Positions 1 to 64,000 of a stretch of 64,000 nt of DNA are shown in pieces. Position numbers and translations under genes: made by a program. The stretch is from positions 256,001-320,000 of the forward strand of contig CAWFSF010000006.1 of assembly GCA_963818475.1 (NCBI GenBank), written 5' to 3'. The DNA is from Nitrospirota bacterium. Lineage in GTDB: Bacteria > Nitrospirota > UBA9217. Positions within the stretch are counted from its first letter, which is position 1. The number at the start of each line of letters is the position of its first letter. The notes under the pieces were generated by a model that was given only the letters and a program-made list of their open reading frames with translations, had not been told where the DNA came from and ran no database searches.

Positions 1-266
1 GGCCATTTCACCATGCTCACGGTCTGCAGGCCGATGACGTCGACGATCATCTGAAAATATGCCCGGTCGTCGCGCAGATCGCCGTAGAGCTCCATGAGGG
101 GCATGAAGTCGACGATATGCAGGGGGTAGGGCGCATAGAACTCGGGATTGAAGTTCAGCCTGAGCCGAAGCGCGTGGCTGCCGCATCGCCGGAGCGGGAT
201 CATCAGCACCGGTCTCGGTCTGTTGCGTGATACGACTTCGCTCTGTTGCACGGTATGGTTCTCCAT
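1..266 (-). CDS. Sulfotransferase-family protein, 5' part (runs off the window start)
   Basis: Read by hand on the minus strand: MENHTVQQSEVVSRNRPRPVLMIPLRRCGSHALRLRLNFNPEF... RRCGSHALR resembles the PAPS-binding 5'-PSB loop. AAAGGAG RBS upstream. Divergent from cysQ/sat-cysC. Confidence 0.65.
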   Translation of the reverse strand, partial: MENHTVQQSEVVSRNRPRPVLMIPLRRCGSHALRLRLNFNPEFYAPYPLHIVDFMPLMELYGDLRDDRAYFQMIVDVIGLQTVSMVKW

Positions 267-384
267 GATGAACAGTCTCCTTTCACGTTTTCCCAGCAGT
301 CCTATGCACGAAAACGATCGGTACGTTTCGGCATCAAGTGCGACAAAATATATCACCCTCCCGCTGACAATACTACCTGCCTAG

Positions 385-424
385 ATGGGTAGGTACCCGT
401 ATGGGTAGGTACCCGTATGGGTAG
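385..424. promoter_or_regulatory. 2.5 tandem copies of 16-bp ATGGGTAGGTACCCGT in the divergent promoter region; probable operator array
   Basis: Direct repeats seen at 385, 401 and 417. The junctions form the near-palindrome TACCCGTATGGGTA. The regulatory role is inference. Confidence 0.5.
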
Positions 425-433
425 TTACGCACG

Positions 434-1255
434 GTGCAGGAATTGTGTACATTAATGCTAATCATGAACATGATCATGCAGGATCCAGACATGCTTAAGT
501 ATCTCGCGGACGCGGAACGCAAGGCTGGGGAGGCGATCCTGGGCGTCTACGGCAGTGCCGTGCAAGCGGAGCTCAAGGCCGACTCAAGCCCGGTGACCGC
601 GGCGGACCGGCTCTCTCACAAGGTCCTGGTGGATTATCTTGCCCTGACATCCTCCTTTCCGGTCCTGAGCGAAGAGGGGAAGGATGTCCCCTATGAGGTA
701 CGCAGACACTGGGAAACCTTCTGGCTCCTGGACCCGCTGGACGGGACCAAGGAGTTCATCAGCCGGAACGGAGAGTTCACGGTGAACGCGGCGCTCATCC
801 GCCGGGGACTGCCGGTCATGGGCGCCATCTACGCACCGGTGAAGGACCTGCTCTATACCGCGATCAAAGGCGGGGGCGCATACCGGACAGCGCATGGCGA
901 GACCGTCCGGCTCCCCGTCGATCACCGGCGAAAGGGCTGTGTCGTTGCAGGAAGCCGTTCCCACGCGTCCCGGGAGTTCGACGAGTACGTGCAGGCGCTC
1001 CGGGCCAGGCACGACGATCTTGTATTCCTGTCGGCCGGCAGCTCGCTGAAATTCTGTCTCGTGGCCGAAGGGGCCGCCGACCTGTATCCGCGCCTCGGGA
1101 CCACCATGGAATGGGACACCGCCGCGGGCCAGCTGATCGTGGAGGAGGCCGGGGGCCGGGTGGTGGAAGCGGCAAGCGGCAGGCCGCTTCGGTACAACAA
1201 AGCTGATCTGCGGAATCCTCATTTTATCGTCACCGGGAGGGAATGGCATGAATGA
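434..1255 (+). CDS. cysQ: 3'(2'),5'-bisphosphate nucleotidase CysQ (true start probably about 470-491)
   Basis: SPVTAAD, VLSEE, WLLDPLDGTKEF, GSSLKFC and EWDTAAG motifs. Confidence 0.95.
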   Translation: MQELCTLMLIMNMIMQDPDMLKYLADAERKAGEAILGVYGSAVQAELKADSSPVTAADRLSHKVLVDYLALTSSFPVLSEEGKDVPYEVRRHWETFWLLDPLDGTKEFISRNGEFTVNAALIRRGLPVMGAIYAPVKDLLYTAIKGGGAYRTAHGETVRLPVDHRRKGCVVAGSRSHASREFDEYVQALRARHDDLVFLSAGSSLKFCLVAEGAADLYPRLGTTMEWDTAAGQLIVEEAGGRVVEAASGRPLRYNKADLRNPHFIVTGREWHE

Positions 1256-3068
1256 GAAATCACTTATTGCGAAACTCGTGGCGCCTTACGGCGGGAAGCT
1301 GGTGGACCTCTTCGTTCCCGAAGGGGAGCGCGACATCTTCGTGCAGAGGGCGAAACACCTACCCTCCATCCAGATATCCTTTCGGTCGGTTTGCGACCTG
1401 GAACTGATGGCGGTCGGCGCCTTCTCACCCTTGGAGCGGTTCATGGGTGAGAAGGACTATCGTTCCGTGCTTCAGCACATGCGGATGGCCGACGGAACGC
1501 TCATGCCGATTCCCATTACCCTGCCTGCCGACAGTGTTGACGGTCTGACGATCGGCAAGGAGCTGGTGCTGCGAAGCCCGACGAACGAGATGTTGGCCAT
1601 CATGCTTCTGGAGGAGGTGTTTCCCTGGGACCTCGAACAGGAGTGCACCGCAGTGCTCAACACAACCGATTCGAGACACCCGCTGGTATCGGAGATGCAT
1701 ACCTGGGGCAGGCATTACCTGTCCGGGCCGCTGAGGGTACTGAACCTGCCTCGTTACAACGACTTTCCGGACCTGAGAAAGACGCCGGCCGAGGTCCGCA
1801 TGATGCTGGAGGCAATGGGGCGGGACCATGTGGTCGCCTACCAGCCGCGGCATCCCATGCACCGTGCCTACGAGGTCCTTACGAAAGCGGCCGCCGAGGA
1901 GACGGACGGATCGCTACTCATCCACCCCTTCGCCAGCATCACCGGGTACGGCGACCGGGAGCACTTCACGCGGGTGCGGTGCTACAGGACGCTCATCGAA
2001 AACCACTACGATCGCGGCCGGACGCTGATGAACCTCATCCCTCTCGCGGTGCGCATGGCGGGGCTCCGGGCCGGGCTGTGGCACGGCATCATCAACCGGA
2101 ATTACGGCGCCGACCACTTGCTCATCGGCGGCGATTCCCAAGGCCCCGGCAAGGATTCCCGCGGCAGGGCCTTGTACGCCTCCCGCGACGTCCAGGAGTT
2201 CTTTCGGGCACTTGAGAACGAGATCGGCGTACGCATAACCCCCCTTAAAGAAATGGTCTACCTGCCCCGAAAAGACCGGTTCGAAGCTGCCGATACGGTC
2301 GTGCACGGATCGGAAGAATACATCCGCGTATCGGCTGTGAAGGAGATCGAGGAATCCCTGTTCCGGGGTACGCTGCTTCCTGAATGGTTCACTCATCCGG
2401 AGGTGGCGCAGATCCTGTACGAGGCGAACCCGCCGAAGACGCGTCAGGGCTTTTGCGTCTGGCTCACCGGACTGCCGAGTTCGGGGAAGTCGACCATTGC
2501 CGATATCCTCGTGCCCCTGCTCATGGCCGCGGGCAAGAAGGTGACGCTTTTGGACGGAGACGTGGTGAGGACGCACCTGACCAAAGGCCTCGGTTTCAGC
2601 AAAGAGGACCGGATCACGAACATCCTGCGCGTCGGATTTGTTGCGTCCGAAGTGGTGCGGCACGAGGGTGTGGCGGTCTGCGCGCTGATCAGCCCCTTCG
2701 AGGTGGCCCGGGACCAGGTGCGAGCCCTCGTTGATGGGGAGCGGTTCATCGAGGTATTCGTGGACACGCCCGTTGCTGTCTGCGAAGTGCGGGATGTGAA
2801 GGGCATGTACACCATGGCGAAGAACGGCAAGATCAAGGGCTTCACCGGCGTCGACGATGCCTATGAGCCGCCCCGGTCGCCGGAACTCTGCATCGATACC
2901 ATCTCGATCTCGCCGGACCAGTGCGCCCGGATGATCATGACGCACCTGATGGAAAAAGGGTTCCTGCCGACGAACGGCAGGGAGGCGGCGCGGCAGGTCG
3001 TTCGACAGGACCTCGCGCGGACGATGAGCAACCGCCCGGAGAACGTGCAATGGCTGAAGCAGCCATGA
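1248..3068 (+). CDS. cysC: Sulfate adenylyltransferase-like domain fused to adenylyl-sulfate kinase (Sat-CysC)
   Basis: N-terminal PUA/ATP-sulfurylase fold (CDLELMAVGAFSPL). C-terminal kinase with GLPSSGKST, LLDGDVVR, RDVKGMY and FTGVDDAYE. Confidence 0.9.
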   Translation: MNEKSLIAKLVAPYGGKLVDLFVPEGERDIFVQRAKHLPSIQISFRSVCDLELMAVGAFSPLERFMGEKDYRSVLQHMRMADGTLMPIPITLPADSVDGLTIGKELVLRSPTNEMLAIMLLEEVFPWDLEQECTAVLNTTDSRHPLVSEMHTWGRHYLSGPLRVLNLPRYNDFPDLRKTPAEVRMMLEAMGRDHVVAYQPRHPMHRAYEVLTKAAAEETDGSLLIHPFASITGYGDREHFTRVRCYRTLIENHYDRGRTLMNLIPLAVRMAGLRAGLWHGIINRNYGADHLLIGGDSQGPGKDSRGRALYASRDVQEFFRALENEIGVRITPLKEMVYLPRKDRFEAADTVVHGSEEYIRVSAVKEIEESLFRGTLLPEWFTHPEVAQILYEANPPKTRQGFCVWLTGLPSSGKSTIADILVPLLMAAGKKVTLLDGDVVRTHLTKGLGFSKEDRITNILRVGFVASEVVRHEGVAVCALISPFEVARDQVRALVDGERFIEVFVDTPVAVCEVRDVKGMYTMAKNGKIKGFTGVDDAYEPPRSPELCIDTISISPDQCARMIMTHLMEKGFLPTNGREAARQVVRQDLARTMSNRPENVQWLKQP

Positions 3069-4297
3069 ACGAACAGGACATGACCGCGGCGGAACAGCGG
3101 CCCGCCGGTCCGGTATCGCTGGGATCGCTGTTCCTCACGTTCCTCAAGATCGGGAGCACCGCTTTCGGCGGCTTCATGGCGCTCATATCGGTCGTGCAGA
3201 ACTACGCCGTGGAGCGGAACAAACTGCTCAAACACGAGGACATGCTCGACGGCGTCTCGCTGGCCACGATCCTTCCCGGCCCGATCGCGGTGAACGTGGT
3301 AGCCTACGTGGGATACCGGGTGCGCGGCGCAATGGGCGCCCTGGTGAGCGTGGCGGGGGTGATCCTTCCGTCTTTCCTGCTCCTCGTGGGACTGAGCTAC
3401 GCCTACTTTCAGTTCGGCCAGTTGCCCGCAGTGGGGATGCTCTTCCTGGGGTTCATTCCCGCAGTAGCCGCCATCATTCTGGTGGCGGCATGGAACATGG
3501 GAAAGAAGGCGGTCCAGGGCATCCCTGAGTCGCTCATCGCCCTCACTGCCGCCGGCCTCCTCCTCGGCATCGGCGGTTTTCTGGTTATCCTCGGCATTAT
3601 CGCAGCGAGTGCGCTGGCGGGGTGGATGCTGTTCCGTAAAAGACCGTCCGGGACTGCGGGGAACGAGGCGCAGGCCGCTCGCCGCTCGCCCGAGAAGACG
3701 ACCGGTATCGGCGACCGTTCCCGGCTGCACAGCGCTGCCGCAGTCACCCTGCCGGGCGCTCCGTTCTTGAGCCTCAACGCGGCCGTGCTGGGCCAGCTCC
3801 TCATGACCTTCGGCGGCATGAGCGTACTGCTCTTCGGAGGCGGCTATGTGTTCATCCCGATGATCCAGCATGTCGTCGTGGACGGTTACGGGTGGGTCAC
3901 GCAGCAGGAGTTCATCGACGCCATCGCCCTGGGCCAGGTGACGCCGGGGCCCATCCTCATCAGCGCAGCCTTTATCGGCTACAAAGTGGCAGGCCTGGCC
4001 GGCGCTGTGGCGGCCACCGTCGGCATTTTCACACCGCCCGCGCTGGTTATGATCCTCTGCACAAGGTTCCTGGACCGCATTAACCGTTCGGTGGGCATAA
4101 GGGCGGGTTTGCGCGGCATCCGCCCGGCGGTGATCGGCATGATCGCCGCTGCCGGACTGACGGTGGCGCGAACGGCGCAGGTCAGTGGGGTATCCTTCCT
4201 GATCTTCGGCGCTGCCCTCCTCGCGCTGCTCCGGTTCAAGGTGGAGACCGCATGGATCATTCCCGCGGCAGGGATCGCAGGGTTGCTGCTGTACTGA
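3065..4297 (+). CDS. chrA: Long-chain chromate-ion transporter (CHR family)
   Basis: Two CHR halves (FLKIGSTAFGG...LPGP; LLFGGGY...GQVTPGP). ATG at 3065 overlaps the sat-cysC stop (ATGA). Confidence 0.9.
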   Translation: MNEQDMTAAEQRPAGPVSLGSLFLTFLKIGSTAFGGFMALISVVQNYAVERNKLLKHEDMLDGVSLATILPGPIAVNVVAYVGYRVRGAMGALVSVAGVILPSFLLLVGLSYAYFQFGQLPAVGMLFLGFIPAVAAIILVAAWNMGKKAVQGIPESLIALTAAGLLLGIGGFLVILGIIAASALAGWMLFRKRPSGTAGNEAQAARRSPEKTTGIGDRSRLHSAAAVTLPGAPFLSLNAAVLGQLLMTFGGMSVLLFGGGYVFIPMIQHVVVDGYGWVTQQEFIDAIALGQVTPGPILISAAFIGYKVAGLAGAVAATVGIFTPPALVMILCTRFLDRINRSVGIRAGLRGIRPAVIGMIAAAGLTVARTAQVSGVSFLIFGAALLALLRFKVETAWIIPAAGIAGLLLY

Positions 4298-4634
4298 GCC
4301 GTCCGCTCCGGCGGGAGCGAGCAAATCTCCTTATGCCAATGGCAATAAAAAGGCATGAGGTGTAAGCCGCAATGTACGAACAGGGCTTCCCCGGCCCTCG
4401 CTACAACCACAACTTACTTCTTCGACGGGTCCTCGACAGGCGAAACCGAGAAGAAAAAACCTATCAAACATTTGAATATGTACGATTACGGCATGTCAAA
4501 ACGTTCAAGGCTTTGGAGAATTACTGAACGGCGATTTGGTGACCTTGATGAACCAATAAATCGATCTAGGTAAAAATCGTTAGCTGATGCAGCGCAGGAC
4601 GCAGCGTTCCTGAAGCGGGCAAGAGGAGGTTTCT

Positions 4635-6001
4635 ATGGGCGTCATCATGCAGGCATTCTACTGGGATTGCCCCAGGATCGAGGGGAAAGAATTCGAGTGG
4701 TGGAACCATGTAAAGGGTGAAATTCCCGCATTGCAGTCCGCGGGTTTCACCGCGCTCTGGCTGCCTCCCGCTTCCAAGGCGGCGAACGTCGGCGGCATGT
4801 CGATGGGGTACGACGTCTACGACTACTACGACCTGGGGAAATACCCGCAGAAGGCGGTCAGAAAAATAAACGACAAGGACGAGGTCAGGACCTGGTTCGG
4901 CTCGGAAGAGGACCTGCGGTCCCTGATCAAGACCGCGCACGCAAAGGAGCTGAAGGTCTACGCGGACCTGGTCCTGAACCATAACAACGGCGCGGACGCC
5001 GAAGAGCTCAACCCGATCACGAACAAGACGCGGTGGACGCGCTTCACGCCCCAGAGCAAACTCTTCACCCGCGACTGGACCTGCTTCAACCCCTCGCCGT
5101 ACCGCGAATGCGGACAACGCCGCCTTCGGCGACATGCCCGACCTCTGCCACATCAACCCGCGCGTTTCGACCGGCATCCTCGAACCACGCCAAGTGGATG
5201 ATCGAGGAGATCGGTTTCGACGGCTTCCGCTACGACTTCGTCAAGGGCTTCGGCGCCTGGATCGTCCGGGCGATCCACGACCGGAGCTACACGCGCGGCA
5301 ACAGACCGGTGGAGCTCTTCGGCGTGGGCGAATGCTGGGCCGGCGACGATTACATCGACGGCTGGCTCGATGAGGTCAACAGCTGGGCCGCGCAGCGGGT
5401 CGGCGCGTTCGATTTCCCGCTCCGCTACCGGCTGAAGGAGCTCTGCGATTCCTACGGCTTCAGCCTGCGGCGGCTCGTCGAGGGCGGCGTGCTCATGAAG
5501 GACCGTCCCTTCGAGGCCGTGACCTTCGTGGACAACCACGACTTTCGCGGCGACGACAACCCGGGGATCGTGAACGACAAGATGCTTGCCTACGCCTTCA
5601 TCCTGACCCACGAGGGCTATCCCTGCGTGTTCTGGCAGGACTATTACGCATGGGGCCTTGGTAAGGCAGGAGAGCAGAACGGCATAGCGGCCCTCGTAAG
5701 GGTGCATGAAGACCACGCAGGCGGCGAAACGTCCGTCCTCTACGTCGACGACAACCTCTACGTCATGCAGAGGAACGGCTTCGGAGCGCAGAAGGGATTG
5801 ATCTTTGTCCTGAACAACCGGGGGGATGCATGGAACGGGGCATGGGTCGGGACGCAATGGAAAAACACCCAATTCGTTCCCGTTGCATGGTGCGGACGCG
5901 ATGATGCCCGCATTCCGCAGGTGCAGCAGACCCAGGAGGACGGATCGGGAGAGTTTTCCGCGCCGCCGAGGGGATATGCGGTGTATGTGCCGCGGGAATA
6001 A
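4635..6001 (+). CDS. Alpha-amylase, GH13 (frameshift near 5110)
   Basis: MQAFYW, WLPP, GYDVYDYYDLG, DLVLNH, DGFRYDFVK, VGECW and FVDNHD are split over ORFs 4635-5201 and 5033-6001. Confidence 0.9.
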
Positions 6002-6134
6002 GAGCAGATCGTTTTTCGATGATTATTGAACGATACGGTCCTAAATCGGCATCCTTTCGGAGCCGTGCGGTTGCTCGTAAGAATTTGGCAGAGGCATTCC
6101 GGCAGGTCCAGGGAAGCCAAGGTGGCCCCAGTAC

Positions 6135-6167
6135 AGTCAACTGGTCGACAAGTGACCCTAAATTACC
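6135..6167 (+). repeat. Array site, right arm AGTCAA-N12-TGACCCT
   Basis: GGTCGACAAGTGACCCTAAATTACC (6143) is nearly identical to GGTCGAGAAGTGACCCTAAATGACC (8577). Confidence 0.7.
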
Positions 6168-6209
6168 CGAGAGGGAATGACCGTCGGCTTTTCAAAGGAG
6201 GGAAACAAC

Positions 6210-8489
6210 GTGATAAAAAGAAAAACGCGTACGAAAAAAACTGAAGAGTCCTTGCCCGAAATTATCGTCAAGTTTAAAGAGGGAGGAGCGCTGGAGGAAC
6301 AAAGAGGAATGCTCAGGGCCGAGCACCTCTCTCTCGATAGGTTTCATAAGACTATAAAAACGGCAAAAGGTGCCCGGGTTCGGCGGAGTTTTCCGGGAGA
6401 GATCAAATTGCTGCATGAGATGCATGATAAGGCAAGCAGGAATCTCGGCCGCCCCATCCTACATTTGGACCTGTTTGTGCGAGTTCGACTTAGGCAAACC
6501 GTCGATGTTGAGGCGTTCATAAAAGCACTATCGGACGATCCCGAGGCGGAATATGCCTGTTTGGCGGGGGTGCCAGGACCTCCCCCTCAAACGCCGGATT
6601 ACAGCGGTCAACAGGATTATCAGGATCCGGCGCCTGATGGCATTGATGCGTCGTATGCCTGGTTTTTCCCCGGAGGGAACGGCGCCGGCATCCAGGTCTG
6701 CGATTGTGAGTACGGCTTCAATCAAAGTCACGAAGATTTGCCGGCCGTCGTTGTAGTGTCCAACCGGGCCAATGACCTGACGTCGTATGCCGATCACGGC
6801 ACGGCGGTGCTGGGGGAACTGGCCGCGCGATCCGACGGCAAAGGTGTGACCGGCATCGGTCATGGAGCATCATACCTGTTTGCATCCGAGACTGGAGGCC
6901 ACAGAACAGACTGTATAACCGATGCCGTAGCCGCGCTCCTCCCCGGAGACGTCTTGATTTTGGAAATGCAAACAGGGTTGCCCTATAAACCTGCAGAATA
7001 TGACCCCGATGTTCATGCGGCGGTCACTACGGCGGTCGGGTTGGGTATAGTCGTCGTTGCGGCGGCCGGCAACGGTTCCGTTGATCTCACGACAGCGGCA
7101 AATGCAAATGGAAAATATATTTGGGACCCGTCTAGCGCCGATTTCGATGATTCAGGCGCGGTAATCGTCGGAGCTGGCGGTTCGATTACTAATGCCGATC
7201 CCCACTCGAAGCTGTGGTTCTCCAACTACGGGGTCCGCGTAAACTGCCAAGGATGGGGACAAAATGTCGTCACCGCCGGTTACGGCGCCCTATACAATGG
7301 CGGCGCGAACGCAATGTATACGGACTCGTTTAACGGCACGTCGAGCGCTACCCCTATCGTGGCCGGCGCGGTGGCCTGCCTTCAAGGGGCCGCCAGGCAG
7401 GCTTTGGGCATTCCGCTGTCCTCAAGCACTGTTCGCAGCGTAATTTCAGATCCGGCGAACGGCACGCCGCAGGCGAGTTCGACCGCATACCCCGCCACCA
7501 CCTATCCGATCGGACCGTTGCCGGACCTTAGGCGAGCGCTGCGCGCGGCCGGTATTTATCCCGATATTTACTTGCGTGATAACGTCGCCGACACGGGATC
7601 CGAGCCGTATATGGGAGGCGTTCTTTGCTGCAGCCCTGACATTATTTCCCGAAAGGGTCCCGTTGCCGATCCGTCGGCCGATTTCGGTCCGGCTGCATGG
7701 GGAGACGCAAATCTCGGAGAAAACATTGAATTCGGCCAGGACAATTATGTGTATGTCAGAATGCATAACCGGGGCAATGCTCCTGACGACGTAACAATCG
7801 TTGTTTACTGGACGAACGCCAGCGGGTTCATATATCCTGCTACCTGGAACATACTCGGTACGTTAAATGTCAACAACGTGCTGCCGGGAGAACACAGGGT
7901 GGCCGGCCCGATCATTTGGCCGGCCGCGCAAGTCCCGCCGGTAGGGCATTATTGTATGATCGGCGTGGTAAACTCCGTGCGCGACCCGGTCGCTGTCCCC
8001 GGCACATTTGCATCGGTGTCCGAATACCTCGATTTCGTACGAAATCACAACAATATATGCTATCGCAACGCAGACGTCGTGGATGCAGTTCCAGGTGCTC
8101 CAGCGCCGCCCTATACGTTTTTTCTGCGGGGGCTGCCCGACCAAGCCGCGCATTTTCGTCTGGAAATTCGGCACCGGCTTCCCAAAGATGCGCAGGCCGC
8201 GGTAGAAGTCGGAAAGAGTTTGAGGGGATTCGAGCGAATGGAAGAAGTAAGGAAGAAAAATGCGTTGATCCGCTATTTGGCGCCGAAGACGCTCCTGCCG
8301 ATCAAGGAAGGCGTGCCGTTAATCATAGATGAAATACCGCTGAAGATGAAAGAGGAAGTCCCCGTAAAAATATATGTTGAAATGCCGAAGAACGCTCCGC
8401 GTGGAGATTATATGATCTATGCCGACCAGTATCTCCGGGAAAAGCATCTGGGCCGCGTGAATTATATACTTCGGGTAAGAAAAAACTAA
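6210..8489 (+). CDS. Subtilisin-like S8 serine peptidase with C-terminal beta-rich domain
   Basis: Catalytic D (DCEYG), H (DHGTAVLG), oxyanion N (AAAGNG) and S (FNGTSSATP). GGAGG RBS before GTG at 6210. No obvious signal peptide. Confidence 0.9.
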   Translation: MIKRKTRTKKTEESLPEIIVKFKEGGALEEQRGMLRAEHLSLDRFHKTIKTAKGARVRRSFPGEIKLLHEMHDKASRNLGRPILHLDLFVRVRLRQTVDVEAFIKALSDDPEAEYACLAGVPGPPPQTPDYSGQQDYQDPAPDGIDASYAWFFPGGNGAGIQVCDCEYGFNQSHEDLPAVVVVSNRANDLTSYADHGTAVLGELAARSDGKGVTGIGHGASYLFASETGGHRTDCITDAVAALLPGDVLILEMQTGLPYKPAEYDPDVHAAVTTAVGLGIVVVAAAGNGSVDLTTAANANGKYIWDPSSADFDDSGAVIVGAGGSITNADPHSKLWFSNYGVRVNCQGWGQNVVTAGYGALYNGGANAMYTDSFNGTSSATPIVAGAVACLQGAARQALGIPLSSSTVRSVISDPANGTPQASSTAYPATTYPIGPLPDLRRALRAAGIYPDIYLRDNVADTGSEPYMGGVLCCSPDIISRKGPVADPSADFGPAAWGDANLGENIEFGQDNYVYVRMHNRGNAPDDVTIVVYWTNASGFIYPATWNILGTLNVNNVLPGEHRVAGPIIWPAAQVPPVGHYCMIGVVNSVRDPVAVPGTFASVSEYLDFVRNHNNICYRNADVVDAVPGAPAPPYTFFLRGLPDQAAHFRLEIRHRLPKDAQAAVEVGKSLRGFERMEEVRKKNALIRYLAPKTLLPIKEGVPLIIDEIPLKMKEEVPVKIYVEMPKNAPRGDYMIYADQYLREKHLGRVNYILRVRKN

Positions 8490-8518
8490 ACAGTTATGCG
8501 CCTTCTGGAGGAACCTAT

Positions 8519-8601
8519 AGGTGTCACCTTCCGATACTTGACAAGCATGAGTACGTTTGAGGCAAAAAACATCAAAGGTCGAGAAGTGACCCTAAATGAC
8601 C
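8519..8601. repeat. Array site, complete hairpin: AGGTGTCA-N11-TTGACA ... CATCAA-N11-TGACCCT
   Basis: Left arm 8519-8543 and right arm 8570-8593 are imperfectly complementary. Confidence 0.7.
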
Positions 8602-8611
8602 TCACGATGAT

Positions 8612-8770
8612 TTCTGGACGATCATCTCTATATCATGCAGAGGAGAGGCCTCGGCGCACAGAAGGGATTTTGTCATGAACAACCGGGGGGACGCGTGGAA
8701 CGGGACATGGGTAGAGACGCAATGGAAAAACACGAAATTCGTTCCTGCTGCATGGGGTGGCCGCGATGCG
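8612..8770 (+). pseudogene. Diverged duplicate fragment of the alpha-amylase 3' region
   Basis: Aligns by eye with about 5742-5903 (ATGCAGAGG..GCAGAAGGGATT..TGAACAACCGGGGGGA..TGGAACGGG..ACGCAATGGAAAAACAC) with an indel. Confidence 0.85.
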
Positions 8771-8995
8771 GAAACCGCTGCTACGTAATTAGCGCACCGC
8801 CTGGCTGGATCAGTACTTCGATGCGAGCGGAGAAAATAAAACCGCTCAGTTGAAATTCTGGATGCAAGCAGCCGGATGAGGAAGCATAGGGTCAAGATGC
8901 ATATATAAGCTGACATTCAGCATTTAAGAGTTTCAGAATTAAATTCTCCATCGTGAGGGAGTGGCTGAATAAAAGCAAGCGAGAGGTCTAAACTA

Positions 8996-10117
8996 ATGAA
9001 ATACACCCTCTGCATTACTCAACAATGTAATCTCCGGTGCACATATTGCTACATCGGCAAGAAGAACGCCCGGATGTCGCTTGCTCTCGCGAAGGATGTC
9101 ATCGACTTTATATTCAACAAAACCGCAGCGGGAGAAAAGATCCATTTTGGCTTCTTCGGCGGAGAGCCGCTCCTTGAATTTGAACTTCTTCGGACCATTA
9201 CGGAGATGGCAGAAGATCACCCGGCTTATCATAAGGAACTGTTTGAAATGACGGTTGTGTCAAACGGAACGATTTTTTCAAAAGAGATAGCCGACTTCCT
9301 GAAGGCCCACGACATCAGTTTGTGCATAAGTTGTGACGGACCGCCCTTTGTCCAGGACACGTTCAGACGCTTTGCGAGCGGGGAGGGAAGTTCGGCGGTT
9401 GTTGAAAGGAACTTGAAAACAGCTATCGAAATGCTGCCCTCTGTCATTGTGAATGCAGTCTACCACCCAAAGACACTTCTATTTCTTCCTCAAGTCGTTG
9501 AATATTTTTCCGACCTTGGGCTCCGGCAGATATACCTGAGTCCCGATTTTTCAGCGTTGTGGTCCAAGAGCGACGCTGATCGACTTCCCGAAATTTACAG
9601 TTCAGTCGCTGAGCAGTACATGAAACACTATCTTGCCGGAAGGCCTCGCTTCATCAGCTTGATTGACAGCAAAATTATCGTTCTCATGCGTGGCGGATAC
9701 GATCCTCGCGAGCGGTGCAGAATGGGAAAAGGGGAGTTTGCCTTTACGCCCTCGGGCAACATCTATCCTTGCGAGCGTCTCATCGAGAATGATTCGGGGG
9801 AGCACTGCATAGGCAACATTCGCACGAAAGTGCATGGAGAGAGGATGTCCTGCAAGGTCGCGCCTGCGCAGGAAGGGAACCGTGAATGCCTCTCCTGCGG
9901 GGTCCGGGATTATTGCATGAACTGGTGCGGCTGCTCTAATTATTTCTCGACTGGTTATTACAACCGGGTGGGGCCATTCCTGTGCGCTTCAGAAAGAGCG
10001 GCCATACAAACTGCGTTCTCGGTCTTCCGGACCCTTGAGAGAGAACTCGGTCCGACCTTTATTGATCACTTGACCGGTACGCCGATACTCGAAGGGAAGG
10101 AGGTGGAGCGAAGATAA
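8996..10117 (+). CDS. Radical SAM/SPASM-domain protein (anSME/peptide-maturase-like)
   Basis: CNLRCTYC, FFGGEPLL, and SPASM cysteines C..G....PSGNIYPC...CLSC...YCMNWCGC...C. Confidence 0.92.
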   Translation: MKYTLCITQQCNLRCTYCYIGKKNARMSLALAKDVIDFIFNKTAAGEKIHFGFFGGEPLLEFELLRTITEMAEDHPAYHKELFEMTVVSNGTIFSKEIADFLKAHDISLCISCDGPPFVQDTFRRFASGEGSSAVVERNLKTAIEMLPSVIVNAVYHPKTLLFLPQVVEYFSDLGLRQIYLSPDFSALWSKSDADRLPEIYSSVAEQYMKHYLAGRPRFISLIDSKIIVLMRGGYDPRERCRMGKGEFAFTPSGNIYPCERLIENDSGEHCIGNIRTKVHGERMSCKVAPAQEGNRECLSCGVRDYCMNWCGCSNYFSTGYYNRVGPFLCASERAAIQTAFSVFRTLERELGPTFIDHLTGTPILEGKEVERR

Positions 10118-10191
10118 ATTAAATTGCCCTAGGGTTTTTCGGGAGGAGAAGCAATAGCGTGTCGTGAATGTACAAAAGAAGGAGGTGTAAC

Positions 10192-10620
10192 ATGGGAGTA
10201 ATAAATGTGGAGGGGCTTTTATTAAGACGATTTATCGAGATAAATTTCGCAGTACCATGGGGCGGCGCAGGCCCCTATAATCCTTTTTGGATGGCGAACC
10301 ATTCTTTGGTCAGACAAATGATCAAGGAAAAAGGTTACAAGCCAGCCGCCGAGGGAATGCTTGCGGCACACATGGCCGCGCTGTCGATGGAAACAGGAGA
10401 ACGTTCAGAAGCGGTCTCCAAGATGAAACGGCCCATTCCGGGTGGAATAAGGGTTCCTCACCTGCACTTCGACACGGACATTTTCCTGCTCGATGAAAGC
10501 CAATGGAAAGATTTTTCTGCCAAGATGATGAAGGAATTCCAAGCTAAGCTGTCACGGGTGAACGCCGTGAGCTTTGAACAAGCCATGGCGATATCGGAAG
10601 CCGTGGACACCCTGGCATAA
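10192..10620 (+). CDS. Hypothetical 142-aa protein, candidate partner or substrate of the radical SAM enzyme
   Basis: Strong AAGGAGGTG RBS; lies immediately downstream of the rSAM gene; contains PGGIRVPHLHF. Confidence 0.75.
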   Translation: MGVINVEGLLLRRFIEINFAVPWGGAGPYNPFWMANHSLVRQMIKEKGYKPAAEGMLAAHMAALSMETGERSEAVSKMKRPIPGGIRVPHLHFDTDIFLLDESQWKDFSAKMMKEFQAKLSRVNAVSFEQAMAISEAVDTLA

Positions 10621-10662
10621 GAGTGGGGCATTTACGCAAATGCAAGTCTAAGGTAAATTCGT

Positions 10663-10713
10663 GGGGTCGCATCTATGATGGAGTAAACGCTTCAATTGCA
10701 AAGATGCGGCCCC
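10663..10713. repeat. Array site hairpin GGGGTCGCATCT-N27-AGATGCGGCCCC
   Basis: 12-bp inverted arms with one mismatch. The right arm fits the TTCAA-N11-YGRCCCC pattern. May also act as a terminator. Confidence 0.7.
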
Positions 10714-10832
10714 TTGTATTCCTTCTCAATTTCCTAATGGCAGACAATGGTTTCTGAATGCCAAAAGTAAAGACCTGAGAGCTTGGGCTGGTTGGGCTCT
10801 CCTGTAGCTATATAAACATTAAGGACCTGACC

Positions 10833-12745
10833 GTTCGCAGTAACAACTGATTATCTCGCGGGTTCAAGTCCCGCCCAAGGAGTTGTCCGTACACCTTGGT
10901 AGCACGAGGGAGCGGCGTCTGAGCAATCAGAGGTCGTGAGTTCCCAAACGGCAAAGCTACAGGCCGCAGCGAAAGCGAACCTACACGTAGCCTCGTAACT
11001 TATTCGGAGATGCCGACCTTGTGGTCAAATGGGGAAGGCCGATGCGCGCTGATTCAGACAACGGAATCGATCTGTGCGATCTCCCGGGGTAGCAGGGGCG
11101 GCATGTAGCGGAAGATAAGCAGTCCAGTGCTGGAGACCCCATACAGTGATGTTAGAGGAACATCAACCGGTGCGTATAAGGAAACGAAAACGCACTGGGC
11201 TGTATCGGGAGTCGGAGGGGTCCATAGTATCGTTTGAAGGTATGGGACAACATAACCCTGCCCGAGAAAAGGGACCCTGCTTTGTTCACGCAACCGAAGG
11301 AGAGAGGATGAGGGGATTGCAGAGATGCTAACAACCCCAGATACAATCAGGACACTCCAGAGGAAGCTCTACCGTAAGGCCAAGCAAGAACCGGCCTACC
11401 GCTTTTACGCGCTCTACGACAAGATACACCGGGCCGACATCCTCAGTCACGCCTACCATCTTGTCAGGGCCAACAAAGGAAGCGCCGGCATCGACGGCGT
11501 CACCTTCGAGGCCATAGAGACCGGAGAAGGGGTAATCGCCTTTTTGGCGGAGCTGCAAGAAGCACTGAAGAGCAAGACCTATGCACCAAACCCTGTAAAG
11601 CGCGTCATGATCCCCAAAGGAGACGGCACAGAGCGTCCCTTGGGAATCCCGACCATTAGGGACAGGGTGGCCCAGATGGCCGTAAAACTGGTCATCGAAC
11701 CGATATTTGAAGCGGATTTTATAGACACCTCATACGGATTCAGACCCAAGAAGTCGGCCCATGATGCAATCGAAGACATATCGTATGCCCTTAACTGCGG
11801 TTATACGGAAGTCATCGACGCCGATGTGTCCAGGTACTTCGACACCATTCCCCATGCCAAACTCATGGCCGTGGTCGCCGAGCGCATCGTTGACAGTGCG
11901 ATTCTGCACATTATCCAGATGTGGCTCAAGGCCCCGGTTATGGAAGTGGACAAGGACGGAACGAAGCGCAACATCGGCGGCGGCAAGGCAAACACCAAAG
12001 GAACACCGCAGGGCGGTGTCATCTCGCCGCTCCTGGCCAATCTCTATCTGCACCTGTTAGATAGGATATGGCATAAGAAGAAGCTTCAGTATAGGCTCGA
12101 AGCGCGTCTTGTCCGGTATGCCGACGATTTTGTCGTGCTGTGCAGAAAGGGAACTGAGCAGCCGATGGCGGTTGTGCGCCGGGTGCTCGAACGACTGGGA
12201 CTTGTACTCAATGAGAACAAGACCCGCATGGTGAACGCCAAGCAAGAAGGCTTCAACTTCCTTGGATTTGAACTTCGTATGGGGAAAAGTCGGAGAACGG
12301 GCAACCTTTACCCCCTTATACAACCGTCACGAAAAGCCCTGAAGAAGATCAAAGACAGCGTTACCGCTCTTACACACAGGCGGATGACGCCGAAGCCGCT
12401 TACTATGATAATCGAAGATATCAATACCGCCCTCCGGGGCTGGGTCGGGTACTTTCATTACCGCAATAGCAGCAAGGCGTTCAATCGTCTCAAGTTTCAT
12501 GTGGAAGCGCGAGTGCGCACGCATCTGCGAAAGCGGCATAAGATCAAAAGCAGGGCAGCGGGGTTTACCAGGTTCACCAACAGGTCTTTGTACGAGAAGT
12601 ATGGGCTCTATAAAGTGCCGACGACAGCGGGCTGGCTGAAGGCGCATGCCTTGCGGTGAAGAACATCGGAAAGCCGTGTGCGGGAAAACTGCATGCACGG
12701 TTTGATGAGGGAGGGCTGGTCAATACGACCAGCTCTCTACTCTAC
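10833..12745 (+). mobile_element. Group II intron, copy 1 (1913 bp, no endonuclease domain, probably class F/g1-like)
   Basis: Boundaries set from identity among the three copies, with the shared TGACC before and C after assigned to the exons. 5' end GTTCGC; DV AAGCCGTGTGCGGGAAAACTGCATGCACGGTTT; DVI ending CTCTACTCTAC. Class assignment is inference from the RT N-terminus. Confidence 0.93.
11325..12659 (+). CDS. ltrA: Group II intron reverse transcriptase/maturase
   Basis: RPLGIPTIRDR, SYGFRP, GTPQGGVISPLLANLYL, YADD, domain X (GWVGYF); no HNH domain. Confidence 0.97.
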   Translation: MLTTPDTIRTLQRKLYRKAKQEPAYRFYALYDKIHRADILSHAYHLVRANKGSAGIDGVTFEAIETGEGVIAFLAELQEALKSKTYAPNPVKRVMIPKGDGTERPLGIPTIRDRVAQMAVKLVIEPIFEADFIDTSYGFRPKKSAHDAIEDISYALNCGYTEVIDADVSRYFDTIPHAKLMAVVAERIVDSAILHIIQMWLKAPVMEVDKDGTKRNIGGGKANTKGTPQGGVISPLLANLYLHLLDRIWHKKKLQYRLEARLVRYADDFVVLCRKGTEQPMAVVRRVLERLGLVLNENKTRMVNAKQEGFNFLGFELRMGKSRRTGNLYPLIQPSRKALKKIKDSVTALTHRRMTPKPLTMIIEDINTALRGWVGYFHYRNSSKAFNRLKFHVEARVRTHLRKRHKIKSRAAGFTRFTNRSLYEKYGLYKVPTTAGWLKAHALR

Positions 12746-12774
12746 CTAACAAGTCTTAAAAGCTTGTATCGAAG

Positions 12775-12894
12775 ATGGACGTTCTTGCAAAATTGGAGGA
12801 GATTAAGCTGGAAGTCGCGGCAAAAGCCAGCACTCAACGCCTTGCGAATGGAATTCAAAAATATGTAATTGACGGGCTTTGTAAGTTGCTGTAA
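12775..12894 (+). CDS. 39-codon ORF or gene fragment between introns 1 and 2
   Basis: MDVLAKLEEIKLEVAAKASTQRLANGIQKYVIDGLCKLL, translated by hand; no clear RBS. Confidence 0.3.
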   Translation: MDVLAKLEEIKLEVAAKASTQRLANGIQKYVIDGLCKLL

Positions 12895-12959
12895 GACGGC
12901 TACTAAGCTTCGAAACTTGACTTGATTTGGATCACAAATGGCAATATTCAAGTCTGACC

Positions 12960-14872
12960 GTTCGCAGTAACAACTGATTATCTCGCGGGTTCAAGTCCCG
13001 CCCAAGGAGTTGTCCGTACACCTTGGTAGCACGAGGGAGCGGCGTCTGAGCAATCAGAGGTCGTGAGTTCCCAAACGGCAAAGCTACAGGCCGCAGCGAA
13101 AGCGAACCTACACGTAGCCTCGTAACTTATTCGGAGATGCCGACCTTGTGGTCAAATGGGGAAGGCCGATGCGCGCTGATTCAGACAACGGAATCGATCT
13201 GTGCGATCTCCCGGGGTAGCAGGGGCGGCATGTAGCGGAAGATAAGCAGTCCAGTGCTGGAGACCCCATACAGTGATGTTAGAGGAACATCAACCGGTGC
13301 GTATAAGGAAACGAAAACGCACTGGGCTGTATCGGGAGTCGGAGGGGTCCATAGTATCGTTTGAAGGTATGGGACAACATAACCCTGCCCGAGAAAAGGG
13401 ACCCTGCTTTGTTCACGCAACCGAAGGAGAGAGGATGAGGGGATTGCAGAGATGCTAACAACCCCAGATACAATCAGGACACTCCAGAGGAAGCTCTACC
13501 GTAAGGCCAAGCAAGAACCGGCCTACCGCTTTTACGCGCTCTACGACAAGATACACCGGGCCGACATCCTCAGTCACGCCTACCATCTTGTCAGGGCCAA
13601 CAAAGGAAGCGCCGGCATCGACGGCGTCACCTTCGAGGCCATAGAGACCGGAGAAGGGGTAATCGCCTTTTTGGCGGAGCTGCAAGAAGCACTGAAGAGC
13701 AAGACCTATGCACCAAACCCTGTAAAGCGCGTCATGATCCCCAAAGGAGACGGCACAGAGCGTCCCTTGGGAATCCCGACCATTAGGGACAGGGTGGCCC
13801 AGATGGCCGTAAAACTGGTCATCGAACCGATATTTGAAGCGGATTTTATAGACACCTCATACGGATTCAGACCCAAGAAGTCGGCCCATGATGCAATCGA
13901 AGACATATCGTATGCCCTTAACTGCGGTTATACGGAAGTCATCGACGCCGATGTGTCCAGGTACTTCGACACCATTCCCCATGCCAAACTCATGGCCGTG
14001 GTCGCCGAGCGCATCGTTGACAGTGCGATTCTGCACATTATCCAGATGTGGCTCAAGGCCCCGGTTATGGAAGTGGACAAGGACGGAACGAAGCGCAACA
14101 TCGGCGGCGGCAAGGCAAACACCAAAGGAACACCGCAGGGCGGTGTCATCTCGCCGCTCCTGGCCAATCTCTATCTGCACCTGTTAGATAGGATATGGCA
14201 TAAGAAGAAGCTTCAGTATAGGCTCGAAGCGCGTCTTGTCCGGTATGCCGACGATTTTGTCGTGCTGTGCAGAAAGGGAACTGAGCAGCCGATGGCGGTT
14301 GTGCGCCGGGTGCTCGAACGACTGGGACTTGTACTCAATGAGAACAAGACCCGCATGGTGAACGCCAAGCAAGAAGGCTTCAACTTCCTTGGATTTGAAC
14401 TTCGTATGGGGAAAAGTCGGAGAACGGGCAACCTTTACCCCCTTATACAACCGTCACGAAAAGCCCTGAAGAAGATCAAAGACAGCGTTACCGCTCTTAC
14501 ACACAGGCGGATGACGCCGAAGCCGCTTACTATGATAATCGAAGATATCAATACCGCCCTCCGGGGCTGGGTCGGGTACTTTCATTACCGCAATAGCAGC
14601 AAGGCGTTCAATCGTCTCAAGTTTCATGTGGAAGCGCGAGTGCGCACGCATCTGCGAAAGCGGCATAAGATCAAAAGCAGGGCAGCGGGGTTTACCAGGT
14701 TCACCAACAGGTCTTTGTACGAGAAGTATGGGCTCTATAAAGTGCCGACGACAGCGGGCTGGCTGAAGGCGCATGCCTTGCGGTGAAGAACATCGGAAAG
14801 CCGTGTGCGGGAAAACTGCATGCACGGTTTGATGAGGGAGGGCTGGTCAATACGACCAGCTCTCTACTCTAC
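12960..14872 (+). mobile_element. Group II intron, copy 2
   Basis: Offset +2127 from copy 1 with an identical ORF track. Flanks TTCAAGTCTGACC | CCAAAG. Confidence 0.93.
13452..14786 (+). CDS. ltrA: Group II intron reverse transcriptase/maturase
   Basis: Protein identical to that of 11325-12659. Confidence 0.97.
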   Translation: MLTTPDTIRTLQRKLYRKAKQEPAYRFYALYDKIHRADILSHAYHLVRANKGSAGIDGVTFEAIETGEGVIAFLAELQEALKSKTYAPNPVKRVMIPKGDGTERPLGIPTIRDRVAQMAVKLVIEPIFEADFIDTSYGFRPKKSAHDAIEDISYALNCGYTEVIDADVSRYFDTIPHAKLMAVVAERIVDSAILHIIQMWLKAPVMEVDKDGTKRNIGGGKANTKGTPQGGVISPLLANLYLHLLDRIWHKKKLQYRLEARLVRYADDFVVLCRKGTEQPMAVVRRVLERLGLVLNENKTRMVNAKQEGFNFLGFELRMGKSRRTGNLYPLIQPSRKALKKIKDSVTALTHRRMTPKPLTMIIEDINTALRGWVGYFHYRNSSKAFNRLKFHVEARVRTHLRKRHKIKSRAAGFTRFTNRSLYEKYGLYKVPTTAGWLKAHALR

Positions 14873-15026
14873 CCAAAGGCACTCGCTGTAATGGCACGAA
14901 TTATCTTCCGTAACTGCGGCGTAAGGATAGAGGCGTTGGCTGGCTCTCAGAGTGGACATAACTTATATTTAGCAAGTGAGGGTGGGAGGGGGCGGGACGC
15001 CCCTGAAGAAAAACTAAGGAGGCTTT

Positions 15027-15725
15027 ATGGATACCCTGATCAACATATTGCTTCTGCTGGTGAGTTTTGCCGGTGCATTGACAGCCTTTACCGGCGATAC
15101 CTTAAACAAAAACGCGGCAACGGTGTATGGACGCATTACGCGGGTAGGGTGGTTTTCCATTTTACTGTTGCTCATTGCTTTCAACATAGGCATATGGAAA
15201 GAACTTCGTGAACAGGACAAAGGCAAGGTGCAGGAAGCCAAAGCAAAAGAGCAATATGAGCGGGCGATGCGTGCGGAACAACAGCTTGCGATTGCACAAG
15301 CGAAAATCGATGCATTAAAACCAGCCGTGGTAAAAGCCGTTTCAACCATGACCCAGGATATCCCGAAAGAATATGATGACGGCTTTATGAATTTGAATAG
15401 CCAGCCTGAAGCAGCGCTCATGTCGAATCGAAGCAAAGATACCCTGAAACTGTACGGAGGGGATGATTTCGAATATCACTGTTATTGCGGCAATGGATCT
15501 CTTGCAACGCCCGCATCCGTCAGCGGACTATATTTAAAGGTCGGTACGCGGGGCTATCCCCTGGAGTCCAATGGAGGGACATGGCGCATAGCCGGGCCCG
15601 CAGGTCAGGCACTGGAGGGCAGAATTATCAACCCTGGACGCGCTAAATGCGATATCAAGTATATCGTAAGGTCGACAGTTCGTACCCGGTCGAAGCAACA
15701 ATTGACTGACGCGCTGCAGGAATGA
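15027..15725 (+). CDS. Hypothetical membrane protein (two N-terminal TM helices, coiled coil, soluble domain)
   Basis: AAGGAGG RBS; 232-aa ORF lying between two array sites. Confidence 0.75.
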   Translation: MDTLINILLLLVSFAGALTAFTGDTLNKNAATVYGRITRVGWFSILLLLIAFNIGIWKELREQDKGKVQEAKAKEQYERAMRAEQQLAIAQAKIDALKPAVVKAVSTMTQDIPKEYDDGFMNLNSQPEAALMSNRSKDTLKLYGGDDFEYHCYCGNGSLATPASVSGLYLKVGTRGYPLESNGGTWRIAGPAGQALEGRIINPGRAKCDIKYIVRSTVRTRSKQQLTDALQE

Positions 15726-15746
15726 TTTTCGGGCCATGCCTGGAAA

Positions 15747-15793
15747 GTCAAATCTTCGATGTTGACAAGTATGTAACGAATGAAGATTTGACC
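15747..15793. repeat. Array site hairpin GTCAAATCTTC..TTGACA..TGTAAC..GAAGATTTGAC, target of intron copy 3
   Basis: Perfect 11-bp outer arms with an imperfect inner stem; the intron starts right after TGACC. Confidence 0.8.
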
Positions 15794-17706
15794 GTTCGCA
15801 GTAACAACTGATTATCTCGCGGGTTCAAGTCCCGCCCAAGGAGTTGTCCGTACACCTTGGTAGCACGAGGGAGCGGCGTCTGAGCAATCAGAGGTCGTGA
15901 GTTCCCAAACGGCAAAGCTACAGGCCGCAGCGAAAGCGAACCTACACGTAGCCTCGTAACTTATTCGGAGATGCCGACCTTGTGGTCAAATGGGGAAGGC
16001 CGATGCGCGCTGATTCAGACAACGGAATCGATCTGTGCGATCTCCCGGGGTAGCAGGGGCGGCATGTAGCGGAAGATAAGCAGTCCAGTGCTGGAGACCC
16101 CATACAGTGATGTTAGAGGAACATCAACCGGTGCGTATAAGGAAACGAAAACGCACTGGGCTGTATCGGGAGTCGGAGGGGTCCATAGTATCGTTTGAAG
16201 GTATGGGACAACATAACCCTGCCCGAGAAAAGGGACCCTGCTTTGTTCACGCAACCGAAGGAGAGAGGATGAGGGGATTGCAGAGATGCTAACAACCCCA
16301 GATACAATCAGGACACTCCAGAGGAAGCTCTACCGTAAGGCCAAGCAAGAACCGGCCTACCGCTTTTACGCGCTCTACGACAAGATACACCGGGCCGACA
16401 TCCTCAGTCACGCCTACCATCTTGTCAGGGCCAACAAAGGAAGCGCCGGCATCGACGGCGTCACCTTCGAGGCCATAGAGACCGGAGAAGGGGTAATCGC
16501 CTTTTTGGCGGAGCTGCAAGAAGCACTGAAGAGCAAGACCTATGCACCAAACCCTGTAAAGCGCGTCATGATCCCCAAAGGAGACGGCACAGAGCGTCCC
16601 TTGGGAATCCCGACCATTAGGGACAGGGTGGCCCAGATGGCCGTAAAACTGGTCATCGAACCGATATTTGAAGCGGATTTTATAGACACCTCATACGGAT
16701 TCAGACCCAAGAAGTCGGCCCATGATGCAATCGAAGACATATCGTATGCCCTTAACTGCGGTTATACGGAAGTCATCGACGCCGATGTGTCCAGGTACTT
16801 CGACACCATTCCCCATGCCAAACTCATGGCCGTGGTCGCCGAGCGCATCGTTGACAGTGCGATTCTGCACATTATCCAGATGTGGCTCAAGGCCCCGGTT
16901 ATGGAAGTGGACAAGGACGGAACGAAGCGCAACATCGGCGGCGGCAAGGCAAACACCAAAGGAACACCGCAGGGCGGTGTCATCTCGCCGCTCCTGGCCA
17001 ATCTCTATCTGCACCTGTTAGATAGGATATGGCATAAGAAGAAGCTTCAGTATAGGCTCGAAGCGCGTCTTGTCCGGTATGCCGACGATTTTGTCGTGCT
17101 GTGCAGAAAGGGAACTGAGCAGCCGATGGCGGTTGTGCGCCGGGTGCTCGAACGACTGGGACTTGTACTCAATGAGAACAAGACCCGCATGGTGAACGCC
17201 AAGCAAGAAGGCTTCAACTTCCTTGGATTTGAACTTCGTATGGGGAAAAGTCGGAGAACGGGCAACCTTTACCCCCTTATACAACCGTCACGAAAAGCCC
17301 TGAAGAAGATCAAAGACAGCGTTACCGCTCTTACACACAGGCGGATGACGCCGAAGCCGCTTACTATGATAATCGAAGATATCAATACCGCCCTCCGGGG
17401 CTGGGTCGGGTACTTTCATTACCGCAATAGCAGCAAGGCGTTCAATCGTCTCAAGTTTCATGTGGAAGCGCGAGTGCGCACGCATCTGCGAAAGCGGCAT
17501 AAGATCAAAAGCAGGGCAGCGGGGTTTACCAGGTTCACCAACAGGTCTTTGTACGAGAAGTATGGGCTCTATAAAGTGCCGACGACAGCGGGCTGGCTGA
17601 AGGCGCATGCCTTGCGGTGAAGAACATCGGAAAGCCGTGTGCGGGAAAACTGCATGCACGGTTTGATGAGGGAGGGCTGGTCAATACGACCAGCTCTCTA
17701 CTCTAC
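15794..17706 (+). mobile_element. Group II intron, copy 3
   Basis: Offset +4961 from copy 1. Flanks GAAGATTTGACC | CCCGTA. Confidence 0.93.
16286..17620 (+). CDS. ltrA: Group II intron reverse transcriptase/maturase
   Basis: Protein identical to the other two copies. Confidence 0.97.
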   Translation: MLTTPDTIRTLQRKLYRKAKQEPAYRFYALYDKIHRADILSHAYHLVRANKGSAGIDGVTFEAIETGEGVIAFLAELQEALKSKTYAPNPVKRVMIPKGDGTERPLGIPTIRDRVAQMAVKLVIEPIFEADFIDTSYGFRPKKSAHDAIEDISYALNCGYTEVIDADVSRYFDTIPHAKLMAVVAERIVDSAILHIIQMWLKAPVMEVDKDGTKRNIGGGKANTKGTPQGGVISPLLANLYLHLLDRIWHKKKLQYRLEARLVRYADDFVVLCRKGTEQPMAVVRRVLERLGLVLNENKTRMVNAKQEGFNFLGFELRMGKSRRTGNLYPLIQPSRKALKKIKDSVTALTHRRMTPKPLTMIIEDINTALRGWVGYFHYRNSSKAFNRLKFHVEARVRTHLRKRHKIKSRAAGFTRFTNRSLYEKYGLYKVPTTAGWLKAHALR

Positions 17707-17711
17707 CCCGT

Positions 17712-18023
17712 ATGTTTCACCCGTCTTCCTGGAAAGGTATACCATTGTCCCTTACTTTTAGCGGTACGTTGAACCTAAGTGTCGATGTTGTTCGTGGCAA
17801 TCCAGTGGATATTTTTTTAATAGATCAATCAGAGTTAGAAAATTATCAGAATCATAAACAGTTTAATCATTATACTAATTTCACGGCAGACAAAACAAAG
17901 GTTTACAAACGTTCAGCTCGTTTAGCAGAAGGTATTTATTATCTTGTCCTCCGTGATAATACTCTCGGCATTCTGTCTGCCTCAAGTAGCGATGTAAAAA
18001 TAATGGCACGATTAGAACCCTGA
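17712..18023 (+). pseudogene. Probably 5'-truncated gene for a beta-sandwich domain protein
   Basis: Starts 5 bp after the intron/site junction with no RBS; AT-rich coding-like sequence (VDIFLIDQSELENY...GIYYLVLRDN). Confidence 0.5.
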
Positions 18024-18139
18024 GGTCGTGAATAAAAATAAACGCCAAAATAAAAGACCTGACACTGAAAGGGTCGATTTCGGCAACTGGGTGAGAATTC
18101 CGCAATAAGCGTGATGTGCTTAGGTGGATGAAGAAATAA

Positions 18140-18185
18140 GGGGACAAACTGACTTTATGCTTTTTCGATAAAGCCAGCTTGCCCC
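18140..18185. repeat. Hairpin GGGGACAAACTGACTTTAT-N9-ATAAAGCCAGCTTGCCCC
   Basis: Imperfect inverted repeat, GGGGAC variant of the array sites. Confidence 0.65.
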
Positions 18186-18215
18186 TCGTTATTCAGGGCG
18201 AACAGGAGAAGCTTA

Positions 18216-18254
18216 GGAAAGCATAGATAGAAACAATGTCCCGCAAGTGGTCCC
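18216..18254 (+). repeat. Second site family GGAAAGCATAGATAGAAACAATGTCCC (other copies at 20987, 23198, weaker at about 25117)
   Basis: Direct comparison with GGAAAGCATAGAAAAAAAAGCGTCCC and GGAAAGCATGCATAGAAACAACGTCCC. Confidence 0.7.
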
Positions 18255-18368
18255 AGTCAGATTCAAAAAAAACACTTGGAGTCATTCAACAACAAGTGCC
18301 AGGAGTCTCTGAATAGTCCCCGGTTATGATGCAATAGGGATCGTCGGCATGCGGCCGGTGCCATTTTA

Positions 18369-18384
18369 TGGTACAAGTATTGCG
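18369..18384 (+). promoter_or_regulatory. Putative sigma-54 promoter
   Basis: TGGTAC-AAGTA-TTGCG gives GG-N10-GC, 45 bp upstream of the ATG at 18429. Confidence 0.5.
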
Positions 18385-18428
18385 AAATCTCTTTCATAAA
18401 CACTGAATTTCATACGAGGGGGTAGGTA

Positions 18429-20150
18429 ATGATAAATAGAACAATTGGAGGAGTGATCCTGGTTTTATTGTTAATCTTGACGATCTCTGAAAGGGCATAT
18501 GCCGTGGGCACTACGAAGCCGGAGGACATCTGCAAGCTAAAGAAACTAAAAGTCGGAGTTGCTATTGACGATCCGGATCTCGTCCCGAAAAAAGGAGAGC
18601 CTAAACCTGTCGCGCCCGAAGCAGGGTATCCTCCTTATTTGATCCCTCTCTATAGCGAGCAACTACCCGAGGACAATAAAGTTTATGTTTATGCTGTCGG
18701 ATTCGACCTCGATATTATAAATATAATCCGGAAAGAGTTTTGCGAAGGTACTTTGCCGGAGCTTGCCATATACTATGCCCCCTATGATGAACTTTTTGAC
18801 AGGTTGCGTGTCAAACAAATTGATTTTTTAATTGCCGCCATCGCGGCGAGCACTCCTTCTGCAAAGCGACGTGGAATAGCATACTCCTTGCCTTATAACG
18901 AAAGAGGCGGGGATGCAATAGCCATCCCTCAAGAGGCGCTCAATACAGATCAATCAGCAGCTATACCCAAATTTAAACCTGATGTATCTTCTGTGTTAAG
19001 AACAAGTATCGTGGGAACGAGTGGAACTACGTGCAGTACGCAAATCGAATGTGCTCTTTATAACAGGGTGGTTTATTTTGAAGGCGACACGCTCGGAAAA
19101 GACAAGTTGTCGTACGTAACAGGGTTTGACGGCAAAAGACTGAAACAGCTTTCCGTTACCTCGATACCTCAGCCGTCATTAGATGACGTTCTCCTGGGGG
19201 GCATAAAGAGTAATGGCGCTATTTTGCTCGATCTGCCGACCCTTAGATTTTTTATGACGTATCAGCCGAACGATGGGGGGAAAGATGCCTATAAAGCATT
19301 GCGGGATAAGTGGAAACTGTTAGTCGTAAAGCCTGACGCGCAGGGTGATGACAGATATTTGGTCATGAAATCCGGCGATGTTATAGCAACCCGGCTTGAA
19401 GATGAAGAGCTTTTGGCCAGGATCAATTCAATCATCAACCATGCACGGATAACCCCTGATTTGGCTGCCGCACAGGAGAAATGGTTTGGGAAAGGCGAGA
19501 GCATGAAGAGTGTGGACTATAGTAAAAACTTGGATAAAGATAAGGCCCTTCCGCTGCTTGACAGCGGCAAAACGTTGCCCGAGCCGTATAAAAAGAACAT
19601 CGGCTTTAGCTTTAGCATAGGCACTCCTGTGCTCGGAAGCGAGGGCGGTCAAAAGCTCGGAGGTTCTTTGGAGCTGAGCGATCAGTGGCCCGCTGCTCAT
19701 GAATTTTCCGGCTGGTGGCAGAAATTCTATCACTCGCCGATTTGCCTTGGGCTCGCTCAGTGCGCGAATGAAATGGGGATCGGCCTGGATTTTTCGGAAG
19801 AGCCCCTGGTCAAGAACGACGTCAGCATTACGCTCAAACGCACGGTCCAGATCGGACCCTTTTGGCGGTATCATTTCGATAAAAAAAATGACTTCTTTGA
19901 AAAACCTTGGCTGGGGTTCAAAATCGATGCGGTATATGCGAAGACGGTGGACGCAGAGAAGTCAGACAACACGTTCACGACGGATAGCAGCTGGAAAGGG
20001 TCGTTCATCCCCACCGCAGGCGTGAATATCCCTTTTTCCGAAAAAGTTAAATTAGAACTGTCCGTAGAATTGGATGATATCTTGATTACTCGGGGTAAAC
20101 CGGAACCCAACTTGCAGGCAAAAATGGGGATCAAGGTGGAAATTAACTGA
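18429..20150 (+). CDS. Exported protein: family-3 solute-binding-like domain plus C-terminal beta-strand-rich domain
   Basis: Signal peptide (AYA), LKVGV, YPPY, GFDLDI, IDFLIAAI, YSLPY, EKWFG; alternating-pattern C-terminus. Confidence 0.7.
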   Translation: MINRTIGGVILVLLLILTISERAYAVGTTKPEDICKLKKLKVGVAIDDPDLVPKKGEPKPVAPEAGYPPYLIPLYSEQLPEDNKVYVYAVGFDLDIINIIRKEFCEGTLPELAIYYAPYDELFDRLRVKQIDFLIAAIAASTPSAKRRGIAYSLPYNERGGDAIAIPQEALNTDQSAAIPKFKPDVSSVLRTSIVGTSGTTCSTQIECALYNRVVYFEGDTLGKDKLSYVTGFDGKRLKQLSVTSIPQPSLDDVLLGGIKSNGAILLDLPTLRFFMTYQPNDGGKDAYKALRDKWKLLVVKPDAQGDDRYLVMKSGDVIATRLEDEELLARINSIINHARITPDLAAAQEKWFGKGESMKSVDYSKNLDKDKALPLLDSGKTLPEPYKKNIGFSFSIGTPVLGSEGGQKLGGSLELSDQWPAAHEFSGWWQKFYHSPICLGLAQCANEMGIGLDFSEEPLVKNDVSITLKRTVQIGPFWRYHFDKKNDFFEKPWLGFKIDAVYAKTVDAEKSDNTFTTDSSWKGSFIPTAGVNIPFSEKVKLELSVELDDILITRGKPEPNLQAKMGIKVEIN

Positions 20151-20418
20151 TGAAGAAAACCAGAAAAGCAGTTACTTATTAGAATAATGTTAAATAGTAA
20201 AGAATGTTTGCAGCAGCTGGTGTTAGCAAAGCCGCCGCGGCAGACTCAGGATAAACCGTGGTGGGGCGAGTACTATGTAGACGTTCGAAAAATACGAGAC
20301 CGTGAGCTCTTTGCTTAGAAGGGAACGTAATAATTAACTAATGCGGCGTTCCGTAGCCTGCAGAAGCCGCACGAAATCGCAAGTAGCGTGCGACTGTGAC
20401 CGCAAGGGAGGATTCAAA

Positions 20419-20823
20419 ATGGCGACGACACCTAAGGAAGAATATTTCGACGCTTATACGGAGCATACGAAAACGTTGAGGACCTGGCTTGTCGCGTACG
20501 GGATCGGTGCGCCGGTTCTTTTCATGACGAACGCAAAACTTGTTGATAAGTTTTCGGGTTCGCTCGATGCAAAGCTTATTACCGGATTATTTTTAGCCGG
20601 CGTTGTCCTGCAGGTGTTTCTGGCAGTCATGAACAAAGCAGTGAACTGGGCTTCCTATTTCGCAGTAGGCCATCCAAAGAGAAAAGACGAAAGGTTATTT
20701 GCATTTGCCTGTTGGTTCTGCGACCAATTCTGGGTAGATATGTTAATTGACATCGGCAGCCTCATTTGTTTTGCCATTGCAACATGGAAATCGTTTGCGC
20801 TCTTTGTTGGACAGACTTCATAG
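20419..20823 (+). CDS. Hypothetical membrane protein (3 TM)
   Basis: GGAGG RBS before ATG 20419; three hydrophobic segments. Confidence 0.7.
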   Translation: MATTPKEEYFDAYTEHTKTLRTWLVAYGIGAPVLFMTNAKLVDKFSGSLDAKLITGLFLAGVVLQVFLAVMNKAVNWASYFAVGHPKRKDERLFAFACWFCDQFWVDMLIDIGSLICFAIATWKSFALFVGQTS

Positions 20824-21264
20824 TTGTCTGAGTAGCTTCGGTTTGGGGTGAAATAAACGCGATGATGTCAAACTTCACCCTTCAACCTTCAAACTTCTTA
20901 GGCTGACGCCTGATGAGCATAATGAATTGATCGATTCTTTAAAAAAGAATTTCAAATTATAACCTGCGATATGTGTCTCGTTGAAGGGAAAGCATAGAAA
21001 AAAAAGCGTCCCCAAAAATTGCAGAAGCTTAAGTAAGGTCCACTTAAGGGGTAGTGGACGCGCGGGAAGACGACGGAGATGGAGAATTTTACGCACTGCC
21101 GTGATAGTATACGGTTTACATACAATGCAATTAAGAACGTAACGAACGCTCGGCAAGGAAAAAGCAAACGCTTGCTTGACACGTATCATCGGTAAGCTCA
21201 TACTGCCTCAACTGAATTTCCCGAAAAGGTATGGAGTGTTCAAGCTTCACTCTTCAAACTTCTT

Positions 21265-21783
21265 ATGGTGATCATCCGGCAGTGCAGGCAGAGCGATTTC
21301 GATGCAATGTATGTCATCATCAACGATGCCGCGCAGGCATACCGGGACGTCATTCCTGCTGATCGCTGGAACGAGCCCTATATGTCCCGCGAATACCTTC
21401 AGCATGAGATCGATGATGGCGTCGCATTCTGGGGATACGAGGAGAACGGCGAACTGATCGGCGTGATGGGCATCCAGGCTGTTCAGAACGTCACGCTCAT
21501 CCGTCATGCCTACGTGCGGACAGCAGATCGCGGCAAAGGCATCGGCGGCAAGCTGCTGTCGGCACTGAAACGGAAGACCAGCGGACCTACGCTGGTGGGC
21601 ACCTGGAAGGCCGCTGTCTGGGCAATCCGGTTCTACGAAAAGTACGGGTATCGGCTCGTGACCGAGCAACAGAAGGAACAGCTGCTCCGGAAGTACTGGA
21701 AGATCCCCGAACGGCAGGTGGAAACGTCGGTTGTTCTGGCGGACCGGACATGGTTCGAGATGGGTAGTGAGCGCCGGGAGTAA
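21265..21783 (+). CDS. GNAT family N-acetyltransferase
   Basis: RHAYV..DRGKGIGGKLL and AIRFYEKYGY. Confidence 0.9.
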   Translation: MVIIRQCRQSDFDAMYVIINDAAQAYRDVIPADRWNEPYMSREYLQHEIDDGVAFWGYEENGELIGVMGIQAVQNVTLIRHAYVRTADRGKGIGGKLLSALKRKTSGPTLVGTWKAAVWAIRFYEKYGYRLVTEQQKEQLLRKYWKIPERQVETSVVLADRTWFEMGSERRE

Positions 21784-21810
21784 CGCAACATAAGTAACAA
21801 CGAGTCGGTC

Positions 21811-21945
21811 TAAAGTCCCGACGACAGCGGGCTGGACGAAGGCGCATGCCTTGCGGCTGAAGAACATCGAAAGCTGTGTGCGGGAAAACCGCATGCACGG
21901 TTTGATGAGGGAGAGCTGGTCATTACGACCAGCTCTCTACTCTAC
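21811..21945 (+). mobile_element. Diverged 3'-end remnant (ORF end, DV, DVI) of a related group II intron
   Basis: Matches about 12611-12745 with several substitutions and indels; followed by CC, as in copies 2 and 3. Confidence 0.9.
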
Positions 21946-22010
21946 CCAAACGGTCCCGGGCAAGATTCTCAGAAAGCTAACAAAGCGCTTCAACGAGGGG
22001 AGAATAAGCT

Positions 22011-23150
22011 ATGCAATTACAGAGAGGTGACCAGCTGTCTGATAGTTCCGAGGCACTCAAGGTCCTTACCTTGATTATCCCTTTAGGCCTGGCCGGCATC
22101 CTTGTTTATTCGCTACAATTTTGCGATCTAAAGATAATAACTTCGGTGCTGGGGGTGGCGGCAATGCTCGCAGGGGCGTCGCTGCTTCTCGGTGGCTTGG
22201 TCGGTTTTCTGTTTGGCATTCCGCGCACGCTCCAGAAGGCCATGCAGCCAAATGGAGAAGAGAAAGATGCCCGTGAGACAGGACCCGAAAGAGTATCATA
22301 TCAGGCCAATACCAATCTTGAACAAATATCCGATTGGCTTACAAAAATAATAATCGGCGTCGGCCTTACACAGCTCACAAATATTCCGGGCAAACTGCTG
22401 CAGCTTGCCGATTATGTATCGGCCGGACTGGGCAGCAGCACTAGCGGGAGACCGTTTGCACTCGTTGTCATCCTTTATTTTACTGTAAGCGGCTTCTTAT
22501 TTGGCTACCTGTGGACCCGGCTTTTTCTCGCGGGTGAACTTAAGAAAGCTGAGATGAATGTTTCAAAACTGCTTGCACAGTCGATCGCGACTCTTGATGC
22601 AGTCGAACCACGCCTCAATGAAAATGACAAAAAAACGTTTCAAGAATTCAGGCAGGAGGCCGAAAAACAATTGGCCTTTATGCTGCCTGATGCAAAATTG
22701 ATGCAACAGCTTGAGAAATTCGCACAGGAGTATGAACTGGTTCGTAAAATAATGAAACCGGGCCGAGAGCTAACGGTTCAAATGGGGACCATCCTGGCCC
22801 AGGTCAGGGCATTGGCGCAAAAGGTTAACTACAAGCCGGACATTATTAATAAGTTATTCGCTACGGGAACAGACGGCAATCGAATCGTGTCTCTCGGACT
22901 CCTGCAGATTTTGCTTTACCCGCAGTGCGGCGATATCGTTTTGGACTCGATTGCACATTCTAAATCTGCGTTTGAGCAATATCAGGCTCTCCGGGCCGCT
23001 GAAGATATGCTGCCGTTCTTGGATGAAGGGAGCAAGAAAAAGCTGTCGGATATTTTAAAAGACCAGCGAAGCGGCGTGGAAGGGAAATTCATCACCAGGG
23101 ATTCCGATCGATGGGGCTTGAGCGAAAGAATACTGGCTCAATTAAAATAG
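22011..23150 (+). CDS. Hypothetical membrane protein (4 TM plus helical C-terminal domain)
   Basis: 379-aa ORF with RBS; LVGFLFGIPR...NTNLEQISDWLTKIIIGVGLTQL segment. Confidence 0.8.
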   Translation: MQLQRGDQLSDSSEALKVLTLIIPLGLAGILVYSLQFCDLKIITSVLGVAAMLAGASLLLGGLVGFLFGIPRTLQKAMQPNGEEKDARETGPERVSYQANTNLEQISDWLTKIIIGVGLTQLTNIPGKLLQLADYVSAGLGSSTSGRPFALVVILYFTVSGFLFGYLWTRLFLAGELKKAEMNVSKLLAQSIATLDAVEPRLNENDKKTFQEFRQEAEKQLAFMLPDAKLMQQLEKFAQEYELVRKIMKPGRELTVQMGTILAQVRALAQKVNYKPDIINKLFATGTDGNRIVSLGLLQILLYPQCGDIVLDSIAHSKSAFEQYQALRAAEDMLPFLDEGSKKKLSDILKDQRSGVEGKFITRDSDRWGLSERILAQLK

Positions 23151-23237
23151 ACAATAATTTATATTGGTCAAAGAGCGGACGGTAAGGAGCTCGCAAGGGA
23201 AAGCATGCATAGAAACAACGTCCCGAAAGTTTCCCCG

Positions 23238-23850
23238 GATAAACAAATTCTTTGAGGATGTATTGGGTTACGATGTGTTTACTGAAATATCGCGAGAACA
23301 CGTCGTTAAGGAACGAAATGTCGATTATGCGATTAAACTCAACGGCAAAGTAAAATTCTTTATTGAAGTAAAGCAAGCTGGAATAAATCTGAAGGAAAAG
23401 CATATAGAACAAGCGGAAAACTACGCTGCAAACTCCGGGGTTCCCTGGGTTCTTTTGACCAACGGTGTCTATTGGCAGCTCTATCACCTAAGTTTCGAAG
23501 ATGGGATCCAGAGCGATTTGGTTCTCTCTGTAGATCTCAAAGAAGGTGACATTAAAGAGGCTGCACAGGCATTGGGAATACTTCATAGGAAAAGTGTTCT
23601 GAAAGGCGAGATAGAGGAGTTTTACGAGAAGGTAAAAACACTCTCGCCTAAGAGCATAGTTCAGGCACTATTTCACGAAAGTACCTTAAAAGTCATTCGC
23701 GCTTGTCTAAAGAGCAGTCATGGAATCAGAGTTGACGAGCAAGAGTTGGTGGATAATATCAGAAAAATGATTTCCAAGGAAACCTGGGAGTCTATCGGGG
23801 ATGTTAAGATTACAAGAAAAAGAAAAACAAAGCCAAAGGCGAAGGAAGAA
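23238..23850 (+). pseudogene. Type I restriction enzyme HsdR N-terminal-domain protein, truncated at both ends
   Basis: DVLGYD...VDYAIK...FIEVK...QAENYA...LTNG motifs. The recognisable part starts just after the GTCCC site and ends at the GTTCAGG repeat. Confidence 0.7.
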
Positions 23851-23899
23851 GTTCAGGGTTCAGGGTTCAGGGTTCAGGGTTCAGGGTTCAGGGTTCAGA
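23851..23899. repeat. Heptamer tandem repeat (GTTCAGG) x7
   Basis: Counted directly; the last unit is GTTCAGA. Confidence 0.95.
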
Positions 23900-23914
23900 T
23901 CTCTCATCAAGACC

Positions 23915-23966
23915 GCCCCTCGCCCTCGCCCTCTAACTCGAGGGGGAGGGAAAAGGGGAGAGGGTG
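23915..23966. repeat. CCCTC..GAGGG palindromic element (DUF559-associated family); another copy at 24903-24940
   Basis: Similar to the elements flanking 55011-55361. Confidence 0.65.
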
Positions 23967-24059
23967 CTTGGTTATTGAGAATCTTCAGGGTCGGGTCTAC
24001 TTTCTTTTTCTCATTCCTTCCGCATATCGACATCACAGCCTTCCCTCGGAGACCTAGAA

Positions 24060-24533
24060 CTACTTGGCGGACAGAACAATGTCCCCCTTGGTGCCTTCCA
24101 CAATGGCAATGAGCTCACTCTGCTCCTTTGGAGGGACCTTGAACTTATTCAGGCTCTTCTTGAAGTCAACCACCATTGCCTGCCACTCTGTCTCGGTGAT
24201 GGCAAGATGACGGTGAGCATCCTTCATGGAGCGCCCCGTGTACTGGCAGGGGCCGCCGGTCACCTGGCAGACCAGGGCGGTCACCTGAAATTTCAGTCCG
24301 GCTTTGGGTACCCGCTGTCTTGCTTCGTTGATTTTCGGATTTGCGTTCAGCGTCTTGTTGATCAACAGCCGTTCAATAAAGTCGTCCACGAGGGTCGCGA
24401 TGCTGTAAACGCCCCCAAGCCGATCATGCAGCGACGGCTCCTGCTTCTCCTGAGCGCCGGCGGGGACAGCATTCCCCAGGACGGTCAGGACGACCAGGAA
24501 TGAAAAAGCCATTACCATACTGAGTTTCTTCAT
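24060..24533 (-). CDS. Group I truncated hemoglobin with N-terminal signal peptide
   Basis: SLHDRLGG, LVDDF, VTGGPCQYTGRSMKDAH (proximal His); MKK-hydrophobic-AGA leader. Confidence 0.9.
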   Translation of the reverse strand: MKKLSMVMAFSFLVVLTVLGNAVPAGAQEKQEPSLHDRLGGVYSIATLVDDFIERLLINKTLNANPKINEARQRVPKAGLKFQVTALVCQVTGGPCQYTGRSMKDAHRHLAITETEWQAMVVDFKKSLNKFKVPPKEQSELIAIVEGTKGDIVLSAK

Positions 24534-24627
24534 AGGTTCCACAACTCCTTTCTTGGTGCAAAAAAACTTTTCTTTCTCCCCCTCGCTTTCCATCCGGAAA
24601 GGACGAGCCATCGGAGAATTTTTCTAA

Positions 24628-24655
24628 AGTATATCCCTGCCCTCCGAATTGTCAA
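24628..24655 (-). promoter_or_regulatory. Sigma-70-type promoter TTGACA-N16-TATACT
   Basis: Read on the minus strand upstream of the globin gene. Confidence 0.65.
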
Positions 24656-24750
24656 GCCGGCATACTGCACCTTAAATTCCCCTCATACGCCACCTGTCGG
24701 TTTTGACAGGTGACACACGTTGAAAATATTCATATAATAAACCATTACCT

Positions 24751-24823
24751 CGCTCTTCCCCCAGATCGTCGGCGGCGCCTTTATCGGGACCGGTATCGGG
24801 CTCGCCGTAGGCAGGCGCTGAGA
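24751..24823 (+). pseudogene. Internally deleted 3' remnant of the LysE gene
   Basis: Joins sequence matching about 34014-34036 to sequence matching about 34190-34243. Confidence 0.85.
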
Positions 24824-25261
24824 CATAAATATCTTCCGGATTGCCCTTCTTATTTCAGTTCACTGAAAAACCCCCTCTTGTCTCAGTAGAAAGCAATTCT
24901 TGCACCCTCCCCCTAGTTCCCTCCCATCGAAGGGAGAGGAGCGTTAATCTTGCTGCGGGGTAGCTCATCATGAGCCTGTTCCGTTGCGATCCTTGTTCTG
25001 GGTCCCGGCCGCGTTGCAGGTAATGGCCTTGTTGCGTGCGATCGCTACCAGGGAAAAATTCCGGAAAGTTAGGGATTCCCCGGGTTGTCATCCGGTCGGA
25101 AAGCTGTTACAGATATGCTTAGAAGGGTGAATATAACACAATGTCCCGCCAGATGCCCACGACGCTAATCACAATGGATTCCCTGACAGCCATTCTGTTA
25201 ATTATCTGCTATCTTTCATATATACGAGCATAGGTATAATTATAGCGGTCAGAAGGTATGT

Positions 25262-25508
25262 CGCTATCCGGGTGGGCTCAAAGGAGAAGAAGCGCCGGTG
25301 AGGGCAGGATCGTCATGCTCGTCGATCAATATGACGCGGCTGCGGAGTCAAAGGCGCTACGAACAGGCTTTTGACCATCAAAAGACGTTCAAGATCATAG
25401 CCGAGGGTGACGGAAAGGACCATGCCGGAGCATTTTGATCCGACGGTCCTCAAGGCCTTCAAGGAAGTCGCACCCGTATTTGAAGAGATATTCGATCAGC
25501 ATCAATAA
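25262..25508 (+). pseudogene. Degenerate C-terminal fragment of an HD-GYP phosphodiesterase
   Basis: YPGGLKGEE..GRIVMLVDQYDA..HFDPTVLKAFKE across frameshifts; partial second copy at 27293-27367. Confidence 0.75.
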
Positions 25509-25637
25509 TAAAAATGAGGCGGTCCCTGAAACGCGGAAGATATAAAAAACGCAGTCTGATACGGAGCTTCCCGCAAGAGGCACAGGGACGATACAGCCTG
25601 CAGAAGATGAAACGTATTTGAAAAATGGAGCTTAATC

Positions 25638-27281
25638 GTGACGGTAAGAGCAAAGTGGATGAATAAACAAAAAGTCGCATGGATATACCGGCTGAAGAAC
25701 AGGATCCTTTTCGGAATATTAGGTCTGCTGGCGGTCTTCCTTTCCGCGGCATTGATATTTGTCGTCATGACGCTCCGGAGCAGCCTGCACCATGACAGCC
25801 GGATCAAGACGCAGGAGCTGGGCGATGCAATAACGTCCGGTTTGACGACCATGATGCTAAAGAGAGACCCCGCGGTGATCCAGGAAACCTTCGACAATAT
25901 GAAGAAAACCGCTCATTCGGTAGCGAAGGCCTTTATCGTCGATAAAAACGGCAGAATAGCTTTTTCAACCGAAAGAAATGAGATAGGAAAGATCCTGGAC
26001 AGATTTAAGGAACCCTCCTGTATGGGTTGCCATCAACCGACAGGCACTGTGCGTAATGAAATGACGATACTGACAAGATCGGCGAGTGGTGAGCGAATCC
26101 AGAGGAATGCATGGGTGATTTACAACGAAAAAGCCTGTCATGGCTGCCATTCAAAAGCCGACCGCATCAACGGGAAACTCATTATCGACCGCTCGGTGGA
26201 AGATACGCATTCGCTGATCGTTAAGACGGAGTTGCTGATTTTCGCTTCAGGTCTCGGCTGTTTTATTCTTATAATCCCGTTTTTATCGAGGAAGCTCAAC
26301 AAATACATCCTGGAAATAGTGAGTATGAACAGTCAGCTTACCTTGCTGCTCAGCGTGGCGGAACGTCTCAGCAGGTCCATCGAGATCAGGGAACTGAGCG
26401 TATTAGTCGCCGATATTGTCCGGGACTGGTTTGAAGCGGATATCGTTGATATCGTATTCCCGAGGGGAGTTGATGATTACCGGGCCTACCGGTGGTCCGG
26501 CGGCGAAGAAAGAATTGAGCGGAAAAATGTCGAAATAGACGAACCGCTGCATTTGATGATACACGAATGGCTCGGCGGGAAACTCGATAAAGAAAAGATA
26601 TCCGATGACGGAAAGCAGGTGTATCTGCCCGTTAAAAAGGGCGATACCCGTCTCGCGCTCATTGCGTTCGTCAGGCATGACAAACCGATCGATCCCCGGC
26701 GGCTTGAACTCCTCAATGTCGTATCTGATTTTATGTCGATGGCCTTTGAGAACGCGCGCCTCTATTCCGTTGCAATAACGGATGAACTGACCCTTCTCTT
26801 CACGACAAGACATTTCAGGCACTGCATTGACCGGGAAGTGTCGGAGTTTGAAAAGCACGGCCGGAAGTTTGTGCTGCTCATGCAGGATATCGATAATTTT
26901 AAGCGGGTAAACGACACCTACGGACATTTAACCGGCGATGCCGTGCTTAAGGAGGTCGCGCAATGCATGCTGCATTCCATAAGAGACAACGATCTCGTCT
27001 TTCGCTATGGCGGCGAGGAATTTGTCGTGCTTCTCCCTGATACCGATGCCAAAGGGGGGGCGTTGGTTGCGGAGAGGATAAGAAAAACCGTAGAAGACTT
27101 TATTTTTGATAAGGGAACGAATAACCTGAAGATCACGGTGAGCATCGGTGTTTCGGCCTGTCCGGCGAATGCAAATGAGGTTAGAGCACTCATTGCTTCT
27201 GCAGACGTCGCTCTCTATAAGGCCAAAGAAACGGGAAAAAACAGGGTTGTTGCAAGTCAGGACCGTTCTCCGTCTCTCTGA
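25638..27281 (+). CDS. Membrane diguanylate cyclase with a periplasmic di-heme-c sensor and a GAF-like domain
   Basis: Two TM segments enclosing CMGCH and CHGCH; RDND I-site; RYGGEEF. Confidence 0.9.
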   Translation: MTVRAKWMNKQKVAWIYRLKNRILFGILGLLAVFLSAALIFVVMTLRSSLHHDSRIKTQELGDAITSGLTTMMLKRDPAVIQETFDNMKKTAHSVAKAFIVDKNGRIAFSTERNEIGKILDRFKEPSCMGCHQPTGTVRNEMTILTRSASGERIQRNAWVIYNEKACHGCHSKADRINGKLIIDRSVEDTHSLIVKTELLIFASGLGCFILIIPFLSRKLNKYILEIVSMNSQLTLLLSVAERLSRSIEIRELSVLVADIVRDWFEADIVDIVFPRGVDDYRAYRWSGGEERIERKNVEIDEPLHLMIHEWLGGKLDKEKISDDGKQVYLPVKKGDTRLALIAFVRHDKPIDPRRLELLNVVSDFMSMAFENARLYSVAITDELTLLFTTRHFRHCIDREVSEFEKHGRKFVLLMQDIDNFKRVNDTYGHLTGDAVLKEVAQCMLHSIRDNDLVFRYGGEEFVVLLPDTDAKGGALVAERIRKTVEDFIFDKGTNNLKITVSIGVSACPANANEVRALIASADVALYKAKETGKNRVVASQDRSPSL

Positions 27282-27513
27282 TGCGAGTTCAAATAACCGA
27301 GGATGACGGAAGGAGCCTGCCGAAACATTTTGATCCGGCGGTCTTCAGCGCCTTCAAGGAAATCGCAGTGATATAACGTATATACCGTGGACAGTTCACA
27401 AGGGCAGTTCACGGTAAAAAATAAAAAAAAGTTGAACCGCAGATGCAGAGGAAAAACCAAATGACAGAATAAATTACAGGCTGTGCAATGGTGTTTCATG
27501 AAGGAGAGTTCGT

Positions 27514-29734
27514 ATGTTGATACAAGAAGACTATTTCAAAAACATTTTTAACACAGTTCGCGAAGCTATTCTCATACTCGATGAAAACATGCGGGTTCTG
27601 TCGGCCAATCGCAGTTTCTTCATTACTTTCAAAGTTGATGCCGCAAATACCATCGGCTCTCTTTTATACGATCTGGGAAACGGACAATGGAACATCCCGC
27701 ACCTTCGCGTGCTGCTCGAGGATATTCTTCCGAAGAACGACACCGTCGATGACTACGAAATTGAACATGATTTTGAGAGCATCGGACGGAAAACCATGCT
27801 CCTGAACGCCTGCAAGATCAGGGAAAAGAAAAACGACCGGCCGATCATCCTTCTCGCCATCGAGGACATTACCGAGCGCAAGCGACTGGAGGACCTGTTG
27901 ACAGAGTCTGAAGAGCGCTACCGGCGTATTTTTGAGACCGCAAGCGACGGGATCGTGCTTCTCGAAAAACGCGAAGGACATATCGTCCACGCCAATCCGG
28001 CCGCCGAGAAAATGCTGGGTTATTCCGAAGAGGAGTACATCGGGAAAAACCTTCAGGATATCGGGGTGTCGATCGATACGAGCGATTTCCCGGCGATCAT
28101 GCAGGTATTGAACAAGAGCGGCATTATTAATTACGATGATGTGCCGGTAAAAACCAGGTCCGGGCAGAATATCTACACGGACATATATATGGTCGACAGG
28201 GCAAGGCTGGCACAATGCAATATTCGCGATGTCACTGAACGGAAGCTGGCCGAGGAGAACCATCGGGAAGACGAAAAGAAATACAAAGAGCTCTTTGACT
28301 CCACTCTCGACGGGATCTACCAGGTGGATGCCGACGGTGTTTTTCGTTATGATGAACCCCGCCGGGGCAAGGATCTTCGGCTATGAAAGCCCTGAGGAGA
28401 TAATCGGCAGGAATGCCCTGGAATACTGGAGAGACCCCAGGGACAGGGACGCCTTCCGGGCGGAACTGAAGATCAGGAAATCCGTGAGCGGATACCACAT
28501 GAGGGCCAGGAACAAGAACGGCAAGTCCATCGAACTTGAATCGACAAGCATGATCAGAGAGGATGAAAACGGCAATTTCCTCGGCATTGACGGTATCTTG
28601 AGGGACGTGACCGAGCGGGTCCGGGCGGACGAACGGATAGATCGCCATATCCAGAAACTTTCCGCCCTCCGCTCCATAGACCTGGCAATAAGCTCAAGCC
28701 TCGACATTCGCGTGACCCTCAAAGTGTTCCTGGAGCAGGTGGTGAGCCAGTTGAACGTGGACGCCTGCGATGTCCTCCTGTTCAATCCGCACGCCAAAAC
28801 ACTGGACTATGCGGCCAGCCAGGGCTTTCGAACGAACGCCCTGAGGCACACGCATCTGCGCCTTGGCAAGGGATATGCCGGCGTTGCCGCCCTTGAGAAC
28901 CGCATCGTGAGCATACCCGACGTCACGAAGGACAACAGTGAGTTCAGGCGGCTGGGGGTCCTGGTAGACGAGGACATCGTGGCATATTACGGAGTGCCGC
29001 TCGTGGCGAAAGGACAGGTAAAAGGCGTTCTGGAGATCTTTCACAGAAGCCCGCTCGAGCCTGACGAGGATTGGCTCGAGTTTCTCGAGGCACTTGCCCT
29101 TCAGGCGGCCATTGCGATAGACAGCAACTCGCTGTTCCAGGAACTCGAACGCTCCAATATGAAGCTTGCCCTGGCCTATGACAGCACGATCGAAGGCTGG
29201 TCCCGCGCCCTGGATTACCGGGACAAGGAGACGGAAGGACACTCCCAGCGTGTTACGGAAATCACCATAAAGATCGCCCACGAGATGGGGATGAGCGAAG
29301 AGGACCTGGTGCATGTCCGATGGGGCGCTCTTCTTCATGACATAGGAAAAATGGGGATCCCGGACAGCATCCTTTTAAAACCCGGGCCGCTTACGGAAGA
29401 GGAGTGGAGGATCATGCGTCTTCACCCGGTGTATGCGCACGAGCTTCTCCACCCGATAGATTATTTGAGGTCCGCTATCGATGTTCCCTATTGTCATCAC
29501 GAAAAATGGGATGGAACGGGCTATCCCCGGGGACTCAAGGGAGAGCAGATACCCCTCGCCGGGAGGATCTTCGCCGTGGTGGACGTATGGGACGCCTTGC
29601 GCTCCGACCGCCCGTACCGCCCTGCCTGGCCCAAGGAGAAAACAACGGAACATATCCATCAGCTGGCCGGAACTCATTTCGATCCAAAAGTGATCGATGT
29701 GTTTTTTAGTCTTATGGCATCGGGAGTTCTGTGA
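27514..29734 (+). CDS. PAS-PAS-PAS-GAF-HD-GYP phosphodiesterase (frameshift near 28340)
   Basis: ETEGHSQRV, LLHDIGK, HHEKWDGTGYP, HFDP; the frameshift falls at a T run. Confidence 0.9.
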
Positions 29735-29773
29735 CCGGGGGCCTTGCAGAACGTCGTACCGGGATGGGGCAGG

Positions 29774-29838
29774 AGTGTGAAGTTTGAAATGTGAAGTGTG
29801 AAATATCAGAATCGGCAAGGAAGGTTGAAGTGTGAAAT
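29774..29838. repeat. Degenerate heptamer repeats (GTGTGAA-like)
   Basis: GTGTGAA GTTTGAA ATGTGAA GTGTGAA, with a second short run. Confidence 0.7.
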
Positions 29839-30123
29839 TGTTAGATAAAGCCACTTGATTTCAAACTCCACCTTTGTAAGTTCTGGCAGCAGAGAGGAAT
29901 ATGAGCGCTGACATGATCCAAATTGATATGCTCGAGGTACAGCAGTAGACCCTTGCTCGTACGGCTGTCTCGCCGACAATTCTATTGAACAAGGTGCACA
30001 GCGTGCCGGATGGAGAGCTAATAACAAAACACAGGAGATATGTTCATTGTCGTAGCCGTCAGAGCGGCGCTTTGTTTGAAGAGCTCCGGGAGGGATAGGC
30101 GGATTAAGTCACGGGAGGTCATT

Positions 30124-31128
30124 ATGAAGGTGATGGTGAAGTGCACGTCCGGTGAAACGAGGCATGGCCAACTGCTGGCTTTCAATATCAATAATCCGGT
30201 TTTGTACCTGCAGATTCCGAATGCGGAGGGGAAGATTGTTTCTACATCAGTGTCCATGAGCCAGGTGCAGCAGATTATCTATCTCAAAAAGTTGACTGAG
30301 AACGATTCGCCTGTTCGCCAGGAAAAAATTGACAATACGATACTGGCAAGCGCAACTTCCTTCCGGCTGAATGTTGAGTTCAAGGACGGCTCTCTGCTTA
30401 CAGGCACCACCCATAGGTACAATCCAGATGACAAGGGTTTCTACCTCATTCCCCTCAATCCGGCTGATAAAAGCGATCGGATTTTCGTCCCTGCTCATGC
30501 TGTCAAGCGCATCGAAGTTGTAAAGCTTTTCGGGAAATTACTCGTGGATCTCGGTAAAATCAGTCAAAAGCAGCTCGAAATCGGCGTGCTGCGGCAGTGG
30601 GACTCCAAGGAAAAAAAACTCGGCGCCATATTGCGTGATGAAAATATGATCAGCGAGGAACAACTGATGGCGTCGCTGAAGAAACAGGAAAAGAGCCATG
30701 CATTTATCGGCGAAATTCTTCTGAATGCCAATTACATTACCAAGGAGCAGCTGGACTACGCCCTTCGCTTACAGCGCGAATACCGGAAAAAAAGACTGGG
30801 ACAGATCCTCGTTGAACTCAAATTTCTTGCTCCGAACGATATTTGCATTGCCTTGGCCACGCAGTTTAATTGCGCGTGGATTGATTTGGCCGATGAGGTA
30901 ATCCCGCAAGAAGTAGCCCAAAGCCTTCCAGAAGAGGTCGTGAAGCGTTTTGAAGTAATACCCGTAGAGAAACGAGAGGATTCCGTGCTTATCGTAGCGA
31001 CGTCAGAGCCCAACAATCCCGAGATTATCAGAGAAATAACAGGAGCAGCGTCCTGCAAGGTGGAGTTTGCCGTGGCCTACGAAGTCTACATCCTCAGGAA
31101 TATAGCCCGGTACTTCCCTGATCGATAA
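30124..31128 (+). CDS. MshEN / GspE N-terminal domain protein lacking an ATPase domain
   Basis: Repeats KLGAIL..MISEEQL..L..Q and RLGQILVEL, followed by the GspE-N subdomain (RFEVIPV..LIVATSEP). Confidence 0.8.
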   Translation: MKVMVKCTSGETRHGQLLAFNINNPVLYLQIPNAEGKIVSTSVSMSQVQQIIYLKKLTENDSPVRQEKIDNTILASATSFRLNVEFKDGSLLTGTTHRYNPDDKGFYLIPLNPADKSDRIFVPAHAVKRIEVVKLFGKLLVDLGKISQKQLEIGVLRQWDSKEKKLGAILRDENMISEEQLMASLKKQEKSHAFIGEILLNANYITKEQLDYALRLQREYRKKRLGQILVELKFLAPNDICIALATQFNCAWIDLADEVIPQEVAQSLPEEVVKRFEVIPVEKREDSVLIVATSEPNNPEIIREITGAASCKVEFAVAYEVYILRNIARYFPDR

Positions 31129-31280
31129 GGAATCTTCAGCGGGCAAATCACGAAAAGACCCGGCGCGGTCGTGAAGAAGCCGAATAGGGAAACAGGGTAT
31201 GCGGGGCTCAGACAGGATTAAAAAACCTGTGCTGGAGGATGGTCGGTTCATGTAAACGATTGACGTGGAGGTAACCTGTC

Positions 31281-31995
31281 ATGCGGAACAAAAGGGAGCA
31301 CACGAGATTAGATTTAGCAGAGATGCAGGGCAAGATGACCCTGGCCAGCAAAGTAGAAATAGTTGACATTAGTCTTGGCGGAGTTGCCGTGAAAGCAGAC
31401 AAAATTGGATGTCGGCAGAAACTATACGATCCAACTCGGAGACAAGGGGCGGAGTTTTGATGTGAGGTGCCAGGTCGTTCGTTCCACATTAGTCGGAATG
31501 GAAACCGGAACTGATGGAGAAAGTGTTTTAATATACGCGGCAGGGATGAAATTTAAAGAGGGGTCGGAAGATAAAATTACCGCTTTTCTTAATACCGTTG
31601 AGCTTCGTACAAAAACGGTAGCGGCGCCGATAACCGAGCGGAGGAGTGCGGTCAGGTTTCAGATAACCGCGCCCGAGGGAAAAGTTCTATTCTATCCCGC
31701 TAATTTTAATGTAAAAGACATCACCTTGAGCAGCATGCTTATCTATTCTGAGCAGTCCCTGCAAATAGAAAGCATGATCCCCATGGAGTTGTATCTGGAC
31801 GACAGTAGCCAGCTCAATTTCATTGGAAAGGTTTTTTCAAGCCGAAAAATGGAGGATGCGGAGCCCGTTCGCTATGAGATTGCGGTGACGTACTCTGATC
31901 TGCCGGAGAAGGATCGAGCATTGCTTAAGAAGTTCATAGACTATCTGGTAAGCGATTCTGATACCGATAAGCCGGAAGGGCAATGTGCACAGTGA
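31281..31995 (+). CDS. Tandem PilZ-domain protein (frameshift near 31403)
   Basis: KREHTR..DISLGG in the first frame; ERRSAVR in the second domain. Confidence 0.8.
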
Positions 31996-32200
31996 AAATC
32001 GCACGTGCAAAATAGGCGTATGCTCACCAAAGGTGATGGAGACATGGGGGAATATTCAGAAAAGCAACATTTGCGACTATTTTATCGGATACCCCCTTTC
32101 CGTGAGTGCTGTAGATATTTAAAAATTTCCGACATATAGTAAAAAAAGTTAAAACAAGAATAAAATGTTTATTTCTCCCTGCAGGAAAGGCTGACTGATT

Positions 32201-33385
32201 ATGCCGAAAAACCAAAACTATACGAGACCTCTTCTTGGTCAGATATTGCTTGATGGCGGTTTTCTGTCCGTGCAAGACCTGAAACGGTCATTAGAGGAAC
32301 AGGTGAGGACGGGCGAGCTCTTGGGCCAGGTGCTGGTCAGAATAGGTATCCTTGATGAAGCGGACATCAAGGCGGCTCTTTCGGTACAACCAAACCTCGG
32401 CGGCCTGGAGGACGCTGTCAGGATCGCTGCGGGAGACCGCCGGAAACTGGGTGAGTTGCTTGTTCAATCCGGGCGCATAACGGACAACCAGCTTGAGCAA
32501 GCTCTTGCCGAACGAAAAAGAAGCGGCGAAAAGCTGGGTGAAGTTTTTGTACGTCTCGGCGTGCTCACAGAGCTACAGCTTATCGGTCTTCTCGATTTCC
32601 AGCGTATCCAGGGCAGGGGGAGCCCCTCTTCCGGCCCGCTCAGGCTCGGTGAACTACTTGTGTCCACAGGCTGCATCTCACGCCTTCAGCTTGATGAGGC
32701 GCTCCGAAAACAGACGACCTTCCGGAAATACCTCGGAGAAGTGCTGATCGAAGAGGGCTATGCACAGCCCAAACATGTAAAACGGGGCCTGCGCTTGCAG
32801 CAGATGCTTCTGACGGCAGTGCTGGTTTCGCTATTGTCGGCCTGCGGCGGCGACAGGATTGTCGATAACGCTGCCACTTCGAATCCTACGACAACCGAGG
32901 AACCGGCCACTTCCGATTCTTCCAACTATTTTGAAATCATCAGCAATGACTACACTGTACTGAAACCCAATTTCTATTACTCCACAAACAATGAAGAATT
33001 CTGGTCGATTCAGGCCGCAGTGGCGCAGGACGTCTGGGACGCGGAGTACAAGTGCGTTGTCAGAATAGATGTTAAAAAATCGGCTAGCGGTGAAATGCCG
33101 GCCATCAACAAAACGTTTTCAATTGAAAATAATCCGCTTTATGAACAATTCCCGGGCGAATTTCTCGTGTTTAATGGAGAAAGATCGGTCAATAAAAAAG
33201 TGGAACAGGGTATTCTCACTTTTACGCCGGATTCAACTGCCTCCGGCGTTGTTCGCGCATCATTTGAGGTGACCGTGACCGATTTTGATTCAACTATCAT
33301 ACCTCCTCCCCAGTATCATCTCACGGGGAGTTTCAGGTTCAAGATGGGGACCTATGGACCTGCGAGCCCCTTGCCGGCTCTGTAA
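32201..33385 (+). CDS. Triple-MshEN protein fused to a lipoprotein-like segment
   Basis: LLGQILL, KLGELLV and RLGELLV repeats, then MLLTAVLVSLLSACGG and a Ser/Thr linker plus beta domain. Confidence 0.8.
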   Translation: MPKNQNYTRPLLGQILLDGGFLSVQDLKRSLEEQVRTGELLGQVLVRIGILDEADIKAALSVQPNLGGLEDAVRIAAGDRRKLGELLVQSGRITDNQLEQALAERKRSGEKLGEVFVRLGVLTELQLIGLLDFQRIQGRGSPSSGPLRLGELLVSTGCISRLQLDEALRKQTTFRKYLGEVLIEEGYAQPKHVKRGLRLQQMLLTAVLVSLLSACGGDRIVDNAATSNPTTTEEPATSDSSNYFEIISNDYTVLKPNFYYSTNNEEFWSIQAAVAQDVWDAEYKCVVRIDVKKSASGEMPAINKTFSIENNPLYEQFPGEFLVFNGERSVNKKVEQGILTFTPDSTASGVVRASFEVTVTDFDSTIIPPPQYHLTGSFRFKMGTYGPASPLPAL

Positions 33386-33443
33386 AGATTGAAGCAAAGA
33401 ACCATCGCAAGTGACGTCGAGAGCGGTTACGTTGATTCGCGGA

Positions 33444-33638
33444 GACTATTGGGGTCAGACTTTAAAATTGACATTCTGGCTTTTCTCGGAGAGCTACGGA
33501 GATCTAGAGGGTCGGTCTGCTTTCTTACCATTCGGACTCTTTAGAAAATGGACTTAATCGGGATGGATACGCCGCACTATGAATCCTCGCCCACCAGGAA
33601 AGGACCGCTACAGTGTCCCTTGAATTCTGGCTCCTCTA
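33444..33638 (+). repeat. Segment duplicated at 34910-35130 (hairpin left arm GGGGTCA-N10-TTGACA plus the LysE leader and start)
   Basis: GACTATTGGGGTCAGACTTTAAAATTGACATTCTGGC and GAATCCTCGCCCACCAGGAAAGGA..TGTCCCTTGAATTCTGGCTCCTCTA occur in both copies. Confidence 0.9.
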
Positions 33639-34241
33639 CGCTGTCACCGTATTCCTCGCCTCGATCAGCCCCGGCCCCAGCATGTTGCTTGCCCTGACGC
33701 ACGGCATGAAGTACGGTACGCGGCGGACCATAGCGACGGCGGCAGGCAACGTCATCGCCTCGCTGCTCCAGGCGGCGGTGTCCATCGCAGGTCTGGGCGC
33801 AATCCTTACCCTGTCTGAAGGTGTGTTCTCGGTCATCCGGTGGCTGGGGGCGGGTTACCTCATTTACCTCGGCATCGTCACGTGGCGGTCTTCCTCGCTC
33901 TTGCAGGCCGGAGAGGAGGGTGGCGCACCGTCCCGATGCTGACGCTCCGCGCCATGTTCCTCCGGTCGTTCCTCGTTGCAGCGGGGAACCCGAAGGCGAT
34001 CATCTTCTTTACGGCGCTCTTCCCCCAGATCGTCGGCAGCGGCGTGCGGCGGCTTTCCGAGGTCTCGATCCTGCTTGCGACCCTGGCGCTCATCGCCTTC
34101 TTCTGCTTCATGCTCTACGCAACGGCGGGTCAGCGCATCCTTGCGCTCTTCTCCCGGCAGGCCAGCGGCCAGAACCTGAACCGGATCGCCGGCGGCGCCT
34201 TTATCGGGGCCGGTATCGGGCTCGCCGTAAGCAGGCGATGA
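33613..34241 (+). CDS. LysE/RhtB family translocator (frameshift near 33935)
   Basis: SPGPSML, WLGAGYLIYLG, NPKAIIFF. Confidence 0.9.
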
Positions 34242-34295
34242 GAGGTGTGAGGGGTGAAGGGTGAATGGTGAAGGAGAGAGGGGAGAGGATGCTGC

Positions 34296-34688
34296 ATGAC
34301 TGACGAGCAAAAAAAAGGCGTTCATGGTTCTGAACGACGATGGGAAGAACGACATCCGGTCCCCGCTGTTTATCAGCGTGAAATCAATTTGAAAGTAAAA
34401 ATAGACAATGTCTTCGTTCCCGTCATTCTTCATAACTTCAGCAACAGTGGTGTTCTCTTCGAAAGCCAGATGCCGTGCGAAATGGGAGCGTCTGCCGACT
34501 GCGTTATTTCCATACCCCGGTCGCTTTCACGAGAGCTCGCGTTCGCTATTCGGGTGAAACACTGTCAGAAAAAACACACTGCCTTCTTTGTCGGTGCGGT
34601 GATCGAGGCGCCGGTGGATGCGACCTGGTTTAATATTTTCAGGGAGGTTCACGATTTTATCATGCAGCGGCAGGGCGAAGTATATTAA
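34296..34688 (+). CDS. PilZ-domain protein
   Basis: ERRWEER...NFSNSG. Confidence 0.8.
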   Translation: MTDEQKKGVHGSERRWEERHPVPAVYQREINLKVKIDNVFVPVILHNFSNSGVLFESQMPCEMGASADCVISIPRSLSRELAFAIRVKHCQKKHTAFFVGAVIEAPVDATWFNIFREVHDFIMQRQGEVY

Positions 34689-35222
34689 AATAGCGCATCA
34701 GAACGCGGTTCTTTCGGATCGTCCTTTCCAAGTTCAGTTCTCAATAAAAATCCTTCCTTCTTCAAATTATTAGAACCGGGAACCATAGGGTCACGTCTTT
34801 TATTTTGGTGTTCGGAACATAGTGGCCGTCCAGGGCCGTCCAGGGTCTGACATGAATCTATAGTTGTTTCCTTCGCATATATCACAAATCGAGATACCCC
34901 ACACTAGGGACTATTGGGGTCAGACTTTAAAATTGACATTCTGGCTCTTCTCGGAGAGCTACTGCGATCGGACCCAATAGGGTCAGGGCCTTTGTTATGG
35001 TGTCGACCCCCAAAAAGCAGTAGTATGCCGTAACAGAAAATTGACTTTTATTGGGATGGATACCCCGCACTGTGAATCCTCGCCCACCAGGAAAGGATCG
35101 CTACCATGTCCCTTGAATTCTGGCTCCTCTAGACGGCGGGGTTCAGGGTCCGGGGTCCAGGGCATGGCGGACGTATGCCCATGATGAACCCGTAAGCCGC
35201 GATAAGGCGGGCCTCGCAGCTT

Positions 35223-35528
35223 TTACACGATGTCGTCGAGCTGACGTGATCCATGAAGAACACGGTGTATTTCGACGAGGGGACCCCGTACCTTATAGAA
35301 AACGAGATAGGCGTCAATGACGAGCACACGATAGCCGGAGGCCTGAAGTTTATCGTGTTTCGGGATGCGGCCGAGAAAAGGGTGCGTTGCAAGACGGGCG
35401 ATTCGCTTGTCAAATTTATCCGTAAAGGAAGCGGCTCGTGCAGGACTGTCTGCGGCGATCCAGTCCGAGATGGAGAGAAGATCGTCAACGGCAATGGGAA
35501 GATAGCGGATACGGTATTTATCCGGCAT
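35223..35528 (-). CDS. RelE/ParE family toxin
   Basis: AVDDL..I.DWIA.DSP..A, YLVFY, IHRVLHG; overlaps the antitoxin gene. Confidence 0.9.
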   Translation of the reverse strand: MPDKYRIRYLPIAVDDLLSISDWIAADSPARAASFTDKFDKRIARLATHPFLGRIPKHDKLQASGYRVLVIDAYLVFYKVRGPLVEIHRVLHGSRQLDDIV

Positions 35529-35787
35529 GGCTGCGCTGCCGAAGTTTCTGCATCATCTGTGCATGGGTAATGCCCTTTTCTCCTGACGCGGCCTGCGACT
35601 GGGCCACGGCAAGCTTTTCGAAAAGGTCTATCCTGGCGTTCAGCTTTTCAAAGTGTTCAATGCTCATGACGACCAGGTCGCCCTCTCCATTGGTGGTGAG
35701 GTAGACCGGTTCATCCTGGTCATGGCAGATTGATGCAATCTCGCGTGTTTTGTTGCGAAGGCTTGATATGGGTTTAATGATCGGCAT
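35518..35787 (-). CDS. Phd/YefM family antitoxin
   Basis: IKPISSLRN, EPVYLTTNG..DLVVMS. Confidence 0.9.
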   Translation of the reverse strand: MPIIKPISSLRNKTREIASICHDQDEPVYLTTNGEGDLVVMSIEHFEKLNARIDLFEKLAVAQSQAASGEKGITHAQMMQKLRQRSHAG

Positions 35788-35987
35788 GATTATCTCCTTG
35801 AATGGTTTTTATGCTATCACCATATAATGATAAAATCAAGAGTAAATATTGAGTAGTTCTTCGTTGGGTTATTCTACCTACTTTCCGACTACCATGGTTG
35901 CCATGAAACTGTCCTGCACAACGCGAAGATCGACAAAGCAGGCGTAAACTGATTCGGCCGCAATTGTCCAATAACGCTGGAACAGCA

Positions 35988-36088
35988 GAACCTCGCTCAC
36001 CAGGAAAGGATCGCCGCCATGTCCCTTGAATTCTGGCTCCTCTACGCAGTCACCGTCTTCCTCGCCTCGATCAGCCCCGGTCCCAGCT
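35988..36088 (+). pseudogene. Third copy of the LysE leader and 5' end (about 23 codons)
   Basis: Matches about 33582-33681. Confidence 0.85.
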
Positions 36089-36142
36089 GGTAAATCACTG
36101 TCGGTTCCGCATTGCCGAGAACATGAGAATACATGATCGATC

Positions 36143-36166
36143 AGGGGCTTTCGGGTCCCTTTTTTT
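36143..36166 (+). terminator. Intrinsic terminator
   Basis: AGGGGCT-TTCG-GGTCCCT followed by a T run. Confidence 0.6.
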
Positions 36167-36211
36167 ATTCTGTGGTTGTGTGCGGGAGGGGTCGGAAAAA
36201 ACAGGATAAGG

Positions 36212-37456
36212 CTATCCCTCAGTGCTGCGTTTCAGCACGAGTGCGGCATTGATCCCGCCGAAGCCGAGGGAATTGGAAAGAGCCGCGTTGACAACCTTCT
36301 TTCTGGCGGTGTTCGGCACAAAGTCCAGGTCGCAATCGGGGTCCCGGTGCTCAAGATTGATGGTTGGAGGAATGGTGCCGTTTTGAATTGCGAGGCAGGT
36401 GATCGCAGCCTCGACCGCTCCTGCGGCTCCGAGCATATGGCCCAGCATTGATTTCGACGAGCTCACTGCAAGCTGACCGGCGTGGCTGCCAAAGGCCTTT
36501 TTGATGGCGATCGTTTCGATGCGGTCGTTGGCCTCGGTGGAGGTGCCGTGGGCATTGATATAGTCAATGTCATGAGGCTCCATGCCCGCATCAGCGATCG
36601 CAAGCTGCATGGCACGGACGGGCCCAGCGCCGTCCGGAGCAGGCCGCGTATAATGGTACGCATCGGATGACAGGCCGTATCCGGCGAGCTCCGCATAGAT
36701 CCGGGCCCCGCGTTTCAGCGCATGTTCCCGTTCCTCAAGCACCAGCACTCCGGCTCCTTCGGCAAGAACGAATCCGTCGCGGTCCCGGTCAAAGGGGCGG
36801 CTGGCCTTCGTTGGTTCGTCGTTGCGTTCCGACAAAGCCCGGGCCTGGCAGAAACCGGCCAGGATGAGCGGCGTGAGCGCTGCCTCGGCGCCGCCGGCCA
36901 TCATGACGTCCGCATCACCCCGTTGAATGATCTTCATGGCCTCGCCGATGGAGTGGGTGCCCGTGGCGCAGGCGGTCGAAACATCGAGGCAGGGTCCTTG
37001 CGCCCCGAGCTTCATGGCAACGTAGCCGGATGCCATGTTCACGAGCGACATGGGCGTATAGAAAGGGGACACTGCTTTCGGCCCCCGGGAGAGAAAGAGC
37101 GCCATGTTCTTCTCAGACGTTGTCACGCCGCCGCGGCCCGAACCGATCAGCACACCGGTGCGGAGTGCGAGGGTTGGATATAGAGAGAGGCCTGCATCTT
37201 CCTGCGCCATCAATGCAGCCGCCACAGCGTACTGGATAACAGGATCGGTCTTCCGGGCCTCCTTCGGGCCGAGATACCGATGCGGTTCGAATCCCTTCAC
37301 TTCTCCGGCGATGCGACAGGGAAAAGCCGAGGCGTCGAACCGTGTTATCAATCCGATGCCGGACATGGCCTTGATGAGCGCGTCCCAGGTCGTTCTCATA
37401 TCGTTCCCGAGGGGCGTCACCGCACCCAGGCCGGTAATAACCACGCGAATGTTCAT
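36212..37456 (-). CDS. fabF: Beta-ketoacyl-ACP synthase II
   Basis: STACATG, NAHGTST, GHMLGAAG, SLGFGG. Confidence 0.95.
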   Translation of the reverse strand: MNIRVVITGLGAVTPLGNDMRTTWDALIKAMSGIGLITRFDASAFPCRIAGEVKGFEPHRYLGPKEARKTDPVIQYAVAAALMAQEDAGLSLYPTLALRTGVLIGSGRGGVTTSEKNMALFLSRGPKAVSPFYTPMSLVNMASGYVAMKLGAQGPCLDVSTACATGTHSIGEAMKIIQRGDADVMMAGGAEAALTPLILAGFCQARALSERNDEPTKASRPFDRDRDGFVLAEGAGVLVLEEREHALKRGARIYAELAGYGLSSDAYHYTRPAPDGAGPVRAMQLAIADAGMEPHDIDYINAHGTSTEANDRIETIAIKKAFGSHAGQLAVSSSKSMLGHMLGAAGAVEAAITCLAIQNGTIPPTINLEHRDPDCDLDFVPNTARKKVVNAALSNSLGFGGINAALVLKRSTEG

Positions 37457-37585
37457 GGCGCGCAGTATACGGTTTTTGCGCGGCTTTGTCAAAAAACCTT
37501 AGTTTTCCTCAGGCTGCGACCGTCTCCATTTTTACATGATACCCCTTCATTTATTGTTCATTCCGTTGCGTTCACCCCTTTGCGT

Positions 37586-37613
37586 TTGACTTCAGGCCTA
37601 ATTATGTTATAGT
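37586..37613 (+). promoter_or_regulatory. Sigma-70-type promoter TTGACT-N16-TATAGT with extended -10
   Basis: Seen 44 bp upstream of the ATG at 37657. Confidence 0.55.
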
Positions 37614-37656
37614 TAACTGTGATTTGATCAAAATCTTTTATGGAAGGGAGCTTGAG

Positions 37657-38662
37657 ATGACCAGAAAAGACCTGACCGCATTGACGGTGACCGGACTCAA
37701 AGCCCTCGCCAGGAAGAAAAAGATCGCATTGACCACAGGCGCAAAAAAGGCTGATCTGATCGAGGCGCTTCTCAAGGCAGCCGGCGCTGGAAAAAGTACG
37801 AAAGCAGCCGGATCCGCCCAACTGAAAAAGGCAACTGCAAAAAAGCCGGGCGCAAAAAAGGCCGCTCCCAAAAAAGCAGCAGCGAAAAAAACGGTCTCTT
37901 CCGAAAAGAAAACCTCACCCAAAAAAGCCGCAGTTGCCAAGACGCCAAAGAAGAAGGCAGCAGCAAAAAAAACAGCAACGACGAAGACGGCAGCATCAAA
38001 GTCCGCACCTGTCAAAGCATCACGCCGCACCTGGGTCGGTACCGAAAAGCGTTAAGGAATTGCGGTCCCAGGAGAAGGTTTCCGACGCAAAATTTTATAC
38101 CGGTCCCGAGGTCGATCATGCTGCATTGCGCTCCTCGGACAAGCTTCCGGCGGGATATGACGAGGACCGGATCACGCTCATGGCGCGCGACCCCTCATTG
38201 ACCTATGCCTACTGGGAGGCGACGCCGGAACGGCTCGAGAAGGAGCGATCATGGTTCGGCATGGGATCCGAACTGGTCGTCCGGATCTACGATGTCACGG
38301 GTGTGCAGTTCGATGGCCGGAACGCTGTCGGCTACTTTGATCAGGATGTCGCCGAACCAACCGGCAGCTGGTACTTCGAGACCGGGAGGCCGGGCCATTC
38401 GTTCTGCGCCGACCTGGGGATCCGCTCGCCTGAAGGACGGTTCCTGACGCTGGCGCGCTCCAATTACATCACCATGCCGCGCGAAGGAGTATCGGATGTC
38501 ATCGACGAGGAGTGGATGCTCGCTGATGAGGAATTCTGGCAGCTCTACGGCTTTCCTGACGGCATTTCTTCACCCCAGGTGCAGGAGCTCTGGCGCCGAA
38601 GGCATCAGCAGGAGATATCATCGCCCGGGCTGTTCTCGCGTGCAAAGGGGAAAAACAAGTAA
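37657..38662 (+). CDS. DUF4912 protein with Rho-N-like N-terminus and Lys/Ala-rich linker (frameshift near 38020)
   Basis: LTVTGLKALAR..KKADLIEAL; LPAGYDEDRITLMARDP..YAYWE; LARSN; precedes the GH57 gene. Confidence 0.85.
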
Positions 38663-38710
38663 TATGCTGCTGGTACCGGTTTAACGGCGGTTTTAGAAAG
38701 TAAGGAACGC

Positions 38711-38746
38711 AAAAGTCCATCCGGCAAAAAGGATGGGCTTTTTTTT
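38711..38746 (+). terminator. Hairpin with T run (intrinsic terminator, possibly bidirectional)
   Basis: AAAAGTCCATCC-N8-GGATGGGCTTTT. Confidence 0.55.
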
Positions 38747-38765
38747 GGGGACGGCAGGCGAGTAT

Positions 38766-40400
38766 ATGCAGGTTGCTGACAAGGCTTCACCTGAGGCACA
38801 CTCCGGGCACGGAACGGGACAAGAAAAGGGCTATCTGGCGCTGGTGCTCCATGGCCATTTGCCGTTCGTGCGCCATCCCGAGTATGAGCAGTTCCTTGAA
38901 GAGGACTGGTTGTTCGAGGCGATCACCGAGACCTATATTCCGCTGCTGCGTGTCTTTGACGGACTGGTCAGGGACCAGGTTGATTTCCGCCTGTGCATGA
39001 GCCTGACGCCGACCCTGGTCTCGATGCTCACTGACCCGCTGTTGCAGGACCGGTTTGTGCTGCATATCAGTAAATTGATAACGCTGTCCGAACGCGAGGT
39101 GCAACGGACCGCGGGGCAGCCGGCCTTTCATGACCTCGCCTGCATGTACCAGGACCTGTTCCGCGAGACGCGCGAGCTCTTCGTCACGACCTACCGCGGC
39201 GACCTGGTGAGCGCTTTTAAAAAGTTTCAGGACCTGGGAAAGCTCGAGATCATCACCTGTGCGGCGACGCACGCCTTCCTGCCGCTCATGCCGAACCAGC
39301 GGGCGGTGCGGGCGCAGATCATGACGGCCGTGGAATTCCATGCCAGGCACTTCGGCAGGGAACCCCGCGGCATCTGGCTTCCTGAATGCGGATACTATGA
39401 GGGGCTCGACACCATCCTGGCCGAAGCGGGCCTCCGGTACTTCTTCACCGACTCCCACGGCATCTTCCACGCCACTCCCCGTCCCCGCTACGGCGTGTAT
39501 GCGCCGATCTTCTGCCCCTCAGGCGTGGCTGCTTTCGGCAGGGACCTTGAATCTTCCAAGCAGGTCTGGAGTTCTGTCGAGGGGTACCCGGGAGACTACG
39601 ATTACCGCGACTTCTACCGGGATGCGGGCTTTGATCTGGACTATGACACGGTTCGTCCTTTTCTCCATCCCGACGGCGCGCGGGTGAGCCTCGGCATAAA
39701 ATACCATCGGATCACGGGGCCTACGGACAAAAAAGCCCCCTACGTCCGGTCCCGGGCGCTCAGGAAGGTGGCCGAGCACGCCGGAAACTTTCTCCAGAGC
39801 AGGATGGAGCAGGTCCATTGGTTGGCGGGACTTTTTGACGACCGCAAGCCGCTCATGGTGGCGCCTTATGACGCCGAGCTTTTCGGACATTGGTGGTTCG
39901 AGGGGCCTGACTGGCTCGACGCACTTCTTCGGAAGATCGCCAGTGACCAGGAGACCCTGTGCCTGATCACGCCGGGCGAGTATTTGCAGGAGTATCCGCG
40001 CTGCCAGGCCGCGACGCCGTCGCCGTCGAGCTGGGGCCAGGAAGGGTATGCCGCGGTCTGGCTCGACCGCTCGAACGACTGGATCTACCGGCATCTGCAT
40101 ATGGCTGCCGACCGGATGGTGGAGCTTGCGCAGACCTACCCCGATGCCGACGGCCTGCTGGGGCGGGCGCTCAAACAGGCGGCCCGGGAGCTTATGCTGG
40201 CCCAGAGTTCTGATTGGGCGTTCATCATGAAGACCGGAAGCCATGCAGAGTATGCGGTCAAGCGGACCAACGACCACATTCTCAGGTTCACCCGGTTATT
40301 TAACGATATCCGGGGAAATACTGTTGACGAAGGCTGGCTTCGCACTATAGAATACGCAGACAATATCTTTCCGGACATTGATTACGGCCACTATGCTTAA
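38766..40400 (+). CDS. GH57 1,4-alpha-glucan branching enzyme (DUF1957)
   Basis: LHGHLPFV, GIWLPEC, PYDAELFGHWWFEG, AQSSDW. Confidence 0.92.
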   Translation: MQVADKASPEAHSGHGTGQEKGYLALVLHGHLPFVRHPEYEQFLEEDWLFEAITETYIPLLRVFDGLVRDQVDFRLCMSLTPTLVSMLTDPLLQDRFVLHISKLITLSEREVQRTAGQPAFHDLACMYQDLFRETRELFVTTYRGDLVSAFKKFQDLGKLEIITCAATHAFLPLMPNQRAVRAQIMTAVEFHARHFGREPRGIWLPECGYYEGLDTILAEAGLRYFFTDSHGIFHATPRPRYGVYAPIFCPSGVAAFGRDLESSKQVWSSVEGYPGDYDYRDFYRDAGFDLDYDTVRPFLHPDGARVSLGIKYHRITGPTDKKAPYVRSRALRKVAEHAGNFLQSRMEQVHWLAGLFDDRKPLMVAPYDAELFGHWWFEGPDWLDALLRKIASDQETLCLITPGEYLQEYPRCQAATPSPSSWGQEGYAAVWLDRSNDWIYRHLHMAADRMVELAQTYPDADGLLGRALKQAARELMLAQSSDWAFIMKTGSHAEYAVKRTNDHILRFTRLFNDIRGNTVDEGWLRTIEYADNIFPDIDYGHYA

Positions 40401-41771
40401 ACCATCCATTATCAAAGAACTGAAGAACATCGTCGGGCCCGGCACCTCTACACGGTTGCCGAGGAGCTGGTCGCCTATTCCTACGATGCGACGCGCAAAG
40501 AAGCGCTGCCCTGGGCTGTTGCGCGGCCGTCCTCAACGGAGGAGGTCGCCGCGATCCTGCTGCTGGCGAACCGCGAAGGCTTTCCCGTGGTCCCGCGCGG
40601 GGCAGGCACGGGCATGTCAGGCGGCTCCGTTCCGGTGCAGGGCGGCGTGGTCCTGTCCCTGGAGCGCATGAACCGCATCCTCGAGGTCGATGAACAGGAC
40701 CTCCTGGCCGTGGTCGAGCCCGGGGTCATCACCGGCGAGCTGCAGCGCGTTGTCGAGGCGCGCGGGCTGTTCTATCCGCCCGACCCGGCCAGCCACGCGG
40801 TCTGCACCATCGGCGGGAACGTTGCGGAGTGCGCCGGGGGCTTACGGGCCGTCAAGTACGGCGTTACCAAGGATTATGTGCTGGGGCTCGAGGTGGTGCT
40901 TCCTACGGGCGAAATCATTAAAACCGGCGCGCGCACGGCCAAGAGTGTTGCCGGGTATGACCTTACGAAGCTCATCGTCGGTTCCGAAGGCACGCTCGGC
41001 GTGGCAACGAAGATCATCTTGAAGCTGCTCCCGCTGCCGGAAAGCGTGCTGACCCTGTCGGCGTTCTTTCCCGATATCGATTCCGCCGCGCGGGCCGCAA
41101 GCGGCATCATCAGGGAGCGGGTCCTGCCGCGGGCGCTGGAACTGGTGGACCGCGCATCGCTCCGTGCTGCGGAGCAGTATCTCAAGGAAGACCTGTCCGG
41201 CGGCGCGGCAGCCATGCTGCTGATCGAGGTTGACGGGACCGTTGGATCAGCTGCGCACGAGATGGACCGCGTGACCTCCGTCGTCTCCCGATGCAATGCC
41301 TCGCGGATAGAGCAGGCGCGCGACGATGGTGAGCGCGAACGGCTCTGGAAGCTGCGGCGCTCCATCTCTCCGGCGCTCTACACGATCAAGCCGCGGAAGT
41401 TGAACGAGGACATCGTCGTGCCCCGGAGCAGGATTCCCGATATTCTGCGGGAGATCGAGGCGATCGCGGCCCGGCACGGCCTCCTGATCGCGAACTTCGG
41501 ACATGCCGGCGACGGGAACATCCACACCAATATCATGGTCGATGACGCGGACCTGCCGAAGGCCGAGATCGCGGTGAAGGAGATCTTCGCCGCCACGCTG
41601 CGCATGGACGGCAGCATCTCCGGCGAGCACGGCATCGGTTTGTCGAAAGCTGCCTATCTGCCGATGGAGGTCTCACCGGCGGCGCTCACTGCCATGAAGA
41701 GGATCAAGCAGGCGCTCGACCCGAAGAACATCCTGAACCCCGGGAAGATCTTTTTGGAGGATAAGACGTAA
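40393..41771 (+). CDS. FAD-linked oxidase, GlcD-like (frameshift near 40450)
   Basis: PRGAGTGMSGG, YPPDPAS, GSEGTLG, GHAGDGNIH, SGEHGIG. Confidence 0.9.
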
Positions 41772-41834
41772 ATTGGAAGCATCTGTATCGAAGTTGATTC
41801 AGAGGTACTGACGCGGATTGAAGGACAGAATGTC

Positions 41835-41914
41835 TTTGACACTGAAAAACATGATTTTATATGATGCCCCCAGATAGATCGGATCATAATAGATCAGTGT
41901 TAATCAGTGTCAAA
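41835..41914. repeat. MITE-like element with 11-bp TIR TTTGACACTGA
   Basis: Perfect inverted termini; related to 59287-59368 and 63073-63253. Confidence 0.7.
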
Positions 41915-41949
41915 AAAAGCAAGCCTTGGGGTCTTCAGTTGCATTAACT

Positions 41950-42596
41950 ATGAAAAGCAAATTCAACAAAACCATACTAACGCTGGTTCTCCTGTCATGC
42001 GCCTTGTCATTCCTTCCCCGGGAAGGGCCGAGGAACCGCATTCTGCCGTGACGATCGAAAGCCTGCGCGCCGAGGTCGCCGCACTGGAGCAGGAAGCCGC
42101 GGTACTGGAGGAGGAGAACCAGGGGCTGCGCCAGATGGTGCAGTCGCTGGGCGACGACGAGGTTTACCTGGTCGTGGACACCGAGAGCAACCGCCTCTTC
42201 ATCCGCCAGGGGGAGCATGTCCTTCAGACCATCGTCGTGTCCACCGGCAGCCGTGAACTGGTGAAGGATGAGAGCGGCAGGAAATGGTTCTTTGAGAGCC
42301 CTACCGGCGTGCTGACCGTGCTCGGCAAGGAGCGGAACCCGGTCTGGATCAGGCCGGACTGGTCCTATGTGGAGGAGAACATGCCGATCCCGCCGAAGAA
42401 CGATCCCGACCGCATCGTTCGCGATGTGATGGGCAAGTACGCGCTGCTTCTCGGCAACGGGTACAAGCTCCACGGGACGACCTACAAGAGCCTCCTCGGC
42501 ACAGCCGTTACCCACGGATGCGTGTCCATGGATGACGACGACCTGGAAACGGTTTACAAAAGCGCCTCGATCGGCACGAAGGTGTATATTTATTAA
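41950..42596 (+). CDS. L,D-transpeptidase (YkuD family); signal peptide offset by a frameshift
   Basis: LHGT...THGC catalytic motif; MKSKFNKTILTLVLLSCAL leader starting at 41950. Confidence 0.88.
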
Positions 42597-42625
42597 CCCT
42601 GAACTTGGACAAGCCGGAACCAACC

Positions 42626-42730
42626 TTTACCACGAAGACACGAAGTCGCGAAGAATGATAAAAACCGAAAGATACTGTTTAACTGATTACTATTAAGGCC
42701 GTACTTCGTGATCTTAGTGCCTTCGTGGCA
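42626..42730. repeat. Empty MITE-like element with the same TIR type as the GxxExxY cassette
   Basis: TTTACCACGAAGACACGAAGTCGCGAAG ... CTTCGTGATCTTAGTGCCTTCGTGGCA. Confidence 0.8.
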
Positions 42731-42732
42731 TA

Positions 42733-43278
42733 ATGCTTGCTGTTGCGGCTGGAGGCCGCGCTAGTGGTGAAAAAAAAGACCGCTCAAATAACAGCCGGCC
42801 TGCTTCTGCTACTCTCGGTGTTCCTCATGGGAATGGACGGGACGGGGATGATGCCGGGCAGGACGGTCTAGCGGCCCGGCAGCGGGAGCTGCAGGCACGG
42901 ATCGAAGCGCTCAGGTCCGAGCAGGACCTGCTGCTTTTTCAGAAGCAGTTCTCCACCATGGATTCCCGGTATGTGGTCCTCGATCTGACCCGCGGCCGCG
43001 GCCAGTTGAAATACCGCTCGCGGGTGTTCCTGGATTTTACGTTCAAGCCTCTTCCGAAAAGTGTGATCCGGACCGTACCGCGGGGAGTGCGGTCGTTGAC
43101 CAAAAAGATCGAAGGAGACGACCGGTTTGCCCTGGTCTTCGGCCCGACCTTCGTACTGCGCACCAAAAACGCAGCCGCACCAAGTCGCGGCGTGCCCCAG
43201 CTCATCGTGCCGCCGAGGGAAATGCGCTCGATCTTTTTTGCGCTCGAAGAAGGATCGATCGCCTATATCCTGCGGTAA
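42733..43278 (+). CDS. Hypothetical protein, possibly a non-catalytic YkuD-like partner
   Basis: Coiled coil followed by YVVLDL, the same layout as the upstream LDT; no HG/C motif; start uncertain. Confidence 0.55.
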   Translation: MLAVAAGGRASGEKKDRSNNSRPASATLGVPHGNGRDGDDAGQDGLAARQRELQARIEALRSEQDLLLFQKQFSTMDSRYVVLDLTRGRGQLKYRSRVFLDFTFKPLPKSVIRTVPRGVRSLTKKIEGDDRFALVFGPTFVLRTKNAAAPSRGVPQLIVPPREMRSIFFALEEGSIAYILR

Positions 43279-43295
43279 GCGCAGCACGCTTCCCG

Positions 43296-44189
43296 TTATT
43301 TTTCGGCGAGGTCTCCCACGGGAGGGGCGCTGTAGATCGAGCATTTCAAGCCGTCCTTGCCGCTGTTCTTCACTTCGTACATGACCTCATCCGTAAGCTT
43401 GACCAGGTGGTTGACGGACTGCGGCGCGCTGTCGAAGGTCACCAGGCCGAAGCTGAACGTCACCGGCCAGTTGTTGGCTGTCATAAGCTCCAGCAGTTTT
43501 TCTCTGATCTTCTCAACTGCCGTCCGGGCCATATCGCTGCCCGTTTCCGGGAACAGAATGATGAACTCATCCCCGCCGAGCCGGGCCACGATGTCGGTCG
43601 CCCGTATGGAGTCGGCAATGGTCGCTACGACCAGCTTCAGCAGGCGGTCTCCCTCCTGGTGGCCCTTGTTGTCGTTCACGACCTTGAAATTGTCCAGGTC
43701 AAGGTAGGCAGCGCTGAAAATGTGGCGGTACCGCAGCGCCCGCTGGATCTCACGCTCCGCCAGTTCTGCGAAGTACCTGCTGTTGACCGCCCCGGTCAGA
43801 TAGTCGATCCTCCCCAGTTTCTGCTCCCGTTCCAGCGACGACCGCAACCCCGCCAGCACCGAGCTTGCCAGAAAAAAGAAGGAGAGTTCCATGAACAGGT
43901 TCCAGTAAGGGACGGCGGCATGGCGTCCGGTATGCTGCGAAAGAATATCGGCCAGAGACCAGGCAGCAGCGCTCAAGACAGACAAGCCGATGCCCGTGGC
44001 GGGTCCGGCAAACCAGGTGGCGAGCGAGACCGGGACCAGGTAAAAGATGAAGAGCGAAAGGTCCGGACCGGTCATATAGTCCAGGGCGCCGAGGACTGCG
44101 ATGAGCAGTGAGCCCAGGACCAGGATGGTAGTTCGGGACTGTTTCTCCAGAAAGGCATAGAGCGAAGGCATTGACCGTTTCATAGTCAA
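43296..44189 (-). CDS. Membrane diguanylate cyclase
   Basis: 4 TM segments, DLDNFK, RATD I-site, RLGGDEF. Confidence 0.9.
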   Translation of the reverse strand: MTMKRSMPSLYAFLEKQSRTTILVLGSLLIAVLGALDYMTGPDLSLFIFYLVPVSLATWFAGPATGIGLSVLSAAAWSLADILSQHTGRHAAVPYWNLFMELSFFFLASSVLAGLRSSLEREQKLGRIDYLTGAVNSRYFAELAEREIQRALRYRHIFSAAYLDLDNFKVVNDNKGHQEGDRLLKLVVATIADSIRATDIVARLGGDEFIILFPETGSDMARTAVEKIREKLLELMTANNWPVTFSFGLVTFDSAPQSVNHLVKLTDEVMYEVKNSGKDGLKCSIYSAPPVGDLAEK

Positions 44190-44283
44190 AGCTTAGTTGA
44201 TAATCCTTAAAAAATCAAGCAGAAGGCAGGTTTTTGACTCATTTTCGGTTTGACTCGCGGCGATTTCGCGGTATAATGCCGCC

Positions 44284-45694
44284 ATGCGCGAACTCACGAA
44301 GGGCGAAGATTTTTACGACGGGACGGCTTTGCTGGGCGATCCGGTGCACGGCTATATTTCATTCATCACGCCGAGAACAGCGGGAGAAAAGACTGAAAAA
44401 GACCTTATCGACACGCCCTGGATGCAGCGGCTGCGCCAGATCTACCAGCTGCAGAGCGCCCGCTGGGTCTACCCCTCGGCGGAGCACAGCCGCTTCCAGC
44501 ATTCGCTGGGTGCGATGCACCTGGCCGGCCGGTTCGCCCGCCATCTCTATCCTTCGCTCAAGGCCGCGGTCCCCGACTGCCCCTCGGCCAATTATCATAG
44601 AAGAGCTCCTTCGCGTTACCGCGCTGCTGCACGATGTCGGCCACGGCCCCTTCGGTCATTTCTTCGACGACAACTATCTCGAACAGTTCGGATTGACGCA
44701 TGAGAAGCTCGGCCAGCATATCATCAGGACCGAACTTGCCGACGTCATCAAGGCGATCCGCCGCAGCCCTTCCGGCGATTTCTCGAAAAAAGAAAAACTG
44801 GACCCCGATCAGGTCGCGTTCCTCATCGGCAAAGGCGCCCAATCTCCGGCCCGGCAGCCCAAGTGGCTCGTATTTCTCCAGCCCCTGCTCTCGGGCATCT
44901 ACACGGTGGACAATCTCGATTATGTGCTGCGCGATGCCTACATGTGCGGCGTTGCCGTCGGCGCCGTGGACATCGACCGCCTCATGTACTACACCTTTTT
45001 TACCGACAAAGGACTTACGCTGCACAAATCCGGCCTTACGGCGCTCAACATGTTCCTGAACGCGCGGCTCTACATGTACACCAATGTGTATTACCACCGG
45101 ACCACGAGGGCCATCGACGAACATTTGAAGGAACTGTTCAAGGAGACCATGGCTGCGCTGTTCCCCTACAATCCCGCGGAGAATCTAGCCGAGTACCTGG
45201 AACTTACGGACTGGACGCTGCTCGAAGCGGTGAGACGGTGGGGCAAGGACGAGCAGGGACCGATGTCCTCCCTGGGCCGCGAATGGGCCGCCATCCTCTC
45301 GCGCGAGGTCAAATGGAAGATGGCCTACGATGTGACGCTCTCGATGCGCGCTTTTGAAAAAGGAAAGACCATCATCGACAAGGCCGAGTTGGTCAAACGG
45401 ATCAAGAAAATTCTTCCCCCGCATTTGAAGGACCTGCAGTTCGCCGTGGACATGGCGAGCCAGGACCCGCGTCCCATCAATCCGCTCATGATGGGCGAGC
45501 GGCAGATCCACGTTTTCAATCCCTCGACACGAAAAGTGGAAAAGGAACCGCTCAAGGATTTTTTCGATTATATTCCCGCCCGCGTTGTGCAGTGCCGGGT
45601 ATTCACCCTGAACCACGACCATGACCGGCACCTTGCCGATATTGTCGAGCGCGTTCTGGGGATTCAGGAAGAGAGCAGCAAGACGAACGTTTGA
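44284..45694 (+). CDS. HD-domain phosphohydrolase, dNTPase-like (frameshift near 44595)
   Basis: DPVHG, QRLRQIYQL, HSRFQHSLG, LLHDVGHGPF, DNLDY. Confidence 0.9.
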
Positions 45695-45746
45695 CCGTGG
45701 CGGCAGGGTTGCCTTCCCGCGCGAAGCTCCCTGCCCTGAGACCGTT

Positions 45747-48190
45747 ATGCAGAACAAAAAGAACCCTCCAAAAAAAACAACCCCGAAGCCAACGGCCGCA
45801 GAGAATGCCGCTGTGCCAACCGCTGCCGCTCTTTCGTCCGGCGACCCGAACGCGATCGTCGCTCACTTGCTGAAACGTGAGCAGTTCTTGAGCGAATCCC
45901 TCCATGCGGCTGAAGAGCGAAGAAAATGGGCGGAAACGGTCCTGGCTGCCATGGGCGACGCCATGAGCATCCAGGACCGCCAGTATAAGGTACTGTACCA
46001 GAACCGGGCGCACATCGATCTTATCGGCTCCCATGCGGGAGAATACTGCTACCGGGCGTACCACGGGCGGGACGCCGTGTGCGATGGCTGTCCCGTGGCC
46101 ATGAGCTTCGATGACGGAAAGCCGCATACCGTCGAGCGCTCGAATGCGAAGGCGCCGGGAACTCTGCAGATGGAGATCATGGCCTCGCCGCTTTTGGACA
46201 GCGCCGGAACGGTCATCGCCGGCATCGAGGTGGCGCGGAACGTGACCCCGCGGTGGCGGGCCGAGAATTCACTCCGGGAAGAGCGGAATTTCGTCAATGC
46301 CGTGCTTGATACCGTGGCATCGCTGGTGCTGGTCCTTGACACGGACGGGCGGATCGTCAGGTTCAACCGGGCCTGCGAACAGCTTACGGGTTACACCTTC
46401 GAGGAAGTGCAGAATGAACATGTCTGGGACCTGTTCATTCTGCCAGAAGAAGCAGCGGGCGTCAAAGGCGTATTCAAAAACCTGAAGGCGGGCATGTTCC
46501 CGAATAGCCATGTCAATTACTGGCGCATCCGCGATGGGAGCAGCCGGCTCATTTCCTGGTCCAATACAGCGCTGCTGAACGATGCAGGCGGCGTCCAGTT
46601 CGTGATCCCCACGGGGATCGACATCACCAACCAGCGCCGTATGGAAGAATCCCTGGCCACGGAAAAGGAACGGCTCGCCGTGACCCTCCGGAGCATCGGT
46701 GACGGCGTCATCACCACGGATACCGAGGGGCGGGTGGTGCTGGTCAACAAGGTCGCCGAATTGCTGACGGGATGGACGCAGGAGCAATCTCTCGGGAAAC
46801 AGCTGGGAGCGATATTCAACATCGTTCACGAAAAGACCCGGAAGCCCCTGACGGCCCCGATAGCGCAGGTGCTCAGCACCGGCAGGATCGCGGAGCTGAT
46901 GAACCATACGGTCCTGATCTCCCGCGACAAAACGGAACGGATCATTGAGGACAGTGCCGCCCCGATCACGGACAGTTCCGGCGCGATCATCGGCGTGGTC
47001 CTGGCGTTCCGGGATGTTACGGAGAAAAAACTGGTCGAAGCCGAGCTCGCCAAGGCTGAGCGTGTCGAGTCCATCGGCGTGCTTGCCGGCGGGATCGCGC
47101 ACGACTATAACAATCTGCTTACCTCGATCCTCGGCAATATAAATCTTGCGCGGACACTGGTACAACGTTCCGATATTGAAAAGGCGGCGGCGCGGCTTGC
47201 CGAAGCTGAGCGGGCGTCCCTGCGGGCCAAGGACCTGACCCGGCAGCTTTTGACCTTCTCGAAAGGGGGGGCCCCGGTCAAAAAGGCGGCCTCCATAGCC
47301 GAGCTCATCAGGGAATCAGCGCTCTTCGCCCTCCGGGGGACGAACGTTGAGTCCGTCTTTACCATTCCCGCAGATCTCTGGACGCTGGAGGTGGATGAAG
47401 GGCAGATAAGCCAGGTCATCAATAACCTCATCATCAACGCGGTCCAGGCAATGCCCGGCGGAGGCGGGACCATCCAGGTCCGGGCCAGGAATGTCGACAG
47501 TCAGGCAAGGCGATGCGCTGCCGCTTACGCCGGGGAGTTACGTGCTCGTCGAGATCGAGGACCAGGGATACGGCATACCGCAGGAGAACCTCAAACGGAT
47601 CTTCGACCCCTATTTTACGACCAAAGAACGCGGCAGCGGTCTCGGTCTGGCGACCAGTTTTTCCATCATTAAAAAACATGACGGGCATATCGCCGTGGAT
47701 TCGGTCCTGAAGGCCGGCACGACGTTCCGCATCTATCTGCCGGCGTTTCACGGGGAGGTCGTTCAGGAAGCGGCACCCATGGAGCGGAGCCATGGGGGGA
47801 CTGGGACTGGACGAGTCCTCGTCATGGACGACGATGCGCTGCTCCGGGAGGTGGCCGGGGAAATGCTGACGAGCCTGGGGTACGAGGCGGAAACCGCCAG
47901 GGACGGAGTAGAGGCTGTCCAGTTGTATCAACCAGGCCCGCAAGGAAGGCCGGCCCTTCGCTGCCGTTATCATGGACATTACCGTTCCCGGCGGCATGGG
48001 CGGCAAGGACGCGGTGACGCTCCTGCGCAAGGTCGATCCGTCGGTGAAGGCGATCGTTTCGAGTGGATATTCCAATGATTCCATCCTTGCGGATTTCCGT
48101 TCCTACGGCTTCAGCGGAGTGCTCGTGAAACCCTACCAGGTCCAGGAATTGGGCGCGGCGCTCAGCGCCGTCTTGCAGCGAAAAGACTGA
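45747..48190 (+). CDS. Multi-PAS hybrid histidine kinase with receiver domain (two frameshifts)
   Basis: AGGIAHDYNN, NAVQAM, DQGYGI..FDPYFTTK..GLGL, VMDDD, MDITVPGG. Confidence 0.9.
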
Positions 48191-48336
48191 AGGAAAAGCA
48201 GACCGCATCGGCAGTAATAATGAGGTATAAACGGGATGTGAAAAAGGATCGTTTAATTTTTTTTGCCGCTGCATAGTGACTCAAGTATGCAGCTCCCACT
48301 GCTGGTTCTGCTGGCAAGGGAATAGAAAAGAGTACC

Positions 48337-49844
48337 GTGAGCAGATACAAAGACATATATGTCATCATGACGGTCACGATCGTGGCTGGTATCAGTGCCT
48401 GGATATCCGATGCTGCCTATGATGCCTACATCGCCCACAAGGGCCCCTTCTGGGTCATTCTCACGGATGCTTACAGTCATGAACCTTTTCTCCGTCTTTT
48501 CCTCGTGGCAGGTTTTCTGGTTTTCGGCATCACCCTTTCGGTTATTCTCGCGAAGCGGAACAAGCTCTCGGAACGTATGCCGGGTGAATTCGACGGCCAT
48601 CGAGTCGTCCATGGACGGGATCGCGATCTACGATCGTGACGATAAATATATGTATGTGAATCAGGCCTATGCAAAGCTCAATGGGTACGACAGCCCGTCC
48701 GAGATCATCGGGAAGACCTACCACCTGATGTATGACGAACAGGAACGGGCACGGATGGAACAGATCTGCGCGCCGGCGCTCAGGAAAAACGGCACGTGGC
48801 GCGGCGAGCTGCATGCCACCAGAAAAAACGGCAGCACGTACTACCAGGAAGCATCGGTCACCATGCTCGAGGACGGCGGCCGCATCTACATCGTCCGCGA
48901 CATCTCCTGGCGCAAGCGGGGCGAGGCGCGGCTGCAGCGGTCGGAGCGTTTTTTGAACACCATTTTCGACAGCATCCGCGATCCCTTCTGCATCTTCGAC
49001 CGCGATTTCCAGATCATCCGCGTCAACGACGCCTATGCGCAGATGAAGAACCTGCCCTTGAAGGAGCTGCTCGGTAAAAAATGCTATGAGGTGCTGCACA
49101 ACGGGACCACGGTCTGCGACAACTGCGTCGTGCAGAAGTCGCTTCAATCTGCCGATCCCTGCGCCAAGGACAAGCTCGTCACGCTTCCGAACGGCGACGA
49201 AGTATGGTTTGAGATCTACACGTATCCGATCCTGGATGAGGACGGGAAGGTTTCGCATGTCATCGAGTACACCCGGGACATTACGGACCGCAAGAAGTCA
49301 GAGGCAGACCGTCGGCGCATGATCGAGAAGCTGGAATACCTTTCGAGGACCGACGCGCTGACGGGGTTGATGAACCGGCGGGCGCTGACCGACAGCCTGC
49401 TGTACGAGCTCGACCGGTCCAGACGGTATGATTCAGACCTGTCCCTGATCCTCTGCGATATCGATGATTTTAAGGAGATCAACGATACCTACGGGCATGA
49501 CGCCGGAGACCGCGCTCTCCAGACCCTGTGCTGCGACCTTGACGACGATTCTGCGAAAGACGGACATCGCGGGCAGATACGGCGGGGACGAGTTCATGCT
49601 TATCCTGCCGGAGACCTCGGTCGAGGGGGCTGAGATCCTTGCAGGGAAACTGCTCGATGCGCTCGACGGGATGGACCTCGATTTTATCGGAGGAGAAAAA
49701 CGCACGCTGTCGATCAGCATCGGCATCGCCGGACTTGAGACGAAGAACGATACCATCGATACGCTCGTCAAGCGCGCCGACGAGGCCATGTATATTTCAA
49801 AACATTCGGGCAAGAGCAAGACTTCTTCGGCCCCCGGGGCATAA
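48337..49844 (+). CDS. Membrane PAS-PAS diguanylate cyclase (two frameshifts)
   Basis: Two TM segments, two PAS domains, DIDDFK, RYGGDEF. Confidence 0.88.
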
Positions 49845-49852
49845 AGTGGATG

Positions 49853-49964
49853 AATGCAAAAGGCAAAGTGCAAAATGCGAACGTTAGGTAAATTGATACA
49901 AAGTCCAAAGTCCGCTTTCCGTTCCAATTTTGCAGGTTGAAATTTGCACTTTACTTTTTGCACT
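49853..49964. repeat. Inverted pair of heptamer runs (ATGCAAA-like / TTTGCAC-like)
   Basis: AATGCAAAAGGCAAAGTGCAAAATGCGAA ... TTTTGCA..TTTGCACTTT..TTTTGCACT between convergent genes. Confidence 0.7.
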
Positions 49965-49983
49965 ATCCTTTTATTCCCGCCCG

Positions 49984-51820
49984 CTACCGCAATCCCCGCA
50001 TCTCCTTCACTTTCGCGATGATCGCATTCTTCGAGATGTCCTCGTAATCGAGCAGCTCTCCGGGTTTTCCGCTTTTCGGCATCCTGCGCACGGCAAGAGC
50101 GTAGACCGGCACCGGATGTTCGGAAAGCGCGCTTCTGACCGCTTCGCCGATTCCCCCCTCGGCAACATGGTCCTCGACCGTGATGATCGCCCCCGTATCA
50201 TCTGCGGAACGGGCAAGCGTTGCCGCATCGATCGGCTTGATGCTGTACAGGTCGATGATGCGGATCATGACCCCTGCCTTCTTCAGCTCTTCATAGGCCT
50301 TGAGCGCCTCATGCACGGTGATGCCTGCGCCGACCACCGTGGCGACATCCTTTTTGCTCGACCGTAGTATCTTGGACCCGCCGATCCAGAAGGCTTCGTC
50401 ATTACGGTAAATGATGGGCGTGGCCTGCCGCGTGGTCCGCAGATAGGCAATGCCTGTGTGCTGTGCCATCTTTTCGACAAGCTTTTCCGTTGACACGGCA
50501 TCGGAAGGATAGAGCACGACACTGTTTTGCAGCGTTCTGAACATTGCAATGTCCTCGAGGCCCATCTGGGACGAACCGTCTTCGCCGATCGAAACTCCGG
50601 CATGGGAGCCGCAGAACTTGATGTTGGCAAGCGAATACTGGCTCATGCGTATCTGGTCAAAGGCGCGGGTCAGGAAGGCGGCGAAGGTCGATACGAAGGG
50701 GATCTTGCCGCGGATGGACAGGCCGAGCGCCGTGCCGACCATGTTCTGTTCCGCAATGAACATCTCGAAGAAACGCTCCGGGTACTTCGCCTTGAATATC
50801 TCGGCATAGGTCGAGTTGCTCACCTCGGCATCGAGAACGATCATGTCCGGGAAAAAAGGGAAGATCCGTTCCAGTGCCGTGCCATAGGCGTGCCTCGTGG
50901 CAACGGATGGTGTTCGATGCATAGGAGACCGGCTGCAGGGGAAGCGCTTCCTGTTACTCCCGGCTTGAAGCTCTTCGAGGTTTTGTGATCCGGCCCACCA
51001 GCGTCTTGTCAACAGGGCCAAGCTCTGCTATCGCTCGCACAAGCTCTTCCTTGTTGAGGGTCTTTCCGTGCCACCCGTTCTTGTCCTCGATAAAGGAGAC
51101 GCCTTTGCCCTTCAAGGTCTTGGCGATGATCATGACGGGCTTGTCCCTGGCTTCTGTTGCCTGTTTGAATGCCGTAAGGATCTGGGGCAGATGATGTCCG
51201 TCAATGACGATGGGCTCCCATCCGAAGGCAGACACCCGGTTCTTATACACCGAGAGGTCATGTCCGTACATGGTCTCCCCGCGCTGGCCCAGCCGGTTCA
51301 CGTCCATGATGCCCACGAGGTTGTCCAGCTTGTAGTAAGCGGCGAGTTCCATGGCTTCCCATTGCGAACCCTCGGCCATCTCGCTGTCACCGAGAAGCAC
51401 ATAGGTGCGGTAGGGCAGCTTATCGATATATTTCGCGTTCAGCGCCATGCCCAGTCCGATCGAAAGGCCCTGTCCGAGCGAGCCGGTTGCCGCCTCGGTA
51501 TACCGGAAGGCCGGCGTGGGATGGCCTTCAAAGGGGCTGTTGAACTTTCTGAAGGTCAGGAGTTCCTGCTCTGTTACCTTTCCGGCAGCTGCCCAGATCG
51601 AATAAAAGAGCGGCGATGCGTGGCCTTTGGAAAAGATGAGGCGGTCGTTGTTCGGCATGCGCGGGTTGTCCAGGTCGAACCTGAAGGCGCCGCCGAAGAG
51701 GAGTCCGGTCATCAGATCTGCTGCGGACAGGGAGGACGTCGGATGTCCCGAGCCTGCCTCGGTTGACATGACGAGGCTGTAGTAGCGGATGAGTCTGGCA
51801 ATGCTTTCAAGGTTGTTCAT
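49984..51820 (-). CDS. tkt: Transketolase (frameshift near 50950)
   Basis: SGHPTSS, SKGHA, GSLGQG, GDSE..EG, IAEQNMV, EDGSSQM. Confidence 0.92.
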
Positions 51821-51985
51821 GGGGCCTCCGGAAAAACCAAAATTTATTAACGGCAGTTGGCCGCAGATGTACGCAGATTAACTGCAGATAAAACCAGAGA
51901 TTAAGGTGGAAAAAACTTTACGATAAAATGTTGTTAGATTTTACCGGCGTCCAAATGTTCCCTCACATCTGTCAGCTCAATCGGA

Positions 51986-53419
51986 TCAATAATGCATTGC
52001 ACTCTTTATTATTTCTATCATCGGTCCGGGATACACGCCAAGCCAGATCAGCAGAACCATAAGACACGTAAGAACTGCGCTTCCGAATCTCGATGAAGGA
52101 ACAGCGGGCTCGGCTGACTGTCCTTCCGCCTGTTCAAAGAGCGCCGCGATGATGCGCAGATAGTAGAACAGGCCGATGGCGCTGTTGATGACGAGGACGA
52201 TGACCAGTGCCCAGAGGGACGATTCCGCGCCTGCACCCACCACATAGAACTTGCCGACGAATCCGGCGGTGAGCGGGATGCCTGCGAGCGAGAACAGCAT
52301 GGCGCTGAAAACTGCGGCAAGCCAGGGACGGCGCCAGGCGAGGCCCTGGTAGTCTTCCATGAGGTCGGCGTCACGGTCCTTGCCCGAGACCACGCTTACC
52401 ACGCCGAAAGCGCCGATGGTGGTGATGAAGTAGGCGACGAGGTAAAAGGCGGATGCCGAGATCGCCATGGGTCCGCTTGCCAGAAGCGTTACGAGCAGAT
52501 ACCCGAGATGGGAGATGGACGAGTATGCCAGAATGCGTTTGACGTTGTTCTGCTTCAGAGCGAGCAGGTTGCCAACGAACATCGACGCGATGGCAACGGC
52601 GCTCATGATCAGGAGCAGGGCTGGGCCGTTCATGGATGTCGATGCTCGTAAAGATCCGGAGAAGCACCGCAAAGACCGCGCCCTTTTGATATGGTTGCCA
52701 CGAATGCGGTCACCGGTGCAGGCGCTCCCTCGTATACGTCAGGCGTCCAGAGATGGAAAGGAACGACTGCAAGCTTGAACCCGAGACCTGCCAGGACCAT
52801 GGCGAGCCCGGCTGTCAGCGGCAAACCGTATGTTCCGGGAGCGCCGATGCGGGAAGCGATGTGGGTGAAGGTCATGCTGCCGGTCTCGGCATATACGAGC
52901 GCCATGCCGAAGAGTAGTACTCCTGACGAGGCAGCGGCCAGGATCAGGTATTTGACGCCTGCCTCGGTGCTCCGGAGGCTGTGGCGATGGTAGGCGGTCA
53001 AGGCATAGAGCGATACGCTCAAGCAGTTCGATGCCGAGGAAGAGCGATGCAAAGTGCGTGGCAGCGGTCAGCACCATTGCTCCCAGCGTTGCCAGGAGCA
53101 GCAAAAGATAGAACTCCTCCCGTTCGCCGGTACGGCCTTCAAAGTAGGAATAAGACAAGGCAGCGACTGCAAAGGTGCCGATCACGATCAACCCCAGAAA
53201 GAACAGGGCGTAGTAGTCGATCCTGATGAGCGAGGTTACTTCACGGGGCACGGTACAGATGGCTCCGCTAATGCTTGCAAGCGTCAAGGCAAGGCCTGAG
53301 AGCGTCAGGACCACGGTCAGCAAATGGCTGCGGCGCAGGGCGATCGCGAGCATGACCACGATGGCGGTGATCGACAGCATGATGAAGGGTGAAAGGGCGG
53401 TCAGGTCTCCCATGTTCAT
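51986..53419 (-). CDS. nuoN: NADH-quinone oxidoreductase subunit N (frameshifted)
   Basis: [37 protein letters not shown] across three ORFs. Confidence 0.92.
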
Positions 53420-54925
53420 TGTCCGACTCCCCTGGTTGATATTGGTTGCCCATGGCTTGAACAGCATTCGAGTCCGCTCAGCACGGGCTTGGCAGTATCC
53501 AGAATGGTCTGCGGAAAAAGGCCGATCGTGATTATCGCGATGATCATGATCGCAAGCATTCCCGTCTCGCGAACTGAAAGATCGGGCAGCTTGCTATCTG
53601 CCTATGGTACCGTGGAACACGCGCTGCGCTATCCGGAGCGAGTAGACGACTGAAAGGACGAGGCCCAAAGCGCCGATGACGGTCAAGGCGATATTCACCG
53701 GGAAGGTGCCGAGCAGGACCAGGAACTCGCCGACGAAGTTGGCGGTGCCCGGCAGGCCGAGCGAAGCAAGCACGAACACCAGGCCCATGCTGCTGAGCCG
53801 AGGAGCGCTGGTCCAGAAACCGCCCATGCTCCCCAGCTCGCGCGTATGGATGCGCTCCTGGATCATGCCCACGAGCATGAACAGCGCGCCCGTGGTAACG
53901 CCATGCGCCACGATCTGCATGACCGCACCGGACAAGGCAGCCGTGGTTCCGGCGAAGATCCCGAGCAGCACGAATCCCATATGGCTTACGCTGGTGTAGG
54001 CCACGAGGCGCTTCAGGTCGGTCTGGGCAAAAGCAAGCACGGCCCCGTACAGAATACCCGCAACAGCAAGTCCCATGACCACTGGCGCAACCATTTGCAC
54101 GGCATCGGGGAAGAGCGGCAGCACAAAGCGCAGGAGCCCGTAAGCACCGGTCTTTAAGAGCAGCCCCGCCAGGATGACGCTTCCGGCCGTGGGAGCTTCG
54201 GTATGCGCATCAGGAAGCCAGGGATGGAACGGCAGCATCGGCAGTTTCACGGCAAAGGCAATGAAGAACCCGAGCATGAGCCAGAGGGAAGCAGACGGCG
54301 ACATGGCGGTTCCCAGCAGCAGCGGATAGTCGAAGGTGTAGAAGCCGGTGCTCTTGCCATGAATGAAGTAGAGCCCCAGGATGGAGAGCAGCATCAAAAG
54401 GCCGCCGGCCTGGGTAAAGATAAAGAACTTGTACGAGGCGTATACGCGGTTCTCGTGCCCCCAGATGTTGATCAGGAAGTACATGGGCACGAGCATCAGT
54501 TCCCAGAAGAAATAGAACAGGAACAGGTCGAGCGAGAGGAAAACACCGAGGATGCCAGCCAGGATAAAGAGCAGGTTCAAATGAAAGAACCCGACCCGGT
54601 CGCTGATCTCGGTCCAGGAGCAGAGTACGGCCAGAATGCCGAGAAATATCGTAAGGGACACGAGGATCAGGCTCAGCCCGTCCAAGGCCAGATGGAAGCT
54701 GATGCCGAGCTGCGGAATCCAGGCGCGCTGCATCTCGACCAGCCAGGAATCAGGCGTAAGGGACACCGCAGCAACGTGCTCGTTCCAGAGCAGCAGGACC
54801 AGTACCAGGTCAAACGTGAGCGCACTCAGCGCGATCCAGCGCGGCAGGTTGCTGTTCTTCCCGTCGGAAAGCCATGCTGCCAGTCCGCCCAGAAGCGGTA
54901 TGATGATGAGCAGGAGGAGGATCAT
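53416..54925 (-). CDS. nuoM: NADH-quinone oxidoreductase subunit M (frameshift near the 3' end)
   Basis: FFWELMLVPMY, WLPDAHTEAPTAGS, DLKRLVAYTSVSH. Confidence 0.93.
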
Positions 54926-54969
54926 GGTGTTTAGTGCTTTCCTCTCAGTATGGTACTTGTTGATTCTCA

Positions 54970-55422
54970 TCCTCTCCCCAACGAGGGAGAGGACCGAGGT
55001 GAGGGGGGAATCAGATTCCCTTTTCCATCTTTTCCAATATATCAGCCATAACTACTTCCGGCGATTTTAATACGTCATGGTTCCAGTAACGTAAAACACG
55101 GTAGCCCCGTTCTTTCAACCAGGCACTTCTTTTTTCATCATATTGAACTTGATCGGTGTGCTGGCCTCCATCGAGTTCGATGATCAAGCGTTGTTCTAAA
55201 CAGATAAAATCTACAATATAAGACCCGATCGGCTGCTGTCTCCGGAACTTAAATGCACCCAGTTGACGCATTCGCAGGTGTTTCCAAAGAAGCCGTTCCG
55301 CGTCGGTTGCTTTCCTGCGTAATTGCCTTGCGTTTGTGATACTGGTAGGACTGTGCTCCATTTATGGAGATCCTTCCCTTTTATCCCCCTCACCCTGGCC
55401 CCTCCCTCGAAGGGGAGAGGGA
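54970..55422. mobile_element. DUF559 gene cassette bounded by inverted palindromic elements
   Basis: 54970-55008 and 55385-55422 are inverted copies of CCCCCTCACC..CCTCTCCC..GGGAGAGG; inserted between nuoL and nuoM. Confidence 0.7.
55011..55361 (-). CDS. DUF559 (Vsr-like/YcjD-like) endonuclease domain protein
   Basis: ARQLRRKAT.AE..LW..LR, FRRQQPIG.YIVDF, IELDGGQH. Confidence 0.92.
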   Translation of the reverse strand: MEHSPTSITNARQLRRKATDAERLLWKHLRMRQLGAFKFRRQQPIGSYIVDFICLEQRLIIELDGGQHTDQVQYDEKRSAWLKERGYRVLRYWNHDVLKSPEVVMADILEKMEKGI

Positions 55423-55437
55423 ATAAGGGGCTACATC

Positions 55438-57326
55438 CTACTGAAAGAGCAATATGAACCCCAAAAACACCACCACACCCACAGCGATCCCCATTGCATA
55501 CCATCGTATATTGCCGGTCTGTGTTCTGCTCAAGACACGGTGCAAGGCCGTATTCATGGTAACGATGCCGTCATATCCGCTATCAATGAAGTCATCCTTA
55601 TTGATCCTCGCGATCCAAAGAAAGGGTTTTACCAAAAGGGCATCATAGAGGGCATCAAATCCCCAGCCTGCGAACCAGAACCTGCGCAGCGCCTCAACCG
55701 GGCTGGCAGTTGCGAACTTATCAGCATAGGCCGGTTTGCGAACGTAGAGAACGTAAGCAAGCACGATACCTGAAACAGAGACTAATGAAGCCACGATCTG
55801 CAAGAGCAGTTCCATGTTTCCTGCTGCATGTATCTGGCGAAGCCGGGAATACCGCTGACATGAAATTCGAGAAGAGCGGCATATTGCCGAGCGTATCAGG
55901 AATTTCGATAAAACCTCCGATAATGGATAAAAGAGCGAGCACGATGAGCGGAGCGGTCATACGTCTCCCCGGTTTCATACTGAGCCCGATCTTTTCTTTT
56001 CCAAAGAAGGTGACAAATACCATCCTGAAGGTATAGAGCGAAGTAATGAACGCCCCCAAAAGGCCTGCCAGCCAGAGCCAGATGTTGCCTGTTGGCGACG
56101 ACCATGCTTGCCACAGGATCAGGTCCTTGCTGTAGAACCCTGCGGTCACGAGCGGCAACGCCGAGAGCGAGGCCGAGCCGATGAGGAATGTCCAGAACAC
56201 CAGCAGGAAGCCGCTTCCTGAGCCCGCCCATCTTGAACATGTCGTGTTCCTCGTGCTGGGCCAGGATGACGACACCTGCGCCAAGGAACAGCAGCGCTTT
56301 GAAGAACGCGTGGGTCATGAAGTGGAACATTGCTGCCGACCAGGCGCCAACGCCCAGGGCAAGGAACATGTAGCCGATCTGACTGATCGTTGAATAGGCA
56401 AGCACCCGTTTGATATCTTTCTGCGTCAGGGCGCTGAAACCTGCAAGCAGCAGCGTTGCTGCACCGATGACTGCTACGGCCGTCTGAACAGGAGGCGCGA
56501 GCAGAAACAGAACGTGGGTACGGGCAATGAGATACACGCCGGCGGTCACCATGGTGGCTGCATGGATGAGCGCGCTGACCGGCGTGGGGCCAGCCATGGC
56601 ATCGGGAAGCCAGGTCTGGAGCGGCAGCTGGGCGGATTTACCGACTGCTCCTCCCAGAAGCAGTGCCGCCGCAGCCATTGCCAGGGGAGAGCCGATCTGC
56701 CATTCAGCCGAGGCCCGCTGCATCAGTTCCTGAATATGGAGCGTTCCGAGGTTCGTGTACAAGAGGAACAGACCGATCGCCATGAAGGTATCGCCGATGC
56801 GCGTTACGATAAAGGCCTTGCGCGCAGCAGCGCCGTTCACGGGATCCTTGTACCAGAACCCGATCAGCAGATAACTGCAGAGGCCCACGCCTTCCCACCC
56901 GAGATACAGGAGCAGCAGGTTGTCAGCCAGTACGAGCGTCAGCATGGATCCGACAAAGAGGTTCATATAAGCGAAGAAACGGCTGTATCCTTCGTCGTTC
57001 TGCATGAATTCAGCAGAATAAAGATGAATGAGGAAGCCCACAAAGGTGATGACGAAAATCATGACGAGCGACAGCGCATCAAGAGAGAATGAAACGCTGG
57101 CCGAGAAACCGCCGACCTTCATCCAGGTCCAGAGCGTCTGTGTGAATGCAATGTCCTGAGACCCGATGAACTCGATCGCCATGATCATGGTCAGGAGAGC
57201 GGACATGCCGACTGAGCCCGCTCCGACGAGGGCGATTGTGGCCCGGGAGAGGCGACGGCCTGCCAGCGCCAGGATCAGGAATCCGGCAAAGGGCAGGGAA
57301 GGTATGAGGAAAAGATAATTAGACAT
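55438..57326 (-). CDS. nuoL: NADH-quinone oxidoreductase subunit L (frameshifted)
   Basis: GWEGVGLCSY, KSAQLPLQTWLPDAMAGPTPVSALIHAATMV. Confidence 0.93.
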
Positions 57327-57354
57327 ACGTTAGATTCACCACAAGACAAGTTGA

Positions 57355-57427
57355 ACCGCAGAGACGCCGAGACGCTGAGAAAATCCTAGCGATTATGCAT
57401 TTCTCTGTGTCTCCGTGCCTCCGTGGT
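57355..57427. repeat. MITE-like inverted octamer-repeat element between nuoK and nuoL
   Basis: ACCGCAGAGACGCCGAGACGCTGAGA ... TCTCTGTGTCTCCGTGCCTCCGTGGT. Confidence 0.75.
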
Positions 57428-57437
57428 AGATTAGCGT

Positions 57438-57749
57438 TCATCCTTTCATGCTGTTTGCAGCATCAGCATCCAGTGTCTTCAGGTTGTGGTACAGCTGGAT
57501 CACGAGCGCCAATCCGACCGAAACCTCTGCCGCAGCCATGGTCAGGATAAAGATGAACATGACCTGGCCGTCGGGCTGCCCCCAGCGGGCGCCTGCCACG
57601 ACGAAGGCGATGCCGACGGCATTCAGCATGATCTCGATGGACATGAGCATGAACACGATGTTGCGCCGGACCAGTACGCCGACAAAACCCAGCGCAAAGA
57701 TCACGGCTGCCAGGATAAGTCCGTGTTCCATGGGGACCGTTGCCATCAT
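57438..57749 (-). CDS. nuoK: NADH-quinone oxidoreductase subunit K
   Basis: [27 protein letters not shown]. Confidence 0.95.
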
Positions 57750-58264
57750 GATCTGCCCTCTTCAACTTTTCCATGACGATGGGGCCTGCCGAGGTGGTAG
57801 GCGCCAACCAGTCCGCTCAGCAGAAGCATGGACGCCAGCTCAACGCCGATCACATAGGGGCCGAAGAGCGCGATGCCGATCTCCTTGGGCGATATTTCAG
57901 CGCCAACAGAGAGTCGTTCCTGGCCGGTCGCGAACAGGTAGATAAGCTCGGCAGCGAGGACGATGATAAGGAGGGACGGGCCGATCCATATACCCGGTGT
58001 CAAAAGCCGGGCTTCCTCTTTCGCCGCCTGTCCGCCGAGGTTCAGCATCATAATGACGAATATGAAAAGCACCATGATGGCGCCGGCGTAGATGATCACT
58101 TCGAGCGCAGCCACGAAGGGCGCGCCAAGGGCAAAGAAGATCAAAGCTACTGCCAGCAGCGATACAATCAGGTAGAGTAGGGCATGCACGGCATTCGTCC
58201 GGGTAATGACCAGGATGGTCGAGATGACTGCCACGAGGGCTGAGATGTAGAAAAGAAAGTTCAT
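57746..58264 (-). CDS. nuoJ: NADH-quinone oxidoreductase subunit J
   Basis: [17 protein letters not shown]; start at MNFLFY. Confidence 0.95.
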
Positions 58265-58274
58265 GAACACCTTT

Positions 58275-58753
58275 TTTGCCACGAAGGCACGAAGACACGA
58301 AGAACTTCTAAAAAAGTAAAAGCCGCTATACAACAATCCTTTTTATGCCGTGCTTAATAAGGGGGACATTAAAGTTAATGAGAAAACCTAAACGTTTATC
58401 GGTCAATTTTAAGTGACTAATTATCTGGGCTTCCCAGACAGGGTGCATTTCTTCCACTGCTTTTAGCTCGCAAATAGCCAGATTTTCGACAAGAACATCC
58501 AGTCGTAATCCTTCGTCGAATTTAAGTCCGTCGTATTCAATGGGGATGTCCACTTGTCTTTGGTTTTGTAATCCTCGTTTAGTCAACTCATGACAAAAAC
58601 AAATCTCATATACTTTTTCAAGCAAGCCCGGCCCTAGTGCTTTGTGGACAGTGTAAGCCGCATCAACGATTTTCTTGGCAATAACCTCTTCAGTTTCCGA
58701 CAAGTTAAGAGTGCTCATGACTCCCCTTCGTGTCTTCGTGCCTTCGTGGCAAA
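58275..58753. mobile_element. 479-bp element: GxxExxY gene within perfect 28-bp terminal inverted repeats
   Basis: TTTGCCACGAAGGCACGAAGACACGAAG at 58275-58302 and its exact reverse complement at 58726-58753. Confidence 0.8.
58326..58718 (-). CDS. GxxExxY protein (PD-(D/E)XK nuclease superfamily)
   Basis: LGPGLLEKVY, RLDVLVE, ELK, LINF. Confidence 0.93.
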   Translation of the reverse strand: MSTLNLSETEEVIAKKIVDAAYTVHKALGPGLLEKVYEICFCHELTKRGLQNQRQVDIPIEYDGLKFDEGLRLDVLVENLAICELKAVEEMHPVWEAQIISHLKLTDKRLGFLINFNVPLIKHGIKRIVV

Positions 58754-58759
58754 TTATGT

Positions 58760-59275
58760 TTAGGGTAGTAAGCTCCTTGTATCAACGGGCTTTTCTTCAT
58801 TCTCAGCTTCGCCCTTGTCCTTCCCCTTGATCGACAAGCCTGCGACACGGTAGAAATTATACTCATGGTACTTGCCGGGGCCGCTGATCAGCAGGTCTTC
58901 TTTCTCGTATACGAGGTTCTGCCGCTTATATTCACCCATCTCGAAATCGGTGGTGAGCTGTATGGCATTGGTCGGGCATGCTTCTTCGCAGTATCCGCAA
59001 AAGATGCAGCGCGAGAAGTTGATCCGGAAGAACTCGGGATACCGCCTTCCGTGCTCGTCCTCGGTCGACTGGAGCGAGATGCAGTCCACCGGGCAGGCCA
59101 CGGCGCACAAATAGCATGCGACGCAGCGTTCCTGGCCGTCGGGGTCGCGGGAGAGGATGATCCTGCCGCGCCACCGGGGAGGGATATAAGGCCGCTCCTC
59201 GGGGTACTGGATCGTCGCCCGCTTCCGGAACATGGTCATGAAGACCGTATAGATCGTTTTGAGAAGACTAATCAT
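58760..59275 (-). CDS. nuoI: NADH-quinone oxidoreductase subunit I
   Basis: Two CxxCxxCxxxCP motifs. Confidence 0.95.
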
Positions 59276-59286
59276 ATGAACCTTTT

Positions 59287-59368
59287 GACACTGAAGGACA
59301 CTGATCTCGTTATGATTAAAACATACGATCTAAAGACGTATCATAAAAAATCTGTGTTGATCAGTGTC
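59287..59368. repeat. MITE-like element between nuoH and nuoI
   Basis: GACACTGAAGGACACTGAT ... ATCTGTGTTGATCAGTGTC. Confidence 0.65.
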
Positions 59369-59374
59369 TAAATA

Positions 59375-60331
59375 TTATTTTGCCTTAAGCAGTATCCATG
59401 CACCCGTCACCACCAGATTCAGCAGCGACAACGGCAGCATCACCTTCCATCCGAACGACATCAGCTGATCATACCGCGGCCGGGGAAGCGACGCCCGGAG
59501 CAGGATGAAGAAGCAGATGAAGACAAAGGTCTTGATCAGGAACCAGACGATCGGCGGCAGGAACGGCCCCATCCAGCCGCCGAAGAACAGCGCCACCGTG
59601 ATCGCCGAGATGAGCGTGATGCCGAGATATTCACCCACAAAGAACATGCCGAACTTCAGCCCCGAGTATTCCGAATGGAAGCCTGCAACCAGTTCGCTCT
59701 CCGCCTCGGGAAGGTCAAAGGGCAGCCGGTGGGTCTCGGCGACGCCGGCGATGAAGAAGACCACGAAGCCGATGAACTGCGGCACGATGAACCAGCCGTC
59801 GCGCTGCGCCTCGACGATCACGCGCAGATTGAACGAGCCCGCCAGCATGACCACGCCCATGAGCGACAGACCCATGAAGACCTCATAGCTCAGCATCTGC
59901 GCAACCGAACGCAGCCCGCCCAGGAGCGCATATTTGCTGTCCGAAGCCCATCCTGCGAGCGCCACGCTGTACACACCGAGGGACGACATGGCGAGGAAGA
60001 ACAGCAGCCCGATGTTCAGGTCCACGACCTCGATGCCCGGCGCAAAGGGGATGACCGTGAAGGACATGAGCACGACGACCATGATCACGGCTGGAGCAAT
60101 GATGAACACCGGCTTGTCGGCAAAGGGCGGGACCCAGTCCTCTTTTGTCAGGATCTTCACCGTGTCCGCCAGCACCTGCAGCAGGCCGAAGGGCCCCACG
60201 CGGTTCGGGCCGTACCGGTCCTGCCAGAGCGCAAGGAGCCTGCGCTCAAGCCAGATGAGCATTGCGCCGATGGTCAGCACCACGAAGAGGATGCTGAAGA
60301 GGACCAGGATATGATAAAGCGCTTCATTCAT
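59375..60331 (-). CDS. nuoH: NADH-quinone oxidoreductase subunit H
   Basis: [32 protein letters not shown]. Confidence 0.96.
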
Positions 60332-63052
60332 TTGTTTGCCCGTTTGATTCCGATTTTACTCGCTCCCTGATACCCGGCGCATACATGCTGAGTTCTTCTG
60401 AACCAAAAATGCGATACATCGGAGAATCAGGCTTTTCGCCTTGCTTGGATAGATTGGCATCTGGAATGTTTTGGAAGTAGGTTATTTCCGCGACGGTCTC
60501 CCCCCTCACCCCAGCCCTCTCCCGCGAGGGGAGAGGGGAAACTTGTCCCTCTCTTGATGGGAGGGATGAAGGGAGGGTGAGAGGTTCGATCAAGCGAATT
60601 CCCGTATCGCCGCCTTTCAAGCATCACCGCCGATCTCCTCCTGGTACTTGTTCAGCGCCTGGACCGAGTTCCACCCTGGAGACCAGTAGCGCGAAATAAG
60701 CGGGGCAGGCGGTTGGCCTTCGTATCCTTCCATGGAAAAAGACAAGCGGGGAATCAGCATCGTCGGCTGGTTTGGGTTCATGTACGCTGATGTTCGCGAG
60801 CATGGACGTCCTGCCGCTGTACCGGTGCGGCTGACGCGGTATCTTCTGTCCCGATATCCGAAAGTCAGCTGTCGGTGCAATGTCCAGGACAGGCTTGAAA
60901 ACAGGCAAAGAGGAAGCCATCTCCTCAATAACATCATCCAATGATCGTTTGCCCTCTCCCCCGAGGGAGAGGGTTGGGTGAGGGGGGCTTTCCCGATTGC
61001 TTGCATTATATCATCGATCCACTTCCAGCTTTCCTGAATGTCATGGTTCGGATCGAATACCTTATAGAACCGCTGTGCCCTGCCTTCATTATTCACCAGC
61101 GTCCCATGTGCCTCGGCAAATGTCGCAGCAGGCAGGGTTACATCCGCTTTTGATGAGGTTGGGTTGATCAGGTGATCGATAACGATGACGTTCTTTGCAT
61201 GGGATCAATGCTTCATCGACGATCTTTGCATCAGCCCTGCGATAGAGATCATTTTCGAGGATGATCAGCGTATCTGCCTTGACTGTCCTGCATGGTTTTG
61301 AATGCAGCATCTATATTCTTACCCTTCATGAGAGCGAGTCCCATGGTATTGCATTCAAGAGCTCGTGTAGCAGAGGTCGGCCTGCTTGCCAATCGAGCAA
61401 AGAGCCCATGCAACATTGGCTGCTGCCTCGATAACAGCCTGGTTCATGCATCCGGTGCCGCTCACGATGACCGGCCGCTGTGCGTTCTTGAGCGCGGAGG
61501 CGATCTCGCGTGCGAGAGGCATTCTATCGGTGTCCCCCCTCACCTCGAGTCCTCTCCCCCGATGGGAGAGGAGGGAGAGTGTCAGGTGCATCGGGATCCA
61601 GTTCATGTGCCACGGCAAAACCGAGTCTTGCGATGTCATCGTGCGCAGCTAGATAGGTCTTTGTTGCCACATCATCCAGTTTCGTCTTTTCACAGGACGC
61701 TATATAGAGCGGTGTTCTGATGTTCTGTCCTGCGTTCCTGACAGCATTATCATCCCAGACAGGAATCTTCATGGCTGCCGCAGCCTCGCGTTGTTTGTTC
61801 TGTGCCGCCTGACGAAGCGCGAGGGCGAGCATCGGGGCCGTGTTGGTCACATCCTCGCCAAGTATCAAGACCGCATCTGCTGACTGAACGTCATGGAGCG
61901 ACGGTATCCTGGCAGGACCTCTTTGAAGGATATCGATTATGAGTTCTGTTAGCCGGTGCTCTTTATCAGATACCCCTGAATAGAAATTATCCGGTCCCAC
62001 AAGGGTGCGAAGTGCGAAGTTGGATTCCAGCGAGGCCCGGGGAGAACCGATGCCGATCACGCCTTTGCTTTGAGAAAGCATGTCGGCTATGCGTTTGAGG
62101 GCTGTTACTTTTTCAACGGGTTGCTGCTTCCCCTCACCCCGTCCCTCTCCCTCAGGAGAGAGTAGTGCCCCTCCTAGGGAGGGGGAGAGGGTGACGTTGC
62201 AACAAGAGGTTTTCTGATCCTTTTTCCGCTGTTCACGAACTCATAACCGAACCTGCCGCGGTCGCAGAGGAAATAGCCGTTTACCTCATGGTTGTATCGG
62301 TTCAATATCCTGCGCAGCGTGCCGTATCGTTCGCCCGGGATCGTGTTGCATCCGATGCCGCAGTGAACGCAGATGGACGGCGCTGTCTGAAGGTCCCACT
62401 TTCGGGTGTAATGCTGTTTGAGCGTCTTGTCTGTAAAAACACCGGTGGGACAGACCTCTACCAGGTTCCCGCTGAACTCGCTTTCGAGCGCGCCCTCTTC
62501 ATGCCTGCCGAAATAGACGTTGTCATGGGACCCGAACACGTTAAAGTCGCGGCCGCCTGCATAATTACGATAGAACCTGACGCAGCGGTAGCACTGGATG
62601 CAGCGGTTCATCTCATGATTGATGAAGGGGCCGAGGTCCTGGTTTCGGTGCGTCCGTTTTTTGAACCGCGTCCTGCGGTAATTATGGCCGGTCATGACCG
62701 TCATGTCCTGGAGGTGGCACTCGCCGCCTTCGTCGCAGACCGGACAGTCATGCGGATGGTTCAGCATGAGCCATTCGATCACGCTCGACCGGAAGGCCCG
62801 CGCATCAGGATCGTCAATGGACAAACGCATGCCTTCCGCCACCGGGGTCATGCAGGACATGGTGATCCTGCCGCGCGTATCCTTGTCGTCTTTGAACACC
62901 TTGACCGCGCATTGACGGCATGCGCCCACGGAGTGCAGGGCAGGGTGCCAGCAGAAGTAGGGAAGGTCGAACCCCAGCGAGAGGCAGGCCTGGAGGAGGT
63001 TCTGGCCTTCTTTTACCTGATGGGGTTTATTGTCGATGTAGATCGTAAACAT
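60324..63052 (-). CDS. nuoG: NADH-quinone oxidoreductase subunit G (multiple frameshifts, palindromic insertions)
   Basis: [35 protein letters not shown]; later fragments [21 protein letters not shown]. Confidence 0.9.
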
Positions 63053-63072
63053 ACAAAACCTTTTACAGAATA

Positions 63073-63253
63073 TTTGACACGGATTTTCACGGATTTAAAC
63101 GCCGATAAGGGCGGATAAATGCAGAATCAAGCTGATTTGTTAAAAGACACGGCGAACTATTTTAAGTTTTTCTCCGAAATTGAGCGTTGTTTCAGCATGT
63201 ATCAAGTTGCTATCAGCCGTGATCATAATTAAATCCGCTCCTTCCGTGTCAAA
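63073..63253. repeat. MITE-like element with 11-bp TIR TTTGACACGGA between nuoF and nuoG
   Basis: Perfect inverted termini with internal 9-10 bp CACGGAT-like repeats; overlaps the nuoF stop codon. Confidence 0.75.
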
Positions 63254-64000
63254 GGATTTTCTCCCACGGGCATTTCTTCTCCCGTATATGCCTCTCAAAA
63301 TCTTCCCGGAAATACTTGATCGCGCTCTGAAGCGGCTCCACCGCGCCCGGCGCGAGCGCGCAGTAGGTGTTCCCGGGGCCGAGCAGCTTGCACTGCTGCG
63401 CAAGGATATCGATGTCTCCGGGTTCTCCCTCGCCGTTCTCGATCGCATGGAGCATTTTCTCGATCCACGGCAGGCCCTCGCGGCAGGGCGTGCACCAGCC
63501 GCAGGATTCGCGGCGGAAGAAAGTCTCAAGGTTATGCACAAAGCCGACGGGGCAGGTCTTGTCATCAAGCACGATCATGGTGCCGGTGCCCATGCGGCTG
63601 CCGGCCTTCATGACCGAGTCAAAGTCCATCTTCACGTCCAGATGTTCGGCAACCAGAAAATCGGTCGACGCGCCGCCGGGGATCACGCCGCGAAATTGAT
63701 AGCCATCCTGCATCCCGCCGGCATGTTCTTCCAGAAGTTCCCGGACCGTGACTCCTATGGGAAGTTCCCAGATTCCGGGTTTTTTCACCCTGCCGCTGAC
63801 GCCGTACAGCTTGGTGCCGGCGTCGGGACCCTTGCTCAATCCCTTGAACCAGTCCGGCCCGTTCTGAACAATATGCGGAATGTTCGCAATGGTCTCGGCA
63901 TTGTTCACGATCGTCGGCCTTCCCCAGAGGCCGCAGACCTGCGGGAAGGGCGGTTTGGAGCGCGGCGTGGCGCGCTTTCCTTCGAGGGCGTTCAAGAGCG
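63249..64000 (-). CDS. nuoF: NADH-quinone oxidoreductase subunit F, 3' part
   Basis: PTIVNNAET, ESCGWCTPCREG, YCALAPG. Confidence 0.95.
   Translation of the reverse strand, partial: LLNALEGKRATPRSKPPFPQVCGLWGRPTIVNNAETIANIPHIVQNGPDWFKGLSKGPDAGTKLYGVSGRVKKPGIWELPIGVTVRELLEEHAGGMQDGYQFRGVIPGGASTDFLVAEHLDVKMDFDSVMKAGSRMGTGTMIVLDDKTCPVGFVHNLETFFRRESCGWCTPCREGLPWIEKMLHAIENGEGEPGDIDILAQQCKLLGPGNTYCALAPGAVEPLQSAIKYFREDFERHIREKKCPWEKIL

Follow-up and report, generated by a model that had tools for sequence, protein, structure and literature searches.

Repeat units resembling the ends of RAYT-like Y1 elements in a low-GC variable island of a Nitrospirota bacterium

The variable island and its repeat units

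The window analysed here is a stretch of 64,000 nucleotides (C6:256001-320000) of the genome under study (G000), and coordinates given without a contig refer to positions within it. Positions 6000-36100 form a low-GC variable island, with a GC content of 44-55% against 58-65% in the flanks. The island is bordered by an amylase gene on one side and by a LysE/fatty-acid-synthase flank on the other. Between the same flanks, the congener G003 carries 15.6 kb of mostly different cargo, and the modules shared by both genomes are reordered. The island is horizontally acquired and its cargo differs between species. The co-orientation of its genes is real but not specific to this region, as the flanking housekeeping genes also lie on the plus strand; the cumulative GC skew climbs over the whole stretch.

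The initial annotation described the accessory genes as separated by one recurring motif, TGYCAA-N10-12-TGACCCY. The letters quoted for it are present at all coordinates listed, and none of the eight right-arm instances matches the consensus exactly; the motif is loose. The repeat unit considered below is about 36 nt long, with a 3' end of TGACCC or CCTGACAC. A unit of the left-end type begins with GGGTCA and contains an inner TTGACA-like hexamer, which is the reverse complement of the TGYCAA half-site, and one of the right-end type terminates in CCTGACAC. A position matrix was trained on eight units lying outside the window, RAYT flanks among them (the outside-trained matrix). The sites were also folded as single-stranded DNA, with z calculated against shuffles. 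The features of the island are as follows.

6135..6167, plus strand: solo unit of the left-end type, reversed (...TGACCC), 134 nt past the amylase stop; z -0.6, no hairpin
6177..8489, plus strand: subtilase (Peptidase_S8) gene, cargo between two units
8515..8601, plus strand: inverted unit doublet H1, a REPIN/MITE-like hairpin
8617..8768, plus strand: amylase 3' part in a second, 5'-truncated copy (81-87% identity with 5747-5903); begins 26 nt after the TGAC of H1
8883..8918, minus strand: directly oriented solo unit (plus strand reads GGGTCA...), upstream of the radical SAM gene; 18.1 bits with a matrix of which it is itself a training unit
10664..10714, plus strand: separate hairpin with a 12-bp stem, after ORF 10168-10620 (listed site 10691)
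10752..10787, plus strand: degenerate right-end-type unit (listed site 10759); 14.3 bits, outside-trained matrix
10804..10832, plus strand: unit split by intron 1; 15.4 bits, outside-trained matrix
10833..12745, plus strand: first copy of the group II intron, whose ORF 11325-12659 codes for a reverse transcriptase/maturase lacking an endonuclease domain
12930..12959, plus strand: unit split by intron 2, weak partial hairpin only; 17 of 24 nt in common with the unit at 33452
12960..14872, plus strand: second copy of the group II intron, 100% identical to the first
15745..15793, plus strand: inverted doublet hairpin H2; 0 of 200 shuffles fold equally well
15794..17706, plus strand: third copy of the group II intron, 100% identical to the first
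17712..18023, plus strand: 5'-truncated gene copy, with a full 161-aa version in G003
18036..18071, plus strand: right-end-type unit (CCTGACAC); 30.0 bits, no hairpin
21811..21945, plus strand: 5'-truncated intron remnant (last 135 nt, 93% identical), following a unit of a second repeat family
24745..24823, plus strand: LysE 3' fragment
33446..33481, minus strand: left-end-type unit with inner TTGACA, upstream of a LysE copy; 23.4 bits
34782..34817, minus strand: left-end-type unit; 36.3 bits, with a counterpart at the same relative position in G003
34911..35009, minus strand: two more left-end-type units (34911-34946 and 34974-35009); 23.4 and 15.5 bits

With up to two mismatches the loose consensus occurs at seven places on the plus strand of 6000-25000, against 1.86 expected from the genome-wide density, and four of these are the listed sites 6135, 8570, 12939 and 18043. 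Sites 10759, 10811 and 15772 require a tolerance of three mismatches, at which about 27 places are found against 18.4 expected, that is, the chance level. With the outside-trained matrix, 5 of the 36 genome matches reaching at least 18 bits lie in the island (0.23 expected), as do 9 of the 89 reaching at least 14 bits (0.57 expected); block-shuffled genomes gave 4 and 33 matches, respectively. The units are thus clustered in the island, with an enrichment of approximately 20-fold. This matrix recovered four of the eight listed right arms (8570, 10759, 10811 and 18043) and two of the four left arms (33454 and 34919), and the remaining listed arms were not retrieved. A matrix scan of the genome at 14 bits yielded 80 matches, compared with 23 in a shuffled genome. 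After subtraction of shuffled matches, roughly 30-55 real units are estimated for the genome, clustered in a few islands or regions. In the 24 nt preceding TGAC, units of the window agree at 17-22 positions with units outside it and with RAYT ends, while the 99.9th percentile for random TGAC sites is 14 of 24 nt. This threshold of 14 nt is reached by 26 of 231 pairs, at a background rate of 0.12%, although these pairwise statistics are biased by selection because the units were initially chosen by eye, a bias which the outside-trained matrix removes only partly. Unit 6135..6167 has 23 of 25 nt in common with 8577-8601, and unit 10752..10787 matches those at 18043 and 34788 in 17-18 of 24 nt. 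Within the island, units are mostly positioned behind genes.

Hairpins and group II introns

The listed sites had also been described as hairpins. Clear hairpins were obtained for three of the eight right arms, at 15742-15793 (z -5.5), 10660-10718 (z -3.6) and 8512-8604 (this copy of H1, z -2.1), and a weak one at 12890-12959 (z -1.9). The other four, at 6135, 18043 and 10759/10811, do not fold. Single units are not palindromes. The listed instances are mixed and do not represent one uniform site. Site 10691 was rejected as a repeat unit, as it is a separate hairpin with no matrix match. The H1 family has a consensus stem of 16+6 bp, in which no compensatory changes were found. Of 64 family genomes, 17 contain H1-like doublets (1-5 matches each), and these are 78-88% identical across genera beside unrelated genes; many of their neighbours elsewhere are toxin-antitoxin modules or small ORFs. 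Four inverted doublets in G000 follow unrelated large genes, and a fifth, on contig C2, lies outside that count.

The three full introns of the window are 1913 nt long, with about 578 nt outside the ORF. Each scores 66.1 bits on RF02005 and 54.2 bits on RF00029, and the reverse transcriptase scores 396.8 bits on TIGR04416. Ribozyme domains and a reverse transcriptase/maturase ORF, the two marks of a mobile group II intron, are both present. The genome contains six full copies, three of them in the window, and the insertion point is GACC^C in all six (GACC before the intron, C after it). The crossover at GACC^CC that had been proposed for the sites is thus not supported, since the shared point is that of intron insertion; sites 10811, 12939 and 15772 are alike at their 3' ends because identical introns inserted there, an interruption already implied by the carets in the initial annotation. 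The insertion point of intron 3 is the final base of the 3' arm of H2. Intron positions 191-195 read GGTCA, complementary to the GACC exon end, and the conserved, purine-rich positions -12 to -8 upstream of the insertion points hint that pairing may extend past the 4-nt GACC. Three of the six copies lie at the 3' foot of a strong hairpin, one at a weak hairpin and one inside a tRNA terminator, and the copy at 10811 has no hairpin directly upstream.

The small size of the intron, its reverse transcriptase lacking an endonuclease domain and the location of most copies at a hairpin foot or terminator resemble class C group II introns, including the IIC-attC type. The copy at 10811 and the purine-rich stretch distinguish the present introns from that class. 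According to PMC3001079, group IIC-attC introns insert into the attC bottom strand and thus run against the direction of cassette transcription. The introns of the window, in contrast, are co-oriented with the neighbouring ORFs and their targets are not attC sites, and they were therefore not assigned to the IIC-attC type.

Y1 elements and known mobile systems

The same units bracket Y1 genes as inverted repeats elsewhere in G000, at C3:145673(-)/146576(+) and C5:403054(-)/403955(+). In the relative G021 they stand at 6945(-)/7848(+) of L101, around a Y1 gene at 7003-7854, which is located 4.7 kb downstream of the same amylase gene. These elements span about 1 kb, and their proteins have 281-292 aa. 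On NF047646 (the NCBIfam model 'REP-associated tyrosine transposase', cut-off 80) the C3 protein reaches 88.9 bits, and it contains an HYH motif and a Tyr within RYVVLNP; on PF01797 the Y1 protein gives E = 7e-13. A second Y1 family (330 aa) reaches 68.2 bits on NF047646, under the cut-off. Matches to the Y1 family were obtained in 46 of the 64 family genomes, in many cases as several copies and fragments; G000 has 9 matches and one relative as many as 25, and amino-acid identity is 85% across genera. No empty site of a Y1 element was recovered, and one such comparison gave a complex 990-bp indel. Unit 18036..18071 is nearly identical to the right end of the G021 element, and unit 10804..10832 agrees at 18 of 24 nt with the corresponding end of the element at C3:145.7 kb. 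By their letters, the window units are shown to be akin to the ends of Y1 elements. The earlier suggestion of a Y1/RAYT-type enzyme acting in trans gains support from the flanking of RAYT-like genes by these units.

Several features are shared with REP/REPIN-RAYT systems: an HUH protein that passes the RAYT model, a gene between two inverted units with the same units dispersed in the genome, gene-less inverted doublets forming hairpins, and solo units behind genes. The protein, however, has about twice the length and carries a helix-turn-helix tail at its C-terminus, and the doublets are conserved across genera beside unrelated genes. GTAG-type heads are a feature of REPs, and none was noticed in the units. 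Three further differences count against the interpretation preferred below. The units appear to number only in the tens and are grouped in islands, whereas classical REPs occur in hundreds and chromosome-wide; the transposase gene is multi-copy with many fragments, whereas typical RAYTs are single-copy and vertically inherited; and the solo unit is not palindromic. The units resemble REPs also as landing sites for mobile elements. According to PMC1525189, REP elements are known IS-insertion hot spots, and in Pseudomonas putida KT2440 two of nine copies of group II introns are REP-associated.

The likeness to IS200/IS605 elements consists of the Y1 transposase, the intact and decayed copies per genome and the short gene-less derivatives. 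The solo units share their strand orientation, which would fit single-strand transposition. IS200/IS605 elements have different subterminal hairpins at their two ends, whereas the ends found here are inverted terminal units of 25-36 nt, and no TnpB partner gene was seen beside the Y1 copies inspected.

Origin of the units and module boundaries

It seems reasonably probable that the sites are scars of Y1-element ends together with REPIN-like elements, which would serve as intron landing sites and break points and not as dedicated cassette crossover sites. The copies of the unit would represent the two ends of small RAYT-like Y1 (HUH) transposase elements, and those of the window, which have no transposase gene, would be solo ends or hairpin-capable inverted doublets (REPIN/MITE-like). 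Such scars and non-autonomous derivatives may have arisen through repeated insertion, adjacent deletion or recombination, and the units may act in the hot spot both as landing sites and as break points. The group II intron would recognise the terminal letters of the unit, a purine-rich stretch followed by GACC^C, and would have homed into three units in the window and two elsewhere. Gene fragments lie beside the units, and the observation that cargo pieces start mid-gene was confirmed in four cases (17712-18023, 8617-8768, 24745-24823 and 21811-21945). A perfect 9-bp hairpin at 24691-24713 (z -2.8) precedes the LysE fragment by 30 nt.

True cassette capture, in which Y1 enzymes encoded elsewhere would cut unit ends on single-stranded DNA as an HUH-driven analogue of the integron, and gene-plus-unit modules would be moved or joined into a fixed hot spot at the amylase 3' end, is unlikely, although several modules do end beside units. 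The homology of G000 and G003 over the module of the 161-aa gene ends about 13 nt past the TGAC of the unit at 18043. Contigs from two sediment metagenomes, approximately 96-97% identical, match the subtilase module only over 6143-8601, so that units are its exact bounds, and one of them continues past 8601 with about 1.4 kb of unlike sequence. Intact amylase gene, cargo, unit and amylase 3' fragment recur in this order in three genera; the start of the fragment varies, and in three of the four genomes having it the fragment lies 0-26 nt after a unit. On either side of segment 8883-10832 (the radical SAM gene and ORF150) lie a left-end unit and right-end-like units, properly oriented. The doublets behind unrelated large genes and the Y1 element occupying the same hot spot in G021 point in the same direction. 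On the other hand, the window contains no Y1 gene, the nearest being about 175 kb away, and module boundaries lie from 0 to 26 nt from the units; therefore, there is no single fixed crossover point. A site does not follow every cassette, because several island genes and most of those in G003 have no unit; the G003 island has five strong units for about a dozen genes, four of them at its right end. The 134-nt piece at 12756-12888 is inverted relative to the flanking units at a second locus on C5. Four loci related to the radical SAM module (56-57% amino-acid identity) carry no convincing flanking units, and neither excised circles nor joints at the sites were seen among the metagenome contigs compared. 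The recurrence of the amylase fragment and the exact bounds of the subtilase module exceed the order expected of random scarring, which counts against the preferred reading of end scars, and leave room for active joining at the units.

It is quite unlikely that the resemblance among the sites is incidental, with terminator-like gene ends and the target preference of the intron imitating a repeat, with no part for the sites in the assembly of the island, and with a mosaic produced by illegitimate or homologous recombination after transfer. The chance-level frequency of the consensus at three mismatches, the four right arms that do not fold and the uniform GACC^C accounted for by the intron would agree with this explanation, and the three identical introns, an IS110-family element and further repeat families are other possible substrates of recombination. 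The enrichment obtained with a matrix trained elsewhere, the match of the units to Y1-element ends far above background and the conservation of H1 across genera beside unrelated genes argue against it.

An integron-like stockpiling system, as proposed initially, is not shown. The island does resemble attC arrays in having accessory genes, many of unknown function, between imperfect palindromes, a content that varies between relatives and group II introns at the sites; it differs in lacking IntI and RYYYAAC/GTTRRRY ends, and in its many genes with no site and fragments beside sites. A divergent integron or integrase-less attC cluster whose sites drifted from the consensus is very improbable and already close to refuted: the co-oriented genes separated by imperfect palindromes of 50-90 nt, the toxin-antitoxin genes beside H1-like elements in other genomes and introns reminiscent of the IIC-attC type as PMC3001079 presents it would favour it, but the window has no tyrosine recombinase (no PF00589 match in C6:256001-320000), the introns have the opposite orientation to that type, and the sites appear to be ends of Y1 elements. 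As the initial annotation stated, the attC-end pattern is absent from every listed site; RYYYAAC...GTTRRRY has two starts in 6000-36100, which are one site on both strands, against 4.3 +/- 2.9 in 30 shuffles. Its statement that an integron integrase is lacking also holds, as the best TIGR02249 match in the genome reaches 105 bits against a cut-off of 265 and skips model positions 180-233.

The repeated unit and its Y1 elements

The initial annotation read the region as an integron-like array built on TGYCAA-N10-12-TGACCCY hairpin sites and plausibly driven in trans by a Y1/RAYT-type transposase. None of its eight right-arm instances fits this consensus exactly. When up to two mismatches are allowed, the plus strand of 6000-25000 contains 7 matches, where 1.86 would be expected at the density of the whole genome, and with up to three mismatches about 27 against 18.4. 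Folded as single-stranded DNA, clear hairpins are formed at 15742-15793 (z -5.5), 10660-10718 (z -3.6) and 8512-8604 (z -2.1) and a weak one at 12890-12959, and no hairpin is found at 6135, 18043 or 10759/10811. The site at 10691 belongs to a separate hairpin, which has no matrix support and falls outside the unit family. The claim of one recurring motif stands in part: the sites are enriched and several are kin to a single unit, but they form a mixed set. A search of the genome with an nhmmer profile of nine right arms, which is too short and degenerate, yielded no significant hit (best E = 2.8), and the 26 genome matches to the strict inverted-end pattern GGGTCA-N15-120-TGACCC are almost all due to chance.

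The unit to which several sites are related is a repeat of about 36 nt. The genome of the window (G000) has 11 Y1_Tnp matches, none of them in the window, and a Y1 family of 281-292 aa passes the NCBIfam model for REP-associated tyrosine transposases (88.9 bits, cut-off 80). The genes of this family are flanked by inverted copies of the unit, which bears out the proposed enzyme class; the outer tip of the element is GGGTCA on the left and CCTGACAC on the right. Aligned on TGAC, the units of the window have 17-22 of 24 upstream letters in common with the Y1 ends and other dispersed units, a figure biased upward because the units compared were picked by eye, while random TGAC sites reach 14 of 24 only at the 99.9th percentile. 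For a position matrix trained solely on eight units outside the window, the island (the low-GC variable stretch between the amylase gene and the LysE flank) contains 5 of 36 strong hits, where 0.23 are expected, and 9 of 89 weaker hits, where 0.57 are expected; shuffled genomes gave 4 strong and 33 weaker hits. Read in reverse complement, the left half-site TGYCAA becomes a TTGACA-like hexamer that lies at the unit's inner edge. Such a hexamer is located, in a second Y1 family of the same genome, 17 nt ahead of a TAGAAT-like box before the gene, so the hexamer probably acts as a -35 box for transposase transcription.

Members of the second Y1 family, at C1:262748, C5:529982, C5:626532 and C6:903290, are about 330 aa long and score below the RAYT cut-off. 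Their flanking inverted repeat (TTGGGGACGTTGTT...) is of another kind and includes a good -35/-10 promoter. The window has degenerate copies of it at 18224, 21780 and 25130; it is abutted by intron fragments at C6:908953 and, within the window, at 21811. The REP hairpins on either side of a short, 194-aa Y1 gene (C6:1262359-1262943) look classical and have a GTAG head; the hairpin at window positions 24691-24713 is related to them in type.

Two units in inverted orientation form a doublet, of which the genome has five. The doublet at 8515-8601 has copies with 78-88% identity in other genera, and its covariance model finds matches in 17 of 64 family genomes, at 1-5 per genome. No compensatory change was found in its stem (0 of 22 pairs), so that a DNA-level element fits better than a selected RNA structure, which is left without support. 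In other genomes its neighbours are unrelated genes, many of toxin-antitoxin or defence type, and small ORFs. No homology links the genes upstream of different doublets (E = 0.059 and 0.14), which rules out the hairpin as a conserved tail shared within a single gene family. Between the genomes G073 and G070, a 990-bp indel comprises a response-regulator gene, a small region and a similar element; the indel borders lie away from the element, and the pair was rejected as an empty site, with no target readable.

Group II introns at the unit tips

Group II intron sequences in the window
10833-12745: group II intron, 1913 nt
12960-14872: group II intron, 1913 nt
15794-17706: group II intron, 1913 nt
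21811-21945: group II intron 3' remnant, 135 nt

The three full copies in the window are 100% identical among themselves, and the sites at 10811, 12939 and 15772 are their insertion points. In all six full copies of the genome, GACC closes the 5' exon and C opens the 3' exon. The TGACC^C common to the three sites is thus explained by the target choice of the intron and was discarded as evidence of a recombinase crossover. The sequence GGTCA at intron positions 191-195 is able to pair with the GACC exon end and may serve as the exon-binding site. The intron sits in three of the five doublets. Group IIC-attC introns are oriented differently from the window introns and have a different target. 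More generally, the target preference of an intron can give unrelated sites the look of one recombination motif.

The sixth copy (C6:241301-243213), 13 kb upstream of the window, is located in the 5' arm of a terminator hairpin right after a tRNA gene. A weak integrase fragment occurs at C6:233610.

The island and the origin of its gene order

GC content falls to 44-55% between about 6000 and 36100 of the window (C6:256001-320000 of G000), against 58-65% on either side. The cargo comprises a subtilase, a radical SAM peptide maturase, an acetyltransferase, a solute-binding protein, a globin, a protein with a restriction-enzyme-like N-terminal domain, c-di-GMP signalling proteins and PilZ proteins, and several ORFs match no family. 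The island is most likely a horizontally acquired hot spot. Nearly all of its long ORFs lie on the plus strand; the co-orientation that the initial annotation noted is real but not peculiar to the island, because the flanking housekeeping genes are also on the plus strand and the cumulative GC skew climbs over the entire stretch.

The arrangement is probably best explained as scars of Y1 element and doublet insertions, adjacent deletion or recombination, and later intron homing. Y1 elements and gene-less doublets would have inserted repeatedly into the hot spot, and deletion and recombination beside element ends would leave solo units next to truncated genes. The intron would afterwards home into the unit tips, where three identical copies could supply more substrates for rearrangement. 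REPs are established insertion hot spots, both for insertion sequences and for certain group II introns (PMC1525189). Multicopy intergenic sequences in Geobacter genomes are among the subjects of PMC2700814. The closest known match is the REPIN-RAYT system, which agrees in the protein model, in having inverted flanks and doublets, and in the location of units behind genes. However, the Y1 protein here is about twice as long, with a helix-turn-helix tail, it is multi-copy and occurs in several genera with amino-acid identities of up to 85-86%, and the units number in the tens and are clustered in islands. Such a multi-copy RAYT-like family, common to several genera and acting like an insertion sequence, blurs the divide between domesticated RAYTs and IS200-type elements. 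Read in this ordinary way, leftover transposon ends mark the landing places of introns, insertion sequences and foreign genes, and the region is a tidy example beyond the usual model bacteria.

An active, unit-directed joining process is unlikely, although it would account better than insertion scars for the orderly succession of gene, cargo, unit and gene fragment. In its favour, the congener G003 has the same flanks with just 15.6 kb between them and mostly different genes, and the two modules common to both genomes stand in different order. In the module with a 161-aa gene, homology between the two genomes stops about 13 nt past the unit at 18043 in both; the G000 copy of the gene is 5'-truncated directly after an intron-bearing doublet. 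Contigs of two sediment metagenomes match the subtilase module over 6143-8601 only, and one of them runs about 1.4 kb past 8601 in unlike sequence. Moreover, four genomes, each of a different genus, have an amylase 3' fragment downstream of their intact amylase gene; in three of them a unit precedes the fragment by 0-26 nt, and the start point of the fragment varies from case to case. The relative G021 carries a complete Y1 element with both units 4.7 kb downstream of its amylase gene. Slightly more doubtful still is the fuller proposal that unit ends are active joining sites, at which unit-ended segments were repeatedly spliced into a single conserved chromosomal hot spot just inside the amylase 3' end, leaving an amylase 3' fragment behind a unit on each occasion, and that gene-plus-unit modules are exchanged between genera, as a single-strand, transposase-driven counterpart of integrons with a group II intron on the same sites.

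Against these proposals, direct signs of mobilisation are lacking, many genes have no unit behind them, junction-to-unit distances vary, and at a second locus a small piece is inverted with respect to the units around it. At four loci in unrelated lineages, genes related to the radical SAM gene (56-57% identity) have no convincing units; the weak matrix hits there are one of 21 bits inside a gene-sized region and one of 14 bits. The initial annotation suggested a search for excised circles, and neither unit joints nor circle junctions were seen in the covered parts of contigs from three metagenome runs, the sole read data searched; these runs share 0.07-0.14 of sampled words, and parts without cover are uninformative. 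The integron-like system is not supported by these results. If active joining were nevertheless true, HUH enzymes would stand beside tyrosine recombinases as builders of gene-cassette arrays, providing a new route to gene stockpiling. An integron or attC-site cluster is dismissed: there is no integron integrase and the sites have no attC-type ends, as had been stated from the outset for the window. Nor does any recombinase or Y1 gene lie in the window, which counts against a cassette array in general.

Further features of the window and the genome

The amylase gene of the window (4635-6001) consists of two overlapping ORFs, 4635-5201 and 5033-6001; in G021 it is a single ORF of 454 aa. Metagenome contigs over the gene show 1-nt indels at about 5104-5181, and the split may represent a frameshifted gene or an assembly error. 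At the other flank, 33441-36090 is paralogous to C6:872531-876160, which contains two LysE copies and a PilZ gene. A 940-nt segment of that locus is 98% identical to window positions 23882-24822, which comprise the end of the HSDR_N-like ORF, the globin gene and a LysE 3' fragment; LysE 5' fragments also occur at 35078 and 35991.

A short repeat rich in TTCAAACTTCA-like words is present on both strands at 20874-20906, 21239-21271 and 29767-29840, one copy being immediately ahead of the acetyltransferase start codon. In G003, a copy and an acetyltransferase 5' fragment lie upstream of the amylase gene.

Elsewhere in the genome, an IS110-family element (C6:868694-870301, C5:187635, C5:609604, C5:632931 and C2:737272) has a 3' region of about 300 nt that is present five times at 98-100% identity, and one partial copy begins 7 nt after a unit. 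Clusters of a 2.5-kb repeat with 86-93% identity, probably RHS/YD-type genes, occur at C5:180-195 kb, C5:627-637 kb, C6:828-832 kb and C1:304-307 kb, and some of the C5 copies terminate in a left-end-type unit. The second unit-rich region of the genome includes C6:892176-898494, where an ORF of 1852 aa with an SpvB domain is followed by a TcdB-middle/FG-GAP ORF.

Follow-up and report, generated by a model that had tools for sequence, protein, structure and literature searches.

Three identical copies of a group II intron without an endonuclease domain within 7 kb of a Nitrospirota genome: EBS1-exon pairing and the possible part of DNA hairpins

All bacterial lineages of group II introns except class C are described in reviews as homing into long, sequence-defined sites (PMC4424553). 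Ties to DNA hairpins are likewise limited to class C, with g6, U1 and U2 added in one survey (PMC8919778), where Miura et al. place these introns right after terminators. IIC introns are further described as lacking a part of EBS1 (PMC3753933). Outside class C, IIB introns (CL1, class E) have been reported beside attC sites in integrons and CALINs of halophiles (Sonbol and Siam 2021, PMC7923331), the class E examples in that account being 5'-truncated fragments. For RmInt2, a class D intron of Sinorhizobium meliloti, it has been proposed that the inverted repeats of ISRm17 present the site on both strands (PMC5894124).

The window analysed here (the whole stretch of 64,000 nucleotides) contains three 1913-bp group II introns within 7 kb, which a script comparison found to be letter-identical (100%), and a fragment of an older relative:

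10833..12745, forward strand: group II intron copy 1, 1913 bp, with RF02005 and RF00029 matches, 5' end GUUCG and 3' end ...CUAC
12960..14872, forward strand: group II intron copy 2, same letters as copy 1, called from the repeat and the Rfam matches
15794..17706, forward strand: group II intron copy 3, same letters as copy 1, called from the repeat and the Rfam matches
11325..12659, forward strand: intron-encoded protein (IEP) of 444 aa, RT and maturase (X) without an endonuclease domain, by Pfam and TIGR04416
12671..12703, forward strand: domain V, with the AGC triad at 12672-12674, by alignment to RF00029
12739, forward strand: candidate bulged branch-point A of domain VI, six nucleotides upstream of the intron's final base, as judged from its sequence and the alignment to RF00029
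21811..21945, forward strand: 135-nt 3' fragment of an older related intron (ORF end, domains V and VI), 93% identical and followed by C

The letter comparison bears out the original prediction of three identical introns with differing flanks and the same junction (GGACCTGACC|CT, AAGTCTGACC|CC and AGATTTGACC|CC for copies 1 to 3, the bar marking the insertion point); the 3' exon begins with C at each of them, also as predicted. Chance is excluded as the source of the three copies, since the identity extends over 1913 bp while the flanks differ. Each of the two spacers between them (214 and 921 bp) consists of unique sequence and contains an ORF. Collecting the copies genome-wide, as had been proposed, yielded six full introns (three outside the window), all inserted at xGACC|C and none at an unrelated sequence. 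They diverge by 0-2 substitutions or, for the C2 copy, by a single 1-nt length change. All six lie on the G-rich strand (local GC skew from +0.034 to +0.041 at 6 of 6 copies), a bias that is weak evidence because these copies amount to about three independent loci.

The IEP, encoded within domain IV, carries a YADD motif (read from the sequence), and its ORF, found again at 13452-14786 and 16286-17620 in copies 2 and 3, is intact in five of the six genomic copies. Pfam returned RVT_1 (1.5e-38) and GIIM (3.8e-16) and no other match, in agreement with the En-minus protein originally proposed; the TIGR04416 score was 396.8 bits (cut-off 300). The best PDB matches are the solved IIC RTs and are weak (1.2e-51, 179 bits), and plasmid-borne introns of non-IIC type encode IEPs matching at ~400 bits and 50% identity. 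The introns of the nearest plasmid IEPs (49-50% identity), including that of Nitrobacter hamburgensis X14 plasmid 1, are of the RF02003 type. At least 187 relatives of the lineage occur in species-representative genomes.

Each window copy gives a full-length match (1-225, domain I-IV architecture) to RF02005 at 66.1 bits (cut-off 49) and a match to RF00029 at 54.2 bits (cut-off 40), while homologous introns score 73.7-80.4 bits against RF02005. The ribozyme without the ORF measures 578 nt (1913 - 1335). It ends in AC, and all members of the family begin with GUUCG or GUACG, as compared with the consensus GUGYG ... AY; empty sites (see below) define both boundaries independently. The domain VI stem, as read from the RF00029 alignment, is long. 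Domain V aligns to the whole 34-nt consensus with one gap and is full length. On these sequence features (full-length domain V, AGC triad and a six-nucleotide EBS1) the intron RNA is not of class C, and the RF00029 alignment upholds the earlier call made from the triad. In contrast, the domain V of class C is short and has a CGC triad (in the solved IIC intron).

The intron differs from class C also in the size of the ribozyme (578 versus ~410 nt), in an EBS1 of six covarying bases versus a truncated one of 3-4 bp, in its best Rfam model (RF02005), and in a hairpin that is present at only ~18% of sites and has IBS1 within the stem. On the other hand, class C (IIC, including IIC-attC) shares with it an IEP without endonuclease, the lack of EBS2-IBS2 (here, of a detectable one), a single-base IBS3, copies dispersed in intergenic DNA and, as class C is described (PMC4424553; PMC12584367), a DNA stem-loop in the 5' exon, here at a significant share of sites. 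The IIB-like classes E and F (g2-g5), g6 and the unclassified U1/U2, compared by description, are similar in their ribozyme of 450-700 nt, the absence of En, a long domain VI, and six nucleotides from the branch A to a 3' splice site ending in AC (PMC3753933). Their taxa overlap as well (Geobacter, Pelobacter, Betaproteobacteria; PMC3552965). However, clear covarying EBS2-IBS2 pairings are given for IIE and IIF (PMC3753933), and none was found in the present intron. The introns of Sonbol and Siam (PMC7923331) resemble the present case in being non-class-C, placed directly after a hairpin-forming site and in gene-array orientation, but the present locus has no integrase and no recognisable attC, and for it EBS1 covariation and empty sites are documented. 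The logic proposed for RmInt2 (PMC5894124) extends to a palindrome of the present locus, both ends of which read ...TTGACC, although RmInt2 is of another RNA type (RF01999 is the model matched by L108, an S. meliloti intron of RmInt1 size) and the IEP is only 32-35% identical to those of S. meliloti introns.

The elements engaged in exon recognition are as follows:

11012..11039, forward strand: Id3 stem-loop with EBS1, from the RF02005 alignment, the fold, and compensatory stem changes in introns L040 and L052
11023..11028, forward strand: EBS1 GGUCAA, intron nucleotides 191-196, also at 13150-13155 and 15984-15989
10827..10832, forward strand: IBS1 of copy 1, CTGACC, 5/6 with EBS1; IBS3 is C at 12746
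12954..12959, forward strand: IBS1 of copy 2, CTGACC, 5/6 with EBS1; IBS3 is C at 14873
15788..15793, forward strand: IBS1 of copy 3, TTGACC, 6/6 with EBS1; IBS3 is C at 17707

Within GTGGTCAAAT (11021-11030), GGTCAA is in the loop of the hairpin modelled by RF02005 and, when 10985-11095 is folded at minimum energy, makes up the 6-nt terminal loop, so that the domain I check suggested earlier places it, by alignment as well as by folding, in the terminal loop of Id3. Among the window copies only copy 3 has the perfect match, as had been stated. Of 62 sites of homologous introns, 41 have all six final exon bases paired with the EBS1 loop (6/6) and another 19 have five (5/6). Intron nucleotides 191-196 are paired with exon positions -6 to -1 in 93% of cells across homologs, as compared with a median of 40% for other positions, and a perfect complement falls in the EBS1 bin for 40 of 61 introns versus at most 25 in 20 permutations. 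Loop and exon covary through at least six EBS1 types (GGUCAG/CUGACC, GGACAG/CUGUCC, GGACGU/ACGUCC, GUAGCG/CGCUAC, GCUCCC/GGGAGU and GGAUGA/UCGUCC). This pairing across 62 homologous sites makes the EBS1 call solid and bears out the predicted pairing of GGUCAA with (U/C)UGACC. The 3' exon begins with C (+1) in 50 of 52 sites, and an invariant EBS3 would pair with this base. As to EBS2, no segment of intron nucleotides 1-300 pairs with positions -7 to -14 above the permutation level. AAGRC at -11 to -7 is common to introns with TGACC-ending targets (23 sites); a matching RNA segment was not found.

The insertion site of copy 3 is the 3' end of the following element:

15747..15792, no strand assigned: palindromic element of ~46 nt, with an 11-12-bp stem and a 22-24-nt loop (depending on the method), DNA z = -5.91

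Five instances of the palindrome were found in 31 related genomes, three occupied (two of them in G002) and two empty. The empty ones, in G004 and G014, are uninterrupted and read ...GATTTGACC^C, and a paralogous empty site (C6:878199) keeps four C's, matching the boundary prediction. The palindrome end is probably the cognate homing site.

The original prediction also saw in the window an array of hairpins into which the intron homes. For copy 3 the hairpin part of this claim stands, the site being palindromic and empty in relatives, but most sites have no hairpin. The array is not supported: only the copy-3 site folds (z-scores of +1.24, -1.18 and -5.91 for copies 1, 2 and 3), and an integron integrase stays below the cut-off. 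The 3' base of a hairpin is the insertion site in three of the six copies genome-wide, and a hairpin is not needed for insertion. Could the lineage nevertheless read a DNA stem-loop as structure, in a class C-like manner that substitutes for the missing IBS2? The RNP would then dock on a hairpin in single-stranded DNA, with insertion at the 3' base of its stem, and structure-guided targeting would have arisen a second time by convergence. We consider this unlikely, although several observations favor it. Strongly structured 5' exons (MFE z < -3) make up 12 of 65 family-wide versus 4 of 215 upstream controls, a roughly tenfold enrichment that a pure pairing model does not predict, as compared with 3 of 207 windows in the 3' flanks (0/71, 0/69 and 3/67). 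A perfect stem of at least 10 bp ends between -7 and 0 in 11 of 63 sites (22 of 1500 random and 32 of 2084 TGACC|C positions do so), 9 of the 12 stems of at least 11 bp end between -9 and +8, three of the five palindromic elements are occupied, and EBS2 was not found. As to the pairing account of site choice, the sequence match by itself does not suffice, with 2084 TGACC|C and 1034 YTGACC|C sites in the genome, and seven IS-like repeat ends, AAAGTC(T/A)GACC|CCAA, are unoccupied. Against the hairpin reading, about four fifths of the sites, including those of window copies 1 and 2, lack notable structure; by eye, copy G5 interrupts the 5' arm of a terminator, and copy 1 a loop. Seven perfect hairpins ending in GTGACC|C have no intron inserted. 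In the hairpin cases IBS1 is part of the stem, where it pairs with EBS1 sequence in DNA form, and would have to melt, whereas the IBS1 of class C is described as following the stem (PMC1702495; PMC12584367). Finally, a palindrome has the site on both strands, as proposed for RmInt2 and the ISRm17 inverted repeats (PMC5894124), and is thus favored without any reading of structure. Convergent specialisation on hairpins is possible; the data do not require hairpin targeting. A broader version, rather doubtful in our judgement, is that a widespread En-minus lineage with IIB-type catalytic domains lost EBS2 and gained, independently of class C, insertion at the 3' base of hairpins or palindromes. 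In that case the stem would have the six-base IBS1 at its foot, its 5' arm would imitate EBS1 in DNA, and structure-assisted targeting would have arisen twice, the lineage possibly standing between IIB homing and the targeting of terminators by IIC introns.

The introns had further been taken to mark a family of host sites independently. In fact, these common junction letters coincide exactly with IBS1 and IBS3, within a motif as frequent as TGACC|C, and since the intron itself selects them they are no mark of such a family. That the junctions are nonetheless integron-like cassette boundaries, with the introns merely reporting the array, is very improbable, even with short unrelated genes on one strand, a lower G+C content and IIB introns adjoining attC sites on record (PMC7923331). 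ORF 17712-18023 with a ~70-nt element is also found in G003, at 95% identity but in other surroundings, with the right-hand boundary at AAAGACCTGACAC. However, there is no integron integrase (the best TIGR02249 score is 105.2 bits versus a cut-off of 265), inspection of the junctions by eye showed no R''/R' motifs of the attC type, and AAGACCTGAC, with up to one mismatch allowed, has only three occurrences from 10 to 24 kb. In addition, the conserved letters are those that EBS1 and EBS3 select, and they shift with EBS1 in other genomes. An assembly artefact, one repeat misplaced three times, is harder still to credit. Three perfect 1913-bp repeats within 7 kb are of the type that assemblers mishandle, and a search of public sequencing runs found none covering the spacers. 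But every copy has its own unique flanks with plausible IBS1 and IBS3 on both sides, the ORF-bearing spacers are unique, the usual assembly error is collapse rather than expansion, and three more copies elsewhere obey the same junction rule.

From the observed anatomy, copy number, EBS1-IBS1 covariation and empty sites, the locus is probably best read as an ordinary mobile En-minus intron, apparently still active, whose EBS1/EBS3-led site choice, palindrome homing, ectopic copies, recent burst and fork priming form one joint account. A compact 578-nt ribozyme with an IIB-like full-length domain V, encoding an RT/maturase without DNA endonuclease, would choose its DNA site mainly by two RNA-DNA pairings, of EBS1 GGUCAA with the six bases that close the 5' exon and of EBS3 with the C at +1. 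TTGACC|C (6/6), at the outer 3' end of the small palindromic element, would be the probable cognate homing site. Ectopic retrotransposition into sites with 4-5 of 6 matching positions would account for the remaining five copies in the genome, window copies 1 and 2 among them. The three identical copies within 7 kb would stem from a very recent local burst. Placement on the G-rich strand would fit reverse splicing into the lagging-strand template primed by nascent DNA, a route established for other En-minus introns.

Overall, the lineage unites a full-length AGC domain V, a six-base EBS1, no detectable EBS2 and 5'-exon hairpins enriched ~tenfold. Even without any reading of the hairpin, the case cleanly documents a burst, presumably active, with natural empty sites, and also shows introns at rearrangement breakpoints. 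If it is read as structure, the lineage would show a route from an IIB-like ancestor to relaxed, structure-aided targeting and would offer engineering a compact En-minus intron whose targeting rules are simple.

The three introns of the window carry the same letters throughout their 1913 bp (script comparison, with which a repeat search agrees), and their junctions read as quoted in the original prediction, which had identical introns homing through an EBS1 GGUCAA into an array of hairpin sites. The features concerned are:

10833-12745, plus strand: intron copy 1
12960-14872, plus strand: intron copy 2
15794-17706, plus strand: intron copy 3
21869-21945: fourth match to RF00029, part of a 135-nt 3' remnant of an older related intron (93% identical)

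Each copy gives a full-length match to the Rfam model RF02005 (group-II-D1D4-6; 66.1 bits, cut-off 49) and one to the Rfam D5/D6 model RF00029 (54.2 bits, cut-off 40), and has a 444-aa ORF for an intron-encoded RT/maturase protein (IEP) with the domains RVT_1 and GIIM and no others, scoring 396.8 bits against TIGR04416. The whole D5 consensus is aligned with one gap and the triad is AGC; in D6 an A is bulged, six bases ahead of the final C. In the source assembly (4.66 Mb, 7 contigs), where the window is C6:256001-320000, BLAST located six full-length copies, with 0-2 substitutions between them, and seven fragments; the copy on contig C2 has 1 nt more and a split ORF. All six are flanked by xGACC^C (^, insertion point): CTGACC twice, and TTGACC, GTGACC, CAGACC and GCGACC once each. 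The uninterrupted paralog of the copy-4 site at C6:878199 (...AAAGAAGTGACCCCAAT) retains the four C's, which fixes the intron boundaries as GACC^intron^CC. Judging by its sequence, this is an En-minus, non-IIC and apparently active intron, and its three copies in the window are a recent local burst. Among 31 related genomes, none showed an empty allele of window site 1 or 2; none of the public sequencing runs contained half of the sampled words, the contigs of X1, X2, X15 and X4 containing intron parts only.

Several neighbouring elements were recorded alongside these copies. Copies 1 and 2 are separated by 214 bp (12746-12959) that contain a 31-codon ORF (by eye) and are 78-83% similar to stretches in two related genomes (G005 and G012) and at C5:764327-764466 of the source genome. 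In the 3' flank of the GNAT gene 21265-21783, an 18-mer stands ahead of the 135-nt intron fragment (region 21785-21945) and recurs 631 kb away, where a 5' fragment of 96 nt comes after it, from a related intron with an IBS1 of the ACGTCC type (region C6:908932-909048); apparently a rearrangement broke up an older intron copy. On C6 ahead of the window lies a gene that resembles a tRNA (anticodon apparently Glu, by eye), and after it come two direct repeats of its 3' ~47 nt (C6:233466, 237595 and 241249; spacing 4.1 and 3.7 kb), an arrangement suggesting tandem integrated islands; ARAGORN found no tRNA in C6:238000-246000. Copy 5 sits in a hairpin immediately after the last of these repeats, and copy 6 (within C2:830000-842000) has two HNH-domain genes on one side and a DUF3375/DUF4194 pair on the other, surroundings that we take to be Wadjet-like.

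GGUCAA (11023-11028) lies within the loop of an RF02005 hairpin, modelled as <<<--<<<<_________>>>>--->>>, and in the minimum-energy fold of 10985-11095 these six bases make up the terminal loop. Among species-representative genomes, a scan yielded 187 stretches encoding relatives, of which the best 80 (62-97% identical; hosts Nitrospirota, Desulfuromonadales/Geobacter, Syntrophales, Beta- and Gammaproteobacteria) were used, the 5' end being placeable in 65. Across these homologs the loop and the last six exon bases covary (GGUCAG/CUGACC, GGACAG/CUGUCC, GGACGU/ACGUCC, GUAGCG/CGCUAC, GCUCCC/GGGAGU, GGAUGA/UCGUCC). At intron nt 191-196, 93% of cells are paired, against a median of 40% at other positions; per site (n=62), the pairing is 6/6 in 41, 5/6 in 19 and less in 2. 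Two compensatory changes in the Id3 stem (homologs L040 and L052) support the hairpin itself. The covarying loop and the pairing counts thus establish the EBS1 originally proposed, its match being 6/6 at copy 3 and 5/6 at copies 1 and 2. Many of the homologous introns (L009, L011, L015, L021-L023, L043, L067, L072, L076 and others) share an insertion of ~75 nt in D6 (...GGCTATTTAGGCACCGTCAGACGAAAGGGACGG...), and a second group has a different D6 extension; the window intron has neither.

As for the other DETERMINANTS, besides EBS1, C occupies position +1 of the 3' exon at 50 of 52 sites, which implies an invariant EBS3. As candidates for it, G260 is changed to A in L079 (+1 is T) and G269 to U in L069 (+1 is A), each a single event and in different columns; neither was accepted. 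No intron segment pairs with -7 to -14 above permutation level, whether by column or by sequence, so EBS2-IBS2 was not detected. Two EBS2 candidates were likewise rejected: a 13-nt bulge 5' of Id3 shows no covariation with -7 to -12, and a conserved GUUYC (intron nt 108), whose pairing with AGRC needs G-U tolerance, is invariant despite differing targets. The 23 sites ending in TGACC have AAGRC at -11 to -7 and C at +2 in common.

The full-length AGC D5, the six-base EBS1 and the 578-nt ribozyme speak against a type IIC ribozyme. The details of the IIC D5 entering this comparison are general background on that class. The best PDB matches of the IEP are solved IIC RTs, at 179 bits only; introns on plasmids of rhizobia and on Nitrobacter hamburgensis X14 plasmid 1, which are RF02003-type, match at ~400 bits and 49-50% identity. 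Identity to the S. meliloti introns is 32-35%; a pSymB intron there is RF02005-type (146.8 bits) with an AGC D5, and an RmInt1-sized one (419 aa) matches RF01999. These two matches contradict an alphabetical mapping of Rfam D1D4-1 to -7 onto classes A-F, which was dropped. The IIC criteria used were those of PMC3753933. From size, lack of En, long D6 and host taxa we infer that the intron fits the class F/g-group assemblage as described in PMC3552965 and PMC3753933; the class comparison was made by descriptions, as excerpts of PMC3552965, PMC3753933, PMC8919778, PMC5894124 and PMC3522654 give class names without sequences.

The interpretation of the surroundings as an array found no support. 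No match to an integron integrase reached the cut-off, AAGACCTGAC-like motifs are few, and window 4-25.5 kb contains no repeated hairpin family. What the three junctions share in sequence is IBS1 plus IBS3; these letters are selected by the intron and therefore provide no independent evidence of a host site family, which the intron had been thought to mark. Other repeats are present: segments 5747-5903 and 8617-8768 (81-87% alike, 2.87 kb apart) flank a subtilase-like gene (6177-8489), each with GGTCGA(C/G)AAGTGACCCTAAAT before or after it, and nine loci of the source genome outside the window (e.g. C6:749191, C6:1929229, C5:383298) carry members of a palindrome family, GTCACCTTTCTT-N8-AAGAAAGGTGAC with conserved flank CCAAAGAAGGGC.

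DNA folds of the 5' junctions of copies 1, 2 and 3 gave z = +1.24, -1.18 and -5.91, so that within the window a hairpin is found only at copy 3. Copies 3, 4 and 6 lie at the 3' base of 12-13 bp stems with loops of 22-24 nt, copy 5 inside the 5' arm of a terminator and copy 1 in a weak loop; no hairpin is present at copy 2. Family-wide, a perfect stem of at least 10 bp ending at -7 to 0 was found at 11/63 sites versus 22/1500 random positions and 32/2084 TGACC^C sites, and z < -3 in 12/65 5' exons versus 4/215 control windows 150-600 nt upstream; 3' flank windows gave 0/71, 0/69 and 3/67. Nine of the 12 stems of at least 11 bp end between -9 and +8, and where there is a hairpin, IBS1 itself forms the foot of its stem. 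Upstream occurrence of the reverse complement of IBS1 (10/63, against a permutation mean of 5.7 and maximum of 12) was discarded as a signal, being not significant and confounded by the shared IBS1. The enrichment is real and one-sided, and absent from four fifths of the sites.

The source genome has two families of promising sites that contain no intron: seven hairpins ending GTGACC^C, and seven repeat ends AAAGTC(T/A)GACC^CCAA, of which two lie in the window (~33.45 and 34.92 kb, minus strand). These ends (33444-33504 and 34909-34969, minus-strand reading, and five more) read ...GAATGTCAATT(T/C)TAAAGTC(T/A)GACCCCAAT, with outer end GGGGTCAG...; the copy-2 site resembles them, and we presume a likeness to Tn3-family terminal repeats.

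The copy-3 palindrome (GTCAAATCTT-N-AAGATTTGAC) is represented by five elements, in 4/31 related genomes, the empty ones reading ...GATTTGACC^C:

source genome: one, occupied
G002: two, each with an intron
G004: one, with no intron on either strand
G014: one, empty

This palindrome looks like the homing site, and the five other genomic copies look like ectopic events. Just after copy 3, the ORF 17712-18023 (103 aa) corresponds to a 161-aa ORF of the same-genus genome G003 (L093 1317-1802) with its 5' part missing; the longer ORF has a hydrophobic N-terminal stretch and lies directly 3' of the GNAT gene there, and since the homology begins ~22 nt past the intron end, intron and palindrome stand at a rearrangement boundary. 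A ~70-nt element (...CCCTGAGGTCGTGAATAAAA...AAAAGACCTGACACTGAAAGGGTCG) follows at ~18010-18080, with two to three occurrences in G003 (L093 ~1790-1860, ~2010-2080); it appears to be a small intergenic repeat and contains a near-consensus, unoccupied intron target.

As the palindrome offers a site on both strands, one copy of it is always on the lagging-strand template, an argument previously made for RmInt2 (PMC5894124). All six intron copies are on the G-rich strand (local skew +0.034 to +0.041), a placement that, over ~3 independent loci, agrees with a lagging-strand-template route. A literature search on hairpin targeting outside class C found only PMC7923331 and PMC8919778. Overall, a minority of this intron lineage's insertions show hairpin specialisation, which is significant and not obligatory.

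Follow-up and report, generated by a model that had tools for sequence, protein, structure and literature searches.

What is a lone gene for a small putative nuclease doing between nuoI and nuoJ, and why is it bounded by inverted repeats? The question arises in the 64,000-nucleotide stretch of Nitrospirota DNA analyzed here (the window), for which a preliminary description proposed a 479-bp autonomous selfish element whose nuclease acts on its own terminal repeats. The unit is one copy of a cassette (a GxxExxY gene between inverted arms) that recurs at many operon junctions in many phyla and that may spread by homing.

The cassette between nuoI and nuoJ

From upstream to downstream, the features of the locus are as follows.

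58760..59275, minus strand: nuoI, the upstream host gene (ORF and profile match)
58726..58753, minus strand: upstream arm, TTTGC plus three CACGAAG units with an 8-bp period, pointing into the gene
58719..58725, minus strand: purine-rich 7-nt spacer from arm to ATG (read from the sequence)
58326-58718, minus strand: GxxExxY gene, 130 aa (ORF list and profile matches)
58275..58302, plus strand: downstream arm, the exact inverse of the upstream arm
57746..58264, minus strand: nuoJ, the downstream host gene (ORF and profile match)

As first described, the 130-aa GxxExxY gene splits nuoI and nuoJ, and the ORFs and profile matches bear out that all three genes have one orientation. The nuoI stop codon is followed after 6 nt by the upstream arm, and the downstream arm is followed after 10 nt by the nuoJ start codon. 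The arms are 28 nt each, 100% complementary and separated by 423 nt; in the list of the window's 25 longest inverted repeats, no other pair is perfect. They had been described as exact 28-bp inverted repeats of three octamers; the exactness stands, but each arm consists of TTTGC, two octamers and a 7-nt third unit, that is, the third octamer lies only partly inside the repeat. Judging from its sequence, the 7-nt spacer before the ATG is likely a ribosome-binding site; these 7 nt between arm and ATG leave no room for a promoter inside the 479-bp unit. The unit encloses no transposase ORF, as had also been noted, and its sole ORF is PDDEXK_3 (the profile scan of window ORFs covered 26 ORFs from 1-46 kb and those at the nuo junctions). 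The GxxExxY gene has a GC content of 0.41 and a GC3 of 0.40, compared with 0.56-0.57 and 0.70-0.75 for nuoI and nuoJ, and its homologs are GC-poorer than their own loci in 66 of 70 cases.

A protein with the PD-(D/E)XK fold

The window protein matches the GxxExxY profile TIGR04256 with 136.7 bits (cut-off 35) and the PDDEXK_3 profile PF13366 with 129.7 bits (cut-off 22). The best structural matches of its AlphaFold model (pLDDT 93.8) have the PD-(D/E)XK fold, e.g., BpuSI (Z 7.8, rmsd 2.4, 89 residues aligned), SSO0001 (Z 7.7, rmsd 4.5, 100 aligned) and Hjc (Z 6.9, rmsd 3.1, 86 aligned); these scores are middling (all Z <8), no single match stands out, and the fold neighbors include RNA-cutting enzymes. 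A sequence search found no relative with a solved structure, and Foldseek with the window protein gave no match at E<=0.001. The putative catalytic residues are E44, D74, E84 and K86; in 92 sequences D74 is conserved in 91, E84 in 92 and K86 in 91, and these three residues stood outside the search patterns that collected the sequences. The profile score, the fold matches and the retained D/E/K residues thus uphold the original assignment to the PD-(D/E)XK fold, and from fold and motif alone we infer that the protein is a nuclease. A homodimer prediction scored 0.00 and was counted neither way.

Clustering at 50% identity divides the GxxExxY family (matches at E<=0.001) into 16,322 clusters. 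A 2012 survey lists its function as 'Unknown', with 'multiple transfers, mixed clades', in the accessible part of the source (PMC3424549). The protein is under constraint, with pN far under pS in 13 of 14 same-site comparisons. Several protein hits (P0123, P0132, P0133, P0135 and others) are 260-295 aa long and match the domain twice, which suggests natural tandem fusions.

The arm-gene-arm layout across the family

Whether other GxxExxY genes lie between inverted repeats had been proposed as a check, and they do. A GTDB scan with a narrower alignment (A2) gave at least 593 confirmed loci, of which the best 80, that is, one part of the family, were used; these belong to 15 named phyla, with 4 loci unassigned. 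In a motif-free test, 55 of the 76 loci with full flanks have a strong inverted match between the flanks, compared with 3 of 750 windows at random places (mostly in coding sequence, with no matching to intergenic positions); the same test in direct orientation gave 22 of 76. Inward arms were then scored with a motif that had been read by eye from these same loci: they occur on both sides in 51/76, on at least one side in 68/76 and on neither in 8/76, and 8 of 3411 control windows have motif arms on both sides. The arm consensus is approximately three tandem direct units of C[AG]CN[AG]AG[AG]; a second class of arms (class II, CACGGAT type) rests on two loci (L085 and L086) and two remnants.

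The layout extends from Bacteroidota to an archaeon. Because it recurs in isolate genomes as well as MAGs of many phyla, chance or an assembly artefact is rejected as its origin. The phage collection (50,697 records) contained no homolog, and the plasmid collection (72,556 records) only 8 (four with such arms by eye, two divergent with CACGGAT-type arms and two with no clear arms), which gives no support to carriage on phages or small plasmids. A role as an anti-phage defense system finds no support either: no PADLOC family matched, and the neighbors are varied, with no fixed partner gene among the 119 scanned.

Insertion junctions and empty sites

The best 80 loci reduce to at most 70 distinct operon junctions. 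The cassette splits textbook gene pairs (hisB|hisH, leuA|leuB, murG|murC, parA|parB, trpD|trpC and gltB|gltD) and also lies between two halves of metH. The upstream gene is co-oriented with the cassette in 63 of 77 cases (from crude ORF calls), at least three antisense insertions are confirmed (L009, L047 and L075), and the left arm begins 1-19 nt past the upstream stop codon in 25 of 35 cases. Pfam was run on 119 of the 152 called neighboring ORFs (E<=1e-9; 33 omitted), and among these 119 there is no transposase, Y1 (HUH) family or common partner gene.

Empty orthologous junctions, another of the proposed checks, exist: fabD-fabG is empty in Sphingomonas paeninsulae, the junction of radA and a FAD gene in Parabacteroides distasonis, and trpD-trpC in L071, and an orthologous empty site was found for metH. 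The relatives with empty sites share at most about 77% identity, too little to fix the exact ends of the element. For a Nostoc locus (L058), no empty site was found among plasmids.

We also compared the nuo operon of the window with those of L001 (Nitrospiraceae) and L065 (Geobacteraceae). Most nuo junctions in these three have an arm pair, with types that differ between genomes. The nuoJ-K junction is empty in the window and in L065 and has an arm pair in L001; in L065, nuoI-J holds a gene-less CGCAACG pair, and the GxxExxY gene lies between nuoM and nuoN.

Several other features were seen in these operons. The arm pair at nuoK|nuoL in L065 (L065:6261-6522) encloses a short Cys-rich ORF (by eye) that is not GxxExxY and is a possible cargo or replacement gene; elsewhere in this locus (L065:1140-1414) one arm pair is nested in another. 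In L001:11051-12813, nuoK is followed directly by nuoN, and nuoL and nuoM are absent from the 20 kb seen. Within positions 49987-63052 of the window, nuoG, nuoL, nuoM, nuoN and transketolase appear to be split by frameshifts, which would be sequencing indels or operon decay; nuoG, nuoN and transketolase of L001, unlike those of the window, are intact.

Arm units follow the protein tree

The preliminary description proposed that the repeat unit should co-vary with the protein clade, and it does. The tree of 92 proteins is built on few columns, and 44 of its 89 forks are open. In one starred clade of 23 proteins that includes the window protein, 16 of 17 labeled rows have CAC units; in another of 16 proteins from seven phyla, 13 of 14 labeled rows have CGC units. 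Across the 71 labeled rows (21 rows with weak or absent arms carried no label), the CAC/CGC label changes 11 times on the tree, compared with a mean of 22.8 for shuffled labels and 20.9 for shuffles within phyla, with 0 of 500 shuffles reaching the observed value in each case. The AA/GA position of the unit co-varies more weakly (2 and 8 of 500 shuffles), and where two intact paralogs lie on one contig their arm types differ (4/4 pairs). Because the unit label tracks the protein tree even within phyla, this sequence comparison shows that the arms move with the gene and not with the host. Such co-variation falls short of proving that the protein recognizes the arms; simple co-inheritance predicts an equal pattern. 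Alignment positions 14, 71, 87 and 97 of the window protein show the strongest co-variation with the arm unit, with relatedness ignored, and are candidate specificity positions.

The cassette could also be a passenger: an unlinked recombinase, of the host or of another element, would recognize the arms and move the unit, and the nuclease would serve maintenance (addiction, defense or repair) and not mobility. To our knowledge, no strand-transfer activity has been attributed to a PD-(D/E)XK domain of 130 aa, and the link between protein and arms is so far one of sequence; both points would agree with an external helper. Against it, the layout is found from Bacteroidota to an archaeon, which would demand a very broad distribution of the helper; the 119 scanned neighbors share no partner gene, and PADLOC gave no match. 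We regard the passenger explanation as quite improbable.

The perfect repeats that had been noted for the nuoI-nuoJ copy turned out to be an exception: among 37 simple arm pairs this is the only one with 0 mismatches, and the others have 2-15, typically 2-8. In 38 in-register pairs the mismatches are 38 of G.U type, 46 of A.C type and 104 others (p 0.45 for G.U versus A.C), and they cluster at equal positions of each unit. A search for target-site duplications, which had also been suggested, gave none, short or long: in 40 loci, duplications of k=3-8 outside the arms do not exceed permutations (closest at k=4, 11 versus 7.1, 21/300), and in 39 loci the longest common word is 5.33, compared with 5.35 for the null; old insertions could have lost a target duplication. 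Because there is no G·U bias and no target duplication, the arms look like tandem binding sites on double-stranded DNA. A role as RNA stems is disfavored by the balance of G.U and A.C mismatches and by Rfam, which, run on 41-64 kb of the window, gave no match to the arms (its sole hit was sub-threshold and elsewhere).

The same data bear on a host function at the RNA level, that is, pairing of the arms in the polycistronic mRNA and processing of the stems by the protein or RNase III that tunes operon expression. The placement of left arms just past stop codons, the prevalence of co-oriented upstream genes and the RNA-cutting enzymes among the fold neighbors are what such a function would lead one to expect; the mismatches, in both type and usual number, the lack of an Rfam family for the arms, the variation in arm type between genomes at one junction, the antisense insertions (at least three) and the existence of broken copies are not. 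We consider a host RNA function quite improbable, and binding sites on DNA remain our reading of the arms.

Gene-less arm pairs and remnants

The window itself holds gene-less arm pairs of this family, at least five of them, which the preliminary description overlooked. Across 28 sequences, a regular-expression search located 51 pairs that were gene-less or held a remnant, including 5 in the window; the detected pairs outnumber the genes in the window (5 versus 1) and in L001 (7 versus 1). Those of the window, together with one single arm, are as follows.

41838..41911, minus strand: class II gene-less pair (repeat listing and regular expression)
42626..42732, plus strand: gene-less CACGAAG-type pair immediately past the stop codon of a YkuD gene; its left arm is still followed by an ATG
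51861..51890, plus strand: single class II arm (CGCAGAT units) between nuoN and transketolase, assigned by eye
57357..57430, minus strand: gene-less CACGGAG/CGCAGAG-type pair between nuoK and nuoL (repeat listing and regular expression)
59283..59372, minus strand: class II gene-less pair between nuoH and nuoI (repeat listing and regular expression)
63076..63250, minus strand: class II (CACGGAT-type) pair between nuoF and nuoG with a 28-codon remnant, an internal-deletion derivative

The remnant between nuoF and nuoG ends in the last 14 residues of a class II GxxExxY protein. With a C-terminal profile that was picked after the peptide had been seen, it scores 18.3 bits, the best of 127,912 window positions and a score reached in 0 of 2000 shuffles; the N-terminal half of that profile alone is not significant (224/2000). 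In an unconstrained test the same remnant scores 6.3 bits, under the 95th percentile of the null, and only 2 of 26 spacers hold a coding remnant above the 99th percentile. Further remnants were found in L036 and L002. Downstream of murC, the gene is complete in L020; in L016 this junction has arms of the same type, and the gene has been deleted between its start codon and its last codons. By comparison of these sequences, several gene-less pairs (L016 and the remnants) are demonstrably internal deletions.

In the flanks of six loci (L004, L007, L022, L023, L040 and L042), arms also occur in local tandem arrays with a period of 47-129 bp.

An excess of arm pairs over genes would be expected if, as in REPIN/RAYT systems, a sedentary and vertically kept nuclease moves or amplifies gene-less pairs in trans and the gene itself moves rarely. 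That explanation would also accommodate the local arrays, the long retention of copies at one site under purifying selection and the distinct arms of distinct paralogs on one contig, as described for RAYTs in the accessible text of PMC3116915. It is at odds with the number of places at which the gene is found (80 loci at up to 70 junctions, from phyla that intermix on the tree) and with the gene-less pairs themselves: by eye, the spacers of those in the window and L001 look mutually unrelated (20-64 kb seen per genome), and an ATG follows the left arm in 11 of 17 oriented gene-less pairs, compared with 3 of 17 in reverse. Because the spacers look unrelated and the ATG is mostly retained, separate deletions at each site fit better than the copying of one unit. 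We judge the trans-acting, sedentary nuclease unlikely and treat the gene-less pairs as scars of former cassettes.

Age of the copies and a homing-like signal

The preliminary description presented the cassette as an autonomous selfish element and named vertical conservation at the junction as a finding that would contradict it; such conservation is in part what we see, and it speaks against a recent autonomous insertion here. The nuoI-nuoJ junction of L001 is likewise occupied, by a gene 75% identical to that of the window. The protein of L001 groups with the closest homologs of the window protein (support 91/83), and a constraint that makes the two monophyletic is not rejected (p-AU 0.26). 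Sites shared across species were found in seven other groups of loci, so copies are often long-lived, and the shared junction, the grouping and these groups indicate that the window copy was probably inherited, its gene and arms being maintained by selection or by re-invasion. Synonymous dating of the pair fails because the gene and its neighbors are near saturation and GC3 differs (pN 0.13, pS saturated). In the 20-64 kb seen per genome, no near-identical copies were found at different sites.

One pair of MAGs shows a different pattern. The element at murG|murC differs between L016 and L020 at 3 of 600 nt, its flanks at 12 of 270 in the tail of murG and at 16, 27, 36, 36 and 42 per 270 nt outward through murC, and the sequences beyond at ~20%. 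This identity peak centered on the element was found in 1 of 6 pairs profiled, and the five others have none; low pS was likewise not seen in 13 other same-site comparisons. The peak resembles homing, and ordinary interspecies recombination could also produce it. Co-conversion of flanks is described for homing endonucleases in the accessible part of PMC2988022.

Other repeats in the window and its relatives

A DUF559 gene (55011-55361, minus strand; PF04480, 149 bits) lies at nuoL|nuoM (window 54972-55420), where inward-facing CCCCTCACC...GGGAGAGG hairpin repeats flank it; this arm-nuclease-arm arrangement parallels that of the cassette. L039 has a DUF559 gene with similar hairpin arms, and in L019 DUF559, again between such repeats, appears to interrupt a host reading frame. 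Gene-less hairpins of this type occur in the nuoG region at about 60490-60535, 60950-60990, 61535-61580 and 62125-62190; those near 60500, 60950 and 61540 are missing at the matching places in L001, and that near 62130 is common to both.

Tandem arrays of heptamers, some of them inward-facing pairs at gene junctions, lie at 20868-20900, 21260-21285, 23848-23900, 29778-29875, 34239-34275, 35139-35165 and 49856-49960; they are possibly a third repeat family, which may be linked to four-helix-bundle genes. The window also has three near-identical copies of a group II intron with reverse transcriptase/maturase genes (10.8-12.7, 12.9-14.9 and 15.8-17.7 kb) and a diverged 3' fragment (21.8-21.95 kb).

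A proposed mechanism

The comparisons above establish, at the level of sequence, the layout of the cassette, its spread over junctions and phyla, the empty junctions, the co-variation of arms with protein and the decay by internal deletion. The explanation that we favor, and to which we give slightly better than even chances, is that the cassette is selfish: its nuclease acts on the cassette's own arms, and the unit spreads by homing and by rare new insertions. The GxxExxY gene would be expressed from the host operon transcript, and the nuclease would bind the tandem sites on double-stranded DNA and cut at or between the paired arms. Host recombination repair would then copy the gene-bearing allele into a matching scar or empty junction (homing, with co-conversion of the flanks); on rarer occasions, a unit that had been excised or copied would land elsewhere without target duplication, and survivors would be found only among harmless landings just past a stop codon. 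Fixed copies would be inherited for long periods, and internal deletions would leave scars. We count against cutting at the arms that the nuclease would have to spare the many scars of its host.

A stronger version, which we hold tentatively and at somewhat below even chances, is that the cassettes constitute a novel type of mobile DNA in prokaryotes; that a single 130-aa PD-(D/E)XK protein reads the octamer arms and is the sole spread factor encoded by the element; that cycles of invasion, deletion and re-invasion by homing are the source of operon octamer repeats across phyla; and that the DUF559 hairpin pairs and the heptamer pairs are parallel classes.

Novelty and implications

A literature search by family names, accessions, arm motifs and concepts (with most subscription papers and supplements outside its scope) found no account of GxxExxY arms, their co-variation, deletion derivatives or junction preference, and a 2026 preprint on non-coding elements has no relevant passage. 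The arm-GxxExxY-arm cassette is apparently an undescribed family, categorically new in architecture, for which we infer a mechanism. The GxxExxY family gains a predicted substrate, that is, its own flanking octamer arms, so its activity is directly testable. The CAC and CGC variants of protein and arms would be a natural specificity series for a very compact nuclease. If the protein mobilizes the unit, few self-spreading DNA elements would be smaller than the cassette, which would use no DDE, HUH or tyrosine/serine recombinase; if true, this would explain the repeats that fill operon junctions in Bacteroidota, Planctomycetota, Nitrospirota and others.

Comparison with known systems

The TnsA nuclease of Tn7 needs TnsB and is known to work only with TnsB/C. 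It resembles the cassette protein as a PD-(D/E)XK nuclease that serves transposition (PMC3424549, accessible part). The cassette is similar to IS and MITE elements in having inward-pointing ends with tandem sites, one enclosed gene and internal-deletion derivatives, and, as in TIR-type IS, terminal inverted repeats bound the unit. Unlike TIR-type IS, it has neither a DDE transposase nor a target duplication; no multi-copy identical elements were seen, and the gene-less interiors, compared by eye in the window and L001, look unrelated to each other (20-64 kb seen per genome).

Short intergenic tandem repeats are also found in cyanobacteria (SDR/STRR), where they are unexplained. The TAACTGA heptamers of Beggiatoaceae are likewise short intergenic tandem repeats in operons, patchy over phyla and with no known mechanism; they differ in their unit, and the accessible text makes no link to a nuclease (PMC4679880).

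REP/REPIN-RAYT systems share with the cassette extragenic inverted doublets, clusters, tandem arrays and paralog-specific repeat types (PMC3116915, as far as the accessible text goes). RAYT is an HUH tyrosine transposase, whereas the cassette enzyme has the PD-(D/E)XK fold and no Y1 family nearby; a REP is a short palindrome, whereas an arm is a tandem direct array; and the cassette gene, unlike that of RAYT, lies inside one arm pair and has itself been relocated many times.

The seg and mob homing endonucleases of T4-like phages are similar in being lone, often promoter-less and co-transcribed nuclease genes between conserved genes (PMC2988022, accessible part), and I-Ssp6803I is a homing enzyme of the same PD-(D/E)XK fold class (PMC3424549, accessible part). 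Like free-standing homing genes, the cassettes are lone nuclease genes between conserved genes and are missing in some relatives. Homing enzymes, as these partial texts present them, are tied to one cognate site, and flanking arms are not described for them; the cassettes, in contrast, occupy scores of unrelated cellular junctions, nearly always between co-varying inverted arms, and, unlike phage homing genes, have no match in the phage collection. The cassette lacks defining features of IS, RAYT and RNA families and is best described as hybrid-like, combining properties of a free-standing homing endonuclease with those of REPIN/RAYT.
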